Below, one piece after another: positions 1 to 64,000 of a stretch of 64,000 bases of DNA; within the stretch, counting starts at the first letter, position 1, and each line of letters begins with the position of its first letter. The stretch comes from Candidatus Omnitrophota bacterium (GTDB lineage Bacteria; Omnitrophota; Gorgyraeia; Tantalellales; Tantalellaceae): contig JBDRBG010000116.1 of NCBI GenBank assembly GCA_043823005.1, positions 3,989 to 67,988 of the forward strand. The letters run 5' to 3'. Below the pieces are notes generated by a model. The model was not told where the DNA came from. It was given only the letters and a program-made list of their open reading frames with translations, and searched no databases. The position numbers were made by a program, and so were the translations under genes.

Positions 1-962
1 TTATTGGCGGTGAAACAGAGAAAATCCAGGGTAATGCTCGATCCGGAAAGAGTGGAATAATAATCGCTGAAGTAGATGAAAGTGACGGATATTTTCGCAA
101 TATTAGTACGGATTGCGGCGTTATTACAAATATAGAACGCGAACATATGGAGTTTTATTCATCCTTTGATGACCTTATCGGCGCGTATGGAGATTTTATT
201 TCCGAAATTTCCCCGGATGGGCTTTTAGTGTTTAACGGTGAAGATGAAAGACTTAAAACTCTGGTTTCAGGAATTGCAAAGAAAAAAATGAGTTTCGGGA
301 TAAACGGAGATTTTGATGTTACTTGCTGTAGGTATTCGTATAAACAGGCGATAGAATTCGATTTGATAATAAAAGGCAGTTTCAGCGGAAGGGTTTCAAG
401 TTCTCTTGCAGGAAAATATAACCTTATGAATATATTGGCGGCTTTAACCGTGTGTACAGCAGGAGGATATGATCTTTCCCGGGTAATTGAGGGGATAAAG
501 ACCTTTAAGGGGGTAAGGAGAAGATTTGACTTGATTGGTACGGAAGGCGGGGTGAAAGTAATAGAAGATTACGCGCATCATCCGACTGAGTTGAGGTGTG
601 TACTAAGAGCGGCTAAGGATTTTTCCGGGCAAGGCAGGGTTGTTGCTGTTTTTCAGCCGCATAAGTATACACGGACATTGGATCTAATGAAGGACTTTGC
701 TGAGTGTTTTTATTCGGCGGATATTCTTATGCTTACGGATATTTATTCGGCGGATGAGAAAATAGGGCAAAAGGTTAATGTTAGAGATTTGTATCGGAAT
801 ATTGATAAATCAAGATTTAAGCACACAGCTATTGTTGAAAAAGCAGATATTCCTGACAGGGTTTTAGATATCAGCGAATATGGAGATATTGTTATGGTGC
901 TTGGGGCAGGAGATATCAGAGATGTTTCAGGACGTATACTTAAAAAACTAGCAAGTCATTAG
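1..962 (+). CDS. murC: UDP-N-acetylmuramate--L-alanine ligase MurC, C-terminal part (5' end outside window)
   Basis: Frame 3 is open from nt 3 with no stop. Translation reads ...IAEVDESDGYF...VITNIEREHMEFY... then EDYAHHPTEL and VFQPHKYTRT, typical of the Mur ligase C-terminal domain. Position upstream of murB-ddl-ftsQ fits. Confidence 0.85.
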   Translation, partial: IGGETEKIQGNARSGKSGIIIAEVDESDGYFRNISTDCGVITNIEREHMEFYSSFDDLIGAYGDFISEISPDGLLVFNGEDERLKTLVSGIAKKKMSFGINGDFDVTCCRYSYKQAIEFDLIIKGSFSGRVSSSLAGKYNLMNILAALTVCTAGGYDLSRVIEGIKTFKGVRRRFDLIGTEGGVKVIEDYAHHPTELRCVLRAAKDFSGQGRVVAVFQPHKYTRTLDLMKDFAECFYSADILMLTDIYSADEKIGQKVNVRDLYRNIDKSRFKHTAIVEKADIPDRVLDISEYGDIVMVLGAGDIRDVSGRILKKLASH

Positions 963-1181
963 TCGTTTGTCGTTAGGAGGAAGAGGTGTCTTGTCCTGAA
1001 AATTAGCCGCCAAGGCACGCGCGTTACTAAGAAAAAGAATTGTTTTCTTTGTCATCCCCGAATCAGCCAAAGGCTGATATCGGGGATCCAGAAAAAAGAG
1101 ATTTTTGAAAATTTTGCGTCTTAGTGATTTAGTGGTGCAGAAAAAGTGTAAACTTTTTTAGGACGAGACAAGGAAAAAAGA

Positions 1182-2105
1182 ATGGTAAGTGAACATATAA
1201 AAACAAAGATTAAGGGAATATGCGGCAAACACGGCGGCAATGTTCTTTTTGACCATTCGCTTTTAAAATACAGTACAATAGGAATCGGGGGCAGGGCTGA
1301 TGTTTTGTATTTTCCTTTTTCTCCGGAGGAATTGCGAGAAACAATGAGTTATTTGCGGGAGCAAAATGTTTCAACTACAGTGATGGGAAGAGGAAGCAAT
1401 ATGTTGATTCCTGACAGCGGGCTGCGTGGTGTAGTTGTCAATTTTAATGTTCCATTTTTTAGAAAAATTTCTATTGAAGGAACAAATGTCACGGCAGGCG
1501 CAGGAGTGTTTTTAGGTAAACTGATCGCGGAATGTTTTGGATATGGACTTGCCGGGATAGAAGGACTGATCGGTATTCCTGGAACTGTCGGGGGTGCCTT
1601 AAAGATCAATGCGTCGTATCAAACGGCTGTTAGCGACAGGCTGCTGCGTCTTATGATTATTAATGGAGATAATGAAATTCAATGGTTAGAAAAAAAAGAT
1701 ATTGAATTTGGCTATAGATATTCGTCTCTTGAAGAAAATGATATTATTCTTCAAGCTGTTTTTTTTCTTGATAAAGATGCGCCTGATAGAATTAGAAAAA
1801 AAATGAAGAGTTTTTTAACCGAGAAATTAAATAAACAGCCTATGGATAAAAGGACTCTTGGTTGTATCTTTAAAAATCCTGTAGATAGCAACTATACAAG
1901 CGCTCAGATGTTAGATAAATGCGGATTAAAGGGGTTTGAGATAGGAGGTGCCCGGATTTCACGAAAACACGCTAATTTTATTATAAATACCGGCAAGGCC
2001 GGGAGCGGGGATGTAGTTGATCTTATGGAGAAGATGAGGCAACAGGTTTTTGAGAAATTTTCAGTTGAACTTGAACCGGAGATTCAGATACTGGATAGTG
2101 AATAG
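1182..2105 (+). CDS. murB: UDP-N-acetylenolpyruvoylglucosamine reductase MurB
   Basis: 307 aa with FAD-binding GIGGRADV...MGRGSNML motifs. AAGGA Shine-Dalgarno 8 nt upstream. Sits in the dcw order. Confidence 0.88.
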   Translation: MVSEHIKTKIKGICGKHGGNVLFDHSLLKYSTIGIGGRADVLYFPFSPEELRETMSYLREQNVSTTVMGRGSNMLIPDSGLRGVVVNFNVPFFRKISIEGTNVTAGAGVFLGKLIAECFGYGLAGIEGLIGIPGTVGGALKINASYQTAVSDRLLRLMIINGDNEIQWLEKKDIEFGYRYSSLEENDIILQAVFFLDKDAPDRIRKKMKSFLTEKLNKQPMDKRTLGCIFKNPVDSNYTSAQMLDKCGLKGFEIGGARISRKHANFIINTGKAGSGDVVDLMEKMRQQVFEKFSVELEPEIQILDSE

Positions 2106-2287
2106 TGGTGTTTGGTGAATAATAGTTGGTGAATGGTTGATGGCGAACAGAATGAAGGGCGGGACAGGTTTACTGTAGTAGTGTAAACCTAGGATTAAAC
2201 CCGTCCCATGTATTTTTATTTCTATTTGTCTTTGCGAGGAGGAACGAAGTGACGACGCGGCAATCTCGGGGAGAATAAGAGTTTTTT

Positions 2288-3214
2288 ATGGAAAAAAATT
2301 TGTTAAAAGATTATAAAATAGGCATACTAGCCGGGGGAAGTTCTCACGAGAGAGCAGTAAGTCTTAAAAGCGGAACTGCTGTTAAGCTTGCGCTGGAAAG
2401 AATAGGGCTTAACGTAATATTTCTTGATGTAAAAGAAGAGACTTTTTGTGCTTTGATAGATGAAAATAATATAGATGTGGCTTTTATTGCTTTACATGGG
2501 AAGTTCGGTGAGGATGGAACGGTTCAGCGGATACTTGAAGCGAAAAACATTTTGTATACAGGATCCGGGCCGGATGCGTCAGGCCTTGCAATGGATAAAC
2601 TGAGGTCTAAAAAGGTATTTGAAACCAGTGCGATTTCTATCCCCGGTTATCAAGCTTTGTCTAAGGATCAAGATATAAATTCGGTTGATATAGGTTATCC
2701 GTGCGTTGTTAAACCTGTAAACGAAGGATCAAGTATAGGCCTTTCAATTGTTCTGTCTGAAAGTGTTATGGCAGACGCTATTGATAAGGCGCGTGTTTTT
2801 GGCGGGGAGGTTATAATTGAAAAATTTATCGAAGGCCGAGAGTTGACCATAGGGGTACTTGATAATGTTCCCCTGCCTGTTGTAGAAATAATAACTGCGT
2901 GCGGCATTTATGATTTTAAAGCTAAGTATGAGTCTTGCAGTACAAGGTATGTTGTTCCGGCCGACTTGAATGAAATATCTTGTAAGTATTTGCAGGGAAT
3001 CGGACTAAAGGCCCATCGAGCGCTTGGATGCAGGGGTTTTTCCAGGGTGGATGTCAGGATGGACGCGGATGGACAAGCGTATGTTCTTGAAGTAAATACT
3101 ATTCCCGGACTTACTGAAAGAAGTTTATTTCCTATGGCGGCAAAAGCAGGCGGATTTGATTTTTCTCGGTTATGTATTAAAATGTTATATGAGGCAGTTA
3201 GTCGGGCTGAGTAG
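2288..3214 (+). CDS. ddl: D-alanine--D-alanine ligase
   Basis: 308 aa ATP-grasp protein: KIGILAGGSSHEREVSLKSG N-terminus and C-terminal EVNTIPGLT. Confidence 0.88.
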   Translation: MEKNLLKDYKIGILAGGSSHERAVSLKSGTAVKLALERIGLNVIFLDVKEETFCALIDENNIDVAFIALHGKFGEDGTVQRILEAKNILYTGSGPDASGLAMDKLRSKKVFETSAISIPGYQALSKDQDINSVDIGYPCVVKPVNEGSSIGLSIVLSESVMADAIDKARVFGGEVIIEKFIEGRELTIGVLDNVPLPVVEIITACGIYDFKAKYESCSTRYVVPADLNEISCKYLQGIGLKAHRALGCRGFSRVDVRMDADGQAYVLEVNTIPGLTERSLFPMAAKAGGFDFSRLCIKMLYEAVSRAE

Positions 3215-3465
3215 AAGGCAATAGATGCAATTCGTTCGTCGTTGGTCGTTCGTCGTTAGTAGGAGCCCTTTGGCGAGGGCGAACAGAATGAAGGGCAGGA
3301 CAGGTTTACTGTAGCAGTGTAACCCTAGGCTTAAACCCGTCCCATGTATTTTTATTTCTATTCGTCATCGCGAGGAAGAACGAAGTCGAAGGGGAGTGCG
3401 GTCCGCCAGAGGCGGATCCGCCTTTGGCGGACAAACTAGGATAGAAGAAATATGAAGGAGGAAAT

Positions 3466-4248
3466 GTGGCGAAAGGCAGAAAAAAAAAGAAAAGAGTGGA
3501 AGCTGAACTTATCGAAGAAAATCCAATAGGAAGGTATATGATGATTTTATTTCTTTGTATTACTTTGATGGCAGGTATTTTTTTCGCGATGCGCCATTTT
3601 TTTCTTAATAGCACTTTTTTTGAAGTGAAAAAAGTTTTTATTAACAATGACCGATACTATCCTTTTATCAAAGAAAATGAGAAGAAACTTCAAGAACTTT
3701 ATGCGGGGCGTAATATTTTCAGTATAAATCTTAATCATGTGAAAATGCTTGCCCGGGAAGATTTTTCCGAATTGAAAAATATAGAAGTAAGTAAGGTTTT
3801 CCCGAATGGAATCAAATTTGATATGGTTACCAGGACGCCTGTTGCGATTATAAGCAGTGCTGATATTGTGATAGATTCGGAAGCAATAGTCTTGGACCGA
3901 CAGGAAAAAAGGGAAGGACTTATAGAAATAAGGGGATTAAACTTTTTTTTGAGAACACCTAAAAAAGGACAAAAGATAAAAAGCAGGGTATTGGATAAAG
4001 TTCTTTTTTTGATAGGAGTTTTGCAGCAGAATATAATAGAGGATAAAACAGTAGTTGAGTATATAGATATTTCGGAAAAGAATAATATTCTTTTCAGTCT
4101 TAATGGTGTAACTATAAAAATGGGTGAAGATGATTTTTTAAGAAAGGCCGGTGTGTTAAGAGAAATTTTAATAGATCCGGATATGGACGTGAATGATATG
4201 AATTATATTGATTTGAGATTTGAAGAGCCGGTAATATCGTTGAAATAG
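3466..4248 (+). CDS. ftsQ: Cell division protein FtsQ/DivIB (POTRA)
   Basis: GTG start 4 nt after AAGGAGG. Lys-rich cytoplasmic N-terminus, one TM helix (MMILFLCITLMAGIFFAM), periplasmic POTRA-like region. Position between ddl and ftsA. Confidence 0.75.
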   Translation: MAKGRKKKKRVEAELIEENPIGRYMMILFLCITLMAGIFFAMRHFFLNSTFFEVKKVFINNDRYYPFIKENEKKLQELYAGRNIFSINLNHVKMLAREDFSELKNIEVSKVFPNGIKFDMVTRTPVAIISSADIVIDSEAIVLDRQEKREGLIEIRGLNFFLRTPKKGQKIKSRVLDKVLFLIGVLQQNIIEDKTVVEYIDISEKNNILFSLNGVTIKMGEDDFLRKAGVLREILIDPDMDVNDMNYIDLRFEEPVISLK

Positions 4249-4453
4249 GATAAAAACAGCTTATTTGGAATAATTTTACAAAAATTAAGTGTTTTGCAAA
4301 ATACAATTTTCACGTCTTTGCGAGGAGCGGAGCGACGCGGCAATCTCAATAAACATAATGTTTTTATTGAAATTGGTTCATTAGTCGCGAGGCTGAATCA
4401 GAGACAAATAAGCTGTTCTGCAGGGGCCATACAAAAATTGTAAAAGGAGGAAA

Positions 4454-5506
4454 ATGGGACGATATTTTGCGGTGCTGGATGCCGGGTGCCAGGGAATAAA
4501 TGCTGTTGCCGCGCAGTGGGGAAAAGATTCGGATTATACGATTGAAGGGTTTTGCCGCGGAGCTTCAAAAGGGTTTAGAAAAGGAAGAGCAATAGATGTT
4601 TCCATGGCAGTTGACAGCATATCAGGGGTTCTTGATATACTGAAAGGGAAAACCGGAAAAAGGATCCAGGATATTTATATGGGAGTAACTTCTGTTTCAA
4701 TAGAAGTTACTCCTTCTTCAGGGATACTTGTTCTTTCAAAATATGGACGGGAAGTTACGTTAAAAGATATCGCGAGATGCAAAAGAATAGCTTCTACGAT
4801 AAAACTTCCGATTAACAGAGAAGTGCTTCATGGCACGGTTAAGGGGTTTTATCTGGATGGGGAAGTAAATATTAAATGGCCGGTTAATTTGGAAGGCGTA
4901 AAATTAGGCGTGGATATGAATGTGATTACTGTTAGTTCGTCTGTTTTGAGCAATTTATCCAAATGTATTTCTCTCGCAGGATATGTTCCTGCCGGTTTTA
5001 TTTTTTCAGGGTTTGCATCCGCATGCAGAGTACTTGATTTCGAGGACAAGGAAGAAGGTACGGCTTTGATTGATATTAGCAGTGATATGACAGAGATTTT
5101 AATCTTTTCTGAAGGACTTTTGGCTGATTGCAAGGTTTTTTCTTCAGGGACGCAGGATTTTTGTCTTAAAAACGACGGTATTAACGGTAATTTAATAGAA
5201 GAATTATGTTCACGTATTACCGGATTACCGTATTGGCAAAAGGTGAATAAGATATCCCTGATAGGAGAAGGAAGCCTTAAAGATAGTTTAATCGAGACGT
5301 TAGAAGAGAGATTTAATATCCCGATTTCTACCGGTGTTTGTAAGGTAAGGCCTTCGGAAGATCTTCCCGCGGACAGGATGGGGTATATCGGAAGTCTTGG
5401 TGTTTTGGATTATTTAACAGAAGAAAGAAGGACAACTCAAACAGACCGAAGCATTATTCCTAGGGGTATTAACGCAGTGATGGGGTTTATTGATAAGTAT
5501 TTTTGA
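4454..5506 (+). CDS. ftsA: Divergent FtsA-like actin-family cell division protein
   Basis: 350 aa, colinear with FtsA (VLDAGCQGI phosphate-1-like; NVITVSSSVLSNLSKCISLAGYVPAGFIFSGFASACRVL matches the FtsA core). The phosphate-2 motif reads DISSDMTE instead of DIGGGTTD. AGGAGG SD upstream. Sits after ftsQ. Confidence 0.7.
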   Translation: MGRYFAVLDAGCQGINAVAAQWGKDSDYTIEGFCRGASKGFRKGRAIDVSMAVDSISGVLDILKGKTGKRIQDIYMGVTSVSIEVTPSSGILVLSKYGREVTLKDIARCKRIASTIKLPINREVLHGTVKGFYLDGEVNIKWPVNLEGVKLGVDMNVITVSSSVLSNLSKCISLAGYVPAGFIFSGFASACRVLDFEDKEEGTALIDISSDMTEILIFSEGLLADCKVFSSGTQDFCLKNDGINGNLIEELCSRITGLPYWQKVNKISLIGEGSLKDSLIETLEERFNIPISTGVCKVRPSEDLPADRMGYIGSLGVLDYLTEERRTTQTDRSIIPRGINAVMGFIDKYF

Positions 5507-5624
5507 TGCTTGATACTTTGTAAAAAATTAATGGGACCTACTTTCAGCCGGGGTTTATACTTTTGCGGGAAACCTGTTGTATATGCTCAGTAAATGGGTA
5601 ACATTTTTAAGATACGATTATTTT

Positions 5625-5753
5625 GTCTTTGCGAGGGAAGAGAAGTAATCTCAATAGAAATAAAAGAGATTGCCGCGCCGTTCGCATGGCTCACGGCTCG
5701 CAAAGACGGGAAAATTGTCTTTGCGAGGGAGCAAGAGCGACCGCGGCAATCTA
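5625..5753. repeat. MITE-like palindromic element, family R1 (GTCTTTGCGAGG...GCGGCAATCTC units in inverted orientation)
   Basis: Forward unit, its reverse complement (GAGATTGCCGCG...CTCGCAAAGACG) and a second forward unit, back to back. Confidence 0.75.
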
Positions 5754-6171
5754 AACAATAATATAGTTTAGTTATAATTAATATTGTTATTATTATTTAA
5801 TATTAATGTGCTCATTTCATGAGTTCGCAAAGACGTTACGACACAGTTTAAATGACGACAGACTGTTTCAAGCAATAAGTTTTCCCTAAAAACTGTTACT
5901 TAATGGTTGAGCACGTACACCTGTCTCGTTTGTGTTTCTGATGCTTACAGGTGAGTTCTCTCTGACCTAAAAAGCCGCCTAAGAGCCAGTTGAAAATCAA
6001 ACTTTTCTTTATTCTTAATGCGTCAATATTCGCCTGAATATTTAAGCTGTTTTTTTTGAAAAAGTTTGCTGGATTATAATTTTAAGCATAACATTGACTT
6101 TACCATTAAAGTGTGATAATTTTAACCAGTAACTATCTCTAAATAATAAGATTATATACAAGGTGTATTTT

Positions 6172-6972
6172 ATGCGGGATATAAGTATCGGTATTATTGG
6201 ATGCGGCAATATGGGGAGTGCTATTGCCGGCGGTATAGTGAAAAAACAAATTATTGAGTTGGATCGTGTCTTTTTATATGACAAAGAAATTAAAAAGGCA
6301 GAAATTTTGTCGCAAAAAATAAAGGCAAAAGTCGTAGAACTCTCTGATTTAGTCAAGTCTTCTGATTTTCTATTGATCGCGGTTAAACCGCAGGATTTTA
6401 GTTCTTTATTAGAAGAACTAGTACAGTATATAGATAAACAGACCATTATTTCTGTTATGGCCGGTATTTCAATGCTGGCAATAAATGATAAAATAAAAAA
6501 AGAAACAGCTATTGCAAGGGTCATGCCTAATATGGCGGCATTTGTCGGAGAAAGTATTACATGTTTGTCATTTAATGATAAAGTTAAAAACCGGCAGGAA
6601 ATAAAAGATATATTTACGGGAATAGGCCAGGTTCTGGAAGTTGATGAAACCTTGTTAGACTCTGTAACGGCATTGGCAGGAAGCGGGCCTGCGTATCTTT
6701 TTTATTTTGCAAAGGCATTGATAGAAGCAGGCGTAGCAATCGGACTTGACGTAAAAACAGCGCAAGAACTTACAATACAAACACTTTACGGAGCGTCATT
6801 GTTATTGAAGGAGACGAAATTTGCTCCGGAAGATCTTATTGAAAAAGTTGCTTCTAAAGGCGGTACTACTGAAGCCGGTCTTAAGGTTTTTGAAGCGGAA
6901 CGAATGAAAGATATTATTAAAACAGCCGTTAAACAAGCTAAAAAACGGGCTGAAGAACTTTGTTTGAGGTGA
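6172..6972 (+). CDS. proC: Pyrroline-5-carboxylate reductase
   Basis: IGIIGCGNMGSAIAGGI Rossmann N-terminus and P5CR C-terminal dimerisation region. ATG at 6172 preferred over the GTG at 6163 (AGGTG 6 nt upstream). Confidence 0.85.
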   Translation: MRDISIGIIGCGNMGSAIAGGIVKKQIIELDRVFLYDKEIKKAEILSQKIKAKVVELSDLVKSSDFLLIAVKPQDFSSLLEELVQYIDKQTIISVMAGISMLAINDKIKKETAIARVMPNMAAFVGESITCLSFNDKVKNRQEIKDIFTGIGQVLEVDETLLDSVTALAGSGPAYLFYFAKALIEAGVAIGLDVKTAQELTIQTLYGASLLLKETKFAPEDLIEKVASKGGTTEAGLKVFEAERMKDIIKTAVKQAKKRAEELCLR

Positions 6973-6976
6973 AGAT

Positions 6977-7273
6977 ATGTTTATTGTCGGGGAATTAATA
7001 AAAAGTTTGGCGTTATTGATCTCATTGCTTTTTAATATTATATATTTTATTCTTGTGATAAGGATTATTTTATCCTGGGTTAACGCGGATCCATATAATG
7101 AAATAGTGCAGATTATTAACAGAATCAGTGATCCTGTTTTAGCTCCGTTTAGAAGATTACCTTTACAGCTTGGCGCGATAGATTTTTCGCCTGTTATTGC
7201 TTTTTTGGTGCTTAGTGTATTGAAAAATTTTATAGTTAATGTGCTTTATCAGATCGCGCAGAGACTGGGATAG
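6977..7273 (+). CDS. yggT: YggT family membrane protein
   Basis: 98 aa, two TM helices, YggT-like sequence. Sits beside proC and DUF167 as in yggS/T/U neighbourhoods. Confidence 0.7.
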   Translation: MFIVGELIKSLALLISLLFNIIYFILVIRIILSWVNADPYNEIVQIINRISDPVLAPFRRLPLQLGAIDFSPVIAFLVLSVLKNFIVNVLYQIAQRLG

Positions 7274-7298
7274 AAAAAGAAGTGTCTTTTGGTGCATA

Positions 7299-7520
7299 AT
7301 GAGAATCAAAATAAGAGTTATTCCAAAATCATCGCGCCAGGAGATTGTTGAAAAAGACGGTATTTTAAAAGTATATGTTAAAGTTGCGCCGGAAAAGGGT
7401 AAAGCAAATAAAGCTGTACAAGGACTTATCGCAAAGAAATACAAGGTAAGAAAAAGCGATGTTACGATTGTTGCCGGCCGGATCGGCAGAGACAAATTAG
7501 TGGAGGTGTCAGCTAGATGA
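7299..7520 (+). CDS. DUF167 (YggU) family protein
   Basis: MRIKIRVIPKSSRQEIVEKDGILKVYVKVAPEKGKANKAV... is a typical DUF167 sequence. The internal ATG at 7299 avoids a long overlap with yggT. Confidence 0.7.
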   Translation: MRIKIRVIPKSSRQEIVEKDGILKVYVKVAPEKGKANKAVQGLIAKKYKVRKSDVTIVAGRIGRDKLVEVSAR

Positions 7521-8380
7521 ACAGGATCGGGATAATCGGGGGACGCGCGCTTTATGATATAGAGGGGATCTCTTTAATCGAAAGAAAACAAATTGAGACT
7601 CCGTTTGGAAAACCGTCGGATGAGTTTGTGATAGGAAAGATAGCAGATAAAGAATGTGTTTTTGTCCCAAGACACGGATCTAAACATTCTCTTTTGCCTA
7701 ATGAAATAAATTATAGAGCTAATATATATGCGTTAAAAGTACTCGGGGTTGACCGGATCTTATCTGTTTCTGCCGTAGGCAGTTTAAAAGAAGAAATACG
7801 GCCTTTAGATGTAGTGCTTGTGGATCAATTTGTGGATAGGACAAATCAGGCAAGAAAGACTACTTTTTTTGGGGACGGAATGGTAGCGCATGTTTCATTC
7901 CGGGATCCGGTCTGTTCCAAACTAAGAGAACTTATTTACAAAAGTAACCGAAAGTTAGACTTAAAGATACATGATGGAGGAACGTACGTAAATATGGAAG
8001 GCCCGGCTTTTTCCACAAAAGCTGAATCGTATCTTTATAAAAGCTGGGGTATGGATATTATAGGCATGACTAATATGCCTGAGGCGCGGTTAGCAAGAGA
8101 AGCCGGTATATGTTATGCTACTATGGCAATGGTTACGGATTATGACTGCTGGTATTTAGGGGCGGAGGTTGAACATGTTTCTGTTGATATGGTAATGGAA
8201 AATCTTAAAAAGAATATAAAAGCGGCTAAACTTATGCTGCGTAATACAATAGCGAATATGCCGGAAAAGTGGGAATGCGGTTGTTCCGAGGCACTTAAGG
8301 ATGCTATTGTAACACGGGCTGAAGCTGTTCCGGCGGAAACAAAAGATAAATTAAGGCCGATTATTAAGGGATTTGTTTGA
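7517..8380 (+). CDS. mtnP: S-methyl-5'-thioadenosine phosphorylase
   Basis: IGIIGG...FGKPSD...FVPRHG...NYRANIYALKVLGV...SVSAVGSL, hallmark MTAP/PNP-family motifs. Confidence 0.85.
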   Translation: MNRIGIIGGRALYDIEGISLIERKQIETPFGKPSDEFVIGKIADKECVFVPRHGSKHSLLPNEINYRANIYALKVLGVDRILSVSAVGSLKEEIRPLDVVLVDQFVDRTNQARKTTFFGDGMVAHVSFRDPVCSKLRELIYKSNRKLDLKIHDGGTYVNMEGPAFSTKAESYLYKSWGMDIIGMTNMPEARLAREAGICYATMAMVTDYDCWYLGAEVEHVSVDMVMENLKKNIKAAKLMLRNTIANMPEKWECGCSEALKDAIVTRAEAVPAETKDKLRPIIKGFV

Positions 8381-8521
8381 TTAGTCGTTGGTTGTTAGTC
8401 GGGAGTCGTTCGTAGCGGCCCTCTTGCAAGGGCGAACGAAAAAGGGAAAAAGGATAAAGGAAAAAGTGAAAAGTCCAGAAAAATGGACCACAGAAACATA
8501 AAAAGAGGTGGAAGGTAGAGA

Positions 8522-11374
8522 GTGGCAGTGAAAGGAAAACGGAAAGATATGGGACAGCAAGAAAAAAAGAAAACATATAAAGATACATTGAACTTACCGA
8601 AAACTTCATTTTCTATGAAGGCTAATCTTCCTCAAAAAGAACCGTTATTATTAAAAAAATGGCAAGAGGATGAAATTTATTCGAAAATAGTTTCTAAAAG
8701 AAAAGGATCTGATAAAGTTTTTATCCTTCATGACGGGCCTCCTTATGCTAACGGACATATTCATATGGGACATGTTCTTAATAAAATGCTTAAGGATATA
8801 TGTGTAAAATTTTTTACTATGAGAGGTTTTTTCTCTCCGTTTGTCCCTGGCTGGGATTGTCATGGTTTGCCCGTGGAGCATCAGCTTTTCAAAGAACTTA
8901 AAATGACCAAGCATGATATTGACCAGGTTGATTTTCGTAAAAAAGCGTATAAATACGCGATGAAATACGTAAAAATACAGGCGGAAGAATTTAAACGTCT
9001 GGGGATATTCGGGGATTGGGAAAATCCGTATTTAACGCTGACTAAAGATTATGAGGCTGATATCTTAACGGTATTGGCTGATCTTTGTGAAAAAGGATAT
9101 ATTTATAAGGATCTTAAACCGGTAAACTGGTGCGCTAAATGTGAGACGGCTTTGGCCGAAGCTGAAGTAGAATATGAGGATAAAATTTCTCCTTCAATTT
9201 ATATCAAATTCAAAGCAGAAGAGGGTTTTAATAGCAAGGAAACCTTTTTTATTATATGGACAACAACTCCATGGACACTTTTAGCTAATGTTGCTCTGGC
9301 GCTTCATCCGGATTTCAAATATGTATTGGTTGATGTTTGCGGAGAAATATGGATCATGGCAAAGGATCTCGTCGGACCGTTAATGGCCAAATTCGGTATA
9401 GACAAATTTGAAATTCTGAAAGAGATGCGGGGTGAAAAAATAGCGGATGTTTTTAAAAAGGCAGTACATCCTTTTATTGAAAGAGAATCAGCGGTTGTTA
9501 CGGCAGATTATGTTACGAAAGAAGAAGGTACAGGATGTGTGCATATTGCTCCGGGTCATGGGCAGGAAGATTACCTTACGGGTAAAAAATATTCTCTTCC
9601 TGTGATTATGCCGGTTAATAGCGAGGGTAAATTTACAACAGAGACAGGTGAATTTGCCGGCCAAAAAGTTTTGGACGCGAATAAAGCGATAATAGAGAAG
9701 ATGAAAGAAAATGGAACTCTTGTTAAAGTCGAAGATGTCAGCCATTCATATCCGCATTGCTGGAGATGTAAAGATCCTATAATATTCCGCGCTACTGAAC
9801 AATGGTTTGTTCGGATAGATCATCTTGATTTGAGAAAAAAAATAGCTGATGTGATCAGTAAAGAAGTGGAATGGATCCCCAGCTTTGGCCGGGAACGTAT
9901 AGGAGCAATGATGGCTGTTCGTCCTGACTGGTGTTTGTCCAGACAAAGATATTGGGGAGTTCCTATTCCTGCGTTTCAATGCCGTTCATGTTCGGAAGCA
10001 TTTACAACACCTGAAATCATAAGAAAAACAGCCGAACTTACGCGCAAGAACGGAGCAGATGTATGGTTTGAAAAAGACAATAGTGAATTTCTAGCCGCAG
10101 GGTTCAAGTGCAGGAAATGCGGGAGTGAGGATTTTATAAAAGAACAGGATATATTAGATGTATGGTTTGATTCAGGGGTAAGTTACAAAGCCGTACTGGA
10201 AGCGAGAGAAGATCTTAGATGTCCCGCGGATCTATATCTTGAGGGGTCGGATCAGCACAGGGGGTGGTTTCAGTCCTCTATTATAACGAGTATGGCGGCA
10301 AAGGAACAAGCTCCTTATAAGAAAGTATTGACTCACGGGTTTGTGGTTGACGGAAAAGGTAAAAAAATGTCAAAATCTGTGGGAAATGTTATAAGCCCCC
10401 AGGATATTATGCCTAAATACGGGGCGGATATTTTAAGGTTGTGGGTAGCTTCCAGTGATTATATGGGAGATGTAAAACTTTCAACCGAGATTCTTGAGAG
10501 ACTTGCTGATGGATATCGTAAAATGAGAAATACTTTTCGGTTTCTTTTAAGTAATCTGTATGATTTTGATGAAAGTAAGGATACTGTTGATGACAGCAAT
10601 ATGCTTTCAGAGCTTGACAGATGGATGTTATCCAGGCTTGGATCTCTGGTAACTGATGTTACCGGACACTATGAAAAATGCGAATTTTATAAAGTATACA
10701 GGGCTATTTATAATTTTTGCGTATATGAAGTAAGCGCTGTTTATTTAGATGTTGTAAAAGATGTTTTATATGTATCCGGGGCCGGATCTTTTGAGCGCAG
10801 ATCCGGTCAGACCGTTATTTTTAACGTTCTTTCGATTCTTTTGAGGCTAGTCGCTCCAATACTTCCATTTACTTCGGAAGAAGCCTGGCAGGAGATTCGG
10901 ATGAAAGATAAGGAAAAGAGCGTTCATATGGCGGATTGGCCGGATACTGAAATATCCGGTTGGAAAGATCAGGATTTGGATGTGAAATGGGAAAAATTGC
11001 TTCATCTTCGAAACTCTGTCATGAAGTTTCTTGAACTAAAAAGAGAAAAGGGATTGATTGGGAGTTCGCTGGAAGCCGCTGTAATATTTTGCCCTGAGGA
11101 AGAAAATATGGCAGAATTTGTGAGAAAAAACATCGATCTTTTTTCAGTTCTTTTTAAAATATCACAGGCAGAGGCCGTAGAGTCAAAAGATCGAGATAAA
11201 TATGAGTTTGAAAAAGTAGAAGATATGCCTCTAAGCATAGCAGTAAACAAAGCGAAAGGTGAAAAATGTCAGAGATGTTGGAACTATAGTGAAACAGTAG
11301 GTAAAAGCGAGGAATTTTTAGATCTATGTAAAAGATGCCAGGATGTAATTCTAGAAAGGAGCCATAATGGTTAA
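8522..11374 (+). CDS. ileS: Isoleucyl-tRNA synthetase (type 1, C-terminal Zn finger)
   Basis: HIGH (PPYANGHIHMGH), KMSKS (KKMSKSVGN) and C-terminal CxxC...CxxC. Alternative start at ATG ~8549 (MGQQEKKKTYKDTLNLPKT is the usual IleRS N-terminus). Confidence 0.9.
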   Translation: MAVKGKRKDMGQQEKKKTYKDTLNLPKTSFSMKANLPQKEPLLLKKWQEDEIYSKIVSKRKGSDKVFILHDGPPYANGHIHMGHVLNKMLKDICVKFFTMRGFFSPFVPGWDCHGLPVEHQLFKELKMTKHDIDQVDFRKKAYKYAMKYVKIQAEEFKRLGIFGDWENPYLTLTKDYEADILTVLADLCEKGYIYKDLKPVNWCAKCETALAEAEVEYEDKISPSIYIKFKAEEGFNSKETFFIIWTTTPWTLLANVALALHPDFKYVLVDVCGEIWIMAKDLVGPLMAKFGIDKFEILKEMRGEKIADVFKKAVHPFIERESAVVTADYVTKEEGTGCVHIAPGHGQEDYLTGKKYSLPVIMPVNSEGKFTTETGEFAGQKVLDANKAIIEKMKENGTLVKVEDVSHSYPHCWRCKDPIIFRATEQWFVRIDHLDLRKKIADVISKEVEWIPSFGRERIGAMMAVRPDWCLSRQRYWGVPIPAFQCRSCSEAFTTPEIIRKTAELTRKNGADVWFEKDNSEFLAAGFKCRKCGSEDFIKEQDILDVWFDSGVSYKAVLEAREDLRCPADLYLEGSDQHRGWFQSSIITSMAAKEQAPYKKVLTHGFVVDGKGKKMSKSVGNVISPQDIMPKYGADILRLWVASSDYMGDVKLSTEILERLADGYRKMRNTFRFLLSNLYDFDESKDTVDDSNMLSELDRWMLSRLGSLVTDVTGHYEKCEFYKVYRAIYNFCVYEVSAVYLDVVKDVLYVSGAGSFERRSGQTVIFNVLSILLRLVAPILPFTSEEAWQEIRMKDKEKSVHMADWPDTEISGWKDQDLDVKWEKLLHLRNSVMKFLELKREKGLIGSSLEAAVIFCPEEENMAEFVRKNIDLFSVLFKISQAEAVESKDRDKYEFEKVEDMPLSIAVNKAKGEKCQRCWNYSETVGKSEEFLDLCKRCQDVILERSHNG

Positions 11375-11783
11375 CAAAAAAACGGATACACAGAAAAGTT
11401 CATTTGCAAAACAGGAACTTGAGGCTATGAGAAAGTACATGCTTAAGAAAAAAGCCGAAATACTCGAAGAGATTGTATCGCTCAAAGGAGAAGGCCTTAA
11501 TAAGTCTTTTAGAGACGCTTCAGGAGATCTTTCGGGGTATTCTTTTCATATGGCAGATATGGCAACGGATCTTTATGATAGGGAATTTTCTCTTGAACTT
11601 GCGGAAGGAGAAAGAGAAAGATTGTATGCTTTTGATGAAGCGATAAAGCGTATTGACGAAGGTGTATATGGAAAATGCGCGTTTTGCGGGGGAGACATAT
11701 CAAAATCAAGGCTTAAGGCTATGCCTCAAGCTGAATATTGTATAAAATGTCAGGAGAAAGAAGAAAAGTCAGCAGGAAAATAG
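11367..11783 (+). CDS. DksA/TraR family C4-type zinc-finger protein
   Basis: 138 aa with a coiled-coil N-terminus and C-terminal CAFCGG...CIKC four-Cys motif. Confidence 0.7.
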   Translation: MVNKKTDTQKSSFAKQELEAMRKYMLKKKAEILEEIVSLKGEGLNKSFRDASGDLSGYSFHMADMATDLYDREFSLELAEGERERLYAFDEAIKRIDEGVYGKCAFCGGDISKSRLKAMPQAEYCIKCQEKEEKSAGK

Positions 11784-12313
11784 TGTTTTTTATTTTTTTG
11801 ATATTCTTCATAGGAATTCTGGATCAAGCTTCTAAATTTTATATAGTGCTTAGGCTTGATGAGGGATCCAGTATTCCGATAATTAAGGGGATCTTCCATT
11901 TAACGCATGTACATAATACAGGCGCTGCGTTTGGTATCTTTAAAGGGTATTCATATTTTTTTATTAGTATTACTGTTTTATTTCTGTTATTTTTCGGATA
12001 TATGCTTATCCTGAGAATATTCAGGCGAAGTTATATGCCGGGTTTGTCCGGCGATATCGATAGTGCGGTACAGGGGAAATCTAAAAAAAAATATTTTATG
12101 GATATCAGTTTAAGGGATTTTAATTTTTCAGAAACAATAGCTTTGAGTTTTATTATAGCCGGAACAATAGGAAACTTGATTGATAGGATACGTTTTGGTT
12201 ATGTTATCGATTTTATTGATTTCAGGGTATGGCCTGTGTTTAATATTGCGGATAGTTTTATTACTATCGGGGCTGTTATTCTAATGGCTAGTTTCCTTAG
12301 AAAAAAGGGATAG
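11738..12313 (+). CDS. lspA: Lipoprotein signal peptidase II
   Basis: VHNTGAAFGIF and NIADSFIT motifs and four TM segments. Follows ileS as in many bacteria. Confidence 0.85.
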   Translation: MYKMSGERRKVSRKIVFFIFLIFFIGILDQASKFYIVLRLDEGSSIPIIKGIFHLTHVHNTGAAFGIFKGYSYFFISITVLFLLFFGYMLILRIFRRSYMPGLSGDIDSAVQGKSKKKYFMDISLRDFNFSETIALSFIIAGTIGNLIDRIRFGYVIDFIDFRVWPVFNIADSFITIGAVILMASFLRKKG

Positions 12314-12315
12314 AA

Positions 12316-13074
12316 ATGCATCGTATCATTTTACAAATAGGGCCGTTTACTTTGTATTCATATGGATTGCTTGTTGCGACTGCTGTTTTTTTAGCTGTAA
12401 CACTTATTATAAGGCAAGCCAGAAAAAGGGAATTAGAGATCAACAGTGTTATGGATTGTCTTTTATCGGTTATTGCGGGCGGAATAATAGGGGGAAGACT
12501 TTTATTTGTTTTTATAAATTTTGAACATTATTTACGCGAGCCTCTCCGGATATTTATGATATATGAGGGCGGATTGGCCTTTCAAGGGGCGCTGGCAGGC
12601 GGTGTTATTGCCGGGATGATAGCTGTAAGATTAAAAAAAATTAATTTTTGGATAATGGCGGATTTGACAGCTCCTTATGTCGCGTTAGCTCAGGCAGTAG
12701 GAAGAATAGGTTGTTTTTTTAACGGGTGTTGTTATGGCAGGGTTATTGAAAAGGGATTTGGCGTTGTTTTTCCCGGAGAGAATGTATTGCGCATACCGAC
12801 ACAGCTATATTCGAGTTTTTCATTATTTGTTATTTTTCTGATTCTTATAACGATCAGGAAAATGAAAAGGTATGATGACGGTTATTTGGCTGGTATGTAT
12901 CTTATTTTATATTCGATTTTTAGATTTTTTCTTGATTTTTTAAGGGGAGATGATTCGTTGCTTTTTTTTGGGATAAGACTTTCGCAGGTGATTAGTATCG
13001 GACTTTTTCTTAGCGGAAGCGTTGTGTTTTTGATTTTGAAGCGTAAAAATGGTATAAAAAAAAATAGCCGTTAA
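12316..13074 (+). CDS. lgt: Prolipoprotein diacylglyceryl transferase
   Basis: GGIIGGRLLFV signature and a multi-TM protein. Adjacent to lspA. Confidence 0.85.
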   Translation: MHRIILQIGPFTLYSYGLLVATAVFLAVTLIIRQARKRELEINSVMDCLLSVIAGGIIGGRLLFVFINFEHYLREPLRIFMIYEGGLAFQGALAGGVIAGMIAVRLKKINFWIMADLTAPYVALAQAVGRIGCFFNGCCYGRVIEKGFGVVFPGENVLRIPTQLYSSFSLFVIFLILITIRKMKRYDDGYLAGMYLILYSIFRFFLDFLRGDDSLLFFGIRLSQVISIGLFLSGSVVFLILKRKNGIKKNSR

Positions 13075-13309
13075 GGTACAAAAACACGGTTGGGACAAAC
13101 AGGTTCTCTGCGGAGGTATACATAGTGGGGGGACACGCTGATAAGCACCTGTTGCCGTGTTGCTCGAAAATAGCGCACGGTTCGCAAAGACAAAAAAAAC
13201 CGTCTTTACGAGGAGAATAGCGGTTCATTCGTCTTTGCGAGGAGCGAAGCGACGAAGCAATCTCAATAAAAGTAAAAAATTTTCAACAGTACGGAGGCCG
13301 GAATACGAT

Positions 13310-14236
13310 ATGAACAAATATAAATTTGTTGTTGCGGAAGAAGAAGCAGGAATGCGGGTGGACAAATATGTCTCAGTTAAAATAGGAGAAGATTATTCAA
13401 GAACATATGTAAAAGCGTTGATTGAAAAAGGATTGGTTCTTCTTAACGGAGACAGGATTAAGCCGTGTAATAGTATACGCGAGAATGATGAGGTTTTTGT
13501 TGAGTTCATAGAATCCCCGGCTTTTATTAATAACCTTGAGGCGGAGAATATTCCTTTAAAAGTTGTTTATGAAGATGAATGGGTGATTGTAGTGGATAAA
13601 CCCGTAGGGATGGTGGTTCATCCCGGAGCCGGAAATAAAAAAGGAACTTTAGTTTCCGCGGTTCTGTATCATTGCGGCAGTCTGCCGGAAACAACGAATA
13701 AATTCAGGCCGGGGATAGTGCACCGGCTGGATAAAGATACTTCAGGAGTTATGGTTGTGGCAAAAAATGATCGGGCATTACGTTCTCTTTCGAAGCAATT
13801 TCAAAACAGAACAGTCACAAAAAAGTATCTGGCGTTGGTAAAAGGCAGAGTAGAAATAGACAATGGAATTGTCGAGGCTCCGATAGCAAGGCATCCGGGA
13901 GACAGAAAAAAAATGAGGGTTGAATTTACTGAAGGTAAAGCCGCAAAGACTATTTATCATGTACTTGGAAGGTTTGAAGGGTTTACGCTTCTCAGGCTTG
14001 AACTTTTGACAGGAAGGACGCATCAGATACGTGTTCATATGCAGCATTTAGGACATCCTGTGATCGGAGATGTGACATACGGGGCGCGGTATGGTATGAA
14101 CCGCCAGGCGCTTCATGCTGAGAGTTTAGGTTTTACTCATCCTGGAACCGGGAAACATGTTGAATTCAGGTCTCCTATGCCGGATGATATAAAATTCTTA
14201 GTGGAGAGAAAAACCCTCAAGGAGAAAAAACAATGA
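13310..14236 (+). CDS. rluD: RluA/RluD-family 23S rRNA pseudouridine synthase (S4 domain)
   Basis: S4 domain (MRVDKYVS...LLNGDRIKP), catalytic HRLDKDTSGVMVVAKN and HQIRVH. The ORF-track start at 13157 runs through repeat DNA; ATG 13310 is preceded by GGAGG. Confidence 0.82.
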   Translation: MNKYKFVVAEEEAGMRVDKYVSVKIGEDYSRTYVKALIEKGLVLLNGDRIKPCNSIRENDEVFVEFIESPAFINNLEAENIPLKVVYEDEWVIVVDKPVGMVVHPGAGNKKGTLVSAVLYHCGSLPETTNKFRPGIVHRLDKDTSGVMVVAKNDRALRSLSKQFQNRTVTKKYLALVKGRVEIDNGIVEAPIARHPGDRKKMRVEFTEGKAAKTIYHVLGRFEGFTLLRLELLTGRTHQIRVHMQHLGHPVIGDVTYGARYGMNRQALHAESLGFTHPGTGKHVEFRSPMPDDIKFLVERKTLKEKKQ

Positions 14237-15522
14237 AATGGACAATCGGAAAAGCTGAACGAGGATTGCGGGGAGAAATTGCGCCGCCTCCGGATAAAAG
14301 CATTTCACATAGAGCCGTGATGTTCGGGTCCATATCTAGAGGGAAAACCCGTATAAAGAATTTTCTTTTTGCCGAAGATTGTATGCGCACTTTTGCGGCT
14401 TTCAAGTTAATGGGGGTAGACATAGAAAGAAAAGGGGATAGTGTATTTATTACAGGTAATGGACTTAGAGGGCTTGATCTTCCGGATAAGGATTTTTACC
14501 TTGGGAATTCAGGGACTACGATGCGTATAATTTCCGGAATCCTTGCCGGCCAGAATTTTACAAGCGTACTTACCGGGGATGAGTCTCTTTCCATAAGGCC
14601 TATGGAAAGAATAATAAAACCTCTTTCTCTGATGGGGGCTGACATAGAGGCAGTAGATGGACATGCTCCTTTAACCATAAGGGGAAAAGGAGTTTTTTTG
14701 ATACCGATCAAGTATACATTGCCGGTGGCAAGCGCTCAGGTAAAATCCTGTATACTTGCGGCAGGCTTATATTCCGAAGGAAAAACAACGGTTATTGAAC
14801 CGTATCAGTCCAGGGATCATACCGAAAGGATGCTGGAATATTTTTCAGCGGAAATACAAAGAAACGGGCTTATTTCGGAGGTGAAAGGAGTGAAAGAGCT
14901 TAACTCTGGAGATATAGATGTTCCCGGAGACATATCAGGCGCGGCTTTTTTTATAGTGGCAGCTCTTCTTGTAAAGGGTTCATTACTTGTTATCCGTAAT
15001 GTAGGAATTAATCCTACTCGTACGGGGCTGATAGATGTTTTGAAAAGGATGGGAGCAAAAATAAGGATACTTGATATGTCTGAAAGAATAGAGCCTGCGG
15101 CAGATCTGGAGATTAAATATTCAGAGCTTAAGAGTACGGTTATAGAGGAAAAAGAAATACCGCTGTTAATCGATGAAATACCTGTATTGATCATAGCCGC
15201 TTTGATGGCAGAGGGACGTACGGTAATAAAAGGCATAAAAGAACTTAAAGTAAAGGAAACAGATCGAATAAAGACAATGAAGCATAACCTGTGTCGTATG
15301 GGGCTTGATATTGCGGAAGAAAACGAGACGTTGATAATTGAGGGTAATTCAAGAAAAATAAAGGCAGCTGAGTTGGAAAGTTTCGGGGATCATCGAATAG
15401 CTATGAGTATGGCTGTAGCCGCTCTTATTAGTGACGGTGAATGCGTGATTAAAAATACGGATTGTACGGAGACCTCTTATCCCGGATTTCTCGGCGATCT
15501 GAAAAAGGTGAGGAGCTTTTAA
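14233..15522 (+). CDS. aroA: 3-phosphoshikimate 1-carboxyvinyltransferase (EPSP synthase)
   Basis: KSISHRAVMFGSIS, LGNSGTTMR and DHRIAMS motifs. ATGA overlap with rluD. Confidence 0.9.
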   Translation: MKWTIGKAERGLRGEIAPPPDKSISHRAVMFGSISRGKTRIKNFLFAEDCMRTFAAFKLMGVDIERKGDSVFITGNGLRGLDLPDKDFYLGNSGTTMRIISGILAGQNFTSVLTGDESLSIRPMERIIKPLSLMGADIEAVDGHAPLTIRGKGVFLIPIKYTLPVASAQVKSCILAAGLYSEGKTTVIEPYQSRDHTERMLEYFSAEIQRNGLISEVKGVKELNSGDIDVPGDISGAAFFIVAALLVKGSLLVIRNVGINPTRTGLIDVLKRMGAKIRILDMSERIEPAADLEIKYSELKSTVIEEKEIPLLIDEIPVLIIAALMAEGRTVIKGIKELKVKETDRIKTMKHNLCRMGLDIAEENETLIIEGNSRKIKAAELESFGDHRIAMSMAVAALISDGECVIKNTDCTETSYPGFLGDLKKVRSF

Positions 15523-15703
15523 GCGCAATCAGGAGGAGGTAGAATTTAAAAGGACGGGCTAAGGGATATTTTTGCTCGGCCTGTTTGTGAAGCTGAAAGC
15601 CTCAGGGGTTTAATCGCGCGCAAAATTTTTAGTATGCACTCAAAATTATAAGTGCTTTATTTCTAGAGTGTTGCAATAAGCTGTTCGTTAGAGGAAAAAA
15701 TGT

Positions 15704-15732
15704 TTGACAAAGATATTTTTCTCTGTTATATT
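15704..15732 (+). promoter_or_regulatory. Sigma70-like promoter upstream of mreB
   Basis: TTGACA, 17-nt spacer, TATATT. About 75 nt upstream of the mreB ATG. Confidence 0.5.
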
Positions 15733-15805
15733 TCTAAAGTTAAGAGGATCTTCCAAACAACATAAATATTAATAATTATAAACATAATAAACCAAAAAAG
15801 GAATT

Positions 15806-16864
15806 ATGCGACAACAACTATCAAAAATATATGATAGTCTTTTAGGGGCTTTTTCCAGTGATATGGGAATAGACTTAGGGACTGCTTCGACTCTTGTATA
15901 TCTGAAGAACGAAGGGATTGTTCTTTGTGAACCTTCAGTAGTAGCGATAGAGTCCGGAACTAATAATGTTTTGGCTGTGGGAGAAGAAGCTAAACGTATG
16001 CTTGGCCGGACCCCGGGAAACATAATTGCTATAAGGCCGATGAGAGACGGAGTAATCGCGGATTTTGATATAACAGAAAGCATGCTGAGATATTTCATAA
16101 AGAAGATCCATAATTCACGCAGTCTTGTAAGGCCTCGTATTGTTGTTGCCGTTCCTTCCGGTATTACTGAAGTCGAACGGCGAGCCGTGAAAGATTCAGC
16201 TTTACACGCCGGCGCGAGGGAAGTATTTATGATTGAAGAGCCTCTTGCGGCGGCTATCGGAGTAGGGCTGCCTATACATGAACCATCCGGTAATATGATC
16301 ATTGATATAGGCGGAGGTACGACGGAAATGGCGGTTATATCTTTAGCCGGAATTGTGTTTGCTAAATCTATCCGTATAGGCGGAGATGAAATGGACGATG
16401 CTATTATTAATTATTTAAAACGGACGTATAATTTAATGGTCGGAGAACGTACTGCTGAAGAGATAAAAATACGCATTGGATCCAGCTATCCTATGAAGGA
16501 AGAAACTACGATGGAAGTCAGGGGCAGGGATATTGTTGCCGGACTTCCCAAAATGATATCAATAACAAGCGAAGAGGTTCGGGAAGCGCTTTCAGAACCA
16601 ATAGCTCAAATAGTCGAAGCCGTAAGAATAACGCTTGAAAGGACTCCTCCTGAATTGTCGGCCGATCTGATAGAAAAAGGATTAATCCTTGCCGGAGGCG
16701 GAGCGCTTCTAAGAGGGCTGGATAAACTTATTGCGGAAGAGACGGGTTTGCCCGTACATCTTGCGGATGATCCTTTAACGGCAGTTGCTTTGGGTACAGG
16801 AAAAGTACTTAGTGAGATGAAATATTTAAAAAAACTGACGGTTTCGCCGAGACTTCAACGATAA
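15806..16864 (+). CDS. mreB: Rod shape-determining protein MreB
   Basis: [27 protein letters not shown] and [12 protein letters not shown] actin-fold motifs. AAGGA SD upstream. Confidence 0.92.
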
Positions 16865-16885
16865 CAAGAGAAAATAGTTTTCGAT

Positions 16886-17653
16886 GTGCAAAAATTTTTC
16901 CTCCGTAAAAGATTCTGGGTATTTGTTTTATGCGTTATTTTTGTAATAACGCTGGTTCCTGCTTTTTTCCCAAAAATCAAAAAAATTTCCCGCGCCATAA
17001 TATTATTTCCCGCAAAAATCGTTTCTAATACAGCACATATTTTTTCCGATAAACGCGGACTTATTAAAGAAAACAAATTGTTGCGTAAAGATATCATGGA
17101 TCTTTCTTTGGAGGTTGAGCATTATAAAGAACTTGATTCTGAGAATAAACGACTTCGGTTTCTCTTAGCTTTAAAAGAAAAAATGTGGTTTGATACTATT
17201 TGCGCTCAGGTAATAGCCGGAGGGCCGAATAATTGGGAAGGAACGCTTATTATTGATAAAGGTTATGTAAACGGCGTAAAAAGTGATTCCGCGGTATGCT
17301 CTGCAAGGGGATTAGTAGGCAAAATCTCGGAGCTTAGCGAAACTACGAGTTCTGTTATGCTAGTGACACATCCCGGATTTAAGACCGGGGGGATGTTAAG
17401 AGATTCGCGTATAAACGGTATAGTAGCAGGTACAGGGGATAATATGGTGAAAATGATGTATCTTCCGATGGATACCAAAGTAAAAAACGGAGATATTGTT
17501 GTGACTTCTAATTACAGCAGAATATTTCCAAAAGGAATAATAATCGGTAAAGTGGTGGCAGTAGGCAGAAGTACGACAGGATTATATAAATACGCGATAA
17601 TCAAGCCTGCTTCTGATCTTTTTAAACTAGAAGAAGTTTTGTGCGCTGTTTAG
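16886..17653 (+). CDS. mreC: Rod shape-determining protein MreC
   Basis: N-terminal TM, coiled coil, C-terminal beta domain. Follows mreB. Confidence 0.8.
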   Translation: MQKFFLRKRFWVFVLCVIFVITLVPAFFPKIKKISRAIILFPAKIVSNTAHIFSDKRGLIKENKLLRKDIMDLSLEVEHYKELDSENKRLRFLLALKEKMWFDTICAQVIAGGPNNWEGTLIIDKGYVNGVKSDSAVCSARGLVGKISELSETTSSVMLVTHPGFKTGGMLRDSRINGIVAGTGDNMVKMMYLPMDTKVKNGDIVVTSNYSRIFPKGIIIGKVVAVGRSTTGLYKYAIIKPASDLFKLEEVLCAV

Positions 17654-17729
17654 CAGAAGTTTTTGGCCGGGGGGCCGGTTTTGAAAAGGCCGGCGCAAAA
17701 ATTTTTTTACTAACATTTGGATTCTTATC

Positions 17730-18212
17730 ATGAAAAGATTTTTAAAACTATTTTTTGTATTTGTTGTTTGCGGCGCGATACAAGTAAAAGCTGTGAAAAA
17801 TATTTCTTTTTTTCCGCATTTAATCTTTCTTGTAGTGATGTATGAAGGTGTTTTTTTAGGAATTAAAGAAGGAATTTTAGCCGGGGTTATGGGAGGTTTT
17901 ATAAACGGGTGTTTTTCCGGCGGAACGTTTTTTTTAGGCCTGGCAAGTTTTCCGATCGCGGCTGTTGCGGCTTTTCTTTTGGCTAAAATGTTGAACAGAC
18001 AAAATCCGGCAGTTCAGATGTTTGCGGTTATGGCCGGTTTGTGCGGTATAGTCATGATGCATATATCTTATTTTTCTATTATTAATGACAGCGCGATAAA
18101 CTTCTTGTCAGTATTTCGTTCTAATATAAGAAACCTGGTGTTTACAGTGCTGGTCGCTCCGTTATTTTTTTGTTTTCTTAATAAATTTTTAAGGATCAGA
18201 AATGCGGATTAA
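17730..18212 (+). CDS. mreD: Rod shape-determining protein MreD
   Basis: 160 aa polytopic membrane protein between mreC and mrdA. Confidence 0.65.
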   Translation: MKRFLKLFFVFVVCGAIQVKAVKNISFFPHLIFLVVMYEGVFLGIKEGILAGVMGGFINGCFSGGTFFLGLASFPIAAVAAFLLAKMLNRQNPAVQMFAVMAGLCGIVMMHISYFSIINDSAINFLSVFRSNIRNLVFTVLVAPLFFCFLNKFLRIRNAD

Positions 18213-18358
18213 TGTTAATGGGGACGGTTCTGAAATTAATTCCGGACCTGTCCCAATCTTAATCCCGGAGGTGTCCCCGCAAAACAAAACTAAAGATTTT
18301 TGTTTTTTGGGAACAGGGTTTATTAATTTTCATTTTTATTTTTGTTTAATCGCGTCAC

Positions 18359-20134
18359 GTGACGCGCGATATGCGAAAAAAATGTTGCGATAATTCTTGC
18401 AGAGTTTATATGATGACGCGGATTAAGATATATAGTTTGATATTGTTCGTAAATTTGTGTGTTCTTCTGTCAGGCCTTGTGTATATTCAAATAGCAATGC
18501 ATGACAGATATAAGGTTATGTCAGAGGAAAACAGGCTTAAAGTGGTTCCTATGATGGCGCCGCGCGGACGCATTTTGGACAGAAAAGGAAATGTTCTGGC
18601 AAAAGATGTTTTATGCTTTAAAGTGTCTGTTATCTACGATCGCATAAAAGATATCGGATCGCTTGCTGATTCATTAAGCGCGGTTTTAGATATTCCGGTC
18701 GATAAAATAATTAAGGACATAAAAGAAGGAAGAAAACAACCTTATTCTCCGCTTTGTATCGTTTCTGATATAGGTCTTAATAAAGCTATTCCAATAGAAG
18801 AACTTACTATGAATCAGCCCGGTCTTTTATTGGAAGTGTCTAGCCGGCGAGAATATCTTAATGGATCGTCCTGCTCGAATGTTCTGGGATACGTAGGATT
18901 CATAAACCGTTCTGAATTTGAGAAAATGCGGCATTATGGTTTTGAAATAAACGATCTGGTTGGAAGGGATGGGATAGAAAAATATTATGATAACTATCTT
19001 CGGGGTAAACACGGTGGAAAACAGGTTGAAGTGGATCATCGCGGACGTAAGATTGCTATTCTGGGATTAAAAGAACCTATTGCCGGAAGGGATGCGTATC
19101 TTACGATAGATCTGGATTTGCAGAAATTTTGTGAAGAATTTCTCAAAGGCAGGAAAGGTGCTATTGTTGCCATGAATCCCGGGACCGGAGAGATACTGGC
19201 GATGGCAAGCGCTCCGGATTATGATCCCGGTATTTTTATTGATAACGATAAAAAAAACGAGAGAGAAAAAATCCTGCGTAGCGCTCAATATCCTTTACTA
19301 AACAGGGCTATAGCAGTGGCGTATCCTCCCGGGTCGGTTTTTAAAGCAGTAGTGGCTGTTGCCGGGCTTGAAAGTAAAATAGTTTCTGAGCAAAAAACTT
19401 TTGTTTGTCCGGGGTATCTTGAATTGGGGAAATGGCGATTCGGGTGTTGGCGTAAAAATGGGCATGGGCCCCAGTCTGTAACCAGCGCTCTTAAAAATTC
19501 ATGTAATGTATACTTTTTTAATCTGGGCCTTTTACTTGGAGTTGACCGGATAGCGCAATTTTCGGAACGTTTTGGTTTTGGTCTTAAGGCAGGAATAGAT
19601 CTGCCCGGGGAGAACAAAGGAAACAGACCTACAGCCGCCTGGAAAAAGAAAAAAATAAAAGAATCCTGGTATAAAGGCGATACAGTTAATTATTCAATCG
19701 GGCAGGGGTATCTTTTAGTTTCGCCTTTACAGATAGCCCGCATGATGTCGGTTTTTGCTAATGGAGGGTATTTGGTAAAGCCCTATCTTGTTACAAGAAT
19801 AGAGGATATTTCTATGAACCGCGCGGAAAAGGTTAATCTGAGAATCTCAGGAGAAAATCTGGAAATAGTAAGACAGGGCTTAAAGAAAGTAGTTAATGAT
19901 TCTCGCGGTACAGGAATGAATGCCAGGTTAAATGAAATAGTAGTTGCAGGGAAAACCGGTACCGCGCAAACTTCAGAGGAAAAAAACCACGGATGGTTTG
20001 CCGGGTTTGCTCCGTATGATAATCCAAGTCTTACTGTTGTTGTTTTTGAAGAATACGGAGGCAGGGGAGGATACTTTCCGGCTGAAACAGCAAGAGATAT
20101 ATTTCAACGGGCCAGGGAGCTGGGAATAATTTAG
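18359..20134 (+). CDS. mrdA: Penicillin-binding protein 2 (elongasome transpeptidase)
   Basis: SxxK (GSVFKAV), SxN (SCNVYF) and KTG (AGKTGTAQ). The ORF-track start is a GTG inside a 16-bp palindrome; the true start is probably a downstream ATG (~18371 or ~18410). Confidence 0.85.
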   Translation: MTRDMRKKCCDNSCRVYMMTRIKIYSLILFVNLCVLLSGLVYIQIAMHDRYKVMSEENRLKVVPMMAPRGRILDRKGNVLAKDVLCFKVSVIYDRIKDIGSLADSLSAVLDIPVDKIIKDIKEGRKQPYSPLCIVSDIGLNKAIPIEELTMNQPGLLLEVSSRREYLNGSSCSNVLGYVGFINRSEFEKMRHYGFEINDLVGRDGIEKYYDNYLRGKHGGKQVEVDHRGRKIAILGLKEPIAGRDAYLTIDLDLQKFCEEFLKGRKGAIVAMNPGTGEILAMASAPDYDPGIFIDNDKKNEREKILRSAQYPLLNRAIAVAYPPGSVFKAVVAVAGLESKIVSEQKTFVCPGYLELGKWRFGCWRKNGHGPQSVTSALKNSCNVYFFNLGLLLGVDRIAQFSERFGFGLKAGIDLPGENKGNRPTAAWKKKKIKESWYKGDTVNYSIGQGYLLVSPLQIARMMSVFANGGYLVKPYLVTRIEDISMNRAEKVNLRISGENLEIVRQGLKKVVNDSRGTGMNARLNEIVVAGKTGTAQTSEEKNHGWFAGFAPYDNPSLTVVVFEEYGGRGGYFPAETARDIFQRARELGII

Positions 20135-20338
20135 CCGTTAGTCGGGGGTCGTTTGTCGTTAGTCCAGAGGAGGGGCGGTTTGCGAACCGCCTTGATAAGA
20201 AAAAAGGATAAAGGGGAAAGTTAGAGTTGTTTGAAATTTGGACAACAAGGTCCCGCCTGAGGCGGGTAGACTGGGACGGGTCTCCTGTGGAAGTGTAAAC
20301 TCTAGCAGAGAGTAAGTCCCATTAATTTTTATTTTTAT

Positions 20339-20600
20339 TCGTCATTGCGAGGAGCGCCCGCCGAAGGACGGGTCCAGTCTACCCGCCTCTGGCGGAAAGC
20401 GACGCGGCAATTTCAAATGGAAAAGCCCCATCCGTCTTTGCGAGGGAGCGAGAGCGACCGCGGCAATCTCAATAATAATATAGTTTCTCACAAAATTTAT
20501 ATTTTTATTGCTACATGAGATTGCTTCGCCCATTCTCGTTTCCTATTCCCCATTTTTATGGGGACAAGCTTCATGGTCTCGCAAAGACGTTGCGACACAG
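20339..20600. repeat. Cluster of R1 units forming a palindromic element
   Basis: CGTCATTGCGAGGAGCG...GCGGCAATTTC, then CGTCTTTGCGAGGGAGCGAGAGCGACCGCGGCAATCTCAATAATAATATAG...GAGATTGCTTCGCC...CTCGCAAAGACG. Confidence 0.75.
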
Positions 20601-20695
20601 CCTGATTGCGAGTCCTGAGTTTGTCGTCCACCGGAGTCGGATTTGCTTAGGCAGAGAGGGCGAAGCAATTTATTGGGAGATACAAAGGTGAAAAT

Positions 20696-21790
20696 ATGAT
20701 CAATTTAGGAAGAGGACGGATAGATAAACTTTTGCTGTTTTCAATGATGATGATATCTGCTTTGGGAATAATTTTTATTTACAGTGCTACATGGAGCAAA
20801 TCAGCCGTGGCTCAAACTGATATGATGGTGATTAAACAAAGTTTATGGGTATTTGTCGGCATGATTTTTCTTATTGTGATTGTGAACATGGATTATCTCA
20901 GGATATTAAATTTTGCTTATATTGTTTATGGATTAAATCTTTTGGCTCTTGTCTTTCTTCTTTTTTTCGGAGGCGAAAGGTATGGCGCAAGGAGGTGGAT
21001 AGCATTAGGGCCGATTTCTCTTCAACCGTCTGAATTTATGAAGATTACGGTAATTCTGGCTTTATCTGCTTTTCTTGGAGACCGCAGGGAAAAGATCGGT
21101 AGTCTTAAAAATTATATCGGCGCTCTTGTTCTAATAGCTCCCGCGGTAATTCTTATTTTTCTTCAGCCTGATCTGGGTACGGCTTTTGTGCTGGTACCGA
21201 TACTTTTTTCCATTTTATTTATATGCGGGGAAAATATAAAACACATTATTTTTACAATTGCCGCGGGGTTAAGTTGTCTGCCGTTTTTTTGGACTCTTTT
21301 GAAGGAGTATCAAAGAAACAGGTTAATGGTTTTTTTAAGGCCTGATTTAGATCCTTTAGGAGCGGGTTACACCATAATGCAGTCCAAAATAGCAATAGGT
21401 TCAGGCGGGTTGTTTGGAAAAGGATGGTTGAATGGGTCACAGTGCTATCTTAGGTTCCTTCCTGAAAGGCATACGGATTTTATATTTTCTGTGATAGGCG
21501 AAGAATGGGGGTTTTTAGGAGCCGTTATTTTAATCGGGCTTTATGTATTATTTATAGCGCGGGGAATAAAGATATTGCATAAGAGTGATGATATTTATGG
21601 TAAAGCTATAGCTGCCGGCGTTGTAACGCTAATAGCTTTTCAGGTAGTAGTGAATATATCCATGACCATAGGTTTAATGCCTGTGGTTGGATTGCCTCTT
21701 CCGGCTATAAGTTACGGAGGGTCAAACACTGTTACTTTTTTTATAGCCGCGGGGTTTTTGTTAAGTATAAGCCGCAGAATTAGTCGTTAG
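20696..21790 (+). CDS. rodA: Peptidoglycan glycosyltransferase RodA (SEDS family)
   Basis: 364 aa FtsW/RodA/SpoVE-family polytopic protein. Follows mrdA. Confidence 0.85.
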   Translation: MINLGRGRIDKLLLFSMMMISALGIIFIYSATWSKSAVAQTDMMVIKQSLWVFVGMIFLIVIVNMDYLRILNFAYIVYGLNLLALVFLLFFGGERYGARRWIALGPISLQPSEFMKITVILALSAFLGDRREKIGSLKNYIGALVLIAPAVILIFLQPDLGTAFVLVPILFSILFICGENIKHIIFTIAAGLSCLPFFWTLLKEYQRNRLMVFLRPDLDPLGAGYTIMQSKIAIGSGGLFGKGWLNGSQCYLRFLPERHTDFIFSVIGEEWGFLGAVILIGLYVLFIARGIKILHKSDDIYGKAIAAGVVTLIAFQVVVNISMTIGLMPVVGLPLPAISYGGSNTVTFFIAAGFLLSISRRISR

Positions 21791-21851
21791 TCGGGAGTCG
21801 TTAGTCGGGAGTTGTTCGTCGTTAGTAGTATATGGGATATATAGCAATATT

Positions 21852-23612
21852 ATGAAAAAAGAAATTACACAATTATTAGATAAAGTCCAAAAACCGGGAC
21901 GATATATAGGCGGGGAGATTAACAGTGTGGTTAAGGCTTTTTCAAAGAAACGGATAAAGATTGCTTTGGCATATCCGGACATTTATGAAATAGGGATGAG
22001 TAATCTTGGTCTTGTGATATTGTATCATCTTTTGAACGAACGTGATGATGTCTTATGTGAACGTGTATTTATGCCTTGGGAAGATATGGAAAAAGAACTT
22101 ATCAGCGCCAAAACACGGCTTTTTAGTCTTGAATCAAAAAAGGCGATAAATCAATTTGATATTGTTGGTTTTTCGCTTTCATATGAACTTACATATACCA
22201 ATGTTTTGCAAATGCTGTACCTCGCCGGTATATCTTTAAGGTCAAAGGATCGAGGCCCTGAAGAGCCTTTGATAATAGCGGGCGGAACATGTTCTTATAA
22301 CCCCGAGCCTATGAGTGATTTTATAGATGTTTTTATAATAGGCGAAGGAGAAGAGTCTATTCTCAGGTTTATCGATAAGTACAAAGAATGCCGGACAAGC
22401 GGGATGGATAGAAGAAAACTGCTGTACGCGTTATCATGTCTGGATAATGTATATGTTCCCGCTCTTTATCGGGCTGAATATGTTGATGACAAATTTTTCA
22501 AACTTTTTTCTTTGCATGAAAACGCCGCGCCTGTTATAAAAAAAGCCGTTGTAGAAGATTTTGAGAATGCGTATTATCCGGTTAAGCAGATAGTGCCTTT
22601 TATAAAAATCATACATGACCGTATGGCTGTTGAGATAATGAGAGGATGTCCTAATGCGTGCCGTTTTTGTCAGGCATGTGTTGTTAATCGTCCCGTAAGA
22701 GTCAGATCTTCTGAAAGGATAAGAAAGATCTGTTCGGATACTTATAAAAACACGGGATATGAAAGGATAGGGCTTCTTTCTCTTTCAAGTGTAAATTATC
22801 CGTATTTATCAAATGTGATGAAGGCCCTGGATCAGGATTTTAAAGGTTTGGGAGTCGGCATATCAATACCTTCTCTTAGAATAGATACAGCGTTCTATGA
22901 GTTGCCTGAGATAATGGCATCAGTACGCAAAAGCGGTTTGACTTTTGCTCCTGAATCTGCTGATAAAAGTATAAACAGGGCCATAGGTAAAGACATTGAC
23001 CGGGATGTTTTGTTTAAGTCAGCTTTAGCCGCTTTTTCGCATGGCTGGCGCAGATTGAAATTATATTTTATGGTAGGTTTTCCTCTGGTAGACAGAAATG
23101 AAATTGAGGGGATAATAATGCTTGCAAGGGAGCTTTCGGTATTAAAAAATAAAGTGTCCCGCGGATCGGCTGAAATAAAAGTAAGTGTGAATCCGTTTAT
23201 CCCAAAACCGCATACGCCTTTACAATGGTATGGTATGGCCGGGATATCTAAAATATCTAATGCTAAAACCTTATTTTTAAATAGTTATTCAAAAAAAATA
23301 AAACATGAGTTTCATGATCCGGAACAGTCTGTCGTGGAAGCATGTCTTTCGCGCGGGGATCGCCGAATAAGTTGCGTGATATATACAGCCTGGAGAAAAG
23401 GCGCGAAAATGGATGGGTGGAGTGATTTTTTTAATTTTAATACATGGAAAAGTTCTTTTCAGGCCCAGGGGATAGATATTTATAACTATGCGGCTCAAGC
23501 ATATTCTATTGACGACCCTTTGCCGTGGCAGCATATACTGGTTTCAATGAAAAAAGAACATCTGATAGAAGAATTTCAGGAATATAACAGACAAATATTG
23601 AACAGTGAATAG
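21852..23612 (+). CDS. B12-binding-domain radical SAM protein (TIGR03960-like)
   Basis: CPNACRFC (Cx3Cx2C) cluster motif, cobalamin-binding-like N-terminal domain, 586 aa. Proteins of this architecture usually pair with DUF2344/TIGR03936. Confidence 0.75.
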   Translation: MKKEITQLLDKVQKPGRYIGGEINSVVKAFSKKRIKIALAYPDIYEIGMSNLGLVILYHLLNERDDVLCERVFMPWEDMEKELISAKTRLFSLESKKAINQFDIVGFSLSYELTYTNVLQMLYLAGISLRSKDRGPEEPLIIAGGTCSYNPEPMSDFIDVFIIGEGEESILRFIDKYKECRTSGMDRRKLLYALSCLDNVYVPALYRAEYVDDKFFKLFSLHENAAPVIKKAVVEDFENAYYPVKQIVPFIKIIHDRMAVEIMRGCPNACRFCQACVVNRPVRVRSSERIRKICSDTYKNTGYERIGLLSLSSVNYPYLSNVMKALDQDFKGLGVGISIPSLRIDTAFYELPEIMASVRKSGLTFAPESADKSINRAIGKDIDRDVLFKSALAAFSHGWRRLKLYFMVGFPLVDRNEIEGIIMLARELSVLKNKVSRGSAEIKVSVNPFIPKPHTPLQWYGMAGISKISNAKTLFLNSYSKKIKHEFHDPEQSVVEACLSRGDRRISCVIYTAWRKGAKMDGWSDFFNFNTWKSSFQAQGIDIYNYAAQAYSIDDPLPWQHILVSMKKEHLIEEFQEYNRQILNSE

Positions 23613-23725
23613 TTATTCGGTTGACAGTTGACGGTTAGTTGGTTGATGGTTAAGGGGAAGGGCTCTTGACGGGTAAACAGTCAACGAACCAACGATCAAC
23701 CGTCAACAAACGGGTGATTTGATAG
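23613..23725. repeat. ~110-bp palindromic element, family R2, abutting the rSAM stop codon
   Basis: TAGTTATTCGGTTGACAGTTGACGGTTAGTTGGTTGATGGTTAAGGGGAAGGGCTCTTGACGGGTAAACAGTCAACGAACCAACGATCAACCGTCAACAAAC. About 90% identical to 36040-36135. Confidence 0.8.
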
Positions 23726-24235
23726 TGAATGAAAAGTGTAAACTTTTTTAGAACGATACAAGGAAGTAGTTGGTTGGTGAATAGTGAATGGTTGATCGAG
23801 GCTTAACCTGAAAACATAAAAAATGAAAAGGAGGGACATGCCTGTAAGCGGCGCAGTTCACAACATATCAACTTAGAGTGTTTCTGCTTTGTCATTGCGC
23901 GAAGGAGCCAAAGGCGACGACGCGGTAATTTCTATTCACCATGTACCAACTACTGTTCGCTTTTTTAAAAACCGATTTCCAGATTTTTCACCACAGAGTC
24001 TCTGAGGCACAGAGCCATTCAAAATCCAAAAATATCTTTTTTTTCTCGTCTCAGTTTATTTCTCCCTCAGTGTCTCTGTGCTCTCTGTGGTTATTTTTTC
24101 TTTTTATTCTATTTCTATTCGAGTTTGCCGCGTCGCTACGCTCCTCGCAATGACGGATGGGAGTTTGCCGCATCGCCCCTTTGGGGCTCCCGCAATGACG
24201 GTCTTCTCCGTCTTTGCGAGCGAAGCGAAGCCCTA

Positions 24236-24305
24236 CCAATGCTCTTATTCATCGCATTTCCAGGATCATTTTTCGTTATTCACAAAAAATGTCAATCTCT
24301 TTTTT
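24236..24305. repeat. Left copy of a ~70-bp inverted-repeat pair bracketing the pilus locus
   Basis: CCAATGCTCTTATTCATCGCATTTCCAGGATCATTTTTCGTTATTCACAAAAAATGTCAATCTCTTTTT. Its reverse complement recurs at 40921-40989 with 2 mismatches. Confidence 0.8.
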
Positions 24306-24567
24306 TCTTCAGCCTTCAACCTTGAACCTTGAACGGCTCCGAAGGAGCCTTAACGCGACCGCGGCAATCTCCCTCAAAAAATGTACAAACCTGTTGTATT
24401 CGATATCCCTTTCTTATAATATATTACTATTTCTCTTCCAATTTTGACTTTTAATTTTTCCTCATGTATTATTAATAATACATTAAGGTTATAACTGTCC
24501 CATACAGTTAATGTTTTATTTAATTTTGGGACAGAAAATTATATTTATAATATATAGGAGGTGTTTT

Positions 24568-25983
24568 GTGGGGTTCCTTCAATCTTTGTCAGTAGAGCAG
24601 AAAGGGCTTCGATATAAATTAATGATAGCATTTTCTTTGATGTCAATCATTCCTTTGCTGATTCTGACCTATTTTGTGACAAATTACATTTTTGAAGCCG
24701 AAGAAAACACATTTCAGCTGGCAGCCGTTGTAATGTTTACTTTATGGATAGCCTTTACAGGATATTTGTTGGCAAAAAACATTATAATGCCTGTTATTGG
24801 TCTTTCGATTGCAGCAAAAAAAATAGCTACAGGAAGTTATGATTCGAAGATTCTGATGGAGAGAGAAGATGAGCTGGGAGAGATAGCTTCAGCAGTCAAT
24901 TCCATGACCGGAAGAATGAGCGGTTATCTCGGAAAATTGCGTGAGTACAGTAAAGAAACAGCATCACTTAACGTGAGAATACACAGAAAAGTGCTTACGC
25001 TTACTAATTTAATGGGATTGGGAGATCTTATTAGCGAAGAAGCGGAGTTTGAGGAGATAGCTGATTATGCGGCGGAAAAAATAGCAGGTGAATTATACGG
25101 CGGGTTTTGCGCTATTTTCACCAAAGAAGGAGAAAACAAAACAAAATATGTTTTAAAATCTTTTACTAATAATTCAGGGAAAGAGTCGATTGTAAAATCT
25201 TTAAAAGAAGAACTTCCTTTGGCAGAAGATCTTTTCAAAAAAAATGAATATCTACTGGTTGACGCACATCCGTTGCGGAAGAGATGGCAAAAAGAACTGC
25301 GGGAAAAACTGGGTCATATAAATGCGGTAATTTTTTCTATGAAACTTAACGCGACTGTAGTAGGAGTCATACTTTTCGGAAATTTCGGGAGAGAATTTAG
25401 TTTTAGCGCCGAGGATATAGAAGTACTAAGAGCCTTTGAAAAAGAGTTAATCCTGGGATATCAGAGCGCGCAAGTCCGGAAAAGGGTAAAAAAGCTGGAA
25501 GTTGTGGATAATCTTACCGGATTGTATACATTTTCCTATTTGCAGGATCGTTTGGATGATGAGATCAAGAGATCCGTTTATTATCAGCGGCCGTGTTCGC
25601 TTATATTGATAGATGTAGATGATTTTGAGAAATATACGGGTTCTTACGGTTCGAAAAAAGCCGAGCAGGTCTTAATAATGGTTGCGAAGCTTTTAAGCGG
25701 TGAAATGCTTCCTGTCGGAAAAGTGGCTCGTTCCGGACGCGATGAGTTTGGAATTCTTTTGCCGGAGATGAACAAAAGAGAGGCTCTTTCCACGGGAGAG
25801 GATATTCGAAAAAAGATCGAAAAAATGGAGCTATCAATGGCTCTGGAAGACAGAATTACGGTGAGTATAGGTATAGGAGAAAATCCTATAGACGGAGCAA
25901 ATGCTAAAGATATTATAGCAAAGGCGCGGCTTAATATAAAGAAAGCAAAGACGCAGGGAAAAAACACAATTGTCGGAGAGTAA
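24568..25983 (+). CDS. Membrane HAMP-GGDEF-domain protein with degenerate motif (GRDEF)
   Basis: Two TM helices, a HAMP-like segment and a C-terminal GGDEF-fold domain in which the motif reads RSGRDEF. The GTG at ~24568 lies 6 nt after AGGAGG; the ORF-track ATG at 24511 has no SD. Confidence 0.7.
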   Translation: MGFLQSLSVEQKGLRYKLMIAFSLMSIIPLLILTYFVTNYIFEAEENTFQLAAVVMFTLWIAFTGYLLAKNIIMPVIGLSIAAKKIATGSYDSKILMEREDELGEIASAVNSMTGRMSGYLGKLREYSKETASLNVRIHRKVLTLTNLMGLGDLISEEAEFEEIADYAAEKIAGELYGGFCAIFTKEGENKTKYVLKSFTNNSGKESIVKSLKEELPLAEDLFKKNEYLLVDAHPLRKRWQKELREKLGHINAVIFSMKLNATVVGVILFGNFGREFSFSAEDIEVLRAFEKELILGYQSAQVRKRVKKLEVVDNLTGLYTFSYLQDRLDDEIKRSVYYQRPCSLILIDVDDFEKYTGSYGSKKAEQVLIMVAKLLSGEMLPVGKVARSGRDEFGILLPEMNKREALSTGEDIRKKIEKMELSMALEDRITVSIGIGENPIDGANAKDIIAKARLNIKKAKTQGKNTIVGE

Positions 25984-26068
25984 GACATGTGTAACGCGTA
26001 AGAAAAATTATTTTTGAACTAAAGTTATGAAAAATGCATTTTTTACGTCATTTAAGCTGTGTCATAAC

Positions 26069-26215
26069 GTCTTTGCGAGCCCATGAAATGGGCGAAGCAA
26101 TCTCAAATAGCAATAAAAATATAAATTTTATGGGTAAACTACATTATTATTGAGATTGCCGCGGTCGCTTTAGCGCCCTCGCAAAGACAGAATTTGAATT
26201 GCGACACAGGCTGAA
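26069..26215. repeat. R1 palindromic element (~125 bp plus conserved tail)
   Basis: CGTCTTTGCGAGCCCATGAAATGGGCGAAGCAATCTCAAATAGCAATAAAAATATAAATTTTATGGG...TTGAGATTGCCGCGGTCGC...CTCGCAAAGAC. Near-identical copy at 43970-44091. Confidence 0.8.
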
Positions 26216-26273
26216 TGACAAATAAGTTATTTTGAAAAAGTCTAATTTTTTAACAAAAAAGGAGAAAAGAAAA

Positions 26274-27338
26274 GTGAGAGAGGATATAAGAAAAATTTTA
26301 GCCGCTATGCCGGAAAGAAAAGCTTCAGATCTTCATATTGGAGTGAATCGTCCCATGCATTATCGTATAGACGAAGATCTTGTGGGTATAGACAGTAACG
26401 TATTATCGGCAAAAGAAGTAAAAGAGATAGTTTACAGTCTTCTTTCTCCTGAACAAATAAAAAGGTTTGAAGAAAACAAAGAGCTTGATTTCTCTTTGGA
26501 GATAGAGAATGTAGGCAGGTACAGGTGTAACGCTTTTTTTCAGCGTCAGCATATAGGATGTGCCGTAAGATTAATACCTATTCACATATGGAGTATTGCT
26601 GATTGCGGATTGCCCGAAGATATTGTCCTTCAGTTTTGCAAAACCTTAAAAGGGTTGATCCTGGTTACCGGCGCTACGGGCAGCGGAAAATCCACTACAC
26701 TTGCCGCTATGCTGGACGAGATAAACCGTACTCGTAAATGCCATATAGTAACAGTTGAAGATCCAATCGAGTTTCTTCATAAAAATAAAAACGCTATTAT
26801 TGAGCAAAGACAGATTCTGGAAGATACTCATTCGTTTTCAAGCGCTTTACGTCATGTTCTGCGTCAGGATCCTGATGTTATTCTTATAGGAGAACTCAGG
26901 GATCTTGATACGATTCAGCAGGCGATGATAATCGCGGATACCGGCCATCTTGTTTTAGCGACTCTGCATACTTCTGACAGCACGCAGACAATAAACAGAA
27001 TAGTTGACGTGTTTCCGGCTCATCAGCAGAGGCAGATAAGGGTTCAGTTATCATTTGTTCTTACGGGTATTTTGGCACAGCAATTGATCCCTCGTAAAAA
27101 TGATAAAGGAAGAGTTCTGGCTTCAGAAATTCTGATAGCTAATTCAGCTATTAGAAGCATGATAAGGGATGCAAAGGAACCGCAGATATATTCTACGATT
27201 CAGACATCTCAAAAGATAGGCATGAAAACCATGAATCAGGCGCTTGTTGAACTGTATTCTTCAGGAGTCATAACTTATGAGGACGCGGTTTTCCGATCTT
27301 CCAATCCGGATGAACTTATTAAACTTATTGAAGGTTGA
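26274..27338 (+). CDS. pilT: Type IV pilus retraction ATPase PilT
   Basis: ASDLHI N-terminus, Walker A GATGSGKSTT, Walker B DPDVILIGELRD, His box ATLHTSDS, ~355 aa. GTG start with GGAG SD (the ORF-track start at 26232 is a TTG with no SD). Confidence 0.85.
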   Translation: MREDIRKILAAMPERKASDLHIGVNRPMHYRIDEDLVGIDSNVLSAKEVKEIVYSLLSPEQIKRFEENKELDFSLEIENVGRYRCNAFFQRQHIGCAVRLIPIHIWSIADCGLPEDIVLQFCKTLKGLILVTGATGSGKSTTLAAMLDEINRTRKCHIVTVEDPIEFLHKNKNAIIEQRQILEDTHSFSSALRHVLRQDPDVILIGELRDLDTIQQAMIIADTGHLVLATLHTSDSTQTINRIVDVFPAHQQRQIRVQLSFVLTGILAQQLIPRKNDKGRVLASEILIANSAIRSMIRDAKEPQIYSTIQTSQKIGMKTMNQALVELYSSGVITYEDAVFRSSNPDELIKLIEG

Positions 27339-27376
27339 GATTTTGAAGAGCATAATTTTTTATAAGCAGGTGTAAA

Positions 27377-27820
27377 GTGACAGAGGGACGTAAAGGGAAA
27401 AAACTTGGTGAAATTCTGATAAAATGTGATGTTATTTCAGCCGATCAACTGGAAAAAGCTCTTAATTTTCAACGCCGGGAAGGCGGCCTTTTGGGAGAGA
27501 TTCTGGTTAAGCTGGGATATTTGCATGAACAGGATATTATTAAAGCCTTAACAGCGCAATACGGTTTTCCGTATATTCCGCTGGAAAGTTATAATCTTAA
27601 AAAAGAAACGGCAAAACTGATTCCGGAAAATGTGGCGAGACAATATTGTATTGTGCCTCTGGATAGTATAGGCGATATTTTGACCATTGCGATGTCAAAT
27701 CCTCTTAACGATAAAGCTATTGAAGATGTAGAGATGATAACAAAAAAGAAAGTTAAAGTTTTTATAAGCACACTTACGTCTATGCATAATGCGCTGGATA
27801 GAATATATGCAAGAGAGTAG
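27377..27820 (+). CDS. Standalone T2SSE_N/MshEN-like domain protein (candidate c-di-GMP receptor)
   Basis: 147 aa with two tandem 24-aa motifs, KLGEILIKCDVISADQLEKALNFQ and LLGEILVKLGYLHEQDIIKALTAQ, separated by 5 residues. This matches the MshEN consensus RLGxxL(V/I)xxG(I/F)(L/V)xxxxLxxxLxxQ. Confidence 0.65.
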   Translation: MTEGRKGKKLGEILIKCDVISADQLEKALNFQRREGGLLGEILVKLGYLHEQDIIKALTAQYGFPYIPLESYNLKKETAKLIPENVARQYCIVPLDSIGDILTIAMSNPLNDKAIEDVEMITKKKVKVFISTLTSMHNALDRIYARE

Positions 27821-27847
27821 AAATATTAAGCGGGTTCAATCTGTACT

Positions 27848-29578
27848 ATGGCTATATCACTTTCAAAAAAAATATGTGACATTCTTATTAAGAAAAAAAT
27901 CGTCACAGAAGAAGCTTTGAATAAAGCAAGGGCGCAGTGCGCCGAGAAAGGCGGCAGTCTAAGCGATATTCTTGTTAAGATGAACGCGGTTCCTAAAGAG
28001 GAACTATTGACAGCTATAAGTGACGAGGCCGGGTTTCCTCCTGTTAATCTTTCCAATTTCAACATTGAAGATGATGTTATCGCTCTTATTCCTAAAAAGT
28101 TCGCGGTTTCTTATAAAATAATTCCGGTATCACGCATGGGCACCCAGCTTACCGTGGCAATGGTCGATCCTCTTAATATATTCGCGATTGATGATCTTAA
28201 GCTTTTGACTCATCTGGAAATAAGTCCGGTCATTGCCTCTGAAGATGACATGGAAGAATCTTTGCGTAAGTATTATGAAAGATCCGCGCATGAAGAAATA
28301 AGTTCAATAGTCGAAGACATTGAAAGCGCTGAAATGGAAATGGTTCCCGAAGGCGAAGACATGTCCTCAACAGAACTTTTCAGGATAACACAGGAAACCC
28401 CGGTTGTGAAACTTGCCAATATGATACTGGGAAAAGCAGTCAAGGTCGGAGCGAGCGATATTTTAATAGAGCCAATGGAGGATGCCTCAAGAGTAAGGTA
28501 TAGGATAGACGGTACTTTGCGGGAGTTTTATTCTCCGCAGAAAAAATATCATCAGGCTATAATATCAAGAATTAAGGTCATGTCGAGTTTAGATATTGCT
28601 GAGCGGCGGTTACCTCAGGACGGACGGTTTTCTGTAAAGGTCGAAGACCGAAAAGTAGATTTTCGGATTTCTATTGTTCCGTCCAGTTTAGGCGAAAAAG
28701 CGGCTTTAAGGGTGCTTGACCAGCAACAGGCTACAATAGATATTGAGCGGCTGGGTTTTAATAAAAGAGACGTTAAAATAATAAAGGAGGCCGGAAGCTG
28801 TCCGCATGGCATGATTCTTATCTGCGGCCCTACCGGATGCGGAAAAACAACTACGCTTTATTCTCTTTTAAAAGATATCGATGATCCGACAAAAAATATT
28901 GTGACTGTTGAAGATCCGGTAGAATATGAACTTAAAGGGATAAACCAGGTAAGTATAAACGCGGAAATCGGGCTTACGTTTGCCGGTTGTTTAAGGTCCA
29001 TTTTGCGTCAGGATCCGGATGTTATAATGGTCGGAGAGATAAGGGATTTTGAGACGCTTGATGTCGCGATAAAATCAGCGTTAACCGGGCATGTTGTTTT
29101 AAGCACGCTTCACACAAACACTGCCGGCGGAGCGATTGTCCGGATGGTGAATATGGGAATAGAACCTTTTTTAATATCAGCTTCTGTCGAGCTAATTGCG
29201 GCTCAAAGATTATTACGGCTTTTGTGTCCGGAATGTAAAGAACCTTATAAGCCTTCGCGTCAGACAGCGGAAAAATACGGTCTCTTGAAAAATGAAGAAA
29301 TAATAAACATTTATAAACCTGTCGGATGTGATAGATGTATGAATAGCGGATATAAGGGCAGGGTAGGAATAATCGAGAGTCTGCGTCTTACTCCGGCGAT
29401 TAAGGATTTAATATTCAGAGGCGCAAGAGAATTTGAAATAGAACAAAAAGCCAGAGAAGAAGGTATGACCATGTTAAGGGAAAACGGGATAGAACATGTT
29501 ATCGCGGGAGAAGCATCACTGGAAGATGTGCTTTGTAGTACGGTTGAAAGTAAAAAAACAGGATCAGCAGAAAAATGA
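27848..29578 (+). CDS. pilB: Type IV pilus assembly ATPase PilB/GspE, paralog 1
   Basis: N-terminal T2SSE_N, Walker A GPTGCGKTTT, Asp box, Walker B DPDVIMVGEIRD, His box LSTLHTN, tetra-Cys Zn motif CPEC...CDRC. Confidence 0.85.
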   Translation: MAISLSKKICDILIKKKIVTEEALNKARAQCAEKGGSLSDILVKMNAVPKEELLTAISDEAGFPPVNLSNFNIEDDVIALIPKKFAVSYKIIPVSRMGTQLTVAMVDPLNIFAIDDLKLLTHLEISPVIASEDDMEESLRKYYERSAHEEISSIVEDIESAEMEMVPEGEDMSSTELFRITQETPVVKLANMILGKAVKVGASDILIEPMEDASRVRYRIDGTLREFYSPQKKYHQAIISRIKVMSSLDIAERRLPQDGRFSVKVEDRKVDFRISIVPSSLGEKAALRVLDQQQATIDIERLGFNKRDVKIIKEAGSCPHGMILICGPTGCGKTTTLYSLLKDIDDPTKNIVTVEDPVEYELKGINQVSINAEIGLTFAGCLRSILRQDPDVIMVGEIRDFETLDVAIKSALTGHVVLSTLHTNTAGGAIVRMVNMGIEPFLISASVELIAAQRLLRLLCPECKEPYKPSRQTAEKYGLLKNEEIINIYKPVGCDRCMNSGYKGRVGIIESLRLTPAIKDLIFRGAREFEIEQKAREEGMTMLRENGIEHVIAGEASLEDVLCSTVESKKTGSAEK

Positions 29579-31284
29579 GAACCTTTTCCAAACAGAAAAT
29601 AGTAGAAGCTCTTATACAAAGCGGGTTTATATCAGAAAAAGAATTAGAGCCTATCTTAGCGGAAGCAATAAAGCAGAGAGAAGTTAGTCTGATAAAACTG
29701 CTTTCAGACAGTAATATTATGTCTGAAATAGATTTATTGACAGTTTTAAGTAAAGAAATGGATATTCCTCCGATCGATATTTTAAATGTAAGATTAAATC
29801 CTAAACTGATGGAAATCGTATCGGAAAGACTTATCAGGCGGCATTGTATTCTTCCGTTGTCAAAAATAGGAGACGAAATAACAATAGTTGCTGCTGATCC
29901 CAGCGATATATTTGCCATTGATGATGTAAGAACGGTTACAGGTTGTGATGTTGAGATTGTGCTGGCGGCAAGAAACGCTATTAATGACGCGATCAATGTG
30001 TTTTATTCTAAAGACGAAGAAGAACTTTCGACTATTATGGAAGAAGCCCGTGAATCAGGGGACGATGTAGAGGTAATGGGAGAAAAAGAGGGGATCGATA
30101 TAACAGGGATAGCGGAAGAGAGTAAAGCGGCTCCGATAGTTAAGATGGTTGATCTTATAATCGGTGAGGCTATAGAAAAAAAGGCAAGTGACATACATAT
30201 CGAACCGCAGGAAAAATCATTAAGGATAAGGTATCGTATAGACGGACAGCTTTATAACGCGTTTGATCTTCCTAAAAAAAATCAAAATGCTATACTCGCA
30301 AGGCTTAAGATTATGTCAAATCTTGATATTACAGAGACAAGGGTTCCGCAGGACGGCCGGTTTCGGATACGGCTGGGAGAAAAAGAAATAGATTTTAGGG
30401 TATCTTCACTGCCTCTTAATTATGGGAACAAGATGGTTTTACGAGCTCTGGATAAAGCTAATCTTTCTGTGGGGTTGGAAACCCTGGGTTTTTTGCCGGA
30501 ACCGCTTGCTGATTTCAAAGAGGCGCTTTCAAGGCCTTTTGGAATAATCCTGGTTACAGGCCCTACCGGAAGCGGAAAATCTACTACACTATATTCAATT
30601 CTTAATTCGATGAATGTTCCCGGAAGAAATATAGTGACTGTGGAGGATCCTGTTGAATATCAGGTCCAGGGTATAACGCAGATCGCGGCGCGTCCTGAAA
30701 TAGGTCTTGATTTTGCCAGCGGATTAAGAGCGATTTTAAGACAGAGCCCTGATACTATACTTGTAGGCGAGATAAGGGATTTTGAGACCGCTGATATAGC
30801 GATAAAAGCGTCGCTTACCGGTCAGATGGTACTTAGTACTCTTCATACGAATAACGCTGTGGGCGCGATAACAAGGCTCGTAAATATGGGTATAGAACCT
30901 TTTCTTGTAGCTTCCAGCCTTGTTATGGCATGCGCGCAAAGACTGTTAAGAAAGATATGTTCTAATTGTAAGGCGGAAGAAGACATCCCTGCAGATGTGT
31001 TGAAAAAAATAAGAAGCAAATATTCGGAAGCAGTCGGGGTTAATAAATTTTATCACGGAACGGGTTGTGAGCAGTGCCATAATACCGGGTATAAAGGAAG
31101 ATTAGGGACCCTGGAGACTCTTCTGATAGATGACGAGATAAAAGAAATGATAATAGCCCGCAAATCAGAAGAAGATATAAACGTTTATCTGAAAAAACAG
31201 GGAGCAATGACTCTTCGGGATAATGCTATGCGGAAATTTATAAGAGGATGGACAAGCCTGGAGGAAGTGTATCGGGTAACTTAA
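29575..31284 (+). CDS. Type IV pilus/T2SS assembly ATPase PilB/GspE, paralog 2
   Basis: Same architecture (GPTGSGKSTT, SPDTILVGEIRD, LSTLHTN, CSNC...CEQC). Its start codon overlaps the paralog-1 stop (ATGA). Confidence 0.85.
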   Translation: MRTFSKQKIVEALIQSGFISEKELEPILAEAIKQREVSLIKLLSDSNIMSEIDLLTVLSKEMDIPPIDILNVRLNPKLMEIVSERLIRRHCILPLSKIGDEITIVAADPSDIFAIDDVRTVTGCDVEIVLAARNAINDAINVFYSKDEEELSTIMEEARESGDDVEVMGEKEGIDITGIAEESKAAPIVKMVDLIIGEAIEKKASDIHIEPQEKSLRIRYRIDGQLYNAFDLPKKNQNAILARLKIMSNLDITETRVPQDGRFRIRLGEKEIDFRVSSLPLNYGNKMVLRALDKANLSVGLETLGFLPEPLADFKEALSRPFGIILVTGPTGSGKSTTLYSILNSMNVPGRNIVTVEDPVEYQVQGITQIAARPEIGLDFASGLRAILRQSPDTILVGEIRDFETADIAIKASLTGQMVLSTLHTNNAVGAITRLVNMGIEPFLVASSLVMACAQRLLRKICSNCKAEEDIPADVLKKIRSKYSEAVGVNKFYHGTGCEQCHNTGYKGRLGTLETLLIDDEIKEMIIARKSEEDINVYLKKQGAMTLRDNAMRKFIRGWTSLEEVYRVT

Positions 31285-31462
31285 TTAGTTGATAGTTGAT
31301 GGTTAGTTGGTTGATGGTTGTAAAATGGCGCGTAGGAGGGGTCTCCCGACCCCGAACAGGAATGTAATCGGTTTGTCGTCAGGAGACCCGCCAGAGGCGG
31401 GCAGGCTCCTATAGGGAATATTTAGACTGCTTGTACTAGGACATGTAAAAGAAGGGAAATAT

Positions 31463-32683
31463 ATGGGAAAATTTGTTTATACAGCAAAAGACAGTACAGG
31501 ACATACTCTTAAAGGCGAGCTTTTAGCGGCTGACAAGAAAAAAGCGCTTGATATTTTAAGAGAAAAAGGGCTTTTGGTCCTTAACCTTGAAGCGTTTAAG
31601 GAAAAATCAGCCATGTTTTCTTTTCTTAGCCTCACCTCAAAAAAAAAGATCGCAATGGAGGAACTTGTTATCTTTAGCCGGCAGATGGCGACAATGACAG
31701 GCGCGGGCATTACTATTGTGGATTCGCTTGATACACTGGCTGATCAAGTGGATAACCCTTCTTTACAGAAGATTCTTAAAGATATCAGAGATTCCGTAAA
31801 TACAGGAGCAAGCCTTTCTGAAGCCATGAGTAAATATACGGTAGTTTTTTCCGCGTATTTTGTTAATATGATCAAGGCCGGAGAATCCAGCGGTATGCTT
31901 GATGAAGTGCTTGAAAGAATATCTTCCTATATGGAAAAGACAAACGCTTTACAGAAAAAGATTAAAACAGCTATGGTCTATCCTTCGATTGTTTCATTAA
32001 TGGCTGTAGGAATAACGCTTGTTATGATTTTAAAAGTTATTCCTGTTTTTAAGGATATGTTCTCCGGGTTTGGCGCAGCGCTGCCTGCTCCGACTATGTT
32101 TTTAATAAATCTAAGTGACGCGATGAGGCATTATTTTGTTTTTTTTGTCGTCGGATTTGTTATATTCGGAGTGATTGTTAAGCGATATACCCGGACTGAA
32201 AAGGGCCAAACAGTTATTGATGGCTTGAAACTAAAGATGCCTGTTTTTGGGGAATTATTTAAAAGGGTCGCGATAAGTAAATTTACAAGGACATTAAGTA
32301 CCTTAATGAAAAGCGGTGTTCCCATTCTTACTGCTCTTGAAATAGTCGCGAAAACAGCGGGCAATCGGGTTGTCGAGAAGTCCATTAATACAGTAAGAGA
32401 CAGTGTGCGTGAAGGGGAAAGCATTTCAAGTCCTATGGCAAAAAGCGGTATTTTTCCGCCTCTTGTTACCCGTATGGTAGCAGTAGGTGAAAAAAGCGGC
32501 GAACTTGAAACCATGCTTATAAAAATAGCTGATTTTTATGATGAACAGGTTGATGCCATTGTAGACGGGCTTACAAGTCTTATTGAACCTCTTATTATAG
32601 CTTTTTTAGGTATTGTGATAGGAGGTATAGTTATTTCTATGTTTTTGCCGATATTTCAGATATCGAGTCTAGTCAATATGTAA
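31463..32683 (+). CDS. pilC: Type IV pilus platform protein PilC (GspF family)
   Basis: 406 aa with two GspF-type repeats and three TM helices. Confidence 0.85.
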   Translation: MGKFVYTAKDSTGHTLKGELLAADKKKALDILREKGLLVLNLEAFKEKSAMFSFLSLTSKKKIAMEELVIFSRQMATMTGAGITIVDSLDTLADQVDNPSLQKILKDIRDSVNTGASLSEAMSKYTVVFSAYFVNMIKAGESSGMLDEVLERISSYMEKTNALQKKIKTAMVYPSIVSLMAVGITLVMILKVIPVFKDMFSGFGAALPAPTMFLINLSDAMRHYFVFFVVGFVIFGVIVKRYTRTEKGQTVIDGLKLKMPVFGELFKRVAISKFTRTLSTLMKSGVPILTALEIVAKTAGNRVVEKSINTVRDSVREGESISSPMAKSGIFPPLVTRMVAVGEKSGELETMLIKIADFYDEQVDAIVDGLTSLIEPLIIAFLGIVIGGIVISMFLPIFQISSLVNM

Positions 32684-32773
32684 AAAAGGTTCTATGGGAT
32701 TATATGGACGTGGATATGTAAAAAGCCAGAAATGCCTGTTTTTTTAACTTTAAAAAAGAGACGTTTTAAATAT

Positions 32774-32802
32774 TTGCTCTTAAGGAAAATGATGGGTATA
32801 CT
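32774..32802 (+). promoter_or_regulatory. Sigma70-like promoter upstream of the pilin gene
   Basis: TTGCTC, 17-nt spacer, TATACT. About 60 nt upstream of the pilin start. Confidence 0.4.
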
Positions 32803-32862
32803 TAAAGTGGAAGGGTATAAGAAGATCTTTCCAAAAATATTACAAAAAAGGAGGTGAGAACA

Positions 32863-33225
32863 ATGAAGATACAAAAATTATTGGGTAAAAAGGGTTTCAC
32901 GCTTGTTGAAATAATGATAGTTGTGGCAATTATAGGTCTATTGGCTGCTATAGCCATTCCAAATTTCGTGAAGGCCCAGGCAACAGCCCAGGAAAAAGCA
33001 TGTATAGCGAATCTAAAGCAAATAGACGGAGCTAAAACTTTATATGCGCTGGATAACAACGTGGCTTCAGGAGGTGCCTGTGCAATGTCGAATCTGGTCA
33101 CAGACTATATAAAGTCAACTCCGCAATGTCCTGCCGGAGGCGCTGATACTGACTATACTCCGGGTGTGATTGGAACAACAGATCCGGTATGTACAATTAA
33201 CGGAACGGATCATGTATTGCCATAA
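32863..33225 (+). CDS. pilA: Type IV pilin (PilA-like)
   Basis: Leader MKIQKLLGKKG then FTLVEIMIVVAIIGLLAAIAIPNF (class III signal, Glu at +5). ~110-aa mature protein with Cys pairs. A sigma70-like promoter lies upstream and a strong terminator downstream. Confidence 0.85.
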   Translation: MKIQKLLGKKGFTLVEIMIVVAIIGLLAAIAIPNFVKAQATAQEKACIANLKQIDGAKTLYALDNNVASGGACAMSNLVTDYIKSTPQCPAGGADTDYTPGVIGTTDPVCTINGTDHVLP

Positions 33226-33251
33226 TAAGTAGCGGGCATTTCAACAAGAAT

Positions 33252-33296
33252 GACAAAAAGAGGCAAATATGTTTAATAATTGCCTCTTTTTTGTCA
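33252..33296 (+). terminator. Rho-independent terminator after the pilin gene
   Basis: GACAAAAAGAGGCAA, loop, TTGCCTCTTTTTTGTC. About 15-bp stem followed by a T-run. Confidence 0.65.
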
Positions 33297-33349
33297 TTAG
33301 GAATAAGAAGTAAAATGACATTTTACTGTGCCGTTCAGGCTGTGTTGCA

Positions 33350-33555
33350 ACGTCTTTGTGAGGGTAGCGAAGCGACCGCGGCAATCTCTCCCGCGTCTTT
33401 GCGGAGGAGTGAAACGACTGAAGCATCTCTATAATATGGTTCCCCCATAACATTTATATTATTACTGCTATCAAGATTGCTTCGCTATGCTCGCAAAGAC
33501 GAAGAGAAATTGAGATTATCCAGTCTGTTGCGGACAAAGTGAAGCAATCCGGCTT
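33350..33555. repeat. R1 units (direct plus inverted) between the two pilin genes
   Basis: CGTCTTTGTGAGGGTAGCGAAGCGACCGCGGCAATCTC, GCGTCTTTGCGGAGG...AAGCATCTC, then AAGATTGCTTCGC...CTCGCAAAGACG and further arm fragments. Confidence 0.7.
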
Positions 33556-33738
33556 CTCTTAAAGACCTAGTAGCGGCTTTTTTATAGCTGAACTATTACG
33601 ATAACAAAGAGATAAATATTTTTCATAAGAATCTTTTTTGTATTTATTTTGATTTAATTGGATTTTTTTGAAATAATATGGCATATATTGTTTAGTAAAT
33701 AATATTATTGGCTCTAAAATTCAACAAGGAGAATTTCA

Positions 33739-34074
33739 ATGAAGGGTAGGGGATTTACTCTGGTTGAGATCATGATCGTTACTGCTATTATTGGGATAGT
33801 AGCGGCAGTGGTTGTTTTTAACACGACAAAAGCGGCTGAAATAGCGCAATCCAAGACATGTATAGCAAATCTCAGACAGCTTTACGGTGCAAAGATGATG
33901 TGGGCAGCGGATAACGGCAAGATTTCGGGGGATGTCTGTATTATGTCAGACATAGTTTCTGATTATTTAAAATCTACGCCTTCTTGTCCTTCCGGAGGCA
34001 ATTATACTATCGGCAATGTGGGGACAACGCCTGCTTGCAGTTTAGAATCAGGAGATGATCATAAAGTCTTTTGA
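33739..34074 (+). CDS. Type IV pilin paralog
   Basis: MKGRG then FTLVEIMIVTAIIGIVAAVVVF. Shares the CIANL(K/R)Q...DN motif with the first pilin. Confidence 0.8.
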   Translation: MKGRGFTLVEIMIVTAIIGIVAAVVVFNTTKAAEIAQSKTCIANLRQLYGAKMMWAADNGKISGDVCIMSDIVSDYLKSTPSCPSGGNYTIGNVGTTPACSLESGDDHKVF

Positions 34075-34173
34075 TGCTGTCGGCTTTTTATATCCAATTA
34101 AAGAAAATGATATTAGATTTTTATGTTTCATTTGCATTCGGAGTTAACCGGGGAATGAAAGATCGGTTTGATT

Positions 34174-36039
34174 ATGTATAGACAAAAAACTGTTTTTTTG
34201 ATCATATTACTTTTGTTCGCGGCATCATTTGTATGTTATTCAAATATGCTTCATGCGGACTTTGTCTGGGATGATGAATTTTTAGTTGTGAGAAATTCGT
34301 TGATACGCGTTCCTTTGTGGTCATTTCAATTTTTTAAACAGGATATTTTAAATACAGGATTTACTCATTCTCTTTATTACCGCCCTGTACAGATCTTAAG
34401 TTACGCGATAGATTACCGTTTATGGGGACTTAACCCTTTTGGTTTTCATCTCTCAAATATAATACTTCATTTTATTAACGGAGTATTATTATTTTTTTTG
34501 GTTTTCAAACTTACGCGGAGTGAGTTTACAGCGTTTTTTTCTTCTCTTTTTTTTATAATCCATCCGATACAAACAGGCGCGGTTTCTTATGTTTCAGGCA
34601 GGGGTGAACTTCTGTTTTTTCTGTTTGGTTTTCTGTATATGCGGTTATATCTTTGTTTTAAAGATAAAAAGAATTATTTCCTTTTTGTTTTAAGTTTGTT
34701 TTTTCTCACGCTTTCTTTTCTTTGCAAAGAAGCCGCTATTATTTTTCCTGTACTACTTTTTTTGATCGGCAGACTTTTTTTAAAAGAAAAAAAATTAAGA
34801 GCTATGAAGTTTCAGGCGCCCGGATTTATTCTTGCGGGATTATATGTGATCGCTCGTTATTTTTTTGGACACGGACAATTGCGATTTTTAAAGGGTATTG
34901 ACATTAAAGAGGTTTTGTTTAAATATTTTATAATGGTTAAAGAACTTTGGGGCCTTATTCTTTATCCCGGAGATCTTCACATGAGAAGGGAGCTTATCTT
35001 TAACAATATTTATACGATAATTTTTTTCTGTTTTTTTCTTTTTAGCGGGATTGTTTTTTATAGACAAAAAAAAGAAAGAAACATATTGTTGTTTTCATTC
35101 ATTTTTTATCTTACAGGTCTTGTTCCATTCGTGTTTTCATTCGGAAGTTTTAATGTTTTTGCCGAACACTGGGCTTATTTGCCCGGATGCGGAATATTTT
35201 TATTTATAGCCTTTGAGATCTCAAAGATGCTTGAGAAGAATAGACGTTTCTATAAAATTTTTGCCGCTACGGGTATATTTTTTATAGTTTTTTTATCAGC
35301 ATTAAGCACAAGGGAATATAATGAATTCTGGAAAGACGACAGTTCTCTCAGTAATAGGATTTTAAGTTTTTCTGATCAGGACGATTCCGCGATGTATTAT
35401 AGGATATTGTCTGCGCGGGATAGCGGCAAAAAGGACGAGGTTTTCGAAAGGATGCGGGAATACGCGGAGAGTTATCCCGATGATCCGGCAGTCTGGTATA
35501 TAAAAGGAAGAAATACTCTTGCAATGGGAGATGTCGATGCCGCGGAAAAAGATTTTGAAAAAGTTTTTAATATAGCGCCGGGATATGTTGAAGGCTATAT
35601 GGGGCTTGCTTTGATCGAGTTTGCGCGAGGCCGTAACAGTGAAGGTATCTGTTATCTTGAAAAGCTGGTAAGCGTAAATTCAAAAAACAGTGAAGCGTTG
35701 CTTCGGTTAGGAACAGCTTATTATTCGGAAGGAAAAACAGAAGAAGCGTTTAAAGCTATGCGTAAAGCCGGTGAAATTAACGCGTATGATTATAATTATC
35801 TGGTAAACATGGGGTCTCTGCGCGCTAGAGAAGGAGAGCTTCAAGAAGCAATAAAATTGTTTTTACGGGCTATAAAGATATATCCGAATGTTCCCCTGGT
35901 TCATTATAATATGGGGGAAGTTTTTCGTTCTGTCGGAGAAAAAAAAGAAGCGAAAAAATGGTTTCAAAAAACAATAATGATAGACGCGAATTTTTCTCCG
36001 GCAATACAGGCGCTTCAGGAAATGGCAAACAGTGAATAG
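34174..36039 (+). CDS. TMTC-like GT-C-fold membrane protein with C-terminal TPR repeats (candidate protein O-glycosyltransferase)
   Basis: About 11 TM helices, an N-terminal loop motif ADFVWDDEF (resembles the DFVxDD loop of TMTC/PMT-family GT-C enzymes) and at least 5 C-terminal TPR repeats. Confidence 0.55.
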   Translation: MYRQKTVFLIILLLFAASFVCYSNMLHADFVWDDEFLVVRNSLIRVPLWSFQFFKQDILNTGFTHSLYYRPVQILSYAIDYRLWGLNPFGFHLSNIILHFINGVLLFFLVFKLTRSEFTAFFSSLFFIIHPIQTGAVSYVSGRGELLFFLFGFLYMRLYLCFKDKKNYFLFVLSLFFLTLSFLCKEAAIIFPVLLFLIGRLFLKEKKLRAMKFQAPGFILAGLYVIARYFFGHGQLRFLKGIDIKEVLFKYFIMVKELWGLILYPGDLHMRRELIFNNIYTIIFFCFFLFSGIVFYRQKKERNILLFSFIFYLTGLVPFVFSFGSFNVFAEHWAYLPGCGIFLFIAFEISKMLEKNRRFYKIFAATGIFFIVFLSALSTREYNEFWKDDSSLSNRILSFSDQDDSAMYYRILSARDSGKKDEVFERMREYAESYPDDPAVWYIKGRNTLAMGDVDAAEKDFEKVFNIAPGYVEGYMGLALIEFARGRNSEGICYLEKLVSVNSKNSEALLRLGTAYYSEGKTEEAFKAMRKAGEINAYDYNYLVNMGSLRAREGELQEAIKLFLRAIKIYPNVPLVHYNMGEVFRSVGEKKEAKKWFQKTIMIDANFSPAIQALQEMANSE

Positions 36040-36135
36040 GGTTGACAGTTGACGGTTAGTTGGTTGATGTTTAAGGGGAAAGGTTCTTGACGGGTAAACA
36101 GTCAACGAACCAACGGTCAACCGTCAACAAACCGG
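36040..36135. repeat. R2 palindromic element abutting the TMTC-like gene stop codon
   Basis: TAGGGTTGACAGTTGACGGTTAGTTGGTTGATGTTTAAGGGGAAAGGTTCTTGACGGGTAAACAGTCAACGAACCAACGGTCAACCGTCAACAAAC. Confidence 0.8.
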
Positions 36136-36340
36136 TGAATAGGGAATAGTGTCTTGTCCTAAAAATAGAGGAAGGGAGATTGCCGGCTTGTAGCCCGCAA
36201 TGACAGAAGGGGGTCGTCATTGCGAAGGCCGAGCCAGCCGAGGCCTGTGGCAATCTGTTATGTAAAAGTGTTTAATTTTTAATAACGATACAAGGTGCAA
36301 AGATGCTTGATTTTTTTTAACATCTAATCCAGTCTTAACC

Positions 36341-36369
36341 TTGACAACGTTAAATGGATATGATAATCT
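36341..36369 (+). promoter_or_regulatory. Sigma70-like promoter upstream of pilM
   Basis: TTGACA, 17-nt spacer, TAATCT. The 13-mer TGACAACGTTAAA recurs at ~43893 upstream of the first pilV-like cassette. Confidence 0.4.
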
Positions 36370-36440
36370 CTCATTAAGATTAATATATATATAACTATAT
36401 TATTAATTTAAACTTATAAATATTTAGCTCGGCATTAATT

Positions 36441-37460
36441 ATGATAAAATTGGGCAATATAAAACAATCTTCAGTAGGGCTTGATATCGGCACTAATTCA
36501 GTCAAAATTGCTTGTTTGCGGAAAAATGCTGATAAAAATACGCTTCTTGGGTATAACATAAAAAATCTGCCGTTTGATATTAAACCTGATCATGTAATAG
36601 ATGTTGTGAGGGAGGCTTTTGAGGAAATCGAGCTTAGTCCCGATGAGATAAATCTGTCCATATCAGGGCCGGAAGTTATTGTGAGATTTGTTGATCTTCC
36701 TAAAATGACCAAAGAACAGCTTGAAAGCGCGCTTGTGTTTGAAGCTGAAAAATATATTCCTTTTAATATTAACGACGTTATGCTTGATTTTATCATTCTC
36801 GGGGATTCAAGTGAACCCGGACAAATGAAAGTGCTTTTGGCGGCCGCGAAAAAGGAAGCTATAAATTCACGTTTATCAATGGCGGAAAATCTGGGGATGG
36901 CAGTAAATCTTCTTGATATTAACTCTTTCGCGATGTTTAACGCGTTTCTCGCGTCTAATCAGGAGGATTTAGATGGAAAAGGTATAGCGTTTTTTGACCT
37001 GGGATATTCAGATACAAATGTTATTATATCAACGGGTAAAGTCCCGAGTTTTATGAGGTTAATACAAATAGGGACTAAGGATATAATTTCCGCGATGAGC
37101 CGTAATTTGTCTATTCCGATTGATCAGGTTGATGCTTTGATGATGGGGAAAGATGAAGCTTCAAATAATTCAATAAGGGAAGGGGCTGGTTCTATTTTAG
37201 ATGATCTGGTAAATGAGATGCAGCTTTCTTTTGGATATTTTGAGAATAGAAGTAATATCGCGGTTAAAGAGGTTTTTTGTTCCGGAGGAATGGTACATCA
37301 ACAGGTTGCGCTGGATTATTTGAGTCAGAAATTAGAGGTAACACTTAAAAAGTGGAACCCGTTGGAAGGACTTATATTGTCGGAAAGTCTTTCCGGCGAA
37401 GATCTGGAAAAAGCTGCTTCACAACTTGCTGTAGCTGTGGGGTTAGCTCTAAGGGATTGA
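36441..37460 (+). CDS. pilM: Type IV pilus assembly protein PilM (actin-like)
   Basis: GLDIGTNSVKIA N-terminus and PilM architecture. Followed by pilN/O/P/Q. Confidence 0.85.
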   Translation: MIKLGNIKQSSVGLDIGTNSVKIACLRKNADKNTLLGYNIKNLPFDIKPDHVIDVVREAFEEIELSPDEINLSISGPEVIVRFVDLPKMTKEQLESALVFEAEKYIPFNINDVMLDFIILGDSSEPGQMKVLLAAAKKEAINSRLSMAENLGMAVNLLDINSFAMFNAFLASNQEDLDGKGIAFFDLGYSDTNVIISTGKVPSFMRLIQIGTKDIISAMSRNLSIPIDQVDALMMGKDEASNNSIREGAGSILDDLVNEMQLSFGYFENRSNIAVKEVFCSGGMVHQQVALDYLSQKLEVTLKKWNPLEGLILSESLSGEDLEKAASQLAVAVGLALRD

Positions 37461-37486
37461 TATTTTTTATAATTTTATAATATTCA

Positions 37487-38119
37487 ATGATAGAACTTAA
37501 TCTGCTTCCAAAAGAGTTTCGCAAAAAAAAACAGGCTTCCAATCAGTTGACTGAGATACCTGTAGTTGTCATATCCGCGTGTATAGTAGTTTTTGTTGTG
37601 TTGATTCATATTCTATTGGTTTTTTTTGACGCAAGGAACAATGCTGTCTTGAAAAAACTGGAGCAAAGATGGGATCAAATACAGCCTCAAAGTAAAGAAA
37701 CAGAAGAACTATCCAGAAATATTGTCTCTATTGAAAAAAAAGTTATTGCTATTCGGGAAATAGCAAAACCCGGTTTTAGTTGGGCGCGGGTATTAAGCGG
37801 GTTGAATGAGAGTATAATTGACGATATATGGCTTTCAGGATTTGATCTTAGTTTTTCAAGAGGAAAAGGATCAGCTCAGGACCTGCCAAGCGCAGTTAAT
37901 CTTACAGGGTACGCGTTTAGTGAAACGGAAAAAGCTACTTCCCGTGTCGCGAAATTTATTGCCAGTTTGAAAAACAATGAAGATTTTTCGCGATATTTTG
38001 AAGATATTGAAGTGCAGAACATAAGGAATACTGAATTTGCTAAGACCGAGGTTATGATATTCAGGTTGATTTGCCGGGTTAAATCAATAGATATTGTTTC
38101 GATTAAAGGTGAAAAATAA
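37487..38119 (+). CDS. pilN: Type IV pilus assembly protein PilN
   Basis: MIELNLLPKEF (INLLP motif), single TM, coiled coil. Confidence 0.75.
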   Translation: MIELNLLPKEFRKKKQASNQLTEIPVVVISACIVVFVVLIHILLVFFDARNNAVLKKLEQRWDQIQPQSKETEELSRNIVSIEKKVIAIREIAKPGFSWARVLSGLNESIIDDIWLSGFDLSFSRGKGSAQDLPSAVNLTGYAFSETEKATSRVAKFIASLKNNEDFSRYFEDIEVQNIRNTEFAKTEVMIFRLICRVKSIDIVSIKGEK

Positions 38120-38128
38120 AAAGTAAAA

Positions 38129-38719
38129 ATGATAGATATTAAAAATATAACTGTTGAACAGATTAAAGAGTTTTTAAAAGACGAGCAATACCGGAAATAT
38201 ATCATTTCCGGCGGAGTTGTACTTTTTTCCGTGGCTTATTTGGTCTTGCTGGTTGTTCCAAGGTTTTTAAATCTCGGAGACCTGGCTTCTCAAATAAAGG
38301 ATACACGCAATAAGGTTGAAATGCTTGAAACCAGAATAAACCGCAGCGATAAGATGAAGATAAAATTAGCTGAACTTGAGAAAGAACTTACAGATTCTTC
38401 CGAAGGATTATCCGAAGACACCGAGATTCCCGTATTTTTGGAGGAATTATCTTCTGTTGCCGAAATTGCCGGGGTAACAATTTTAAGTATTACGCCTCAG
38501 GAATCCAGAGCTGTTGATAAAAATAACGATATTTTTTACAGTGAAAGCTCGATAATTATAACGGCCAAAAGCGGATATCATCAGCTTCGGCATTTTGTAA
38601 GTAACATAGAAATAGCAAAAAGGTTTATTTCTATCGGAGATCTAAAGATACAATACAATGATAGAACTCCCAGAAAGCATGACATAAAAATGGTATTAAA
38701 AACTTATGTTTCAGAATAA
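38129..38719 (+). CDS. pilO: Type IV pilus assembly protein PilO
   Basis: Single TM plus coiled coil plus C-terminal ferredoxin-like region. Position between pilN and pilP. Confidence 0.65.
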   Translation: MIDIKNITVEQIKEFLKDEQYRKYIISGGVVLFSVAYLVLLVVPRFLNLGDLASQIKDTRNKVEMLETRINRSDKMKIKLAELEKELTDSSEGLSEDTEIPVFLEELSSVAEIAGVTILSITPQESRAVDKNNDIFYSESSIIITAKSGYHQLRHFVSNIEIAKRFISIGDLKIQYNDRTPRKHDIKMVLKTYVSE

Positions 38720-39101
38720 GGCAAATAAAAAGAAAAGAGACTGTTGTTTGTTTCCGCAGACAGCTGTAATATTAATTTTGTTGTTATTGTCAGCAAAGTT
38801 AGTCTGCGCGGAGGGAGATCAGCCTGTAGAGAAGAGAGATCCTTTTGTTCCGCTTGTTGGTGTAGCTCCGGAAAAAAGTCATGAAGAAACAGTAAGTGGT
38901 GAGGGAATTTTTATTTTGCCCGAAGAGATGAAGCTGCAGGGAATTGTGACCGGCGTTAACGGAGAATTCAACGCTTTTATCAACGGAGAGATAGTTAAAA
39001 AAGGCGATAAATTGGGAAATATTCTGATTGAGGATATTGCTAAAAATACAGTTGTTGTGAATGTTAATGATAAAAGGTATATTTTAAAATTGTATGAATG
39101 A
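38706..39101 (+). CDS. pilP: Type IV pilus assembly protein PilP
   Basis: Signal peptide then an RDPFVP motif characteristic of PilP. Immediately upstream of the secretin. Confidence 0.65.
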   Translation: MFQNKANKKKRDCCLFPQTAVILILLLLSAKLVCAEGDQPVEKRDPFVPLVGVAPEKSHEETVSGEGIFILPEEMKLQGIVTGVNGEFNAFINGEIVKKGDKLGNILIEDIAKNTVVVNVNDKRYILKLYE

Positions 39102-39120
39102 AAACAAGGAGATTATAAGA

Positions 39121-40863
39121 ATGAGAAATACTAGTAAAATACGGAAGCTGTTTATACTCGTTCTAATTATGGCATTTTTAAATTTATCTCTCAGCGTGTC
39201 AGCGTTTTGTCAGGTTGGAGGAGCTGTTTCTTCGCCTGAGATAAGCTCTTCAATAGTTACAGACCCTGTGGACGAGACTGTCGAGGAGATTATTCCTTCA
39301 AAATCCGGCAATGTCACTATAAATTTCAAAGATGTTGATATTCAGACAGTACTTCATTATTTGTCGGAAGTCAGCGGGGTAGATATTGTTCCTACTTATG
39401 ATGTAGTAGGTAATGTAACTGTTCGGTTGAGGGATAAACCCTGGGAAGTGGCTTTAGATGTTATTACAAGAAACTCGGATTATGCTTATACAAGAGAAGA
39501 TACTATTATCAGGGTAATGCCAAAGGCTAAGCTTAATACAGAAGAGCCTGTAACAGCGGTTATTCCTTTAAATTATATTATCCAGGATACAGAGGAGTCC
39601 AACCAGAACGTGGCAAAACTTCTGGAAGCAATTACTTCGGTGCTAAAAGTTGATGCAGGCGAAAGCGTGACTTATCTGCCGAGCGCTAACTCGATAGTCG
39701 TAGCCGCGGTACCGGCAAGGCTTAACGCGATAAAGGACATGGTGAAAAGGATAGATGTTAAAATACCTCAGGTCATGCTTGAGGCTAAAATAATAGAGGT
39801 GCGGTTAGATAAGAACGATCAGTTTGGGATTGACTGGAACGCGGTAGTAAGTATCTCCGGATCAAAGCGTCCGACAACACTGCCTTTTGAGCGGACGGGC
39901 GCGTTCGGGTTTTTACCCGGAGAACAGAGAAAGTATCTTCCGTATAGCACAAATATCGCCGGAACTACTATTTCGGAAGAATCGGATTTTCCTTATGTTG
40001 ATTTTACCGCGGCAGTTGATCCGACGGCCGTAGCTACCACAGGCTCGGTTTTTAGTTACGGAACCCTGGATTTTAGCGCTTTTTCAGCGGTACTCAGATT
40101 TATTGATGAATGGGATGATACTAATATTTTGTCAAGCCCGCGAATAACAACATTAAACAATCAGCCCGCGGTTATCAAGGTGATAACGAATGTTTTTCTT
40201 CAAAAACAGCAGACAGCAACTGATACAGCTTCTGTTGTTACCGTTGAATTTGAAGATGAACCCAGAGAAGTAGGAGTTATTTTAGAAGTAACGCCTCATG
40301 TTAATGATAACGGCGAGATAACCGTTAATCTAAAACCGCAGGTTTCCACCAATCTTACTTTTTCGGAACTGGAAGTAAGCGGCGCTACGAATACAGTGGC
40401 AATGACATACAATTCAAGAGAAGCCGAGACGCAGGTAATGGTAAGAGACGGTGAAACCGTTTTTATCGGAGGGCTTATAACGGAGACAAACACAAAAGAA
40501 GATCATAAGTTTCCTATTCTCGGAGATATGACCAAAGGTTTGCCGTTTTTGGGCCCTTTGTTTAATTATGAGCAGGATAATGTCGATAAGACTGAAGTGG
40601 TGTTTTTTATTACGGTTCATCTTTTGAAAGATGGACCGCATTCAGTCGATGTTTCAAATACAGAAGACGAATACGCGAAGTATTTTGAAGAGGAAATAAA
40701 CGAAGCTGAAATTGAAGCAGATAAAGCTGCAGTAAGATCCGAAGAACGAAATAAAACTAAAACAAAAGTTATTGTAAGTAAAGACCAGGCAAAAGAAGGG
40801 TATAAAGCTTTTCTTGATTTCAGGAAAAAACAGGGAGTTAAAAAGACGAAAGATAGAAGATGA
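39121..40863 (+). CDS. pilQ: Type IV pilus secretin PilQ
   Basis: Signal peptide, STN/N0-like domain (VTINFKDVDIQTVLHYLSEV), C-terminal secretin motif FPILGDMTKGLPFLGPLF. ATG 39121 has AAGGAG 8 nt upstream. Confidence 0.85.
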   Translation: MRNTSKIRKLFILVLIMAFLNLSLSVSAFCQVGGAVSSPEISSSIVTDPVDETVEEIIPSKSGNVTINFKDVDIQTVLHYLSEVSGVDIVPTYDVVGNVTVRLRDKPWEVALDVITRNSDYAYTREDTIIRVMPKAKLNTEEPVTAVIPLNYIIQDTEESNQNVAKLLEAITSVLKVDAGESVTYLPSANSIVVAAVPARLNAIKDMVKRIDVKIPQVMLEAKIIEVRLDKNDQFGIDWNAVVSISGSKRPTTLPFERTGAFGFLPGEQRKYLPYSTNIAGTTISEESDFPYVDFTAAVDPTAVATTGSVFSYGTLDFSAFSAVLRFIDEWDDTNILSSPRITTLNNQPAVIKVITNVFLQKQQTATDTASVVTVEFEDEPREVGVILEVTPHVNDNGEITVNLKPQVSTNLTFSELEVSGATNTVAMTYNSREAETQVMVRDGETVFIGGLITETNTKEDHKFPILGDMTKGLPFLGPLFNYEQDNVDKTEVVFFITVHLLKDGPHSVDVSNTEDEYAKYFEEEINEAEIEADKAAVRSEERNKTKTKVIVSKDQAKEGYKAFLDFRKKQGVKKTKDRR

Positions 40864-40920
40864 ATTGATGAGAAGAAAAAAATAAACCACAGAGATACGG
40901 AGAGAAAAAAGGAAAAGAGT

Positions 40921-40989
40921 AAAAAGAGATTGACATTTTTTGTGAATAACGAAAAATGATCCTGGAAATGCGACGAATAGGAGCATTGG
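40921..40989. repeat. Right copy (inverted) of the ~70-bp repeat pair bracketing the pilus locus
   Basis: AAAAAGAGATTGACATTTTTTGTGAATAACGAAAAATGATCCTGGAAATGCGACGAATAGGAGCATTGG is the reverse complement of the 24236-24305 element. Confidence 0.8.
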
Positions 40990-41137
40990 GATGGTCATGC
41001 TTCTCGCATGGCTCGAAGCTCGCAAAGACAAACTTTCGTCATTGCGAGGAGCGTAAGCGGCGCGGCAATCTCGAAAAAAATGTATATAGACCTGTTGTAC
41101 ACGATGTACGACATTTTATACACGATATACGATAAAT

Positions 41138-41437
41138 ATGATAAGATACAACGCAATGTTTGAAAAAAAAGGTGATATAAGATATATTTCGCATCTTGAT
41201 CTAATGACAGTGTTACGCAGGGCTATTCGAAGATCCGGGCTTCCATTTGTGACTACAGCGGGGTTTACTCCCAGAGTTAAGATAAGTATTCCAATGGCAT
41301 TAAAACTAGGCAAAGAAAGTGTTGATGAACAGATGTCTTTTTGGCTGATGGAAAAGGTAGAGTTGGATAAGGCTGTTAAGGCAATAAATAATAATTTGCC
41401 TAAAGGAGTTAAAATATTAAAAGTGAATGGGAGTTAG
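41138..41437 (+). CDS. DUF2344 (radical SAM-linked, TIGR03936-like) protein, possibly 3'-truncated
   Basis: RYISHLDLMTVLRRAIRRSGLPFVTTAGFTPRVKISIPMAL... matches the family's N-terminal half. It is only 99 aa and the stop abuts a ~250 bp repeat element. Confidence 0.6.
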   Translation: MIRYNAMFEKKGDIRYISHLDLMTVLRRAIRRSGLPFVTTAGFTPRVKISIPMALKLGKESVDEQMSFWLMEKVELDKAVKAINNNLPKGVKILKVNGS

Positions 41438-41439
41438 TG

Positions 41440-41700
41440 AATAGTGTCATTTGTTCCGTCCTGAAAAAGGTAGGATGAGAGTTGCAAGGTATTTTGCTGG
41501 AAGGGCAAGCATTCCGTGCTCAAACAATTTGCCCTCACTTGGTTCGGGCAAAAACTGCGCTCAGAACGCTCGCCCTTCCAGCAAAATAGCGGTTGGTGAA
41601 TAGGAAAAGGGGAAAATATCCCATCTGTCTTTGCGAGGAGGAACGAAGTGACGACGCGGCAATCTCGGATAAAAAAAGATAAAAAAAGTGACAACTGTTT
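41440..41700 (+). repeat. ~250-bp composite repeat R3, copy 1 (long conserved hairpin plus R1 unit plus TAGGACGATACAAG tail)
   Basis: Colinear with 59757-60010 at about 90% identity. Core hairpin CTGGAAGGGCAAGCATTCCGTGCTCAAACAATTTGCCCTCACTTGGTTCGGGCAAAAACTGCGCTCAGAACGCTCGCCCTTCCAG. Confidence 0.8.
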
Positions 41701-41732
41701 TAGGACGATACAAGCGGCAGAGTTGTTAGTAG

Positions 41733-41752
41733 GGGCGAAAAATTTTTCGCCC
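41733..41752 (+). promoter_or_regulatory. Perfect 20-nt palindrome/hairpin in the rne leader
   Basis: GGGCGAAAAATTTTTCGCCC. A second imperfect hairpin, GGGCAGACCGTATGTCCGCCC, lies ~20 nt downstream and 60-90 nt upstream of the rne ATG. Confidence 0.4.
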
Positions 41753-41820
41753 TGATAAAAATAAAAGATGTAAGGGCAGACCGTATGTCCGCCCGAAAAA
41801 GTATAAACTAAAGGAATGTA

Positions 41821-43365
41821 ATGGAACGTAAAAACATAAAGCGAGAGAAACAGGAAAAACAGGGAAAAGAAATATTGATGAATATAGGCCCTGTTGAGAA
41901 TAGGGTTGCTGTTTTGGATAACGGTGAATTAGCTGATTTTTTTATGGAACGGGAAAGCGGCGAACATTATGCCGGTACAATTTATAAAGGGCGTGTTGAT
42001 TCTATTGTTCCCGGAATAGAGGCCGCGTTTGTTAATATCGGGATGGAGAAAAATGGTTTTTTGCATGTGAGTGATGTTCTCGATAAAGGGGCAGTACTTA
42101 AGGCTATGCTTGGTGAAGACGCGGCGTCTTTTAAACCGGCAAAAAAAGAAAAAGTTCCTCAGATAAAGGATATTTTGCGGGTTGGCCAGGAAATTATGGT
42201 TCAGGTTGTAAAAGAAGCCATAGGCACTAAAGGGCCAAGGATTACCACTTACATAAGCATACCGGGGAGATTTTTAGTGCTTACTCCATATGATAAAGGG
42301 ATAGGAATATCACGGCGCATAAATGACAGGGTAGAAAGAAAAAGGATACGCGAGATTATTGATGGTATGGGGCTTTTAGGAAAGGTCGGATGTATAGTAC
42401 GTACTGTGGCTCAAAACAGTTCAGAAGAGGAGTTTCGGCGGGAACTTAAATATCTGATGAAGCTCTGGGAAAGGATAAAAGAACGGAGTGAAAAGGAAAA
42501 AGCTCCGGTTGCTGTATATGAAGAATACGGCCTTATTTTACGTTTAATCAGAGATGTGTTTAGCGAAGATATGGCGCGGCTTATTGTTGATTCTAAAGAT
42601 GAATATAACCGCATATCAAAATTTTTAAAATCATTTATGCCGTCTTTAATATCAAAAATAAAGCTGTATAACGGGCATATGTCTTTATTTCAAAAATATA
42701 ATCTGGAAAAAAAGATAGAAGAAATATTTGAAAGAAAGGTTATGTTGAAAAGCGGAGGATATCTTGTGATCGAGCCTACAGAAGGCGTTGTTGTAATAGA
42801 TATTAATACAGGGAGTTTTGTCGGGAAAAGAAGCCTTGAGGAGACGGCTTTTAAGACAAATATGGAGGCGGCCGAAGAGATACCGCGTCAACTGATTTTA
42901 AGAGATATGGGAGGTATTATTATAATAGATTTTATCGATATGGAGGTCAGGGATCATAGGGATAAAATATATAATCGGCTTCAGCAAAGACTTAAAGGTG
43001 ATAAAGCGCGTATAAGCCTGCGCGCGATGTCGCAATTCGGGGTGGTAGAGATGACACGTCAAAGAATGCGCAAAAGCCTTGAAGGCGCTTCATATGGAGA
43101 CTGTCCGTATTGCGGTGGAAAGGGTAAAATAAAAAATGTTGAGACAATAGCGATTGAAACCGCGCGCAGGATAGACCGGATGCTTTCGAATAGGGATAAG
43201 AAACGGCGGCAGATAAATATATCCGCGCATCCTAAGGTTTTAGAAACGCTTGTTTCTGATCAGGCGCGTATCTTGAGCGGTATTCAGCGGAAATATAGAT
43301 GTAAGATAGATCTTAAAGAAGATAAATCGCTTCATATCGAGGATGTTATTATTGACGATATTTAG
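41821..43365 (+). CDS. rng: Ribonuclease E/G family endoribonuclease
   Basis: S1 domain (YAGTIYKGRVDSIVPGIEAAFVNIG), RNase E/G catalytic core, Zn-link CPYC, 514 aa (RNase G-sized). Confidence 0.85.
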   Translation: MERKNIKREKQEKQGKEILMNIGPVENRVAVLDNGELADFFMERESGEHYAGTIYKGRVDSIVPGIEAAFVNIGMEKNGFLHVSDVLDKGAVLKAMLGEDAASFKPAKKEKVPQIKDILRVGQEIMVQVVKEAIGTKGPRITTYISIPGRFLVLTPYDKGIGISRRINDRVERKRIREIIDGMGLLGKVGCIVRTVAQNSSEEEFRRELKYLMKLWERIKERSEKEKAPVAVYEEYGLILRLIRDVFSEDMARLIVDSKDEYNRISKFLKSFMPSLISKIKLYNGHMSLFQKYNLEKKIEEIFERKVMLKSGGYLVIEPTEGVVVIDINTGSFVGKRSLEETAFKTNMEAAEEIPRQLILRDMGGIIIIDFIDMEVRDHRDKIYNRLQQRLKGDKARISLRAMSQFGVVEMTRQRMRKSLEGASYGDCPYCGGKGKIKNVETIAIETARRIDRMLSNRDKKRRQINISAHPKVLETLVSDQARILSGIQRKYRCKIDLKEDKSLHIEDVIIDDI

Positions 43366-43373
43366 GAGGAGGT

Positions 43374-43853
43374 ATGAAAATTATTTTCAACAATAAAGGT
43401 ATAAGTTTTATCGAAGTCATGGTTTCTGCCGTCCTGGTAGCGTTAGGAACAACAGCTTTAATATCCGCGGTTATGCAGAGCTCTGTTTTTTCGAAAAACG
43501 TGGATACAGCTTATACGTCATCCTATATAGCGGAAAGGCGATTAGAAGTGCTTAGAAGTATTGATTTTGATCTTTTATCAGAAACCGCTGAAACAGAAGC
43601 GCGCGTAGCCGCTGACGGTACAATTGATTCAGCGGGTGAATATTTTAGAACAACGGGTATAGAAACAGGGTATGACAGTAATGTACATCTTGTTAGAGCA
43701 AAGATAACAGTAAAAAGGGTCAAAACAGGTATGGATGGCAGCCTTCTTAAAGGGGCTGGCGGCCAGCTAGAGCTTGCCGCTCAGCCGGTAATAATGGAAA
43801 CATTATTTTCAGATGTTGATCACAATGCGGGATCAGGAATAGTTGAAGAATAG
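43374..43853 (+). CDS. Minor pilin/pseudopilin (PilV-like), cassette 1
   Basis: MKIIFNNKG then ISFIEVMVSAVLVALGTTALI prepilin-type N-methylation site. 159 aa. GGAGGAGG SD. Starts 8 nt after rne. Confidence 0.75.
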   Translation: MKIIFNNKGISFIEVMVSAVLVALGTTALISAVMQSSVFSKNVDTAYTSSYIAERRLEVLRSIDFDLLSETAETEARVAADGTIDSAGEYFRTTGIETGYDSNVHLVRAKITVKRVKTGMDGSLLKGAGGQLELAAQPVIMETLFSDVDHNAGSGIVEE

Positions 43854-43969
43854 GCTTCGCAATGTCTTTGCGCGTACACGCAACTGACTAGTACCCTGAC
43901 AACGTTAAAATGAAGAATAATTTTGTCAGTTATCTTACTCTGTCATTCTCGCGAACAGACTGTATTATA

Positions 43970-44110
43970 ACGTCTTTGAGAGCCCATGAAATGGGCGAAG
44001 CAATCTCAAATAGCAATAAAAATATAAACTTTATGGGTAATCCCTATTATTATCGAGATTGCCGCGGTCGCTCTTGCTCCCTCGCAAAGACGAAATTTGA
44101 ATTAAGATAC
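43970..44110. repeat. R1 palindromic element (paralog of 26069-26215)
   Basis: Same sequence with a few substitutions. Creates the spurious ORF 43910..44134. Confidence 0.8.
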
Positions 44111-44214
44111 AGCCTAGAAAACGGGAATCTATAGAATGGTACTTTTCATTTTTAGATTGTCGAGGTGCTAGTGTCATGGCAGCAGTAAACAAAGAAAACG
44201 AATCAGGGGTAGTA

Positions 44215-46401
44215 ATGAATAAAAAAAAGATATTCGCGAACATTAAAGGCTTCAGCCTTATGGAAGTAATGTTTGTGGCTGTTGTTTCTTTAATGGTAAT
44301 AGGCGCTATAGTTTCTGTGTGGACATATACATATAAAACATGGACCGGGGAGAATGTTCATACGCAATTAAGGGTTCAGATAATGGAAGCTTTAGAAACC
44401 ATAAAACGGGATATGCGTCTTTCCAGCGCTACTTATATGTCATTTTATCCTGAAAATAGTGATGTATATACCGCGGCAAGTCTTCCTGTAGCTGAAACTG
44501 ACGCGAATGGACTGCTTACTCTTGATAGTAATGGGAAAATAAGCTGGGCTAAGACTGTTATATATCATCTTTATTCCGAAAGCGACGGTACTCAAACTTT
44601 GCGCAGGACTGTTTATGATCCGCGGGACAATACAATGACAGAGGATGAACGGTATTCGCAGTTAGGAAGTGTTGTAACCGGAGGTACAGGCGGGAGTTCT
44701 TCGACTACGGATACGGAGTTTTTGAAAAACGTGGATGTTTTTGAAATATCCTCATCAGCCGCTATGATAGATTTTTATGATGATTCTAGTACTCCTGTTC
44801 GTGTGGGGAAGGTTATTTTAGGATGGGTTCAGCTTGATTCAGGAAACCATACTGTACGGATGGAAGTAACCGGTAAAAATGACAATTCTACCGGATATGA
44901 TTTTGGAATAGACAGTCTGATCTTAGACCCGGGCGCGAGTGTCCGCGAGTTTGAATATTATGATTCTTCGTATGCTCCGGGCGGTATGTTGTCGCTTAGC
45001 GGCGGATCAGTAAGTTTGCAAAACAGTTCAGTCTGGGGAAATAATAATTATCTCGAATTCATCGCCGGAGGTGAAGGGTCATACATGCAAGTAACTGATG
45101 CTTATGACCTTTGGAGAGAGTCATCTTTTGAGAGTGTTGCTCTTGATAATACAGGAACAACAGGCGATGAAATGCGTATTGAACTGGATATTCCGGAAGA
45201 AGACGAAGAAGGTTTGATTTCTTGGTTTGTTCATGCCGAGGCCAATGATCTTGAAGCAGCAGGCAGAGACGGTGCTTTTCCGGCTGTTGAGCCTTTGACC
45301 ATACGCACTATTGTTACTGCTGATAATGTTGGAAAGGAAGGTGCTTTGGTACAAGTTAAATTTTCATCTTCCGTAAATAATGATCTGGTAATAGCTAATG
45401 CTTATATAACAAAACGGGACGGGATAACCGGGTCCAACGGTTTGGCAAACCAGGCTCCGGGGAGTTTAACTGTTGAGGAATATCATCGGCATCAACAGCT
45501 TTTTTTTAAAGCCGCTGATGGTACTATTAATTCCGGGATTACAATAAGCGCTGATTCTTTTGTTTGGAGCGAATGGACGGCTTTTCCTTTAAGAACAGAC
45601 AGTGATTATTTTATAACTTTTCATGTCTCGGATATTTCCACTGTTGACTGCAGATATTGGGAAGATTCTGTCGGGACTGTGCACACATATTATGTGACAG
45701 GAAGTACTTCTGATCTGGCAGGCACTCCTGATTGGACAGCAGAAACCGTAAATCCTTCGGCTAATATTTTTGTTACATCAGCGATATCAGTCGCAGATAC
45801 CGAAGGTACTGTTGAATCCCAGGCATTTGATACGACTCTTTCCGCTCCTAATTATAATAAGATCAAATGGTCGGAAAACAAACCTCTAGGTACAACTATT
45901 TTTTTTAAGACAAGATCATCAGCGGATCAATACATGACAGGAGCTACGGATTGGGATCTTATTGCCGGTTCAAGTTCTAATCCGCATTCGTTAGCTATGG
46001 GCAGCGGACGATATGTTCAATTCTTAGCGGAACTTTCTACTGAGCTTTTTTGGAAAAGCGCGGCCAGTCAGTTAAGTTATGCTGATTATATAGAAGCACA
46101 GGTTGATTTTCCTTCGGACGATCAATTTCCCAGAGACAGTACGGGCGACTTTTTAGTAACTGATTATAATGTTCCATGGATAGACGATGTAGAGATCGAT
46201 TGGCCCGGATTAAACAGGATGGCCGCTATTGAGGCTTATATTGCTAAAAAAGACAGTTATGGACAGGCAAAAGTTACTGTTGACGGGAAAGACCTTGTTA
46301 AAACCCTTAGTGTTCATATAAACGTATCAGATGAAGTAAGCGGCAGGACATTGGAAGAAGATCATTGTTTGGAAATAGAACCAAGGAATACAGGAAAATG
46401 A
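44215..46401 (+). CDS. Large (~730 aa) prepilin-leader protein (PilW-like N-terminus plus large beta-rich C-terminal region), cassette 1
   Basis: Leader MNKKKIFANIKG then FSLMEVMFVAVVSLMVIGAIV (Glu+5). The rest has no recognisable domain. Roughly 55-60% identical to the 48569..50758 paralog. Confidence 0.7.
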   Translation: MNKKKIFANIKGFSLMEVMFVAVVSLMVIGAIVSVWTYTYKTWTGENVHTQLRVQIMEALETIKRDMRLSSATYMSFYPENSDVYTAASLPVAETDANGLLTLDSNGKISWAKTVIYHLYSESDGTQTLRRTVYDPRDNTMTEDERYSQLGSVVTGGTGGSSSTTDTEFLKNVDVFEISSSAAMIDFYDDSSTPVRVGKVILGWVQLDSGNHTVRMEVTGKNDNSTGYDFGIDSLILDPGASVREFEYYDSSYAPGGMLSLSGGSVSLQNSSVWGNNNYLEFIAGGEGSYMQVTDAYDLWRESSFESVALDNTGTTGDEMRIELDIPEEDEEGLISWFVHAEANDLEAAGRDGAFPAVEPLTIRTIVTADNVGKEGALVQVKFSSSVNNDLVIANAYITKRDGITGSNGLANQAPGSLTVEEYHRHQQLFFKAADGTINSGITISADSFVWSEWTAFPLRTDSDYFITFHVSDISTVDCRYWEDSVGTVHTYYVTGSTSDLAGTPDWTAETVNPSANIFVTSAISVADTEGTVESQAFDTTLSAPNYNKIKWSENKPLGTTIFFKTRSSADQYMTGATDWDLIAGSSSNPHSLAMGSGRYVQFLAELSTELFWKSAASQLSYADYIEAQVDFPSDDQFPRDSTGDFLVTDYNVPWIDDVEIDWPGLNRMAAIEAYIAKKDSYGQAKVTVDGKDLVKTLSVHINVSDEVSGRTLEEDHCLEIEPRNTGK

Positions 46402-47594
46402 AGAAAACATTTTTAAAAAATTATGACGGATTATCCGGATCCGGGATAAAGGGAAAAGAAAAGGGTGTAGTTCTGGTAATAGTCATGTTTTTTATGTCGC
46501 TTATGGTATTGAGCGCGGTCTCGCTTTCAAATATGATTCAGCAGGATATAAGGCTTGTAGAACATGTAAGAGAAAGAACACAGGCCAAGTTTATAGCGGA
46601 AGCCGGGATTAATCACGCGTTAGCTAAGATACAAGCCGATGGTTTTGATTCGCGTCAGAATTTTAACGGAGCATTGGATATCGGAAGCTATACAGTTACG
46701 CATAGTACTTTTTCTGTCAGCGGGCTGGCCAGGCATCGTATTACTTCGGTTGGTACAATCTCCGGTGTTTCTGAGACAGCAATCGTTGAGGTTAAGGATT
46801 CTGTTCCTACGGCTTTATATTGTTTTTCAGGCGCCGGCAATGATATCAACATTAAAGTTCACACACATATAGAAAATGCTGTTATTAACGGGAACATGCA
46901 TGCTAATAATAATTTATCTCTTACGGCGAATAAGATGCATTCGAAATTGACTGTTACCGGAGATGTTTCAGCAACAGGTATAGTCGTGGAAGGAACACTA
47001 CATAACCAGTCAGATAAGCAGGATAATAATGTGTATATAAACGGTTTTGCTAATGATCAGGCGGTTGTTACTGAAGGCAGTGCGAATATAACTTTCCCCG
47101 TATTTGATTATACCGCTTATAAACAGGCGGCTCAGGATGACGGATTGTATTACAGTACTGATAAAACATTTTCAGGTACGCCTTTAAGCCCGGATAACGG
47201 TATTGTATATGTGGATGGAGATGTTATTATAACAGGTGAGGTTACACTTTATGGCGGACTTATCGCTGAGACAATAACAATAGCGCCAAACAGCACTCTT
47301 TATCAAAAAAAGACTGCTGATGCGGATAATCGAAATGTTATTATTGCCAAAAATGGAGATATCTCAATCGCGGGATATCTTGATGCTGAAGAGGCTCTGA
47401 TATACGCGTCTCAGGATATTTTATCATCTGCCGGGGGTAGCTTGGAACCTCATGTTATTGTCAATGGAACAATGCTTGCGGCAAGGGACATTACTATGTG
47501 GAACACAAAAACTCATATTATCTACAATCATGTTCAAATGAGTCCCGAAGATATGGAAGCCGGAGGGTTTGAAGTGGTAAGCTGGAATAAGTAA
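46398..47594 (+). CDS. PilX/GspK-like minor pilin with C-terminal beta-helix-like repeats, cassette 1
   Basis: N-terminal GVVLVIVMFFMSLMVLSAVSLSNMIQQDIRLVEHVRERTQAKFIAEAGINHA resembles the PilX_N/GspK N-terminal segment. C-terminal Gly/Asn-rich repeats (GDVSATG, GDVIITGEV). ATGA overlap with the previous gene. Confidence 0.65.
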   Translation: MKKTFLKNYDGLSGSGIKGKEKGVVLVIVMFFMSLMVLSAVSLSNMIQQDIRLVEHVRERTQAKFIAEAGINHALAKIQADGFDSRQNFNGALDIGSYTVTHSTFSVSGLARHRITSVGTISGVSETAIVEVKDSVPTALYCFSGAGNDINIKVHTHIENAVINGNMHANNNLSLTANKMHSKLTVTGDVSATGIVVEGTLHNQSDKQDNNVYINGFANDQAVVTEGSANITFPVFDYTAYKQAAQDDGLYYSTDKTFSGTPLSPDNGIVYVDGDVIITGEVTLYGGLIAETITIAPNSTLYQKKTADADNRNVIIAKNGDISIAGYLDAEEALIYASQDILSSAGGSLEPHVIVNGTMLAARDITMWNTKTHIIYNHVQMSPEDMEAGGFEVVSWNK

Positions 47595-47992
47595 TGGGAC
47601 ATTATTAAGAGTGTACATGTCATAATAAGAGGAGCGCTTAGTCTCAGAGAGACAAAAAGCATTATTTAATTTCTAAATTTTTTCAAATTATGTTAAATCA
47701 TATTTTCAAAAAAGTCAGATCTAATATTTGGCAAATCTGCTAGTTTTTCAAATTTTTCTGTCAGTGCAAAAAAATTCATTTCAATCGCAAATCTTTTCAT
47801 TTAAAGACTTTATATTGCAAGAAAAAAAAGAGGGAATTAGCGCGCCTTGTTAGCTGAAAAAAAATTCAGTTTTTTTTAAACTAAGAATCTTTTAGAATTA
47901 TTAGTGTGATATACTTATTAATACGAAAACTTTTTAATGGACTAATGCTCGCAGTAGAGCGGGGTAACAGGAACAGCATAAGTGAGGACAAC

Positions 47993-48493
47993 ATGAAGAT
48001 CAAAGAAAAGAAAACAATAGTGCAGAGAATTGGCTGTAAATTATCAAAATTATGCGAAAATTCCAAAGGAATGTGTTTGATAGAAGCGATTGTTTCTACC
48101 GGACTGGTCGGGATAGTAACGATGTCCATGGTTGGCGCGGTTTCGCAGAGTACGGTATTTACTAAAAGTGTAGATGTTTTTTATCTTGGCACGCATATTG
48201 CTCAAAGGCGTGTGGAGGTTTTAAAACGTATGGATTTTGATCTTTTAGAGTCAAATGCCGAGACTGATATTCGTGTCAGTTCTGACGGAAATATTGATCC
48301 GAACGGAAAGTATTTTCGGACAACTGAAATAACAGCTAATTATGATAATAATACAGATCTAAAAAAGGTAAAAGTTACTGTAAAGAGAATTAGGCTGGAT
48401 ATGTGCGGAACCATTGCTAAAAAGGATACAGATGAATTGGATCTTGTTCATGATCCTATTGTTATGGAAACATTATTTGTTAATTTTGAATAG
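47993..48493 (+). CDS. Minor pilin/pseudopilin (PilV-like), cassette 2
   Basis: ...NSKG then MCLIEAIVSTGLVGIVTMSMV methylation motif. Paralog of 43374..43853 (shared ...TETLFxxxD C-terminus). ATG 47993 follows GAGG. Confidence 0.7.
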   Translation: MKIKEKKTIVQRIGCKLSKLCENSKGMCLIEAIVSTGLVGIVTMSMVGAVSQSTVFTKSVDVFYLGTHIAQRRVEVLKRMDFDLLESNAETDIRVSSDGNIDPNGKYFRTTEITANYDNNTDLKKVKVTVKRIRLDMCGTIAKKDTDELDLVHDPIVMETLFVNFE

Positions 48494-48568
48494 TTTTTCA
48501 ACAGTAGTTAGTTGGTTTTAGTTCGTAATTGGTGTGGACAAACAACGAATTTGAATTGGGAGCTTTTT

Positions 48569-50758
48569 ATGAATATAAAATTTTTACGGAACATAAAAGG
48601 AACAACCCTTGTTGAGACTATGTTTGTGGTGATAATATACGCTATGATCATAGTAGCTATTTTATCAATATGGACATATACTTCAAGATCATGGAATACG
48701 GAAAATGAACGAACGTGTTTAAGAATAGATCTTCTTAAAGCTTTGGAAACTTTAAAAGAAGATCTTAGAGTATCAAGCCTTACTTATATGAGTTTTTATC
48801 CTGAAGGAGGAGAGCCGTATACAGCATTTAGTTTGCCTGTGCCAAAGATAGATGCAAGCGGTTTTTTGGTCCTTAATGCAAATGACGAAATAGTTTGGGA
48901 CAAAACTGTAGTCTATCATATTTATTCGGAAACAGACGAAACTCAGACTTTAAGACGCACGGTTTTGAGCCCAAGGAACAATGCTCTTTCAGATTTGCAA
49001 AGAAAACAGCAATTAGAGTGTATAGTGGCCGGAGGTACCGGAGGAGGAACAGCTGTTACAGATGAAGAGTTTCTTAAAAATCTAGAAGTTTTTGATATTT
49101 CTTCTTTATCTTCAATAATAGATTTTTATTATAATGCCGAGAGTCCGGTAAAAGCCGGAAAGATCATGTTCGGACGCGTTAAATTGGATCCCGGGGATCA
49201 TATTATACGGTTTGAAGTGACTGGAAAAAATACCGATTCTTTGGGGTATGACCTGGGTATTGACAGTATATCGATTGAACCGAGCGGTAGTACAAGGGAA
49301 ATGGAATATTACAACTCGGGTTTTGCTCCTTCGGGTATTCTTTCTTTAAGCGGAGGAAGTGTTCAAAGAATAAACGATCCTTTATGGGGAAATAATAATT
49401 ATCTGAAATTTACTGCTTCAGCAATAGGAAGCTATTTAGAGATAACCGATTATTATGACTTATGGCGAGAATCTTCGTTTGATAATGCCATTTTAAATAA
49501 CTCAGAGACAACAGGCGAAGAAGTTTGTGTTGAAATAGATTTTCCCGAAGGTGATCGGGAAGAAAGGATCACCTGGTATGCTTTTTCAGAGGCAGAGGAT
49601 GATGTTATGGAAGGCAATAATGGGGCTATTTTAGGAGGGATAATACCGCCTGTTACTATACGTACGGTTATTACGCGGGACAATATCGATGTTGAAGGAG
49701 ATATGGTCAGTGTTAAAATTTTGGCTTCGGATAATAACGATCTGGTTATAGACAGGGCATATATAACAAAAAGGGACGGTATTAGCGGGGCTAATGGTTT
49801 GGCTAATCAGGATCCCGGAGTTTTAAGTGTGGAAGAATATCACAGGCATCAACAGTTGTTTTTTGAAGACGGTGACGGGGAAATAAAAGAAGGGGTCACT
49901 GTGCCTGCAGGACAAGAAGTCTGGTGCGAGTGGACTGCTTTTCCGTTAAGGATCGATAGCGATTATTTTGTTACGATTTATTTGTCTGATGCCGTTTCTT
50001 TGGAAGGTAAATACTGGTCGGGAACAGAAGGAGAGGAGCGTAGTTATTATGTAGCAGGCGCGGATAATACAATTGCCGGAACTCCTGATTGGAGCGGGAA
50101 GGGCCCGGTTGCTTTAAAGGATATATATCTAGTCGGGAAGATTGATCTTAAATCCGGCAAAGGTACTGTTGAGTCTCAGATATTTGACTCAACATTAAGC
50201 GCGCCTTCATATGACAAGATAAAGTGGTCGGAAAATAAACCCGCAGGCACAAATATTACATTAAAAGCGCGTTCTTCCGGTAATGAATATATGCAAGATG
50301 CCGCGGATTGGGATTCAATAACAGGTTCAGCAGTAAATCCTCATACGATTAGTATCGGTAATGGCCGATATGTCCAGTTTTTTGCGGAATTATCAGCTAA
50401 TCTTTTTTGGATAAATTCCAGCGGAACAGGGCAACTTAGTTATGAAGCTTATATAAGGGATCAAATAACCCGTCCTGTATATGAATTTCCACAGAATAGC
50501 GGAGAATTTTTAGTTACTTCATATTTTTCTCCGAGCATAGATGATGTTGAGATAAACTGGCCCGGACAGAGTAGGATCTGCGCTATTACAGGATATATAG
50601 CTAAAAAAAAGGACTATGGACAGGCAAAGATCACGGTTGACGGCAGTGAACTTATACAGACCTTAAATATTCATGTGAAAGTATCAAAAGAAATAAGCGG
50701 AATGATGGTTGAAGAAGAAAACTATGTGGAAATAGAGCCAAAGAACACGGGAAAATAA
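48569..50758 (+). CDS. Large (~730 aa) prepilin-leader protein, cassette 2
   Basis: Leader MNIKFLRNIKG then TTLVETMFVVIIYAMIIVAIL. Colinear paralog of 44215..46401 (shared blocks TYMSFYPE, TQTLRRTV, YITKRDGI, EEYHRHQQLFF, KIKWSENKP). Confidence 0.7.
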   Translation: MNIKFLRNIKGTTLVETMFVVIIYAMIIVAILSIWTYTSRSWNTENERTCLRIDLLKALETLKEDLRVSSLTYMSFYPEGGEPYTAFSLPVPKIDASGFLVLNANDEIVWDKTVVYHIYSETDETQTLRRTVLSPRNNALSDLQRKQQLECIVAGGTGGGTAVTDEEFLKNLEVFDISSLSSIIDFYYNAESPVKAGKIMFGRVKLDPGDHIIRFEVTGKNTDSLGYDLGIDSISIEPSGSTREMEYYNSGFAPSGILSLSGGSVQRINDPLWGNNNYLKFTASAIGSYLEITDYYDLWRESSFDNAILNNSETTGEEVCVEIDFPEGDREERITWYAFSEAEDDVMEGNNGAILGGIIPPVTIRTVITRDNIDVEGDMVSVKILASDNNDLVIDRAYITKRDGISGANGLANQDPGVLSVEEYHRHQQLFFEDGDGEIKEGVTVPAGQEVWCEWTAFPLRIDSDYFVTIYLSDAVSLEGKYWSGTEGEERSYYVAGADNTIAGTPDWSGKGPVALKDIYLVGKIDLKSGKGTVESQIFDSTLSAPSYDKIKWSENKPAGTNITLKARSSGNEYMQDAADWDSITGSAVNPHTISIGNGRYVQFFAELSANLFWINSSGTGQLSYEAYIRDQITRPVYEFPQNSGEFLVTSYFSPSIDDVEINWPGQSRICAITGYIAKKKDYGQAKITVDGSELIQTLNIHVKVSKEISGMMVEEENYVEIEPKNTGK

Positions 50759-50759
50759 A

Positions 50760-51971
50760 ATGATGTCAAAGAATCCGAAAAATAAAAGAACTGAAAAGCG
50801 TCAAAAAGGAACCATACTTATTTTGGTCATGGCGTTTTTGGCGTTAATGGCTTTGACTACGATCTCTTTAGCGACTTTAGTTCAGCAGGATGTTAAACTT
50901 ATCCAGTGTGTCAGAGATACAGAGCAAGCCCGTTTTATGGCAGAGGCGGGCATAAACCACGCTATTGCAAATCTTAAAAAAAATAATTTTAGTTCGCGTT
51001 CAGCTTTTAGCGGGACAATGGATACCGGCAGTTATTCTGTGGAATACGGGGCATTGAACTCAAGCGGAAGATTAATAGTGTCGTCTACCGGGACGGCTTC
51101 AGGAGTGTCAAAGACTGTTTGTATGGAAATAAGCAGTAATATGCCTACAGCTTTGTATTATTTCGCGGGCGCCGGAAATGATATTTATATTAATTCTATA
51201 TTATCTCATTCGGTTATAAACGGGGATATTCATGCCAATGGGAGCGTATTTTTAAAATCAAATCGTTTCTTGTCAAGTTTGACTATTGCAGGAGATGTTT
51301 CTGCGTCCGGGACTGTCAAAGAAGGGACCAGGTATAATACAGGAGATAATGATAACTGGGATAATAAGGTGACAATAAATGAAAACGCTAATGATACAGC
51401 TGAAGTATATGAAGGAGAAGAACAAATAACGTTTCCTGTTTTTGATTATCAAAAATATAAAGACGCGGCAATAGCGTCAGGGGATTATTATGCTTCGGAT
51501 CAGGAGTTTGACAATAGTACTCTTTCTCCTGCTAATGGAATAGTTTATGTTGACGGAGATGTGACGTTTTTTGGGACGTGTACATTAAACGGAGGTATAA
51601 TTGCGAAAAATATATATGTCGGAGGATTTGAAATGGTTAAAGTTCTCTGGTGGTGGGTATCCGTATATAAATATGGAAGATTGGATCAACAGAAGACTCA
51701 AAACAACAGAAACGTAATTATTTCTAAAGAGGGAAATATTTTAATATACGGCCCTTTAAACGTCCAGGAAGCATTGGTTTACTCGTCAGGAGATATTGAA
51801 ACTATGAACGCAGGCGCGGATGTAAATATTAATGGTATTATATTGGCAGGCACGGATATATCAATGTGGAATTTTGTTTGTCAATTAGATTATAATTATA
51901 TTTATTTAGAACCGGAGGATATGCAGGGCGGAGGAGGCGATGATACCTTTAGTATTGTAGGTTGGACATAA
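50760..51971 (+). CDS. PilX/GspK-like minor pilin, cassette 2
   Basis: KGTILILVMAFLALMALTTISLATLVQQDVKLIQCVRDTEQARFMAEAGINHA. Paralog of 46398..47594. Confidence 0.65.
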   Translation: MMSKNPKNKRTEKRQKGTILILVMAFLALMALTTISLATLVQQDVKLIQCVRDTEQARFMAEAGINHAIANLKKNNFSSRSAFSGTMDTGSYSVEYGALNSSGRLIVSSTGTASGVSKTVCMEISSNMPTALYYFAGAGNDIYINSILSHSVINGDIHANGSVFLKSNRFLSSLTIAGDVSASGTVKEGTRYNTGDNDNWDNKVTINENANDTAEVYEGEEQITFPVFDYQKYKDAAIASGDYYASDQEFDNSTLSPANGIVYVDGDVTFFGTCTLNGGIIAKNIYVGGFEMVKVLWWWVSVYKYGRLDQQKTQNNRNVIISKEGNILIYGPLNVQEALVYSSGDIETMNAGADVNINGIILAGTDISMWNFVCQLDYNYIYLEPEDMQGGGGDDTFSIVGWT

Positions 51972-52022
51972 TTTCTGGTCAAACAGCCGGTGTTTGAGAA
52001 AAATGTGTGTTTTATATTTAAA

Positions 52023-52058
52023 GGGCGTATTTACTATAATACGCCTTTATTTTTGATT
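52023..52058 (+). terminator. Rho-independent terminator after the second minor-pilin cassette
   Basis: GGCGTAT, loop, ATACGCC followed by TTTATTTTTGATTT. Confidence 0.6.
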
Positions 52059-52084
52059 TATTTACAAAGCAAGCGCATTTGCTC

Positions 52085-52113
52085 TTGACAATACCGGGGT
52101 AGTCTGCTAATAT
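52085..52113 (+). promoter_or_regulatory. Sigma70-like promoter upstream of rplU-rpmA-obg
   Basis: TTGACA, 17-nt spacer, TAATAT. Confidence 0.5.
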
Positions 52114-52198
52114 TATTAAACATTTAAGGATATGTAAAAGGCACTATTTGCATAAACTTGTATTTTTAAAAGACTTATAGAACAATAGGAGAATAAAT

Positions 52199-52528
52199 AT
52201 GTATGCTGTAATCGAATTGCAAGGAACTCAGGTGCTTGTTCAAAAAGACGGAAGAATAGAAGTAAACCGGATGGAAGAACAAAAATCAAAAACAATTAAG
52301 ATAGAAAAGGTGCTGTTTGGTAAAAAAGGGGCTTCATATTTTGTAGGAACGCCGTATATAGAAGACGCGTATGTTGAATGTGAAATAATCGGAGACAAAA
52401 GGTCAAAAAAAGTAATAGCTTTTAAATACAGAGACAGGAAGAGTTCTCAATCTAAAAAAGGGCACAGGCAGGATTTAACTGAGTTAAAGGTAAAAAATAT
52501 TCATTTTGAGCCGCAAGAAAAGAAGTAA
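52199..52528 (+). CDS. rplU: 50S ribosomal protein L21
   Basis: MYAVIELQGTQVLV... is typical of L21. A sigma70-like promoter lies upstream. Confidence 0.9.
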   Translation: MYAVIELQGTQVLVQKDGRIEVNRMEEQKSKTIKIEKVLFGKKGASYFVGTPYIEDAYVECEIIGDKRSKKVIAFKYRDRKSSQSKKGHRQDLTELKVKNIHFEPQEKK

Positions 52529-52645
52529 TCAGGGAATTATGATTCGTGATCTGTAGAAAGTAGGGGTTTGATTCATCAAACCCGAGATTAGTTGAAGAAA
52601 AAAATAAAACGACAATAATAACAATTTTTATAATAGGAGAATATT

Positions 52646-52885
52646 ATGGCACATAAAAAAGGACAAGGATCATCACGTAACGGACGTGATTCCAATTCGC
52701 AAAGACTTGGAGTCAAAAGGTCCGGAGGACAGGCAGTAACTGCCGGTAGTATTATTGTTAGACAAAGAGGGACTCGTTATAAACCCGGACTTAATGTCGG
52801 AAAAGGTAGCGATGATACACTTTTTGCTAAGTGTGAGGGGATAGTTTCTTTTACCGGCAAAAGGGTCGTAAATATTATTTCCTGA
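52646..52885 (+). CDS. rpmA: 50S ribosomal protein L27
   Basis: [24 protein letters not shown]... is typical of L27. Confidence 0.92.
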
Positions 52886-52889
52886 TAAT

Positions 52890-53909
52890 ATGCTTATAGA
52901 CCAAGCAAAGATTTATGTCTTTGGCGGCAAAGGCGGGGATGGTTGTCAGAGCCTGTATAAGGATCTGTTTAATCGTAAAGGGATTCCGGACGGCGGAGAC
53001 GGCGGAGCGGGTGGGGATGTCATAGCTATAAGCGAATCTAATCTACATACACTTCTGGATTTTAAATATAATCAACATTATAAAGGCGGTAAAGGTACGC
53101 ACGGAGGTTCCAATAAAAAATTCGGCAAAAGAGGCGATGATTTTTTATTTAAGGTGCCGGTAGGAACAGTGATCAAAGATGCTGAAACCGGTATGGTTAT
53201 AAGGGATCTCAATGTTAACGGGGAACAGGTAATAGTCGTTAAAGGCGGCTCAGGAGGCAAAGGTAGTGCCAAATTGCGTGCGGCCACAATGGGCCGGGAC
53301 GGGGAAAAACGCACACTATTATTGGAACTGAAACTTGTGGCAGATGCCGGGCTTATAGGTTTTCCTAACGTGGGAAAGTCTACTCTGATCTCCCGAATAT
53401 CAAAATCTCATTCAAAAATAGCGGCATATCCGTTTACGACTAAAAGTCCCAGATTGGGCGTAGTTCAGGTTTATGACGGATCATTTGTGGCCGCGGACAT
53501 GCCCGGCCTTATTGAAGGCGCTCATAGCGGAAAAGGGCTTGGTGACAGATTTTTGCGTCACATAGAAAGGACTATGGTTTTAGTTCATGTTGTAGATATA
53601 GTTCCTATGGATGGGGCAGATCCTGTTGACAATTTTTTCAAGCTGGAAAAAGAACTTAAATTGTATAGCAGTGAAGTGTTTAAAAAACCAAGGATAATCG
53701 TCGCGAATAAAATGGATATGCCGGTAGCGGAACTAAATTTAAAAAAATTTATTAAAGCAATCGGTAAGAATAAAAAAGTTGTGCCTATCTCTGCTTTAAC
53801 CGGAAAGGGGCTTGACGAACTCGTTAAAATTCTTTACAGGAAGATAACAAATGTCAAAAAAAAGAATCAAGAGGATAACAGTAAAAGTAGGATCCCGGGT
53901 ACTTACTGA
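52890..53909 (+). CDS. obg: GTPase Obg/CgtA
   Basis: Gly-rich Obg fold (GGKGGDGC...GGDGGAGGDV) plus G domain (GFPNVGKSTLIS, DMPGLIEGA, NKMD). Confidence 0.9.
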   Translation: MLIDQAKIYVFGGKGGDGCQSLYKDLFNRKGIPDGGDGGAGGDVIAISESNLHTLLDFKYNQHYKGGKGTHGGSNKKFGKRGDDFLFKVPVGTVIKDAETGMVIRDLNVNGEQVIVVKGGSGGKGSAKLRAATMGRDGEKRTLLLELKLVADAGLIGFPNVGKSTLISRISKSHSKIAAYPFTTKSPRLGVVQVYDGSFVAADMPGLIEGAHSGKGLGDRFLRHIERTMVLVHVVDIVPMDGADPVDNFFKLEKELKLYSSEVFKKPRIIVANKMDMPVAELNLKKFIKAIGKNKKVVPISALTGKGLDELVKILYRKITNVKKKNQEDNSKSRIPGTY

Positions 53910-54954
53910 TGAGAGTAACAGGATCAATCGAATGGTTATAAAAGCGCTGACAGATCAGATTGTTACTCTCAGAGAGCGCGGGATAGAAGTCATTGTTGTT
54001 TCTTCCGGCGCTATAGCTTCAGGATTAGGACTTTTAAATATTAAGAAAACAGGCAGATCTCTTTCAGAACTTCAGGCTATTGCCAGTATAGGGCAGAACT
54101 ATCTTATGGATCTTTACAACAATCAATTAAGGAAAAAAGGATATATCGCGGGACAGCTTTTGCTTACGCAGGAAGATTTGAATGATCGAAAACGGTTTTT
54201 AAACATACGTTATACGCTTAATACTCTTTTTAAATATAATGCTATTCCGATTGTTAACGAGAATGATTCTGTTTCTACGGAAGAGATAAAGTGCGGTGAT
54301 AATGACAGGCTTTCTTCGCTTGTCGCGGACATTTCAGATTCAAATATGCTTATCATTCTTACTGATGTGGAAGGGGTGTACGGAGAAGAAGGAGCCATTA
54401 TCAAATATGTGGAAACTGTTACAGATGATATAAGATCTTTATGTAAAGGTAAAGGCTGTGAAGAAAGCTCGGGAGGGATGATCTCAAAGCTGGATGCCGC
54501 GAATAATGCGGCTTTAGCGGGAATAGAAAGCGTGATCGCGCGGGGAAAAACCAAAAATATTATTTTAAAAATAATAGACGGACAAGAGGTAGGCACGCGG
54601 TTCTCTTCATGTAAAAAACCTTTACAGGCGCGTAAACGCTGGATAGCTTTTAGTTTAAAACCAAAGGGAAAGATAATCGTAGACCGGGGCGCGATAAAAG
54701 CTCTTGTTGAGAAGCATAAAAGCCTGCTTCCCGGAGGGATATTGGAAGTCTGCGGAAAGTTTTCTGAGGGTGCTTTGATCGAAATTGCTTCTGCGGGTAA
54801 AAAAGTAATAGCAAGAGGCTTATCTAATTATTCATCAGAAGAGATCGAAAAAATAAAAGGAAAACGGACAGATCAAATAGAGATCGAATTAGGTTACAAG
54901 GATTATGATGAGGTTGTTCATCGGGATAATCTTGTTGTGATTAATAGTGAATAG
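53851..54954 (+). CDS. proB: Glutamate 5-kinase (with PUA domain)
   Basis: VKVGSRVLTD amino-acid-kinase N-terminus and a C-terminal PUA-like region. Overlaps the obg 3' end. Confidence 0.85.
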   Translation: MSKKRIKRITVKVGSRVLTDESNRINRMVIKALTDQIVTLRERGIEVIVVSSGAIASGLGLLNIKKTGRSLSELQAIASIGQNYLMDLYNNQLRKKGYIAGQLLLTQEDLNDRKRFLNIRYTLNTLFKYNAIPIVNENDSVSTEEIKCGDNDRLSSLVADISDSNMLIILTDVEGVYGEEGAIIKYVETVTDDIRSLCKGKGCEESSGGMISKLDAANNAALAGIESVIARGKTKNIILKIIDGQEVGTRFSSCKKPLQARKRWIAFSLKPKGKIIVDRGAIKALVEKHKSLLPGGILEVCGKFSEGALIEIASAGKKVIARGLSNYSSEEIEKIKGKRTDQIEIELGYKDYDEVVHRDNLVVINSE

Positions 54955-55152
54955 TTGTTGGTGTCGTTAGTCAGTTAGTCGTTAGTCGGGAGTCGTTAGT
55001 CAGAGATTGCTTCGCTTCGCTCGCAAAGACGGACTTTCGTCATTGCGAGGCCTGAGGGAGAGGCGGATCCGCATATTAAAGCGGAAAGGCCGCGGCAATC
55101 TCAGTGAAAGTGATCGATTATAAGGAAATTATAGATAAAGGGGAACTAAGAT

Positions 55153-56412
55153 ATGGATTATAGGAAAATAATGAAAGAAATTACAAATAAGGCAAAAAAA
55201 GCGACAGCTAGTCTTAGCGCAATGTCTGCTGAAGATAAAAATAGGGTTTTAAGGGAAATGGCAGATGAGCTCAGAGCGCAAAGTGAAAATCTTAAAAAAG
55301 CTAACAAGCTGGATCTCGTCCGGGCAGAAAAAGACGGTAAAAGCAAAGCATTTATTGACAGGTTAACTTTGGATGACAATAGGATCAATGCTATGGTAAA
55401 AATGATGGAGGATGTGGCTGCGCTTAAAGATCCAATAGGCACAGTTATTGAAGACATAAAAAGGCCCAATGGGCTGGAAATACGGAAAGTAAGAGTGCCT
55501 ATAGGAGTTATAGGTATAATTTACGAGGCCAGGCCCAATGTAACCGCGGATAGTGTCGCGTTGTGTTTTAAAGCCGGCAATTCTGTTATTTTAAGGGGCG
55601 GTACAGGCGCGATAAACTCGAACAAAGCGATAGCGGACATTTTAAAAAAAGCAGCGGATAAAAACGGAGTTGTGGACGGAGCGTTTGTTCTTTTGGAGGA
55701 TACTTCCAGAGAGCTTGTAGACGCGATGTTGGAATCATCGGAAGGTATGGATCTTATCATGCCCCGCGGAGGTGAATCTCTGATAAGGGAAGTAGTGTCA
55801 AAAAGTAAAGTGCCTGTTATTAAGCATTATAAAGGTATATGTCATGTTTACGTCGATGATAATGCGGATTTGGATATGGCGCAAAAGATTTGTTTTAATG
55901 CTAAAGTTCAGCGTCCCGGTGTATGTAATGCTATGGAAACAATGCTTGTGCACGAAGCAATAGCTGAAAAATTTTTGCCAAGCATCGCGGATAAGTTGAC
56001 AAAAAAAGGTGTTCGTTTAAAAGGCTGTAAACGGACTCTTCAAGTATTGGGAAACATTGCTGAATCAGCTGATGATAAGGACTATGCTACAGAATGGCTG
56101 GATCTTGTGCTTAATGTAAGAGTTGTGGATTCTATGGCGCAAGCGATTGCGCATATAGCGAAATTCGGATCTCATCATTCAGACGCGATTGTGACGCAAC
56201 AAGATACTAAAGCGGAAGAATTTGTCAAAATAGTTGATTCTGCCGCGGTATATGTAAATGCGTCAACTCGTTTTACTGACGGAGGAGAATTTGGAAAAGG
56301 CGCTGAGATAGGGATATCAACAGATAAGATTCATGCGCGCGGTCCTATGGGGCTTGAAGAACTGACTTCGTATAAGTATATTGTGTTTGGGAAAGGACAG
56401 ATCAGGGAGTAA
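55153..56412 (+). CDS. proA: Gamma-glutamyl phosphate reductase
   Basis: 419 aa aldehyde-dehydrogenase fold; C-terminal GPMGLEELTSYKY is typical of ProA. Confidence 0.88.
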   Translation: MDYRKIMKEITNKAKKATASLSAMSAEDKNRVLREMADELRAQSENLKKANKLDLVRAEKDGKSKAFIDRLTLDDNRINAMVKMMEDVAALKDPIGTVIEDIKRPNGLEIRKVRVPIGVIGIIYEARPNVTADSVALCFKAGNSVILRGGTGAINSNKAIADILKKAADKNGVVDGAFVLLEDTSRELVDAMLESSEGMDLIMPRGGESLIREVVSKSKVPVIKHYKGICHVYVDDNADLDMAQKICFNAKVQRPGVCNAMETMLVHEAIAEKFLPSIADKLTKKGVRLKGCKRTLQVLGNIAESADDKDYATEWLDLVLNVRVVDSMAQAIAHIAKFGSHHSDAIVTQQDTKAEEFVKIVDSAAVYVNASTRFTDGGEFGKGAEIGISTDKIHARGPMGLEELTSYKYIVFGKGQIRE

Positions 56413-56518
56413 CTAGTCGTTAGTCGTTTGTCGTTAGTCGTTAGTTGGTCGTTTGTAGTTACAATGGAGCGGTCTCCCGACCGCGAACAAAAAGAAGTAA
56501 AAAGGAAAAAGAGAAACA

Positions 56519-56567
56519 CTAAACTCTAAACTCTAAACTCTAAACTCTAAACTCTAAATCCTAAATA
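56519..56567. repeat. Heptanucleotide microsatellite (CTAAACT)5 plus 2 degenerate units
   Basis: CTAAACTCTAAACTCTAAACTCTAAACTCTAAACTCTAAATCCTAAAT in the proA-nadD spacer. Confidence 0.8.
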
Positions 56568-56790
56568 AAACTAAAGGACCAAAACTAAAAATATAAAACT
56601 AGGAAAGAGATGCTTTTTTAGATTTGGAGCTTTGAGGATTAGGATTTTTTTTATTTCGTCATTCAGGTTGTGCCGCAATTCAAATTCTGTCTTTGCGCGG
56701 GAGCAAGAACGACCGTGGCAATCTCAATAAAAGGAAAAGGGAAGAGGAAAGGGATAACGGGCAACCGTCAACTAAACAACCGGGGGTAAA

Positions 56791-57363
56791 ATGAAAATCG
56801 GGCTTTTAGGAGGAACTTTTAATCCGATTCATGCCGGGCATTTGATCTTAGCTCAGGAGTGCTGGTACAGATTAAAACTCGATAAAGTTATATTTATTCC
56901 GGCATATGCTCCGCCTCATAAACAAGTAGAAGGGGACATTTCCGTTCCTGACAGACTTAACATGCTGCGGTTGGCATTACACGGGGATACAAGATTTGAA
57001 ATATCTACTTATGAGATAGATCAAAACAAGATAGTTTATTCAGTAGATACGATACGGTTTTTTATAGATAAATATGGAGATTCTGCTGAGATTTTTTTTC
57101 TGACAGGGTCGGATTCCAGCCAGGATCTTTTTGCGTGGAAAAACATAGAGAAGATTCTGGATCTTACAACTTTTATAATAGCTGTACGTCCGGGATGGGA
57201 AAAACAGAGTTTGTATGAACAGAAAGTAAAGAGGACAGAGATGCCGCTTATTGATATATCATCCAGTATGATCAGGGATCGCATAAGAAAATGTGAGCCG
57301 ATAGATTATTTTGTTCCGTCAACAGTTGTTCAATATATAAGAGATAAGGGGTTGTACCGGTAG
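56791..57363 (+). CDS. nadD: Nicotinate-nucleotide adenylyltransferase
   Basis: MKIGLLGGTFNPIHAGHL ((H/T)xGH motif) and an ISSSMIRDR-type SxT motif. Confidence 0.88.
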   Translation: MKIGLLGGTFNPIHAGHLILAQECWYRLKLDKVIFIPAYAPPHKQVEGDISVPDRLNMLRLALHGDTRFEISTYEIDQNKIVYSVDTIRFFIDKYGDSAEIFFLTGSDSSQDLFAWKNIEKILDLTTFIIAVRPGWEKQSLYEQKVKRTEMPLIDISSSMIRDRIRKCEPIDYFVPSTVVQYIRDKGLYR

Positions 57364-57544
57364 GATATAAGCGCTAAATCCCGGGGGCTATATATTTTTT
57401 TGTCCTATTGAGGAGTCTAATTTTCTTGACTTTTAGGTTTGGTATGATAAACTTACTTGCGTAAATAGAAGGCGCTAGAAAGAAAGCTAACCCATTAGAT
57501 TGTGCCTGGGTTAGAAAAATTGTAAAAAAATCAGGGAGGCTCTT

Positions 57545-57688
57545 ATGGCAGAAGCATATTGCGTGAAATGTAAGGCGAAGAAAGAAATGAAGGACGCAAA
57601 AGAAGTTACTATGAAGAACGGAAGAAAAGCATTGAAAGGTTGTTGTCCTGATTGTGGTACCGGGATGTATCGCATAATGGGTAAATAA
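57545..57688 (+). CDS. Small zinc-ribbon protein (DUF5679-like), absent from the ORF track because it is under 60 aa
   Basis: MAEAYCVKCKAKKEMKDAKEVTMKNGRKALKGCCPDCGTGMYRIMGK: CxxC...CxxC. GGGAGG SD 6 nt upstream. Sits between nadD and rsfS on the coding strand. Confidence 0.6.
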   Translation: MAEAYCVKCKAKKEMKDAKEVTMKNGRKALKGCCPDCGTGMYRIMGK

Positions 57689-57720
57689 GCTATTTTTGGT
57701 CAAAGGGAAGATATACAACT

Positions 57721-58101
57721 TTGGATAAAGCAAAATTAATAGCACAATGTGCCGCGGAGAAAAAGGGTGATAATATTGTCCTTATGGACATGCGTAAAGC
57801 AGCAACAGAATATGAATGGTTTGTTGTTGTAAGCGCAGGCTCGACTCGGCGTATGAATGCGATAGTAAAAGCAACGGAAAGAACACTTTCAAAAAACAAG
57901 ATGTCTTTTTTGAGAGTTGAGGGTAAGAATAATCCTCATTGGATATTGATGGATTGTAATGACGTAATAGTACATGTTTTTCACGAAGAAATACGGGAAT
58001 TTTATGGACTGGAAAGACTCTGGTCCGATGTTCCCATAGAAAGATTTAACAACAAATGCTTGGAAAAGACCTCACAAAAAAAATATCAACGATCCTCTTA
58101 A
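57721..58101 (+). CDS. rsfS: Ribosomal silencing factor RsfS (Iojap)
   Basis: DKKGDNIVLMDMRK...VVSAGSTRRMNAI...HWILMDCNDVIVHVFHEEIREFYGLERLW, a typical RsfS sequence. TTG start. Confidence 0.82.
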   Translation: MDKAKLIAQCAAEKKGDNIVLMDMRKAATEYEWFVVVSAGSTRRMNAIVKATERTLSKNKMSFLRVEGKNNPHWILMDCNDVIVHVFHEEIREFYGLERLWSDVPIERFNNKCLEKTSQKKYQRSS

Positions 58102-59756
58102 AAGCCTGTAAATCGTATTTTAAAAAAAATCTACCCGAGGTAATGTTTCCGGAAAATATTGATCCGGGGTTGCAGATTACTCGAGACCAGGCACATGGCG
58201 ATCTTTCTTCAAATATCGCTATGTGCCTGGCTTCAAGCGCGCGCAAGTCACCGTTAAACCTGGGAACCGGGATTGTATCGGTTTTGGAGGAGCTTGTAGC
58301 AGTCTCTGAGTTAAAGCCGTTAATAAGCGGGATAGAGCTTAAAGGCGGTTTTATAAATTTCAGTCTGTCTGAAATCTATTATCACACGCTTCTTTTTGAT
58401 GCTTTTTCTCAAAAAGAAAAATTCGGAAGATCCGATGACGGACAGGGAGAACATATAAATCTTGAGTTTGTAAGCGCTAATCCTACCGGCCCGCTTACTG
58501 TTGCTCATGGAAGACAGGCCGCTATAGGTGACGCTCTTTCCCGAATACTTCGGTTTAGCGGATATACTGTTACTAATGAGTATTATCTTAATGATATAGG
58601 ACGTCAGATCCGTTTGCTCGGAGAATCCGTAAGGATAAGGTATAGAAATCTTTTTGATTTGAATGATCCTATGCCTGAAGATGGTTATATGGGAGAATAT
58701 ATTGTCGATATAGCCGAAGAAATAAAGAAGCAAAAAGGGGAGAGTCTACTGGCGCAAGAGACTCTAAAGCCCGGATCCGGGTTTTTTCAGCAGTATGCCA
58801 TTGATTATATGATGAAGGATATCAAAAAGGATCTGGCTGATTTCGGGGTAAATTTTGATGTTTGGACCTCACAGGGGCGTTTGGAGAAAAGGCGAGAGGT
58901 AGAAAAAGTTTTAGGCGTACTGGAGAAAAAAGGGTGGCTTTATGACTGTGATGGAGCTAAATGGTTTGCATCAACACGGTTAGGGGATGACAAGGACAGA
59001 GTGGTAATAAAGAGCGATGGTTCTTACACATATTTAGCTCCGGATATCGCGTACCATTTTGATAAATATCGAAGGAAATATACGAAATTGATTGATCTCT
59101 TAGGGCCGGATCACCACGGGTATATAAAAAGGATGAAAGCCGCGGTAAAGGCTTTAGGTCATGAGGCAGGTTCGCTTAATATTTTGATTGTTCAACTTGT
59201 TTCGCTTTTGCGTAATGGCCGGACTTTGTCCATGTCAACCAGGAGAGGTGAATTTATCAGTCTTAGAGAGATTATGGATGAATTGGGAAAGGATGTAACA
59301 AGGTTTTTCTTTCTTTCCCGCAGGCTTGACAGTCATTTGGATTTTGATATTGAACTTGCCAAAAAAGAATCATCAGATAATCCTGTTTTTTATATTCAAT
59401 ACGCGCATGCAAGGATATGTAGTATAAAAAAATACAGCGGAAAAGATTTTAACCGTTTATTTTCCGGAAAAGCCAGGCTGAATCTTTTGTCTAGCCGTCA
59501 GGAGAAACAGCTTATGCGTAAGTTAAGTGAATTTCCTATTATGGTTAAAGCTAGCGCAGATGCGCTTGAACCTAACAGGATCATTGTTTATCTTAACGAA
59601 TTGGCGCGTAGTTTTCATTCATTTTATACTGAGTGTCGGGTAGTTTCTGAAGATCAGGTACTGTCTGAAGCAAGACTATTTTTAGTCGAATGTGTGAGAA
59701 TAGTGCTTGCTAATGGTTTGGGTCTTTTAAATATTACTTTTCCTGAGAAAATGTAA
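58056..59756 (+). CDS. argS: Arginyl-tRNA synthetase
   Basis: Add-1 N-domain, HIGH-region (PTGPLTVAHGR), MSTRRG, DALR anticodon-binding C-terminus ending ...PEKM. Confidence 0.88.
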   Translation: MLGKDLTKKISTILLKACKSYFKKNLPEVMFPENIDPGLQITRDQAHGDLSSNIAMCLASSARKSPLNLGTGIVSVLEELVAVSELKPLISGIELKGGFINFSLSEIYYHTLLFDAFSQKEKFGRSDDGQGEHINLEFVSANPTGPLTVAHGRQAAIGDALSRILRFSGYTVTNEYYLNDIGRQIRLLGESVRIRYRNLFDLNDPMPEDGYMGEYIVDIAEEIKKQKGESLLAQETLKPGSGFFQQYAIDYMMKDIKKDLADFGVNFDVWTSQGRLEKRREVEKVLGVLEKKGWLYDCDGAKWFASTRLGDDKDRVVIKSDGSYTYLAPDIAYHFDKYRRKYTKLIDLLGPDHHGYIKRMKAAVKALGHEAGSLNILIVQLVSLLRNGRTLSMSTRRGEFISLREIMDELGKDVTRFFFLSRRLDSHLDFDIELAKKESSDNPVFYIQYAHARICSIKKYSGKDFNRLFSGKARLNLLSSRQEKQLMRKLSEFPIMVKASADALEPNRIIVYLNELARSFHSFYTECRVVSEDQVLSEARLFLVECVRIVLANGLGLLNITFPEKM

Positions 59757-60010
59757 ATAGTGAATGGTGTCTTGTCCTGACATAGCTTGGGGGAGAAAAA
59801 GCAAAGTATTTTGCTGGAATGGCAAGCATTCCGTGCTCAAACAATTTGCCCTCACTTGGTTCGGGCAAAAACTGCGCTCAGAACGCTCGCCCGTCCAGCA
59901 AAATAGAGGTTGGTGAATAGGAAAAAGGGAAAACATCCCATCCGTCTTTGCGAGGAGGAACGAAGTGACGACGCGGCAATCTCGGATAAAAATAGATAAA
60001 AAAACTGTCA
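59757..60010 (+). repeat. R3 composite repeat, copy 2 (between argS and mfd)
   Basis: See copy 1; same module order. Confidence 0.8.
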
Positions 60011-60138
60011 ACTTTTTCAGGACGAAACGTAGCTATGATCGTCCTATTTACTATTCACCATTCACTAAGAAATTCCACACCTGTTTCCTGAGCAGTGAGT
60101 TTTTTCAAGCGGACAGCAGGTAAATTTTATAACAGACT

Positions 60139-62046
60139 ATGTTTAATTCCATTAAGTTTTATGTGGACGAACAAGCGGATCCGGATGAAATAATCGCGGC
60201 CTTGGATGATTTCGGATATTCCAGATGTTCAAAAGTATCTGTTTGCGGAGATTACAGCCTAATCGGAGAAACTCTTATAATCTATCCGGTTACTTTTGAA
60301 TATCCTGTCAGGATAGACATTTTTGACGCTAAGATCCAATCGATAAAAAGTATTGATGTTGTATCTTTCAAGACTATTATGCCGCATAAAGGCGTAATGA
60401 TTTTGCCTGTTGGGGCATTAAGGCGAAAAAAGGTAAAAAAGCATCTTGAAGGTATTGAAGAGCAGCCGATCGACTCTTTTGTAGATATAGAACCCGGTGA
60501 TTTTACCGTTCACATAGATTATGGTATCGGTAAATATTTAGGTATGCAGAGGATGCGACGCAACAGCGGGTTAAAAGATTATTTTGTAATAGAATATAAA
60601 GACGGCGATAAACTTTATGTAGATAGTAAGGATCTCGATAAACTTCAAAGATATATATCATTTCACAGAAGGCCTCCGACTCTTAATAAGCTAAGAGGTA
60701 AAAAATGGCATCAGACTAAAGTAAAAGCTTTTAAGGGCGCCGCTTCCGCGGCAGAAGAAATACTTTCAATGCAGGCAAAAAGAGAAAGATGCAAAGGGTT
60801 TGCTTTTAGCCGGGATGCGGAATGGCAGAAACAAGTAGAAGAAGAATTTCCATATCGGGAGACTCCTGATCAGCTGAGAGCTACACAGGAAGTTAAAAAC
60901 GATATGGAGAAATTAAAACCTATGGACAGACTTTTGTGCGGAGATGTCGGTTATGGAAAAACCGAAGTTGCTTTAAGAGCCGCTTTTAAGGCGGTTATGG
61001 ACGGTAAACAGGTTGCTTTTTTAGTGCCTACGACGATTCTTGCCGAACAGCATACCAATACTTTTCGCAATCGATTGAAATCTTTTCCCGTAAAGATAGA
61101 AATGCTTAATCGGTTTAGGACGCAGAGCGAACAAAAGCGTGTGCTTGCTGATATTAAGAACGGTAAGGTGGATATAGTTATCGGAACTCACCGGATTCTT
61201 TCCGGTGATGTTGAATTTAAGGATCTGGGGCTTTTGATAATAGATGAAGAACAGCGTTTCGGGGTTAAACATAAAGAAAAAATCAAAAAAATGAGGATAA
61301 ATGTAGATGTGCTTACGCTTACAGCTACACCGATTCCCCGGACTTTATATTTGGCGCTGATGGGGGGTAAGGATATTTCCATAATAGAAACGCCTCCGCT
61401 ACAAAGACTTCCGGTTAAAACAGAAATTATTGAGTATGACAGAGAAGAAATACGTGACGCGATTAAGCAAGAAATAGAACGAGGCGGACAGGTATATTAT
61501 GTCCACAATAGAGTAGAAACAATAGACAAAATAGCTGATGAAGTAAAAAAACTGGTTCCTGAAGCGGATCTCATAGTAGGGCACGGACAAATGAGTTCAA
61601 AGGTTTTGGAAAAAAACATGATAAAGTTTATAAAAGGAGAGACAGATATATTAGTCTGTACTACAATAATCGAGTCAGGAATAGATATTCCTAACGCGAA
61701 TACAATAATAATAGATAATGCCGATAAATTTGGGTTGGCCGGGTTGTATCAACTTAGAGGAAGAATCGGAAGGTTTGATAAAGAGGCGTATGCTTATTTA
61801 GTTGTAAGGGATTTTTCTATTCTTACTCATGAGATTCAAAAAAGATTGCATGCAATAAAAAAATACCAGGAATTAGGATCCGGGCTTAAAATCGCGATGC
61901 GGGATCTGGAAATGAGAGGCGCGGGAAATCTTCTTGGGTTTGAGCAGAGCGGGTTTATAGATCAAATAGGGTTTGATCTATATTGCAGGCTTTTAAAAAT
62001 GGAGATACAAAGACAGCGTAATTCGTCTTTGCGAGGAGCCCCATAG
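60139..62046 (+). CDS. mfd: Mfd-like transcription-repair coupling factor, short form (635 aa; lacks N-terminal D1a/D1b/D3 and C-terminal D7 equivalents)
   Basis: UvrB-homology segment (LIGETLIIYP...PVRIDIFDAKIQSIKSID), RNAP-interacting-like segment, SF2 motifs GDVGYGKTEV, DEEQRFG, TATPIPRT, QLRGRIGR and TRG-like LEMRGAGNLLGFEQSG. In-frame stop immediately upstream; the stop codon lies inside a repeat unit. Confidence 0.75.
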   Translation: MFNSIKFYVDEQADPDEIIAALDDFGYSRCSKVSVCGDYSLIGETLIIYPVTFEYPVRIDIFDAKIQSIKSIDVVSFKTIMPHKGVMILPVGALRRKKVKKHLEGIEEQPIDSFVDIEPGDFTVHIDYGIGKYLGMQRMRRNSGLKDYFVIEYKDGDKLYVDSKDLDKLQRYISFHRRPPTLNKLRGKKWHQTKVKAFKGAASAAEEILSMQAKRERCKGFAFSRDAEWQKQVEEEFPYRETPDQLRATQEVKNDMEKLKPMDRLLCGDVGYGKTEVALRAAFKAVMDGKQVAFLVPTTILAEQHTNTFRNRLKSFPVKIEMLNRFRTQSEQKRVLADIKNGKVDIVIGTHRILSGDVEFKDLGLLIIDEEQRFGVKHKEKIKKMRINVDVLTLTATPIPRTLYLALMGGKDISIIETPPLQRLPVKTEIIEYDREEIRDAIKQEIERGGQVYYVHNRVETIDKIADEVKKLVPEADLIVGHGQMSSKVLEKNMIKFIKGETDILVCTTIIESGIDIPNANTIIIDNADKFGLAGLYQLRGRIGRFDKEAYAYLVVRDFSILTHEIQKRLHAIKKYQELGSGLKIAMRDLEMRGAGNLLGFEQSGFIDQIGFDLYCRLLKMEIQRQRNSSLRGAP

Positions 62047-62240
62047 GCTGACGCGGCAATCTGTTTGGTGAATAGCGTTTTGTTCTAAAAATAGACAGTA
62101 GAGAAAAAGATATAACGGCGCACCTGGAAGGGCAAACATTCCGTGCTCAAACAGTTTGCCTTCACTTGGTTCAGGCAAAAACTGCGCTCAGAACGCTTGC
62201 CCTTCCAGATGAAAAGTGTAAACTTTTTTAGGACGACACG
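62047..62240 (+). repeat. R3 composite repeat, copy 3 (between mfd and the PPIase gene; modules permuted)
   Basis: Same hairpin core with a compensatory change (TTTGCCT...AGGCAAA versus TTTGCCC...GGGCAAA in copy 1). The R1 unit precedes it and overlaps the mfd stop. Confidence 0.75.
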
Positions 62241-62311
62241 GGGAAGAAGGATACGTTTACTAAAAAATATTTGCTGGAATGGGGGGATTCTGCTATATTA
62301 ATATATATATT

Positions 62312-63148
62312 ATGAAAAACAAGGTGAATGGGATAATTTTTAGTATAATTGTTGCAGGATCTTTTTTGGGGTGCTCAAAAGCTTCAGAAAAAGAAGTAGT
62401 GATAGTTTCTATTGGCAAAACAAAAGTGACTATTTCTGATTTTAATGAAAGATTGGCAAATCTTCCTCAAAAGTACCGTGAAATCATACAAAAAAGGAAA
62501 AACGAGTATCTTCAGGAATTGATTAATGATACATTGCTTTATCAGGAAGCTGTTCGGCAGAATATCCATAAAGATAAAGACGTTCTGAAAGTTTTAGATG
62601 AAGCCAGAAAAAAGATATTGATAGCCAGACTTTTAAAAGACAACATAGATGATGTGGTTGAGATTACTGAAGATGATGTTAAGGAATACTACGGCCGGAA
62701 CAAAATGAAATACATGACGCCCAGATACTTGAGGGTAGCACATGTTTTAAGTTCTTCGAGAGAAGATTCTGAAAATATTTTAGCGGAACTTCAAAACGGA
62801 GCTGATTTTGCTGATATGGCCCGGGCTAAATCTATTGACCCGACTGCTCAGAATGGCGGAGATATAGGCTATTTTCCGATAGGACAATTGATGCCGGAAT
62901 TTGAAAACGCCTGTGTTGGTTTAGCGATAGGCGAAACAAGTGATGTTGTCAGGACAAAACTGGGGTATCATATAATCAAATTAACCGGACGGAGAGAACC
63001 GGAATTAAAGTCGGTTCAGAAGGTAAGGGATACCATAAGATCAGAATTACATACCAAAAAGAGGCAGAAGATTTTTAATGAGCTTTTAGCGAGGCTCAGA
63101 GATAATCCTGAAATACAGATCAATAAGGAAGCTTTGTCTTCACAATAA
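62312..63148 (+). CDS. PpiC-type peptidyl-prolyl cis-trans isomerase (SurA/PrsA-like), secreted or lipoprotein
   Basis: Signal peptide MKNKVNGIIFSIIVAGSFLGC, SurA-N-like region and a parvulin domain (GGDIGYF...GYHIIKL). Confidence 0.75.
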   Translation: MKNKVNGIIFSIIVAGSFLGCSKASEKEVVIVSIGKTKVTISDFNERLANLPQKYREIIQKRKNEYLQELINDTLLYQEAVRQNIHKDKDVLKVLDEARKKILIARLLKDNIDDVVEITEDDVKEYYGRNKMKYMTPRYLRVAHVLSSSREDSENILAELQNGADFADMARAKSIDPTAQNGGDIGYFPIGQLMPEFENACVGLAIGETSDVVRTKLGYHIIKLTGRREPELKSVQKVRDTIRSELHTKKRQKIFNELLARLRDNPEIQINKEALSSQ

Positions 63149-63379
63149 AAGACTATGGTGTAAAAGGATAAACCACAGAGGACACAGGGGAAAAGGATAT
63201 TTAGAAGAAAATGTTACTCTGTGATCTCCAAAAGTTTATAATTTATATAAGCTATTTAGAGAAAGGTTTAAGCTAAAGAGTATCTAGAAAGTGAAGCGGA
63301 AAATAAGTGTTTATCTAAGAATAAAGAATATCTCTGTGAACTCTGTGGTTAAAACTTAAATATTTCAAGGAGGAAACCA

Positions 63380-64000
63380 ATGGGATATAGACCGAAGATC
63401 AAGACAATTTTAGCTTTTATTTTAGTGTTGTGCTGCCTGGGATTTTTTAATGCCGGAGTTTATGCTGATGTGTTTGATAAAGTCATTGCTGTGGTCAATG
63501 AGGAGGTTGTAACGCAAAGAGATTTTGATAAGATGTTTTTGCCGTTAAAACAGGATTATATGAACCGGTTTAAGGGCGGAGAATTAGAGCAGCGCCTTGA
63601 GGCCGCCAGAGGCGGATTGCTTGAACAATTAGTTAACGCCAAGCTTACCGTGAGTCTGGCTAAAAAAGAGAAGATAGAAGTTGATGAAGAAGAACTCCAG
63701 GGTCGTATTGATAAAATAAAAACTTATTATAAATCCGAAGAAGAGTTTTTAGGTGTGTTGGATGAGAAGGGAACTACTTTAACTGAATTTAATCAGGAGA
63801 TCAGGGATCAGATGCTGGCGCAAAAACTTGTAGAGCAGGAGGTTGCGTCAAAAATTATTATATCTCCGGCAGAGATAAAAGATCTTTATGAAAAAAACAA
63901 AAAAAACTTTGTTTCTCCGGTTAAGTCTAAGGTAAGAAATCTGATGCTGAGAAAAAAGAAAAACGCGGAAGAAAATGAAGTGATAAAGTCTAACATGGAA
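63380..64000 (+). CDS. SurA-N-domain chaperone-like protein (3' end outside window)
   Basis: AGGAGG SD, signal peptide, SurA N-terminal-domain-like sequence (VIAVVNEEVVTQRDFDK...). No stop before the window end. Confidence 0.6.
   Translation, partial: MGYRPKIKTILAFILVLCCLGFFNAGVYADVFDKVIAVVNEEVVTQRDFDKMFLPLKQDYMNRFKGGELEQRLEAARGGLLEQLVNAKLTVSLAKKEKIEVDEEELQGRIDKIKTYYKSEEEFLGVLDEKGTTLTEFNQEIRDQMLAQKLVEQEVASKIIISPAEIKDLYEKNKKNFVSPVKSKVRNLMLRKKKNAEENEVIKSNME

Follow-up and report, generated by a model that had tools for sequence, protein, structure and literature searches.

CGTC-tagged REP elements form a superfamily that includes the dRS3 repeat of Neisseria (a CGTC-1 REP) and the RPE-4 and RPE-6 repeats of Rickettsia (Di Nocera, De Gregorio & Rocco 2013, BMC Genomics 14:522; PMC3733652). 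In that paper these elements are defined by an unpaired 5' CGTC (or the variants TGTC and CCTC), a stem of 8-9 bp that begins with two A-T/T-A pairs, a loop of 4-5 nt and an unpaired 3' tail of 3 nt with the consensus CCA. They occur mainly as inverted dimers, often heterodimers, and show no association with transposase genes; the authors also report that tyrosine transposases flanked by CGTC repeats were sought in many genomes and that none was found (PMC3733652). We analysed a repeat family, R1, in a 64-kb stretch of DNA from a Candidatus Omnitrophota MAG, the whole of which is called the window. R1 is probably this genome's own population of CGTC-tagged REP-type elements, namely short imperfect palindromes whose working form is the folded single strand and which a trans-acting factor copies into intergenic DNA.

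A sequence-only reading of the window had proposed a dense repeat family, and the family is real. A combined pattern found 26 complete units in the 64 kb compared with 1.2 expected in block shuffles, and the window maps contain about eight more units that are partial, degenerate or split; the density is about one per 2 kb. The left box CGTCTTTGCGAGGAG had 14 matches with at most two mismatches (0.05 expected), and the right box CGCGGCAATCTC had 17 with at most one mismatch (0.19 expected). A unit, or at least a recognisable piece of one, is present at all 17 positions listed by the earlier reading, those at 3364 and 13181 being half units. Its statement that nearly every intergenic gap is occupied was too broad, because the R1-bearing gaps number 17, made up of 16 of the 27 gaps of at least 100 nt (about 60%) and the region 13075-13265, of 39 gaps overall. 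Units occur solo, in direct tandem (13201/13231, 24121/24161 and 33351/33394), as six convergent heterodimers, as four divergent pairs and as modules in longer mosaic repeats, and nested inserts are found within unit loops (Table 1). Single, tandem and inverted arrangements had been described correctly, as had the unit overlapping the mfd stop and the spurious small ORFs that R1 units produce (for example ...LRSSQ, RHCEERSD.., APRNDG and LLAMT).

Table 1. R1 units, composites and associated repeats in the window.
Feature	Position	Strand	Details
Complete unit, TGTC tag, centre GAGGAACGAAGTGACGACGCG	2227..2267	+	3' module of a ~112-nt repeat (2139-2250) with a second copy at 3275-3386
5' half unit CGTCATCGCGAGGAAGAACGAAGT	3363..3387	+	GC-rich CCGCC..GGCGG hairpins in place of the 3' half
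Complete solo unit	4313..4347	+	
Cluster	5624..5857	mixed	Short unit 5624-5652 (+), unit 5666-5708 (-), composite C: unit 5716-5753 (+), AT-rich spacer, degenerate unit ~5806-5837 (-), outer repeat to 5857
Group	13180..13264		Left-box fragment 13180-13192 (-), left-box-only unit 13201-13228 (+), complete unit 13230-13264 (+); within the called 5' end of a pseudouridine synthase ORF, upstream of the S4 domain (residue 66)
Complete unit	20340..20414	+	~40-nt nested insert (CCCGCC...GGCGGA) in the apical loop
Composite D	20431..20612	-	Unit 20433-20470 (+), spacer, unit 20517-20589 (-) whose GAA loop holds a 35-nt insert, outer repeat GACACAG
Degenerate unit TGTCATTGCGCGAAGGAGCCAAAGGCGACGACGCGGTAATTTC	23894..23936	+	
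Direct tandem of two units	24121..24200	-	24121-24155 and 24161-24200
Left box plus GCGAAGCGAAGC, then right box GCGACCGCGGCAATCTC ~125 nt on	24209..24372	+	Two half units, or one unit interrupted by an insertion; the 83 nt between the boxes reappear inverted at 40921-41003 (90%)
Composite A	26046..26219	+	Outer repeat GTCATTTAAGCTGTGTC, unit 26068-26104 (+), spacer, unit 26152-26189 (-), outer repeat GACACAGGCTGAATGAC
Composite A spacer	26105-26151		47 nt, AT-rich
Composite F	33339..33535	mixed	Outer CAGGCTGTGTTGCAA, tandem units 33351-33388 and 33394-33431 (+), spacer, unit 33473-33501 (-)
Divergent pair	36176..36257		Unit 36176-36205 (-), unit 36215-36257 (+); a separate Watson-Crick apical stem in each
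Divergent pair	40995..41072		Partial unit ending at 41032 (-), complete unit 41037-41072 (+)
Complete unit	41626..41666	+	39-nt core identical to the units at 2228 and 59944; module of a 228-nt mosaic repeat (41484-41711)
Composite B	43957..44115	+	Units 43971-44007 (+) and 44055-44092 (-); 88% identical to composite A
Divergent pair	55003..55102		Short unit 55003-55031 (-), unit 55038-55102 (+) with a long apical insert
Single end of a composite	56657..56725	+	Outer CGTCATTCAGGTTGTGCCGCAATTCAAATTC, unit 56688-56725
Complete unit	59943..59983	+	Inside a 228-nt mosaic repeat (59801-60028) in the ArgRS-mfd gap, 94% identical to 41484-41711
Complete unit	62024..62063	+	Overlaps the final codons and stop of mfd (..NSSLRGAP*)

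An R1 unit consists, from 5' to 3', of a (C/T)GTC tag, (A/T)TTGC, GA, G, a variable apical stem-loop, C, G(A/C/T)(A/G), GCAA(T/A) and CTC. The basal stem, or foot, is (A/T)TTGC paired with GCAA(T/A) over 4-5 bp. It is followed by a conserved purine internal loop, in which GA lies opposite GAA, GCG or GTG, and above this by 2-8 further pairs. Among the 26 complete window units the tag is CGTC in 19 and TGTC in 7, the CTC tail is present in 21, and the first stem base is A in 7 and T in 19. In other taxa the first stem base is A in nearly all units, and the tail of proteobacterial matches is mostly CCA(G). The foot and the GA loop are common to a sample of 120 distinct units (306 occurrences) taken from the window and from fetched loci. 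Their apical stems exist in at least 20 different versions of 4-8 bp, all able to pair, with a mean of 2.28 consecutive pairs compared with 0.51 in shuffles. Conservation extends to the tag, the foot and the purine internal loop, and the apical stem is free to change while its pairing is kept. The commonest apical loop is a 3-nt GNA (GAA, GCA, GTA or GGA), in which variation is limited to the middle base in GAGCGNAGCGAA and GAGGAGCGNAGCGACGAA; the other loops are 4-11 nt or carry inserts. The commonest unit centres fold poorly by nearest-neighbour DNA parameters (z-scores 0.3 to 2), so the G.A-paired structure is one that we infer rather than compute. The GA/GAA loop would form tandem sheared G.A pairs and GCGNAGC would form a very stable GNA mini-hairpin. 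In that case only the CGTC strand, which is purine-rich, would be structured. Under RNA energy parameters the proposed fold has -6.9 kcal/mol for the CGTC strand and -2.4 for its complement.

Comparison of orthologous gaps, which the sequence-only reading had recommended, supports the insertion of R1 units into this genome. In three related Omnitrophota with the same gene order, the orthologous gaps contain no R1. The ProA-NadD gap is 5-18 nt in these relatives and 378 nt here, the ArgRS-mfd gap is 40-188 nt and 382 nt, and the mfd-SurA gap is -4 to 94 nt and 232 nt, respectively. The compared gaps of the window are 198-382 nt and filled with repeats, and those of the relatives, the -4 value aside, are 5-190 nt. 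Because the latter are short and free of R1, the units are insertions. The conserved synteny also excludes an assembly artefact as the source of R1, an origin that the earlier reading had named as a possible objection. Truncation of mfd by the repeat was considered and rejected, since its product is 635 aa here and 613-639 aa in the three relatives, and only the last ~7 codons are repeat-derived. The suggestion that the element is active or recently active was less well borne out. The best long R1-containing copies are 88-94% identical to each other, and this gives no sign of very recent activity.

The most probable view of R1 is that of a non-autonomous element whose hairpin works at the level of single-stranded DNA and whose spread depends on a factor acting in trans. 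An enzyme from another part of the genome would recognise the foot of the hairpin together with the 5' tetranucleotide where the replication fork leaves the DNA single-stranded, and would copy or move the units without target duplication, in analogy to the HUH Y1 transposases of RAYT and IS200/IS605. Insertion of the IS200/IS605 type leaves no target duplication, and none was noticed by eye in the flanks of the R1 copies. The sequence-only reading had recommended a search for a cognate transposase, and the 64-kb window encodes neither a Y1 nor another transposase. Clustering of the neighbours at 120 loci gave no gene that recurs beside R1 units. Transcribed copies may secondarily serve as 3'-UTR hairpins. 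Matches to a 33-nt consensus pattern, 30 of whose bases are fixed, came from alpha-, beta- and gammaproteobacteria, Chloroflexi, Nitrospirae, Bacteroidota, Firmicutes, Spirochaetes, CPR, Acidobacteria and Omnitrophota. The R1 core is unchanged across more than 10 bacterial phyla and occurs also in viral contigs. Solo units of the window lie mostly on the + strand (12 on + and 2 on -, counted by hand from the window maps), which is the G-rich leading strand of the replichore. Viral contigs with at least three solo units have one orientation per contig, which may be either sense relative to the genes.

R1 might instead be a cis-acting RNA element kept by selection in 3' UTRs or intercistronic RNA, where it would serve to stabilise the mRNA upstream, as a processing signal for an RNase or as a protein-binding site. 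We consider this unlikely. Every gene of the window is on the + strand, and most of the hand-counted solo units are sense. Since transcription and replication are co-directional in the window, the 12:2 orientation bias cannot tell a cause at the DNA level from one at the RNA level. The CGTC strand has a better RNA fold than its complement, and the GTG internal-loop variant permits a G.U pair in the sense strand but not in the antisense strand. Such action is known for E. coli REPs, and Di Nocera et al. argue that many REPs are transcribed (PMC3733652). Against this, the three relatives keep the gene order with R1-free gaps, which indicates that conserved regulation of these genes is not the role of the units. 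Solo units in viral contigs are antisense in 9 of 25 classifiable cases, including all six in L070, and each dimer has one antisense half. In the window maps the hairpin is not followed by a U-run, and the downstream sequence is A-rich. Rfam gave no match at the gathering threshold and none overlapping R1 at E up to 1, so the known structured RNA family that the sequence-only reading had allowed for was not found there. An identical core across phyla of 37-74% GC is also hard to reconcile with local regulation.

A classical MITE from a DDE-type IS, with R1 as its terminal inverted repeat, composites of ~160 bp as the mobile form and solo units as decayed halves, is very unlikely. The inverted composites, which suggest this, are REPIN- or BIME-like convergent heterodimers of about 160 bp, with an AT-rich spacer of ~50 nt and further inverted repeats on the outside. 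Composites A, B, C, D and F provide several copies with imperfect terminal repeats of 35-45 nt (GTCATT-CAGNCTGTGTC-..-CGTCTTTGCGAG) around an AT-rich core, and the predicted fold of the whole composite is a long hairpin with interruptions (z = -4.7). The outer CAGACTGTGTC motif recurs in a composite copy in Ca. Makaraimicrobium (L121) and upstream of a unit in a Firmicutes MAG (L184). Complementarity is, however, confined to the conserved boxes. The composites had been described as perfect palindromes of ~125 bp, but region 26040-26225 has only short complementary segments (17 nt at 82%, 11 nt at 100% and 10 nt at 100%), the unit centres of composite A are unlike (GCCCATGAAATGGGC and GGGCGCTAAAGCGACC), and this composite extends to about 160-175 nt with its outer inverted repeats. 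Similarly, 26069-26187 and 43970-44091 had been called near-identical, and the composites in question, A and B, are 88% identical over 156 nt. Inspection of the flanks by eye found no obvious target-site duplications at the aligned composite ends, and neither a transposase with such ends nor a parent IS was seen in the window or beside 120 genome loci. The supposed terminal repeat is a free-standing unit in many phyla, and it occurs also in tandem, in divergent pairs and in other mosaics. The dimers of most other taxa have unrelated spacers, and the arm centres are always heterologous, as is typical of REP heterodimers. The label MITE-like, in its classical sense, is not supported. Quite improbable, too, is that R1 is chiefly a recombination or insertion target (for IS110-family elements, integrases or small hairpin elements, as dRS3 is in Neisseria) whose abundance is a by-product: dRS3 is a member of the CGTC-tagged REP superfamily (PMC3733652), and foreign inserts lie exactly at the apical loop in at least two units (20340-20414 and 20517-20589), and possibly in 24209-24372 and 55038-55102, but they are non-coding hairpin sequences of 35-125 nt and not mobile genes, the 64-kb window contains no IS or integrase, and a target role leaves the multiplication of the units unexplained.

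The description of R1 as a REP-like structural or non-autonomous repeat was right in kind, as shown by its tag, foot, tail, inverted dimers and lack of a linked transposase, and the preferred reading of R1 as a hairpin element spread in trans can be compared with several known systems. The small dispersed repeats (SDR) of cyanobacteria, which Elhai et al. reportedly described in Genome Res in 2008, are very small repeats that are nested in each other and in hairpin loops and have no linked gene. They would resemble R1 in small size, nesting, lack of a linked gene and co-occurrence with heptamer tandem repeats, but their sequences and host phylum are different. With IS200/IS605 elements (IS608, ISDra2) R1 would by analogy share an imperfect hairpin with a nearby tetranucleotide on one strand and the lack of target duplication, and the bias of these elements toward the lagging-strand template matches the orientation of solo R1 units; unlike them, R1 measures 30-40 nt and carries neither a TnpA nor a TnpB gene. 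The GTAG-tagged REP/REPIN-RAYT systems of Escherichia and Pseudomonas (Nunvar 2010; Bertels & Rainey 2011) likewise have a short hairpin with a 5' tetranucleotide, inverted doublets folding to a long hairpin, non-autonomous elements in tens to hundreds of copies and mosaic BIME-like clusters. Their tag is GTAG and not CGTC/TGTC, no RAYT was found in the window, and REPIN sequences are lineage-specific and vertically inherited, whereas the R1 core is identical across phyla. The four defined CGTC REP families (PMC3733652) have continuous stems of 8-9 bp and loops of 4-5 nt. R1 differs in its 4-5-bp foot, GA/GAA internal loop and variable apical hairpin with a commonest loop of 3 nt, in the tail (CTC here, CCA there) and in having T rather than A at the first stem position in two thirds of the units. 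The stem sequence ATTGCGAG was not found in the text or supplements of that paper, and Omnitrophota are not among the hosts named in the passages of it used here. The same passages describe features that R1 shares: an unpaired 5' CGTC with TGTC variants, an A/T-opening stem (ATT..AAT), a short 3' tail, high copy number, intergenic location, mostly inverted heterodimers whose spacers can be conserved, overlap with gene ends (here a repair gene and a pseudouridine synthase gene, likewise in PMC3733652), no linked transposase and hosts in distant phyla. R1 fits a local population of the already described class of CGTC-tagged REP elements.

R1, a hairpin repeat unit of about 30-40 nt, is real: its left box gave 14 matches against 0.05 expected and its right box 17 against 0.19, and a combined pattern found 26 complete units in the window compared with 1.2 in block-shuffled sequence. 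Direct reading of the gaps added about eight units that are half, degenerate or split. Each position at which the sequence-only reading had placed R1 holds a unit or a fragment, and the single, tandem and inverted arrangements it described were all found, as were the spurious small ORFs that it attributed to the repeat (peptides LRSSQ, RHCEERSDAANS of the RHCEERSD type, APRNDG and LLAMT). Occurrence in nearly every gap was an overstatement; R1 is frequent: of the 27 gaps that are 100 nt or longer, 16 hold it, as does the region 13075-13265. The composites, convergent R1 heterodimers of about 160 nt, are not the near-identical perfect palindromes described there, because complementarity is limited to their boxes (17 nt at 82%, 11 nt at 100% and 10 nt at 100%) and copy A shares 88% identity with copy B.

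A pool of 306 occurrences, 120 distinct units in all, from the window and other retrieved loci gave the consensus. It reads 5'-(C/T)GTC, (A/T)TTGC, GA, G, a variable apical stem-loop, C, G(A/C/T)(A/G), GCAA(T/A), C(T/C)(C/A)-3', that is, a tag, a basal stem or foot, a purine loop, an apical hairpin and a tail. Two centres dominate, GAGCGNAGCGAA and GAGGAGCGNAGCGACGAA, and variation in them is confined to the middle base of the GNA triplet. In the remaining units the apical part is swapped for an unrelated, perfectly paired stem of 4-8 bp, with at least 20 different stems found (for example GCCCAT/ATGGGC, GTCCCGA/TCGGGAC and GGCCAC/GTGGCC). Consecutive apical pairs averaged 2.28, compared with 0.51 (maximum 0.70) in shuffled centres. 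In tandem 5'-GA/3'-AG mismatches the bases pair in sheared geometry, and the mini-hairpin d(GCGNAGC) is exceptionally stable. From this chemistry, we infer that only the purine-rich CGTC strand can adopt the fold of foot, G.A loop and apical hairpin. RNA parameters gave partial support, scoring the proposed fold at -6.9 kcal/mol for the CGTC strand and -2.4 kcal/mol for its complement; under DNA parameters no stable fold was predicted for the canonical centres. Units whose apical stems are Watson-Crick paired do give the drawn fold (-8 kcal/mol, z down to -4.7). A K-turn reading of the GA loop was ruled out on inspection, both bulge size and strand being wrong.

The composite occurs in five to six copies in the window. 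Its order is an outer repeat (GTCATT)CAGNCTGTGTC..AA, a unit, an AT-rich spacer of about 50 nt containing CCCATAAAAT, an inverted unit whose centre differs from that of the first, and an outer repeat. Folding of the whole composite is predicted to give a long hairpin with interruptions, from which the unit centres branch off sideways (-31.8 kcal/mol, z = -4.7). Other R1 units belong to mosaics of different kinds; inserts are nested in two unit loops, and one further unit may be split (see table).

Several other small repeats lie near R1. Period-7 tandem arrays (TTAGTCG, GTTGATG, CGGTTGA) start at or a few bases from gene stop codons. Every heptamer includes TAG or TGA, and therefore three copies stop all three frames; the arrays look like a systematic mark of gene ends in this genome. 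A 99-nt palindromic repeat made of GTTGAC-type heptamers lies directly 3' of the stop codons of a radical-SAM gene and a TPR gene. Every copy of an 85-nt palindromic element (CTGGAAGGGCAAGC...GCCCTTCCAG) adjoins an R1 unit and lies upstream of a gene (RNase G, mfd or surA-like). A conserved module, AAAAGTGTAAACTTTTTTAGGACGAnACAAGG, which may serve as a promoter or as a 5' leader, stands upstream of several genes, often after an R1 unit. Directly 5' of R1 units at three sites is a hairpin element, GGGACAGGTTTACTGTAG..GTAAACCT..CCCGTCCC, that has a T-rich run behind it and looks like a terminator. Small GC-rich CCGCC-N4-GGCGG hairpins with variable loops, some of them inserted in R1 apical loops, point to a second family of tiny nested repeats.

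Positions in the window of R1-containing structures, neighbouring repeats and affected genes
Feature	Positions	Remarks
Composite	26046-26219 (A), 43957-44115 (B), 5716-5857, 20431-20612, 33339-33535	half copy 56657-56725
Mosaic repeat, ~112 nt	2139, 3275	partial copy near 20316
Mosaic repeat, 228 nt	41484, 59801	94% identical; includes the 85-nt palindrome
Nested inserts in unit loops	20340-20414, 20517-20589	~35-40 nt
Possibly split unit	24209-24372	by ~125 nt
Period-7 arrays	3232-3257, 20131-20164, 21780-21826, 23618-23636, 31288-31320, 54963-55003, 56414-56461; also 949-976, 8372-8420, 36040-36072	
99-nt palindromic repeat	23619-23717, 36040-36138	95% identical
85-nt palindromic element	41497-41581, 59814-59898, 62124-62208	94-98% identical
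Module AAAAGTGTAAACTTTTTTAGGACGAnACAAGG	1142-1183, 23732-23773, 36264-36305, 41684-41725, 62212-62253	related 60003-60035
Hairpin element GGGACAGGTTTACTGTAG..CCCGTCCC	2139-2222, 3275-3358, 20276-20335, 5523-5577 (-)	
CCGCC-N4-GGCGG hairpins	3395-3435, 20170-20195, 20255-20270, 20357-20400, 55063-55095	
R1 over RluD-like gene	13157-13265	called 5' end
R1 over mfd	62024-62046	3' end
DUF2344 ORF	41138-41437	99 aa
DUF2344-RNase G gap	41438-41820	
Tandem duplicated gene pair	44176-47594, 48512-51971	~745 aa plus ~405 aa

The window has a GC content of 39% and a GC skew of +0.13 to +0.31 over its entire length, and its + strand carries every plausible gene. The genes are housekeeping ones: the murein genes murB and ddl, mreBCD, PBP2, rodA, IleRS, ArgRS (next relatives at most 72% identical), mfd, a type IV pilus cluster, obg, proBA and RNase G. 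No tRNAs were found in the window. The DUF2344 ORF matches only profile positions 1-95 of 176 and the remainder of the gap up to RNase G consists wholly of repeat modules; this gene therefore appears to be 3'-truncated. The tandem duplicated gene pair shows about 71% DNA identity over the stretches of about 230-260 nt given by the repeat finder and, a weak PilX_N match excepted, neither has a Pfam domain. The pair is kept in relatives, adjoining pilus genes.

Gaps were compared with those of three related Omnitrophota genomes sharing the gene order L21-obg-proB-proA-nadD-rsfS-argS-mfd-surA. The proA-nadD gap is 378 nt in the window and 5, 18 and 12 nt in the relatives; the argS-mfd gap is 382 nt compared with 140-188, 40 and 44 nt, and the mfd-surA gap 232 nt compared with -4, 94 and 68 nt. 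The surplus sequence consists of R1 and other repeats. No R1 was found in the 15-21-kb regions of the relatives, except for one composite adjoining cas2 in Ca. Makaraimicrobium, and no target duplication was noticed by eye at R1 flanks. R1 overlaps the called 5' end of an RluD-like pseudouridine synthase gene and the 3' end of mfd. An overlap with the mfd stop had been proposed, and the last residues (..NSSLRGAP) are indeed repeat-encoded; the gene itself is intact, because its 635 aa match the 613-639 aa of the relatives' orthologues. The idea that R1 splits or truncates mfd is rejected, since the orthologues are equally long and, as in relatives, a SurA-like PPIase is encoded downstream. R1 thus distorts gene ends in this Omnitrophota MAG, at the mfd C-terminus and the RluD-like N-terminus. 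It also inflates intergenic gaps and creates junk ORFs, and masking is advised for annotation. Di Nocera et al. (2013; PMC3733652) note REPs, small bacterial hairpin repeats, inside pseudouridine synthases and repair genes, the two gene classes that R1 overlaps.

Outside the window, a scan of GTDB species genomes with CGTCWTTGCGAGGAGCGNAGCGACGNNGCAATC gave at least 120 matches. Those listed include Bradyrhizobium, Sphingomonadales, Hyphomicrobiales, beta- and gammaproteobacteria, Chloroflexi, Nitrospiraceae, Armatimonadetes, Bacteroidota, Oscillospiraceae, Treponema, Desulfobacteraceae, Daviesbacteria, Thermoanaerobaculia, Coxiellaceae and Omnitrophota, at loci of 37-74% GC; the usual proteobacterial form among them is a convergent heterodimer with CCAG tails. 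Viral contigs were scanned with a loose pattern of 15 fixed bases, and about 20 full units stand among the 120 matches listed, most of which are chance matches. An identical core is present in more than 10 phyla and in viral contigs. The plasmid collection gave two Methylosinus megaplasmid matches and the GenBank phage collection no R1 match. A metagenome scan with the window's 39-mer found one otherwise unrelated locus in two samples (JGI contigs L245, 4755-4895, and L246, 1341-1481; GC about 35%), a dimer whose first unit equals window 2225-2266 over 42 nt; beyond this unit there is no DNA similarity to the window. In Ca. Makaraimicrobium (18586-18830 of locus L121), a single CRISPR-like repeat, GTCGCTCCCCGCGCGGGGGGCGTGGATTGAAAC, lies downstream of cas2, directly followed by one R1 composite dimer in place of an array. 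As a single composite dimer, this R1 is not a CRISPR repeat.

A cognate transposase had been suggested as a search target. No transposase of any type, integrase or HUH protein is encoded within the 64-kb window, and when 2,959 ORFs from the 120 listed genome loci were clustered all against all, no gene family recurred beside R1. Small GIY-YIG nuclease genes can accompany such repeats. A GIY-YIG partner for R1 was dropped because no neighbour gene recurs beside units in about 20 viral contigs or the 120 listed genome loci. R1 is a strand-asymmetric, structure-constrained hairpin, added to gaps without linkage to any gene.

Solo units in the window lie 12 on the + strand and 2 on the - strand (hand count from gap maps; two-sided binomial about 0.013). 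Here + is the sense strand and also has the sequence of the leading strand, which makes it the template for lagging-strand synthesis. Within each viral contig, solo units share one orientation, sense in L021, L027 and L084 and antisense in L070 (6/6), with 16 sense and 9 antisense overall. Because they are uniform within a contig yet sense or antisense, the data favour, if thinly, a DNA-level cause linked to genome polarity over an obligatory sense-RNA role. By analogy with IS200/IS605 and with RAYTs, the Y1 HUH transposases of GTAG-tagged REPs, R1 would most likely be mobilised in trans from single-stranded DNA by a putative enzyme, although we know of no mobilising enzyme for CGTC-tagged REPs. 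A bolder proposal, which we consider improbable, takes the invariant part (CGTC tag, ATTGC/GCAAT foot and GA-GAA purine loop) as a recognition module through which an enzyme or a universal host function would copy these hairpins off single-stranded DNA, in many phyla and into phage genomes too. If this were true, the strong solo polarity (12:2, and uniform in phage contigs regardless of gene direction) would be the footprint of a replication-coupled mechanism for CGTC REPs.

Among known repeat classes, no Rfam family matched R1 at the gathering threshold or at E values up to 1, contrary to the idea of a known structured RNA, and a literature search with R1 sequence strings returned only unrelated primer matches. 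For R1 as a possible DDE-type MITE, no target duplication was noticed by eye in the flanks, and we know of no parent IS. R1 is not a RAYT-type REPIN, an inverted REP doublet, as its tag is wrong and the window encodes no RAYT. Di Nocera et al. (PMC3733652) define two REP superfamilies, GTAG- and CGTC-tagged. There, members of the CGTC group carry CGTC (or TGTC/CCTC) unpaired, together with stems opening with A/T pairs and a 3-nt tail, and are mostly inverted heterodimers found in distant phyla with no associated transposase. R1 agrees in tag, tail, dimers and lack of a transposase, but departs in stem (theirs 8-9 bp) and loop (theirs 4-5 nt) dimensions; its stem, ATTGCGAG, is not mentioned in the available parts of that text or its supplements. 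On these grounds we file R1 as a further member of the CGTC REPs, arguably a structural variant within them. The finding is real and well described as an observation, and the element is of a known kind. The question of the mobilising enzyme is sharpened, not answered, by a precise architecture that combines a conserved purine internal loop with a free apical stem, by the core identical across phyla and viral contigs, and by the strand polarity of solo units. What remains of interest is that the CGTC core is an orphan and identical across phyla, and this characterises the superfamily as a whole, not this window in particular.

Follow-up and report, generated by a model that had tools for sequence, protein, structure and literature searches.

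The stretch of DNA analyzed (the window, 64 kb) belongs to a metagenome-assembled genome of Candidatus Omnitrophota, in which the 14 genes lying between the two arms of an inverted repeat form a type IVa pilus (T4aP) cluster. Pfam and NCBIfam comparisons support the initial annotation of these genes as pilus-related, with Pfam matches to T2SSE (x3), T2SSF, PilM_2, PilO, Secretin/STN, and N_methyl. All are encoded on the plus strand. The first encodes a HAMP-GGDEF protein (24511-25983) with the degenerate signature GRDEF; judged from sequence, its true start is likely the GTG at 24568, behind an AGGAGG. It is followed by PilT (26232-27338), a standalone MshEN-only protein (27377-27820), two PilB (27848-31284), PilC (31463-32683), two type IV pilins with the N_methyl motif (32854-33225 and 33739-34074), a membrane protein with C-terminal TPR repeats (34168-36039), whose orthologues in relatives also match the PMT_2 glycosyltransferase family, and PilM, PilN, PilO, PilP, and PilQ (36441-40863), the last being the secretin. 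The Pfam match of PilN was weak (E 0.0025), and PilP was assigned from position only. A match to a prepilin peptidase (PilD) family was lacking in the scans of the window ORFs, and the gene may be located elsewhere in the genome.

The backbone genes on either side are likewise on the plus strand. The left neighbor is a TIGR03960 B12-binding radical SAM (rSAM) gene (21852-23612; 651.4 bits, cut-off 462.3) and the right neighbor a TIGR03936/DUF2344 gene encoding 99 aa (41138-41437; 105.3 bits, cut-off 71.9), placing the two 17.5 kb apart. A Rne/Rng family ribonuclease gene (rng, 41821-43365) follows, and then a second, minor-pilin-like block (43374-51971), i.e. a three-gene module in tandem duplicate (43374-47594 and 47906-51971), ahead of rplU (52199). 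As previously suggested, this second block parts rng from rplU; the two genes adjoin in a distant Omnitrophota locus (L009).

The inverted repeat reported around the cluster is real. By BLAST, positions 24236-24304 align with 40989-40921 at 97.1% identity over 69 nt (2 mismatches, E 9e-28). This 69-nt core (24236-24304 on the left, 40921-40989 on the right) is part of longer arms of 83 nt each that are 90% complementary (24222-24304, minus strand by its TTGACA motif, and 40921-41003, plus strand). A 48-nt stretch is identical in both arms (24252-24299, minus; 40926-40973, plus) and, when up to 3 mismatches are tolerated, has exactly two occurrences in the window, while shuffled sequences predict 0 copies. 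The arms are non-coding, and where ORFs overlap them, the frame differs from one arm to the other. Both are intergenic, the left in the 898-bp spacer between the rSAM and GGDEF genes (approximately 955 bp with the GTG start) and the right in the 274-bp spacer between pilQ and DUF2344.

The core contains TTGACA-16-AAAAAT, a 10/12 match to a sigma-70-like promoter, a consensus not established for Omnitrophota. In the right copy this site (40930-40957, plus) faces DUF2344/rng, while in the left copy it lies on the minus strand (24295-24268). Two hairpins were predicted on one strand of the core (z -2.2 and -4.1 versus shuffled sequence). The core could be a duplicated regulatory module with a promoter or operator, in which the right copy drives DUF2344/rng after repeat insertions parted them from pilQ, and the left copy fires antisense toward rSAM or binds the same factor. 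The promoter-like match agrees with this, as do an imperfect palindrome within the core (CATTTTT-N-AAAAATG), an additional direct repeat 5' of both first genes (detailed below), and the distance from pilQ to DUF2344, which is 274 bp in the window but 7-30 bp or an overlap in relatives, where the genes are probably co-transcribed. However, consensus matches occur near the shuffled rate (4-5 found versus 2.5 +/- 1.7), the left copy is directed away from the pilus genes, and the core is not conserved in relatives. The better folding of the core than of shuffled sequence on the promoter-like strand makes a regulatory role possible, yet overall the module is an unlikely reading, albeit one compatible with the main explanation given below.

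Both boundary spacers proved to be made up of repeats, in keeping with their earlier description as repeat-dense. Allowing one indel, the arm homology extends outward into a generic dispersed family (GTCTTTGCGAG...CGCGGCAATCTC / CGCAATGACG), copies of which adjoin the left core (24118-24235, minus) and the right core (41004-41075, plus). The family has at least 10 copies within the window, with related copies at 4313, 5717, 13230, 20433, 26147, 33351, 41018, 44055, 55009, and 56689; positions 41018-41049 match 55019-55050 at 94%. Two extra segments are common to both boundary spacers, which is more than one random match would give: 41037-41075 is the inverted partner of 24118-24155, and a direct repeat on the plus strand (24360-24404 and 41061-41105, 76%) lies just 5' of the first gene past the left boundary and just 5' of DUF2344. 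Directly 3' of the rSAM stop is a palindromic hairpin repeat (23613-23717, plus; -39 kcal/mol, z -4.4), which recurs 3' of the TPR gene (36034-36138, 95%) and 3' of the second pilB (31281-31319). In total, 32 pairs of intergenic repeats (11 inverted) are present in the window, distributed over 18 of the 26 spacers of at least 100 bp. If pair placement is assumed to be proportional to spacer length, the chance that one or more pairs link exactly both boundary spacers is approximately 0.2, or 0.1 if the pair must also be inverted. With 97% identity, the bracketing pair ranks among the best-preserved repeat pairs of the window, for which recent duplication, gene conversion, or selection could be the source.

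Gene order was compared with Omnitrophota loci L002-L011, whose rSAM and RNase G are 48-62% and 48-71% identical to those of the window, respectively. Where the region was sampled, the relatives have the order rodA-rSAM-GGDEF-pilT-MshEN-pilB-pilB-pilC-pilins-TPR-pilMNOPQ-short DUF2344-rng in common. The left junction (rodA-rSAM-HAMP/GGDEF-pilT-MshEN-pilB-pilB-pilC-pilin) is kept in L002, L003, L010, and L011, with rSAM-GGDEF spacers of 129, 458, 113, and 60 bp, respectively. The right junction (pilMNOPQ-short DUF2344-rng) is kept in L004, L007, L008, and L009, with pilQ-DUF2344 spacings of 30, 7, 171, and -22 bp (an overlap); in L005 and L006 a DUF2344 gene call is absent between pilQ and rng. 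An 83-nt arm would often not fit into such spacers (left, 129, 113, and 60 bp; right, 30, 7, and -22 bp). The 69-nt core had no match in any of the loci compared, nor in the metagenome, viral, plasmid, or phage collections searched. GC content is 39% in the window and 47-51% in the relatives.

An Actinomycetota outgroup (L001) has rodA-TIGR03960-TIGR03936-Rne/Rng contiguous, in agreement with the expectation that rSAM, DUF2344, and rng adjoin elsewhere; the pilus cluster does therefore sit within a conserved block. This site without a pilus cluster was found only in that other phylum and in none of L002-L011 where sampled. The TIGR03960 and TIGR03936 genes are equally separated in the Omnitrophota relatives, and TIGR03936 in Omnitrophota retains only about the first 100 residues (positions 1-95 of the 209-position profile), a short form that is conserved.

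Interruption of a gene pair that is adjacent in the outgroup, together with the bracketing inverted repeats, would fit a recent arrival of the pilus genes on a mobile island or composite transposon that has the repeats at its ends. The synteny data refute this. The insertion point is the same across the Omnitrophota lineages compared, and the arms are missing from the relatives. Furthermore, L008 and L010 are parts of one 746-kb contig in which the cluster halves are approximately 550 kb apart and each is still joined to its backbone neighbor, indicating that the rSAM/GGDEF and pilQ/DUF2344 junctions are not island edges. Across the window, the 53 main ORFs gave Pfam matches to housekeeping and pilus families only, with no integrase, transposase, or recombinase among them, and no tRNA was found in the window. 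GC content shows no break (0.385 inside the cluster, 0.393 in both flanks), and neither does GC skew deviate (+0.19 inside, +0.25 and +0.23 in the flanks). Islands inserted at a tRNA are expected to have flanking direct repeats, whereas the bracketing repeat is inverted. With arms of 83 nt that are non-coding, transposase-encoding insertion-sequence ends are also lacking, which speaks against a composite transposon. The island proposed in the initial annotation was to fall if relatives had the same arrangement with no inverted repeat, and this is the situation in L002-L011; a recent mobile origin is accordingly regarded as practically untenable.

A second possibility is that RecA or an unlinked recombinase uses the repeats to invert the 16.6-kb cluster reversibly, as in phase variation. 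The sole evidence for this is the arms themselves, which at 69-83 nt and 90-97% identity suffice for occasional homologous recombination. On the other hand, a recombinase gene was not found in the window, all relatives examined share the assembled orientation, which is the ancestral one, and GC skew inside the cluster keeps the sign and similar size of the flanks. Inversions just as arbitrary would be expected from the ten other inverted pairs in the window. Known programmed invertons are usually far below 16.6 kb and have an invertase alongside. Reversible inversion is thus considered very improbable. The same low expectation applies to its proposed consequence, that occasional inversion would uncouple and recouple the cluster to flanking transcription as a lineage-specific on/off switch; such a switch would act on a structure to which host attachment has been ascribed in Omnitrophota. 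The suggestion that the repeats mobilize or invert the cluster was therefore not borne out, given the lack of mobility genes, tRNA, or a compositional break and the relatives without repeats.

Very probably, the locus is an old core T4aP cluster inherited in place, flanked by two copies of one dispersed intergenic repeat. Entry of the pilus cluster into the rodA-rSAM(TIGR03960)-TIGR03936-rng block would predate the split of the sampled Omnitrophota lineages, with vertical inheritance at the same position since then. In the window genome, the spacers appear to have been enlarged by many short non-coding, often hairpin-forming repeat families of the REP/MITE kind. The bracketing repeat would be a composite in which the ~69-nt core is joined to a member of the commonest dispersed family; presumably, one copy of this composite inserted or was duplicated into the spacer at each cluster end, the two facing opposite ways. 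On this view, the repeat had no part in bringing in the pilus locus, and there is no sign that it moves or inverts the locus; most simply, the pair represents two copies of one of the many intergenic repeats of the window. From the behavior of the other repeats in the 64 kb, the core pair is inferred to belong to a genome-wide family; its arms are presumably neutral. The fallback offered earlier, two oppositely oriented MITE copies, comes close to this explanation. Terminal inverted repeats or a target-site duplication are not evident at the ends of the arm homology.

Had repeats moved or flipped a pilus island, this would have been an unusual mobile or phase-variable surface-organelle cassette, and one from an uncultured phylum that may depend on hosts. 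What the evidence points to is ordinary biology: a core pilus cluster passed on vertically, in a genome with abundant small repeats between its genes. In the sampled Omnitrophota, the T4aP cluster lies between TIGR03960 and a shortened TIGR03936, within a mreBCD-pbp2-rodA ... rng-rplU-rpmA-obg block. This position could serve as a marker arrangement for the phylum. It is also conceivable that the old wedge between the rSAM gene and its shortened partner stems from a functional link and is not merely neutral synteny. As a caution, repeat-rich genomes readily yield chance inverted-repeat pairs around functional clusters.

Compared with known systems, the locus resembles genomic islands, composite transposons, and invertible segments in being a multi-gene module in a conserved backbone with inverted repeats on either side. 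It differs from them in having no mobility or recombinase gene, att site, target duplication, or compositional signature, and its arrangement is not patchy among relatives, which are without the repeats. The core is closer to REP/BIME, ERIC (enterobacteria), Correia (Neisseria), and MITE-like elements, which are similarly short (<250 nt), non-coding, and only intergenic; both orientations, frequent hairpin formation, and mosaics at operon ends are likewise common to these elements and the window repeats. Some known families, e.g. Correia elements, carry outward-facing promoters. Unlike these families, the core has two copies in 64 kb, no evident terminal inverted repeats, target-site duplication, or partner transposase, and no relative in the collections searched.

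In keeping with a core locus, Seymour et al. (2023, PMC10066038) report T4aP genes from nearly all Omnitrophota, with the majority of genomes in each class having them. In common with canonical pilBTC/pilMNOPQ systems and the Omnitrophota T4aP, the window has PilB, PilT, PilC, PilM, PilO, a PilQ secretin, and pilins with the N-methylation motif. In contrast to known T4aP, all components are encoded in the same direction in a single cluster that starts with a HAMP-GGDEF gene and also includes a standalone MshEN protein and a pair of PilB paralogues. Genes for a 'symbiotic' F-type ATPase are reported to adjoin many Omnitrophota T4aP clusters (PMC10066038) but do not adjoin the cluster of the window. 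Finally, both backbone proteins exceed their NCBIfam cut-offs, as in the known TIGR03960/TIGR03936 pair; whereas the genes of that pair are adjacent or fused, those of Omnitrophota are parted by the pilus cluster and TIGR03936 is shortened.

The gene calls of the initial annotation were borne out by Pfam and NCBIfam, and the main genes of the window lie on the + strand throughout. The radical SAM gene of family TIGR03960 (rSAM; 21852-23612; 651 bits against a cut-off of 462) follows rodA (20696-21790). Next to it is the pilus cluster (24511-40863), comprising HAMP-GGDEF, pilT, a standalone MshEN gene, two pilB, pilC, two pilins, a membrane/TPR protein and, at the distal end, pilM, pilN (a weak match), pilO, a pilP-like gene and the pilQ secretin. 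Beyond the cluster are the TIGR03936/DUF2344 gene (41138-41437; 99 aa; 105 bits against a cut-off of 72), the Rne/Rng ribonuclease gene (rng; 41821-43365), a minor-pilin-like block (43374-51971) between rng and rplU, and then rplU, rpmA, obg, proB, proA, nadD and argS in that order. An absence of rpmA between rplU and obg was ruled out, the gene being located at 52646-52885.

The inverted repeat reported to bracket the cluster is real and lies where it was described, according to both a repeat search and BLAST. In the repeat search the arms (24222-24304 and 40921-41003) are 83 nt long, 90% complementary and separated by 16,616 nt, and all other inverted pairs of the window are shorter. BLAST aligned a 69-nt core (24236-24304 versus 40989-40921) at 97.1% identity (E 9e-28). 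A stretch of 48 nt within the core is identical in both copies and occurs exactly twice in the window at up to 3 mismatches, where shuffles expect 0. Sensitive blastn with both arm regions recovered no additional copy of the core from the window or the comparison loci L001-L009. Two 24-mers of the core had no match in metagenome or viral contigs, the second was also absent from the fetched loci, and the right arm had no match in plasmid or phage collections. The arms were ruled out as coding sequence, since the overlapping ORFs are in different frames and share no peptide.

To place the cluster among relatives, synteny loci were chosen via contigs encoding homologues of two backbone genes, rSAM and RNase G. 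The rSAM protein of the window is identical to NCBI MFH1847402.1 and its RNase G to MFH1847418.1, from a 74,160-bp contig of a Candidatus Omnitrophota MAG; the next-best homologues are 63% and 71% identical, respectively, and no close relative was found in the collections searched. A scan of genome contigs with the rSAM protein yielded only a 37%-identical Actinomycetota locus, which was used as the outgroup (L001). All four Omnitrophota loci spanning the left junction (L002, L003, L010 and L011; rSAM 62%, 62%, 57% and 48% identical) share the order mreB-mreC-mreD-pbp2-rodA-rSAM-HAMP/GGDEF-pilT-MshEN-pilB-pilB-pilC-pilin, with rSAM-GGDEF spacers of 129, 458, 113 and 60 bp, respectively. L003 is from the same genome as L004, and the RNase G of that genome is named Ca. 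Makaraimicrobium thalassicum. The right junction, pilM-N-O-P-Q-short DUF2344-rng, is present in L004, L007 (Ca. Tantalella remota), L008 and L009, with pilQ-DUF2344 spacings of 30, 7, 171 and -22 bp, respectively; in L005 and L006 rng comes next to pilQ, and a DUF2344 gene was not called between them. The core is absent from every fetched locus and several of the relatives' junction spacers are shorter than the 83-nt arm. The arrangement seen in the window thus occurs across L002-L011 without the repeat, an outcome that the initial annotation had itself set as refuting its proposal, and the proposal that the locus is a repeat-bounded island, mobile or invertible, is refuted.

In the outgroup, rodA-TIGR03960-TIGR03936-Rne/Rng are contiguous. 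The proposed insertion into a conserved block therefore stands insofar as the pilus cluster interrupts this block, but the event is old, predating the divergence of the sampled Omnitrophota. In Omnitrophota the TIGR03936/DUF2344 protein is only 77-145 aa long and aligns to positions 1-95 of the 209-position profile; the outgroup protein has 254 aa. Truncation of the window gene by an adjacent 225-nt repeat was ruled out, as the ~100-aa form is conserved across Omnitrophota at 45-58% identity (L004 9674-9994, L007 9516-9953, L008 9632-9865, L009 9688-9999). In the most distant locus, L009, rplU lies directly past rng and three unannotated genes separate the pilins from pilM; the other loci carry an unannotated gene block between rng and rplU.

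One genome has the cluster split between the pilin and TPR genes, with the halves (L010 and L008) ~550 kb apart; the left half has kept its link to rSAM and the right half its link to DUF2344-rng. The cluster interior is therefore less stable than the rSAM|GGDEF and pilQ|DUF2344 junctions, the opposite of what is expected of island edges. Both halves are on one contig of 746,488 bp (ena:ERZ27257507:k141_110358), with dsbD/thioredoxin genes past the left half and plsX-fabH-fabD ahead of the right.

No match to integrase, transposase or recombinase families was detected among the 53 main ORFs of the window, and no tRNA was present in it. GC content is 0.385 inside the cluster segment and 0.393 in either flank. 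The GC skew of the segment, +0.19, compares with +0.25 and +0.23 in the flanks, which is weak evidence here because skew largely follows the coding strand. Inversion of the cluster by homologous recombination between the 69-83-nt arms is physically possible, but nothing supports it: the present orientation is the ancestral one, the window encodes no recombinase, GC skew is unchanged, and inversions just as arbitrary would be expected from the ten other inverted pairs.

Short intergenic repeats are unusually abundant in the window: self-comparison gave 38 matches, of which 32 were intergenic pairs (11 of them inverted) touching 18 of the 26 spacers of at least 100 bp. Such repeats are few in the relatives' syntenic loci, whose GC content is 47-51% against 39% in the window. 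The commonest family, built on GTCTTTGCGAGG...GCGACGCGGCAATCTC, has at least 10 copies in both orientations (e.g. 4313-4353, 5716-5857, 13230-13275, 20431-20608, 26046-26225, 33351-33388, 43960-44115, 55009-55050 and 56651-56741), sometimes as a ~145-nt unit (26057-26200 matches 43960-44103 at 90%). The 225-nt repeat (41484-41711, 59801-60028 and 62124-62208) is in direct orientation throughout, downstream of DUF2344, argS and mfd; its first two copies are 94.7% identical, it contains a strong hairpin with 33-nt arms, and no Rfam family matched it. A 32-nt motif, AAAAGTGTAAACTTTTTTAGGACGAnACAAGG, occurs on the gene strand in all six cases (1142-1173, 23732-23763, 36264-36295, 41684-41715, 60001-60032 and 62212-62243), in spacers upstream of murB, GGDEF, pilM, rng, mfd and a ppiC-like gene at 8 to ~750 nt from the gene, and may have a regulatory or promoter-associated role.

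Both boundary spacers, of 898 bp (rSAM-GGDEF) and 274 bp (pilQ-DUF2344), are repeat mosaics. A GTG at 24568, 6 nt past AGGAGG (24556-24570), is a likelier HAMP-GGDEF start than the ATG at 24511 given by the ORF finder, and would extend the left spacer to ~955 bp. Directly past the rSAM stop is a hairpin repeat (23613-23717) that recurs downstream of the TPR gene and of pilB2, and the left spacer further holds a 32-52-nt motif (six in the window), a long hairpin, two copies of the commonest family and the core, as well as a direct repeat (24360-24404) whose partner lies in the right spacer (41061-41105), together with the core and one copy of the commonest family. Further copies of the tail motif of this direct repeat, considered as a recurrent operator, were sought and none found. 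The long hairpin (23991-24098; ~100 nt; arms CCACAGAG...CTCTGTGG) has a predicted energy of -27.5 kcal/mol (z -5.5), and a related motif, CCACAGAGA, lies immediately upstream of the right arm (40888-40900). The window had no Rfam match at gathering thresholds, and at E<=1 the boundaries gave nothing credible, the sole match, of this hairpin to a plant miRNA, being sub-threshold and spurious.

With one indel allowed, the arm homology extends outward into GTCTTTGCGAG...CGCAATGACG-type sequence, a member of the commonest family, and the inverted unit is thus a composite of the core and a copy of that family. When the 32 pairs were placed at random in proportion to spacer length, the probability of one or more pairs joining precisely these two spacers was ~0.2, or ~0.1 if the joining pair must also be inverted; the bracket is therefore not strong evidence of function. 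A regulatory role of the core is improbable. The 97% identity of the pair, two further segments common to both spacers, two predicted hairpins on the TTGACA strand (z -2.2 and -4.1) and a TTGACA-16-AAAAAT match, which in the right copy points toward DUF2344/rng and in the left copy points away from the pilus genes, are consistent with such a role, but promoter-like matches are near shuffled expectation. The fallback of the initial annotation, two oppositely oriented MITE copies, fits best.

Several features of the pilus genes were also observed. The standalone MshEN protein (27377-27820; 147 aa) has two tandem motifs of the c-di-GMP-binding type, KLGEIL...Q and LLGEILV...Q, which are conserved in four relatives; the corresponding positions are degenerate in both PilB N-termini (27848-31284). 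The GGDEF signature of the first gene (24511-25983) is degenerate in the clade of the window (GRDEF, DQDEF, DHNEF, GFSEF) and canonical in the distant L011. The minor-pilin-like block is a tandem duplication (43374-47594 and 47906-51971) of a three-gene module. Its products are a small pilin-like protein, one of ~745 aa whose N-terminus is pilin-like, and a PilX_N protein of ~405 aa. The large proteins of the two copies share 55% identity, and the module is single in most relatives examined (L005/L006, L008).

No description was found of the cluster as lying between TIGR03960 and a TIGR03936 gene of reduced length; the literature search returned no paper mentioning either family, and the word synteny does not occur in PMC10066038. 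The position is a synteny note and not a new kind of system. In size, location, mix of orientations and hairpin potential, the repeats of the window resemble REP/BIME, ERIC, Correia or MITE-like elements. Type IVa pilus systems have already been reported in nearly all Omnitrophota (PMC10066038), and the cluster described here is a system of the same kind.

Follow-up and report, generated by a model that had tools for sequence, protein, structure and literature searches.

In Candidatus Omnitrophota, a sensing domain that is elsewhere fused to the pilus motor stands as a gene of its own. The window analysed here, a 64-kb stretch (64,000 nucleotides) of an Omnitrophota MAG, encodes a free-standing MshEN (GSPII) domain protein of 147 aa (27377-27820; this and all other features given below are on the + strand), which is followed by two paralogs of the T4aP extension ATPase, PilB1 and PilB2. 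In our judgement, this free MshEN protein is probably the c-di-GMP receptor of the Omnitrophota T4aP, a prediction in which PilB1 and PilB2 are the motors and PilC and PilMNOPQ are shared. The small protein has >2500 homologs of about 146-152 aa, 286 species representatives encode a relative, and the type IV pilus locus of Omnitrophota always carries a free-standing MshEN copy.

The small ORF begins with GTG. Its predicted c-di-GMP-binding motif, as read from the sequence, comprises 53 residues (residues 9-61, nt 27401-27559): motif 1 (K9-Q32, KLGEILIKCDVISADQLEKALNFQ, nt 27401-27472), a spacer (R33-G37, RREGG, nt 27473-27487) and motif 2 (L38-Q61, LLGEILVKLGYLHEQDIIKALTAQ, nt 27488-27559). 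A T2SSE_N1-like C-terminal alpha/beta subdomain follows (residues 62-146, nt 27560-27817; Pfam PF05157). The coordinates and sequence strings given in the first-pass annotation were all correct when the sequence was read again. The NCBIfam model NF053729 (“cyclic di-GMP-binding domain, MshE-related”; 53 positions, curated cut-off 38 bits) matched residues 9-61 with 65.3 bits (E 3e-18), which is far beyond chance. The Pfam “MshEN” (PF05157) match, on the other hand, is restricted to residues 62-146, and likewise to the C-terminal subdomain in PilB1 and PilB2, and is therefore uninformative on the c-di-GMP motif. In the AF2 model (pLDDT 87.9), the best PDB match found by Foldseek was 5HTL, the V. 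cholerae MshEN with c-di-GMP (TM 0.77-0.80), and the PilF GSPII-A/B structures were also among the top matches. The profile score, the fold match and the conservation over 80 species described below support the view that the protein is one complete MshEN domain with an intact motif, as had been proposed in the first-pass annotation.

The two-subdomain fold and the 24+5+24 motif are common to the 147-aa protein and V. cholerae MshE (5HTL; PMC5013675), and even the numbering of G11, L25, L29, Q32, G40, L58 and Q61 is identical. However, the Omnitrophota domain lacks a fused T2SSE ATPase, it has D18 for the turn Gly, I54 for L54 and N108 for D108, and position 1 of the two motifs is K/L rather than R/R. 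The first-pass annotation had named this K/L pair as a possible refutation. It is not disqualifying, as GSPII-B of Thermus thermophilus PilF (8PDK; PMC11731258) has the same K (motif 1) and L (motif 2); with this arginine-free signature it binds with a KD of 6 nM, the tightest binder known, and the published consensus has been extended to (R/K/L)LG (PMC11731258). N108 aligned with D266 of PilF GSPII-B as well as with D108 of MshE. In PilF, D266 is pre-oriented by R268, an Arg that the small protein lacks (N108-P109-L110). Two deviations from the strict consensus are points against the c-di-GMP receptor model: D18 stands where motif 1 would have its turn Gly (present in 40/80 orthologs), and position 9, which is K in the 147-aa protein, is Q in 44/80 orthologs, outside both the published (R/K/L) and the relaxed [RKPN] sets. 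A basic N-terminal patch (R5, K6, K8, K9) is another feature in common with MshE.

Previous work on MshEN had reported that the ligand is contacted by the backbone amides of the Gly-x dipeptides and by hydrogen bonds from Gln, and that G11L abolished binding, G40I weakened it 72-fold and single Leu-to-Ala substitutions weakened it more than 10-fold (PMC5013675). G11, Q32, G40 and Q61 do not vary among 80 orthologs of the small protein, in 78-80 of which positions 10, 25, 29, 38, 39, 54 and 58 are aliphatic. As judged from these alignments, ligand binding would best explain the invariance. A different explanation is that the small protein helps PilB1 and PilB2 independently of any ligand, as a structural adaptor or assembly factor whose motif is kept for fold stability; it might, for example, supply an extra N1 domain in trans, at either the N-terminal ring or PilM. 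This would be consistent with a C-subdomain conserved to the same degree as the N-subdomain (mean pairwise identity across species 0.63 and 0.61), and with the docking of GspE-class N1 domains to GspL/PilM-type partners (PMC11656802), 2BH1 and 4PHT being among the fold matches of the 147-aa protein. However, the N-domains of both PilBs align to Geobacter PilB across the whole four-helix bundle, yet without G11, G40, Q32 and Q61, so these residues appear dispensable for the fold, and in MshEN they are ligand contacts. We therefore regard a purely structural role as improbable.

The Gly, Leu and Gln residues that contact the ligand, invariant in the small protein, are mostly gone from both PilBs. 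In PilB1, motif position 3 is Gly in only 2/68 and 10/68 orthologs for the two motifs, the Q61 equivalent is retained in 1/68, and NF053729 gave 30.9 bits, under the cut-off of 38; with PilB2, no NF053729 match was obtained at E<=0.001. The N-domains of PilB1 (about 27848-28297) and PilB2 (about 29575-30030) are thus degenerate at the c-di-GMP motif, PilB2 more so, which confirms the contrast to an intact small protein drawn in the first-pass annotation. The mean pairwise identities of their N-subdomains are 0.46 (PilB1) and 0.32 (PilB2), in comparison with 0.65-0.67 for the ATPase cores. The constraint on the free domain equals that of the ATPase cores and exceeds that of the PilB N-subdomains.

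This constraint also bears on whether the small ORF could be a remnant or an artefact, that is, the split-off N-terminus of an ancestral (MshEN)2-T2SSE PilB, which either has no function or is fused to PilB1 through read-through. Such architectures are known in Clostridia (PMC5013675 Table S4), and 27 nt separate the small ORF of the window from PilB1, which is in the same frame. Nevertheless, two stop codons lie between them, the gap and frame differ by species (-4, -1, 0, 2, 3, 7 nt and others), and across 80 species the protein stays at 145-155 aa with 50-70% identity. A remnant or artefact is therefore highly unlikely. An origin of the small gene by splitting is possible, but today it is clearly a functional gene.

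PilB1 (576 aa, 27848-29578) and PilB2 (569 aa, 29575-31284) are 41% identical by BLASTP. TIGR02538 is the best family for PilB1 (623 bits) and matches PilB2 with 620 bits; in alignments with Geobacter PilB they scored 524 and 521 bits, respectively, and GspE scored lower for both. Since they are equally T4aP-PilB-like and more distant from GspE, neither of them is a GspE. The TfpB model NF053534 (cut-off 850 bits) was not reached by the Omnitrophota PilB paralogs, with 419 and 439 bits. Both ATPase cores (T2SSE, 28391-29533 in PilB1; 30118-31275 in PilB2) have Walker A, the Asp box with the catalytic Glu, Walker B, the His box, Arg fingers and four Cys. All catalytic motifs are invariant in 68 PilB1 and 60 PilB2 orthologs, so that both ATPases are intact, as first described; TGQ, GKS and RQSPD are motifs specific to the PilB2 paralog. 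The stop codon of PilB1 and the start codon of PilB2 do overlap in ATGA (ATG 29575-29577, TGA 29576-29578). However, the step from this overlap to coupled, equimolar expression is not supported, as the genes overlap in only 14/58 loci (by first-start ORF calls). What is conserved is a tight spacing, with a median gap of 5 nt and <=25 nt in 47/58. The two proteins possibly form a putative hetero-oligomeric motor. The thought, raised in the first-pass annotation as a possible refutation, that they might belong to different systems is not borne out, because both are equally close to T4aP PilB and the two genes are adjacent in 58/58 loci, with a single PilC and a single PilMNOPQ set after them.

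In all 58 informative species loci, PilB1 and PilB2 are the next genes downstream of the small gene, and PilC comes after PilB2 in 54/54. PilC (31463-32683; two Pfam T2SSF matches, about 400-410 bits with the NCBIfam PilC models) is the sole platform protein of the locus. Upstream, pilT (26232-27338; TIGR01420 pilT_fam, 448.6 bits, cut-off 319), for a PilT-family retraction ATPase, directly precedes the small gene in 49/65 loci, and a degenerate GGDEF gene lies within two genes upstream in 61/65. In the Velamenicoccus-type clade, pilT is missing from this position and the GGDEF gene directly abuts the small gene. The string (degenerate GGDEF)-(PilT)-MshEN-PilB1-PilB2-PilC is thus shown to be fixed across Omnitrophota. 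A second locus type in the phylum (L087) reads REC-MshEN-PilB-PilB-PilC, with the same pattern of intact and degenerate domains, and has neither GGDEF nor pilT adjoining.

This gene order could also mean that the small protein is a c-di-GMP receptor that acts on PilT, on the degenerate GGDEF protein or on a distant target, and not on the extension motors. The frequent proximity of pilT and the GGDEF gene, including the abutting arrangement in the Velamenicoccus-type clade, and the many unrelated outputs fused to MshEN domains (PMC5013675 Table S4) are in line with such an output. However, PilB1-PilB2-PilC are the only invariant neighbours, L087 retains them without GGDEF or pilT, and the decay of the PilB sites fits replacement by the free domain; an output other than the extension motors is therefore improbable.

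The head of the module is a membrane HAMP-(GAF-like)-GGDEF protein (24511-25983; Pfam GGDEF and HAMP, with GAF matches in one ortholog). Its signature is GRDEF (residues 409-413, nt 25735-25749); positions 409-412 are variable across 60 orthologs, so the motif is degenerate, while F413 is retained in 56/60. No RxxD I-site is found in this protein. The first-pass annotation was right about its degeneracy, and the gene is syntenic, but as it is not a source of c-di-GMP and has no I-site, it is not by itself a pointer to c-di-GMP. Neither the locus nor the rest of the 64-kb window encodes an active diguanylate cyclase, which is a point against the c-di-GMP receptor model, and neither EAL nor PilZ domains turned up in those locus genes that were scanned. 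In favour of the model, other parts of Omnitrophota genomes have been reported to contain PilZ genes and GGDEF domains (bioRxiv 10.1101/2023.11.21.568195).

With the sensing sites decayed in the PilBs beside a free MshEN, the c-di-GMP signal is probably read by the separate protein. Under the c-di-GMP receptor model, we propose that: the free MshEN, with its K9/L38 signature, would bind like the nanomolar binder PilF GSPII-B; binding would reorient its two subdomains, as in PilF GSPII-B; the conserved T2SSE_N1-like C-subdomain, presumed to be a docking surface, would dock in trans on the motor or the platform, the candidate partners being the PilB N-domains, PilM, PilC and the membrane GGDEF protein; and docking would decide if an extension motor is engaged, or which of the two. 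With the fused MshEN of C. perfringens PilB2, c-di-GMP binding left in vitro ATPase rates unchanged (PMC11656802), a further point against the model.

In PilF, and by prediction in Omnitrophota, a T4aP motor has several GSPII domains, some of them c-di-GMP binders and others not (in PilF, GSPII-A is a non-binder). The three PilF domains are on the ATPase polypeptide, whereas in Omnitrophota the domain predicted to bind has a gene to itself and the two predicted non-binding domains are on two different ATPases. The multi-GSPII N-terminus of a PilF-type ATPase would, in effect, be divided over separate polypeptides, with the signal read by the free one only. For a c-di-GMP receptor detached from PilB there is a precedent, though of another kind, in the Xanthomonas/Pseudomonas FimX-PilZ-PilB system (PMC8389850), in which PilB does not bind c-di-GMP and a separate reader reaches its N-terminal domain; the system includes a degenerate GGDEF, as does the Omnitrophota locus. 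There, however, the receptor is the degenerate EAL of FimX with a PilZ adaptor as the bridge, whereas the Omnitrophota candidate is itself paralogous to the PilB N-domain. MshEN-type modules without ATPase fusion are also known from P. aeruginosa PA3740 and Cyanothece cce_1044 (PMC5013675 Table S4). In contrast to the Omnitrophota protein, a canonical full MshEN between pilT and pilB, PA3740 lies outside any pil operon and its N1 subdomain is highly diverged, and cce_1044 is (MshEN_N)2 without an N1 subdomain.

For two motors in a single pilus machine, Acinetobacter baylyi PilB and TfpB, both PilB-class extension ATPases, provide a precedent (PMC11656802), although only in Omnitrophota are the two genes adjacent and the pair fixed phylum-wide, and A. 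baylyi has the inhibitor CpiA as its known regulator instead of an MshEN protein. PilT/PilU pairs, adjacent paralogs with catalytic residues in both and one machine, offer an analogy only, as they are retraction motors without N1 domains. One T4aP machine is completed in the window by a single PilM-PilN-PilO-PilP-like-PilQ (secretin) set (36441-40863; Pfam PilM_2, PilO and Secretin/STN/Secretin_N, with PilN and PilP assigned from gene position only), whose gene order matches in loci L005 and L006. Two short prepilin paralogs (32854-33225 and 33739-34074; N_methyl and prepilin-domain matches) are also present, and the pair is kept in loci L001, L003 and L005.

The free 147-aa protein (window 27377-27820, + strand) carries a 53-residue site consisting of two tandem 24-residue motifs with a 5-residue spacer between them (K9-Q32, RREGG and L38-Q61), and the numbering of its motif residues coincides with that of V. 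cholerae MshE. NF053729, the NCBIfam 53-position model of the MshE-type c-di-GMP motif, matched residues 9-61 over model positions 1-53 of 53 with 65.3 bits (E 3e-18; curated cut-off, 38 bits). The published MshEN motif is RLGxx(L/V/I)(L/V/I)xxG(L/V/I)(L/V/I)xxxxLxxxLxxQ, twice, with a 5-residue spacer; the Leu triads of that domain hold the guanines, whose O6/N7 are bound by backbone amides of a Gly-x dipeptide, and ribose and phosphate are bound by the Gln, while G11L abolished binding, G40I caused a 72-fold drop and single Leu-to-Ala changes lowered affinity more than 10-fold (Wang et al. 2016, PMC5013675). The small protein has the position-3 Gly in both motifs (G11 and G40) and all of the Leu-triad (motif positions 2, 17 and 21) and position-24 Gln residues, namely K9-L10-G11, L25, L29 and Q32 in motif 1, and L38-L39-G40, G47, I54, L58 and Q61 in motif 2, I54 being a conservative change for L54. 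The turn Gly at motif position 10 is kept in motif 2 (G47), but D18 replaces it in motif 1. N108 takes the place of the Asp that contacts the amino group of guanine in MshE (D108) and PilF (D266).

The first-pass annotation had treated Lys and Leu at motif position 1, in place of Arg, as possible grounds for rejecting a c-di-GMP site. [quoted passage not shown] The same study widened the consensus to (R/K/L)LG and proposed a hydrophobic first residue as a predictor of very high affinity; in an earlier study, changes of charged residues, Arg9 included, shifted affinity by about fivefold at most (PMC5013675).

An AF2 model of the small protein, built on 25 homologs (mean pLDDT 87.9), has helices at residues 10-16, 22-35, 39-45 and 51-62 and, C-terminal to them, an alpha/beta subdomain. 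Its first match in a Foldseek search against the PDB was 5HTL, the MshEN domain with c-di-GMP (TM 0.77-0.80, E 2e-11), and below it ranked structures of PilF GSPII-A/B and of the N-domain of Xanthomonas PilB complexed with PilZ. Together with PF05157, the Pfam MshEN profile, these results give the small protein the fold of a four-helix bundle plus a T2SSE_N1 alpha/beta subdomain. PF05157 itself was dropped as a test of the c-di-GMP site: it matches residues 62-146 in the small protein, PilB1 and PilB2 alike and, covering the C-terminal subdomain only, says nothing on that site. By sequence, the closest solved relatives are the N-domains of PilF, Geobacter PilB and Myxococcus PilB, and the N-domain of Geobacter PilB (40% identity, 108 bits) is closer to the small protein than are those of the neighbouring PilB1 (33%, 90 bits) and PilB2 (27%, 65 bits). 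By motif and fold the small protein belongs to MshEN, a c-di-GMP receptor domain that is well established and widely distributed, and we consider it likely to bind c-di-GMP.

The N-domains of the two adjacent extension ATPases differ in this respect, as the first-pass annotation had proposed: against 65.3 bits for the free protein, NF053729 gave 30.9 bits for PilB1, under the cut-off of 38, and no match for PilB2. This contrast among the three proteins indicates that the difference between intact and degenerate motifs is real and not a chance resemblance. In orthologs, the same division is seen. G11, Q32, G40 and Q61 are invariant in 80/80 small-protein orthologs; positions 10, 25, 29, 38, 39, 54 and 58 are aliphatic in 78-80 of the 80, the Leu-triad and Gln positions are each conserved in 79-80 of them, and Gly is found at position 47 in 76/80 and at position 18 in 40/80. 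Position 9 is Q in 44, K in 32 and R in 3, the Q9 of these 44/80 orthologs falling outside the published position-1 sets. Within the fused domains, the position-3 Gly occurs in 2/68 PilB1 and 0/60 PilB2 orthologs for motif 1 and in 10/68 and at most 15/60 for motif 2; the position-24 Gln occurs in 36/68 and 16/60 for motif 1 and in 1/68 and at most 9/60 for motif 2.

The three proteins are also constrained to different extents. Mean pairwise identity, computed over the same 59 species for all three, is 0.61 in the N-subdomain and 0.63 in the C-subdomain of the free domain, 0.46 and 0.52 in PilB1 (ATPase core, 0.65), and 0.32 and 0.44 in PilB2 (core, 0.67); the free domain is thus constrained like the catalytic cores, and the fused four-helix bundles are relaxed. 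PilB1 and PilB2 N-domains align end to end with Geobacter PilB, which suggests that the lost Gly and Gln residues are dispensable for the fold. One rival explanation is that the small protein serves as a ligand-independent adaptor; the N1 domains of GspE-class ATPases do dock these enzymes onto GspL/PilM-type partners. Selection for ligand binding gives the best account of the invariant Gly and Gln residues of the free protein.

PilB1 (27848-29578, 576 aa) and PilB2 (29575-31284, 569 aa), both on the + strand, share 41% identity, and each has the N1 (GSPII) + N2 + ATPase architecture (Pfam MshEN plus T2SSE). The first-pass annotation allowed that they might belong to different systems, such as a T2SS. 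This did not prove to be the case: the best family for both was type-IV PilB, TIGR02538 (623.4 bits for PilB1 and 619.7 for PilB2, both under the equivalog cut-off of 675.65), with lower scores for GspE, TIGR02533 (584 and 586 bits; cut-off 630), and for TfpB, NF053534 (418.6 and 439.2 bits, short of the cut-off of 850). Geobacter and Myxococcus PilB are their closest solved homologs, the Geobacter PilB match being about 520 bits for both, ahead of PilF and GspE. A nearby T2SS ATPase is thereby ruled out for either protein, and we hold with good confidence that both PilBs serve the same machine.

Both ATPases had been described as catalytically intact, and this was borne out across 68 PilB1 and 60 PilB2 orthologs, in which the Walker A motif, the Asp box with the catalytic Glu, the Walker B motif, the gamma-phosphate His, the Arg fingers and the four Zn Cys are invariant in both paralogs. 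Some residues are stable and paralog-specific (GKT, RQDPD and TGH in PilB1; GKS, RQSPD and TGQ in PilB2). The exception to intactness is the first His of the His box, which is Gln in PilB2 (Q417, window 30823-30825), giving TGQ instead of the TGH of PilB-class ATPases; Q is present in 56/60 orthologs, and E is found in L087, a related locus of a second type. Q417 is equivalent to H413 of Geobacter PilB, where H413 and H420 sandwich T411 at the packing-unit interface (PMC5424180). The His-to-Gln change is a conserved, paralog-specific alteration at a site of inter-subunit communication or cooperativity; it does not decide between the models considered here.

The first-pass annotation took an ATGA overlap between the two genes to imply coupled, equimolar expression. 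The overlap exists (ATG 29575-29577, TGA 29576-29578), as do all the other motif strings and coordinates when re-read from the sequence, but it is unconserved, being present in 14/58 loci, and equimolarity is not established by it. What is conserved is tight spacing, with a median PilB1-PilB2 gap of 5 nt and 25 nt or less in 47/58 loci, these values being approximate since ORF starts in the fetched loci were first-start calls. A scan for promoters and terminators was uninformative: the intergenic spaces from pilT to pilB2 held no terminator, and promoter-like sites only modestly exceeded shuffle expectation. The pilT-to-pilB2 stretch is likely to be co-transcribed.

The small protein belongs to a family of about 146-152 aa with more than 2500 matches, the best at 60-75% identity, and it is 100% identical to NCBI ABH869_07625, a Candidatus Omnitrophota MAG protein. 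A scan with one genome per GTDB species gave 286 relatives, the best 80 of which are all Omnitrophota, some mislabelled "uncultured Planctomycetia", and include Ca. Velamenicoccus archaeovorus LiM, whose genome is complete. A representative protein search gave many homologs of 145-160 aa at 38-54% identity, the nameable ones all from Omnitrophota except for one partial Wallbacteria GspE fragment, and a profile built from divergent members retrieved the same family again.

Loci were compared by calling ORFs and assigning them by BLAST against the window's proteins. PilB1-PilB2 directly follow the small gene in 58/58 loci long enough to judge, and PilC comes next after PilB2 in 54/54; metagenomic contigs show the same gene order. 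The notion that the small ORF is the remnant of a split gene, or arose by read-through, is effectively excluded: its length and sequence are conserved, and its gap and frame relation differ among species. Another rival is that the small protein is a receptor with a different output, either PilT or the GGDEF protein. PilT lies immediately upstream of the small gene in 49/65 loci, and a GGDEF gene is among the two genes upstream in 61/65; in a Velamenicoccus-type clade, PilT is missing from that position and the GGDEF gene adjoins the small gene. There are two further arrangements: an Omnitrophota contig (that of P0193, a homologous protein) carries another free MshEN gene, placed after pilB2 and before pilC; and L087 (7489-13051), assigned to Omnitrophota via AccA homologs, has the order REC-MshEN-PilB-PilB-PilC, with a single-domain response regulator replacing GGDEF/PilT, and its free domain is intact and its fused domains degenerate, as in the window. 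This comparison, the two variants included, leaves MshEN + PilB1 + PilB2 + PilC as the invariant unit, and the output of the small protein is likely to be the pilus motor.

The window's gene map, based on ORF calling and profile scans, has every large ORF on the + strand, with a G+C content of 35-42% and positive GC skew throughout. Upstream of the pilus cluster lie mreD, pbp2, rodA and a radical SAM gene; the cluster then begins with a HAMP-GGDEF protein (24511-25983) and PilT (26232-27338), continues after the free MshEN and the two PilBs with PilC (31463-32683), and closes with PilM, PilN, PilO, a PilP-like ORF and the PilQ secretin, a set that ends at 40863 and in which PilN and PilP are assigned by position only.

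The annotation of the GGDEF protein at the head of the locus as degenerate was confirmed. Its GGDEF domain scores 103.9 bits in Pfam, but its signature is GRDEF, of which F413 is kept in 56/60 orthologs while residues 409-412 are variable (E/D/G, D/G/E/R, D/G and E/V); no RxxD I-site was found in the window's protein. With such a signature it is not a c-di-GMP source, and it may act as a scaffold or a sensor, either of which would suit its membrane HAMP-GAF-like architecture. A regex search of the 64-kb window returned nothing credible as an active GGDEF, EAL or HD-GYP domain. PilZ genes and GGDEF domains have been reported elsewhere in Omnitrophota genomes (bioRxiv 10.1101/2023.11.21.568195), so that c-di-GMP is plausibly present in these bacteria. 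A different known system in which c-di-GMP is read for PilB by a detached receptor is FimX-PilZ-PilB (PMC8389850); among the scanned locus proteins there was no EAL or PilZ domain, so that no system of that kind is evident in the locus.

Beside the observed anatomy, motif, fold, conservation pattern and synteny, we infer a receptor role and action in trans. Our reading, which we favour to a modest degree, is that the free MshEN would read c-di-GMP for a T4aP machine in which two extension motors share one platform, its conserved N1-type subdomain acting in trans. Action through this subdomain is suggested by: the docking role of N1 in GspE-class ATPases; and the reorientation of the two subdomains of PilF GSPII-B by c-di-GMP (PMC11731258). 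A more specific proposal, which we regard as rather improbable, is that the free MshEN is a c-di-GMP-gated selector of the motor: by occupancy-dependent insertion into, or displacement of, the N1 ring or the PilM docking site, it would set PilB1, PilB2 or a PilB1/PilB2 hetero-hexamer on the single PilC platform. Each motor might then assemble one of the two conserved pilin paralogs, or one might act as a primer and the other as a processive motor. The hetero-hexamer as such is doubtful. [quoted passage not shown]

Twin motors have a precedent in A. baylyi, where PilB and TfpB are two extension motors on one pilus (PMC11656802). PA3740 and cce_1044 are MshEN-only proteins, but neither is a canonical full MshEN that lies within a pil operon (PMC5013675, Table S4). 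T4aP has been reported as near-universal in Omnitrophota in a paper that never mentions PilB or c-di-GMP (PMC10066038) and hence leaves both the PilB pair and the free domain aside. We found no described stand-alone MshEN beside pilB, nor tandem PilBs, in the literature searched, which does not prove their absence. What appears to be new is the combination and its phylum-wide fixation: the sole motif-competent MshEN of a locus with twin PilBs is a paralog of PilB N1.

A 2024 review calls the role of N1 poorly understood and asks what purpose multiple PilB homologs serve (PMC11656802), so that N1/GSPII and c-di-GMP control of PilB are an acknowledged gap, and Omnitrophota offer a natural dissection of the problem. 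As the predicted ligand-binding N1 is a separate protein of 147 aa and the motors carry N1 domains predicted not to bind, ligand binding, docking and motor choice become separable, and small, soluble components would allow each to be studied. Omnitrophota are ultra-small and probably host-dependent, and their T4aP are thought to mediate attachment or predation (PMC10066038); a module fixed across the phylum is likely central to this lifestyle. The predicted receptor, a full MshEN that stands alone and is syntenic with pilB, widens the range of c-di-GMP receptor architectures, and passing or failing NF053729 provides a simple sequence rule for telling predicted receptors among the MshEN-annotated proteins of these genomes.

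Several other features of the cluster were observed. Two short prepilin paralogs (32854-33225 and 33739-34074, + strand; 123 and 111 aa) have Cys-rich C-terminal halves; the pair is conserved in related loci, and orthologous pilins have ComGC_C matches on record. Two pilins beside two PilBs raise the question of one motor per pilin. Between the prepilins and pilM, a 623-aa protein (34168-36039, + strand) combines a polytopic N-terminal region of about 400 aa without Pfam match with C-terminal TPR repeats; it is present in the related loci L001 and L003, absent from L005, and could be a pilin-modifying enzyme. Downstream of RNase G are a PilV-like prepilin (43374-43853; weak TIGR02523 match of 20.6 bits, the cut-off being 52.2) and a 766-aa ORF without Pfam match (44101-46401), which may be minor-pilin or tip components apart from the main cluster.

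The 17-kb pilus cluster (GGDEF to pilQ) is flanked by a Radical_SAM_N2-type gene (21852-23612) and by DUF2344 downstream of PilQ (41138-43365 region, which also holds RNase E/G, the next gene). The DUF2344 protein, of 99 aa, is truncated and matches profile positions 1-95 of 176. Since genes for radical SAM and DUF2344 proteins are usually neighbours or fused to each other, the pilus cluster looks like an insertion into a string of cell-shape and RNase G genes; mreD-pbp2-rodA lie upstream, and on that side the gene order is conserved throughout the phylum.

Variants of the domain itself were also seen among homologous proteins. Three Omnitrophota proteins of about 210-215 aa (P0002, P0132 and P0154) have, in front of a full MshEN, one more 53-residue MshEN_N motif, so that two c-di-GMP sites are predicted in each. 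Others in the representative protein library, P0123 and P0125 among them, are 1000-1350 aa long with up to seven MshEN-like stretches, exceeding the (MshEN)4-T2SSE architecture given by Wang et al. 2016.
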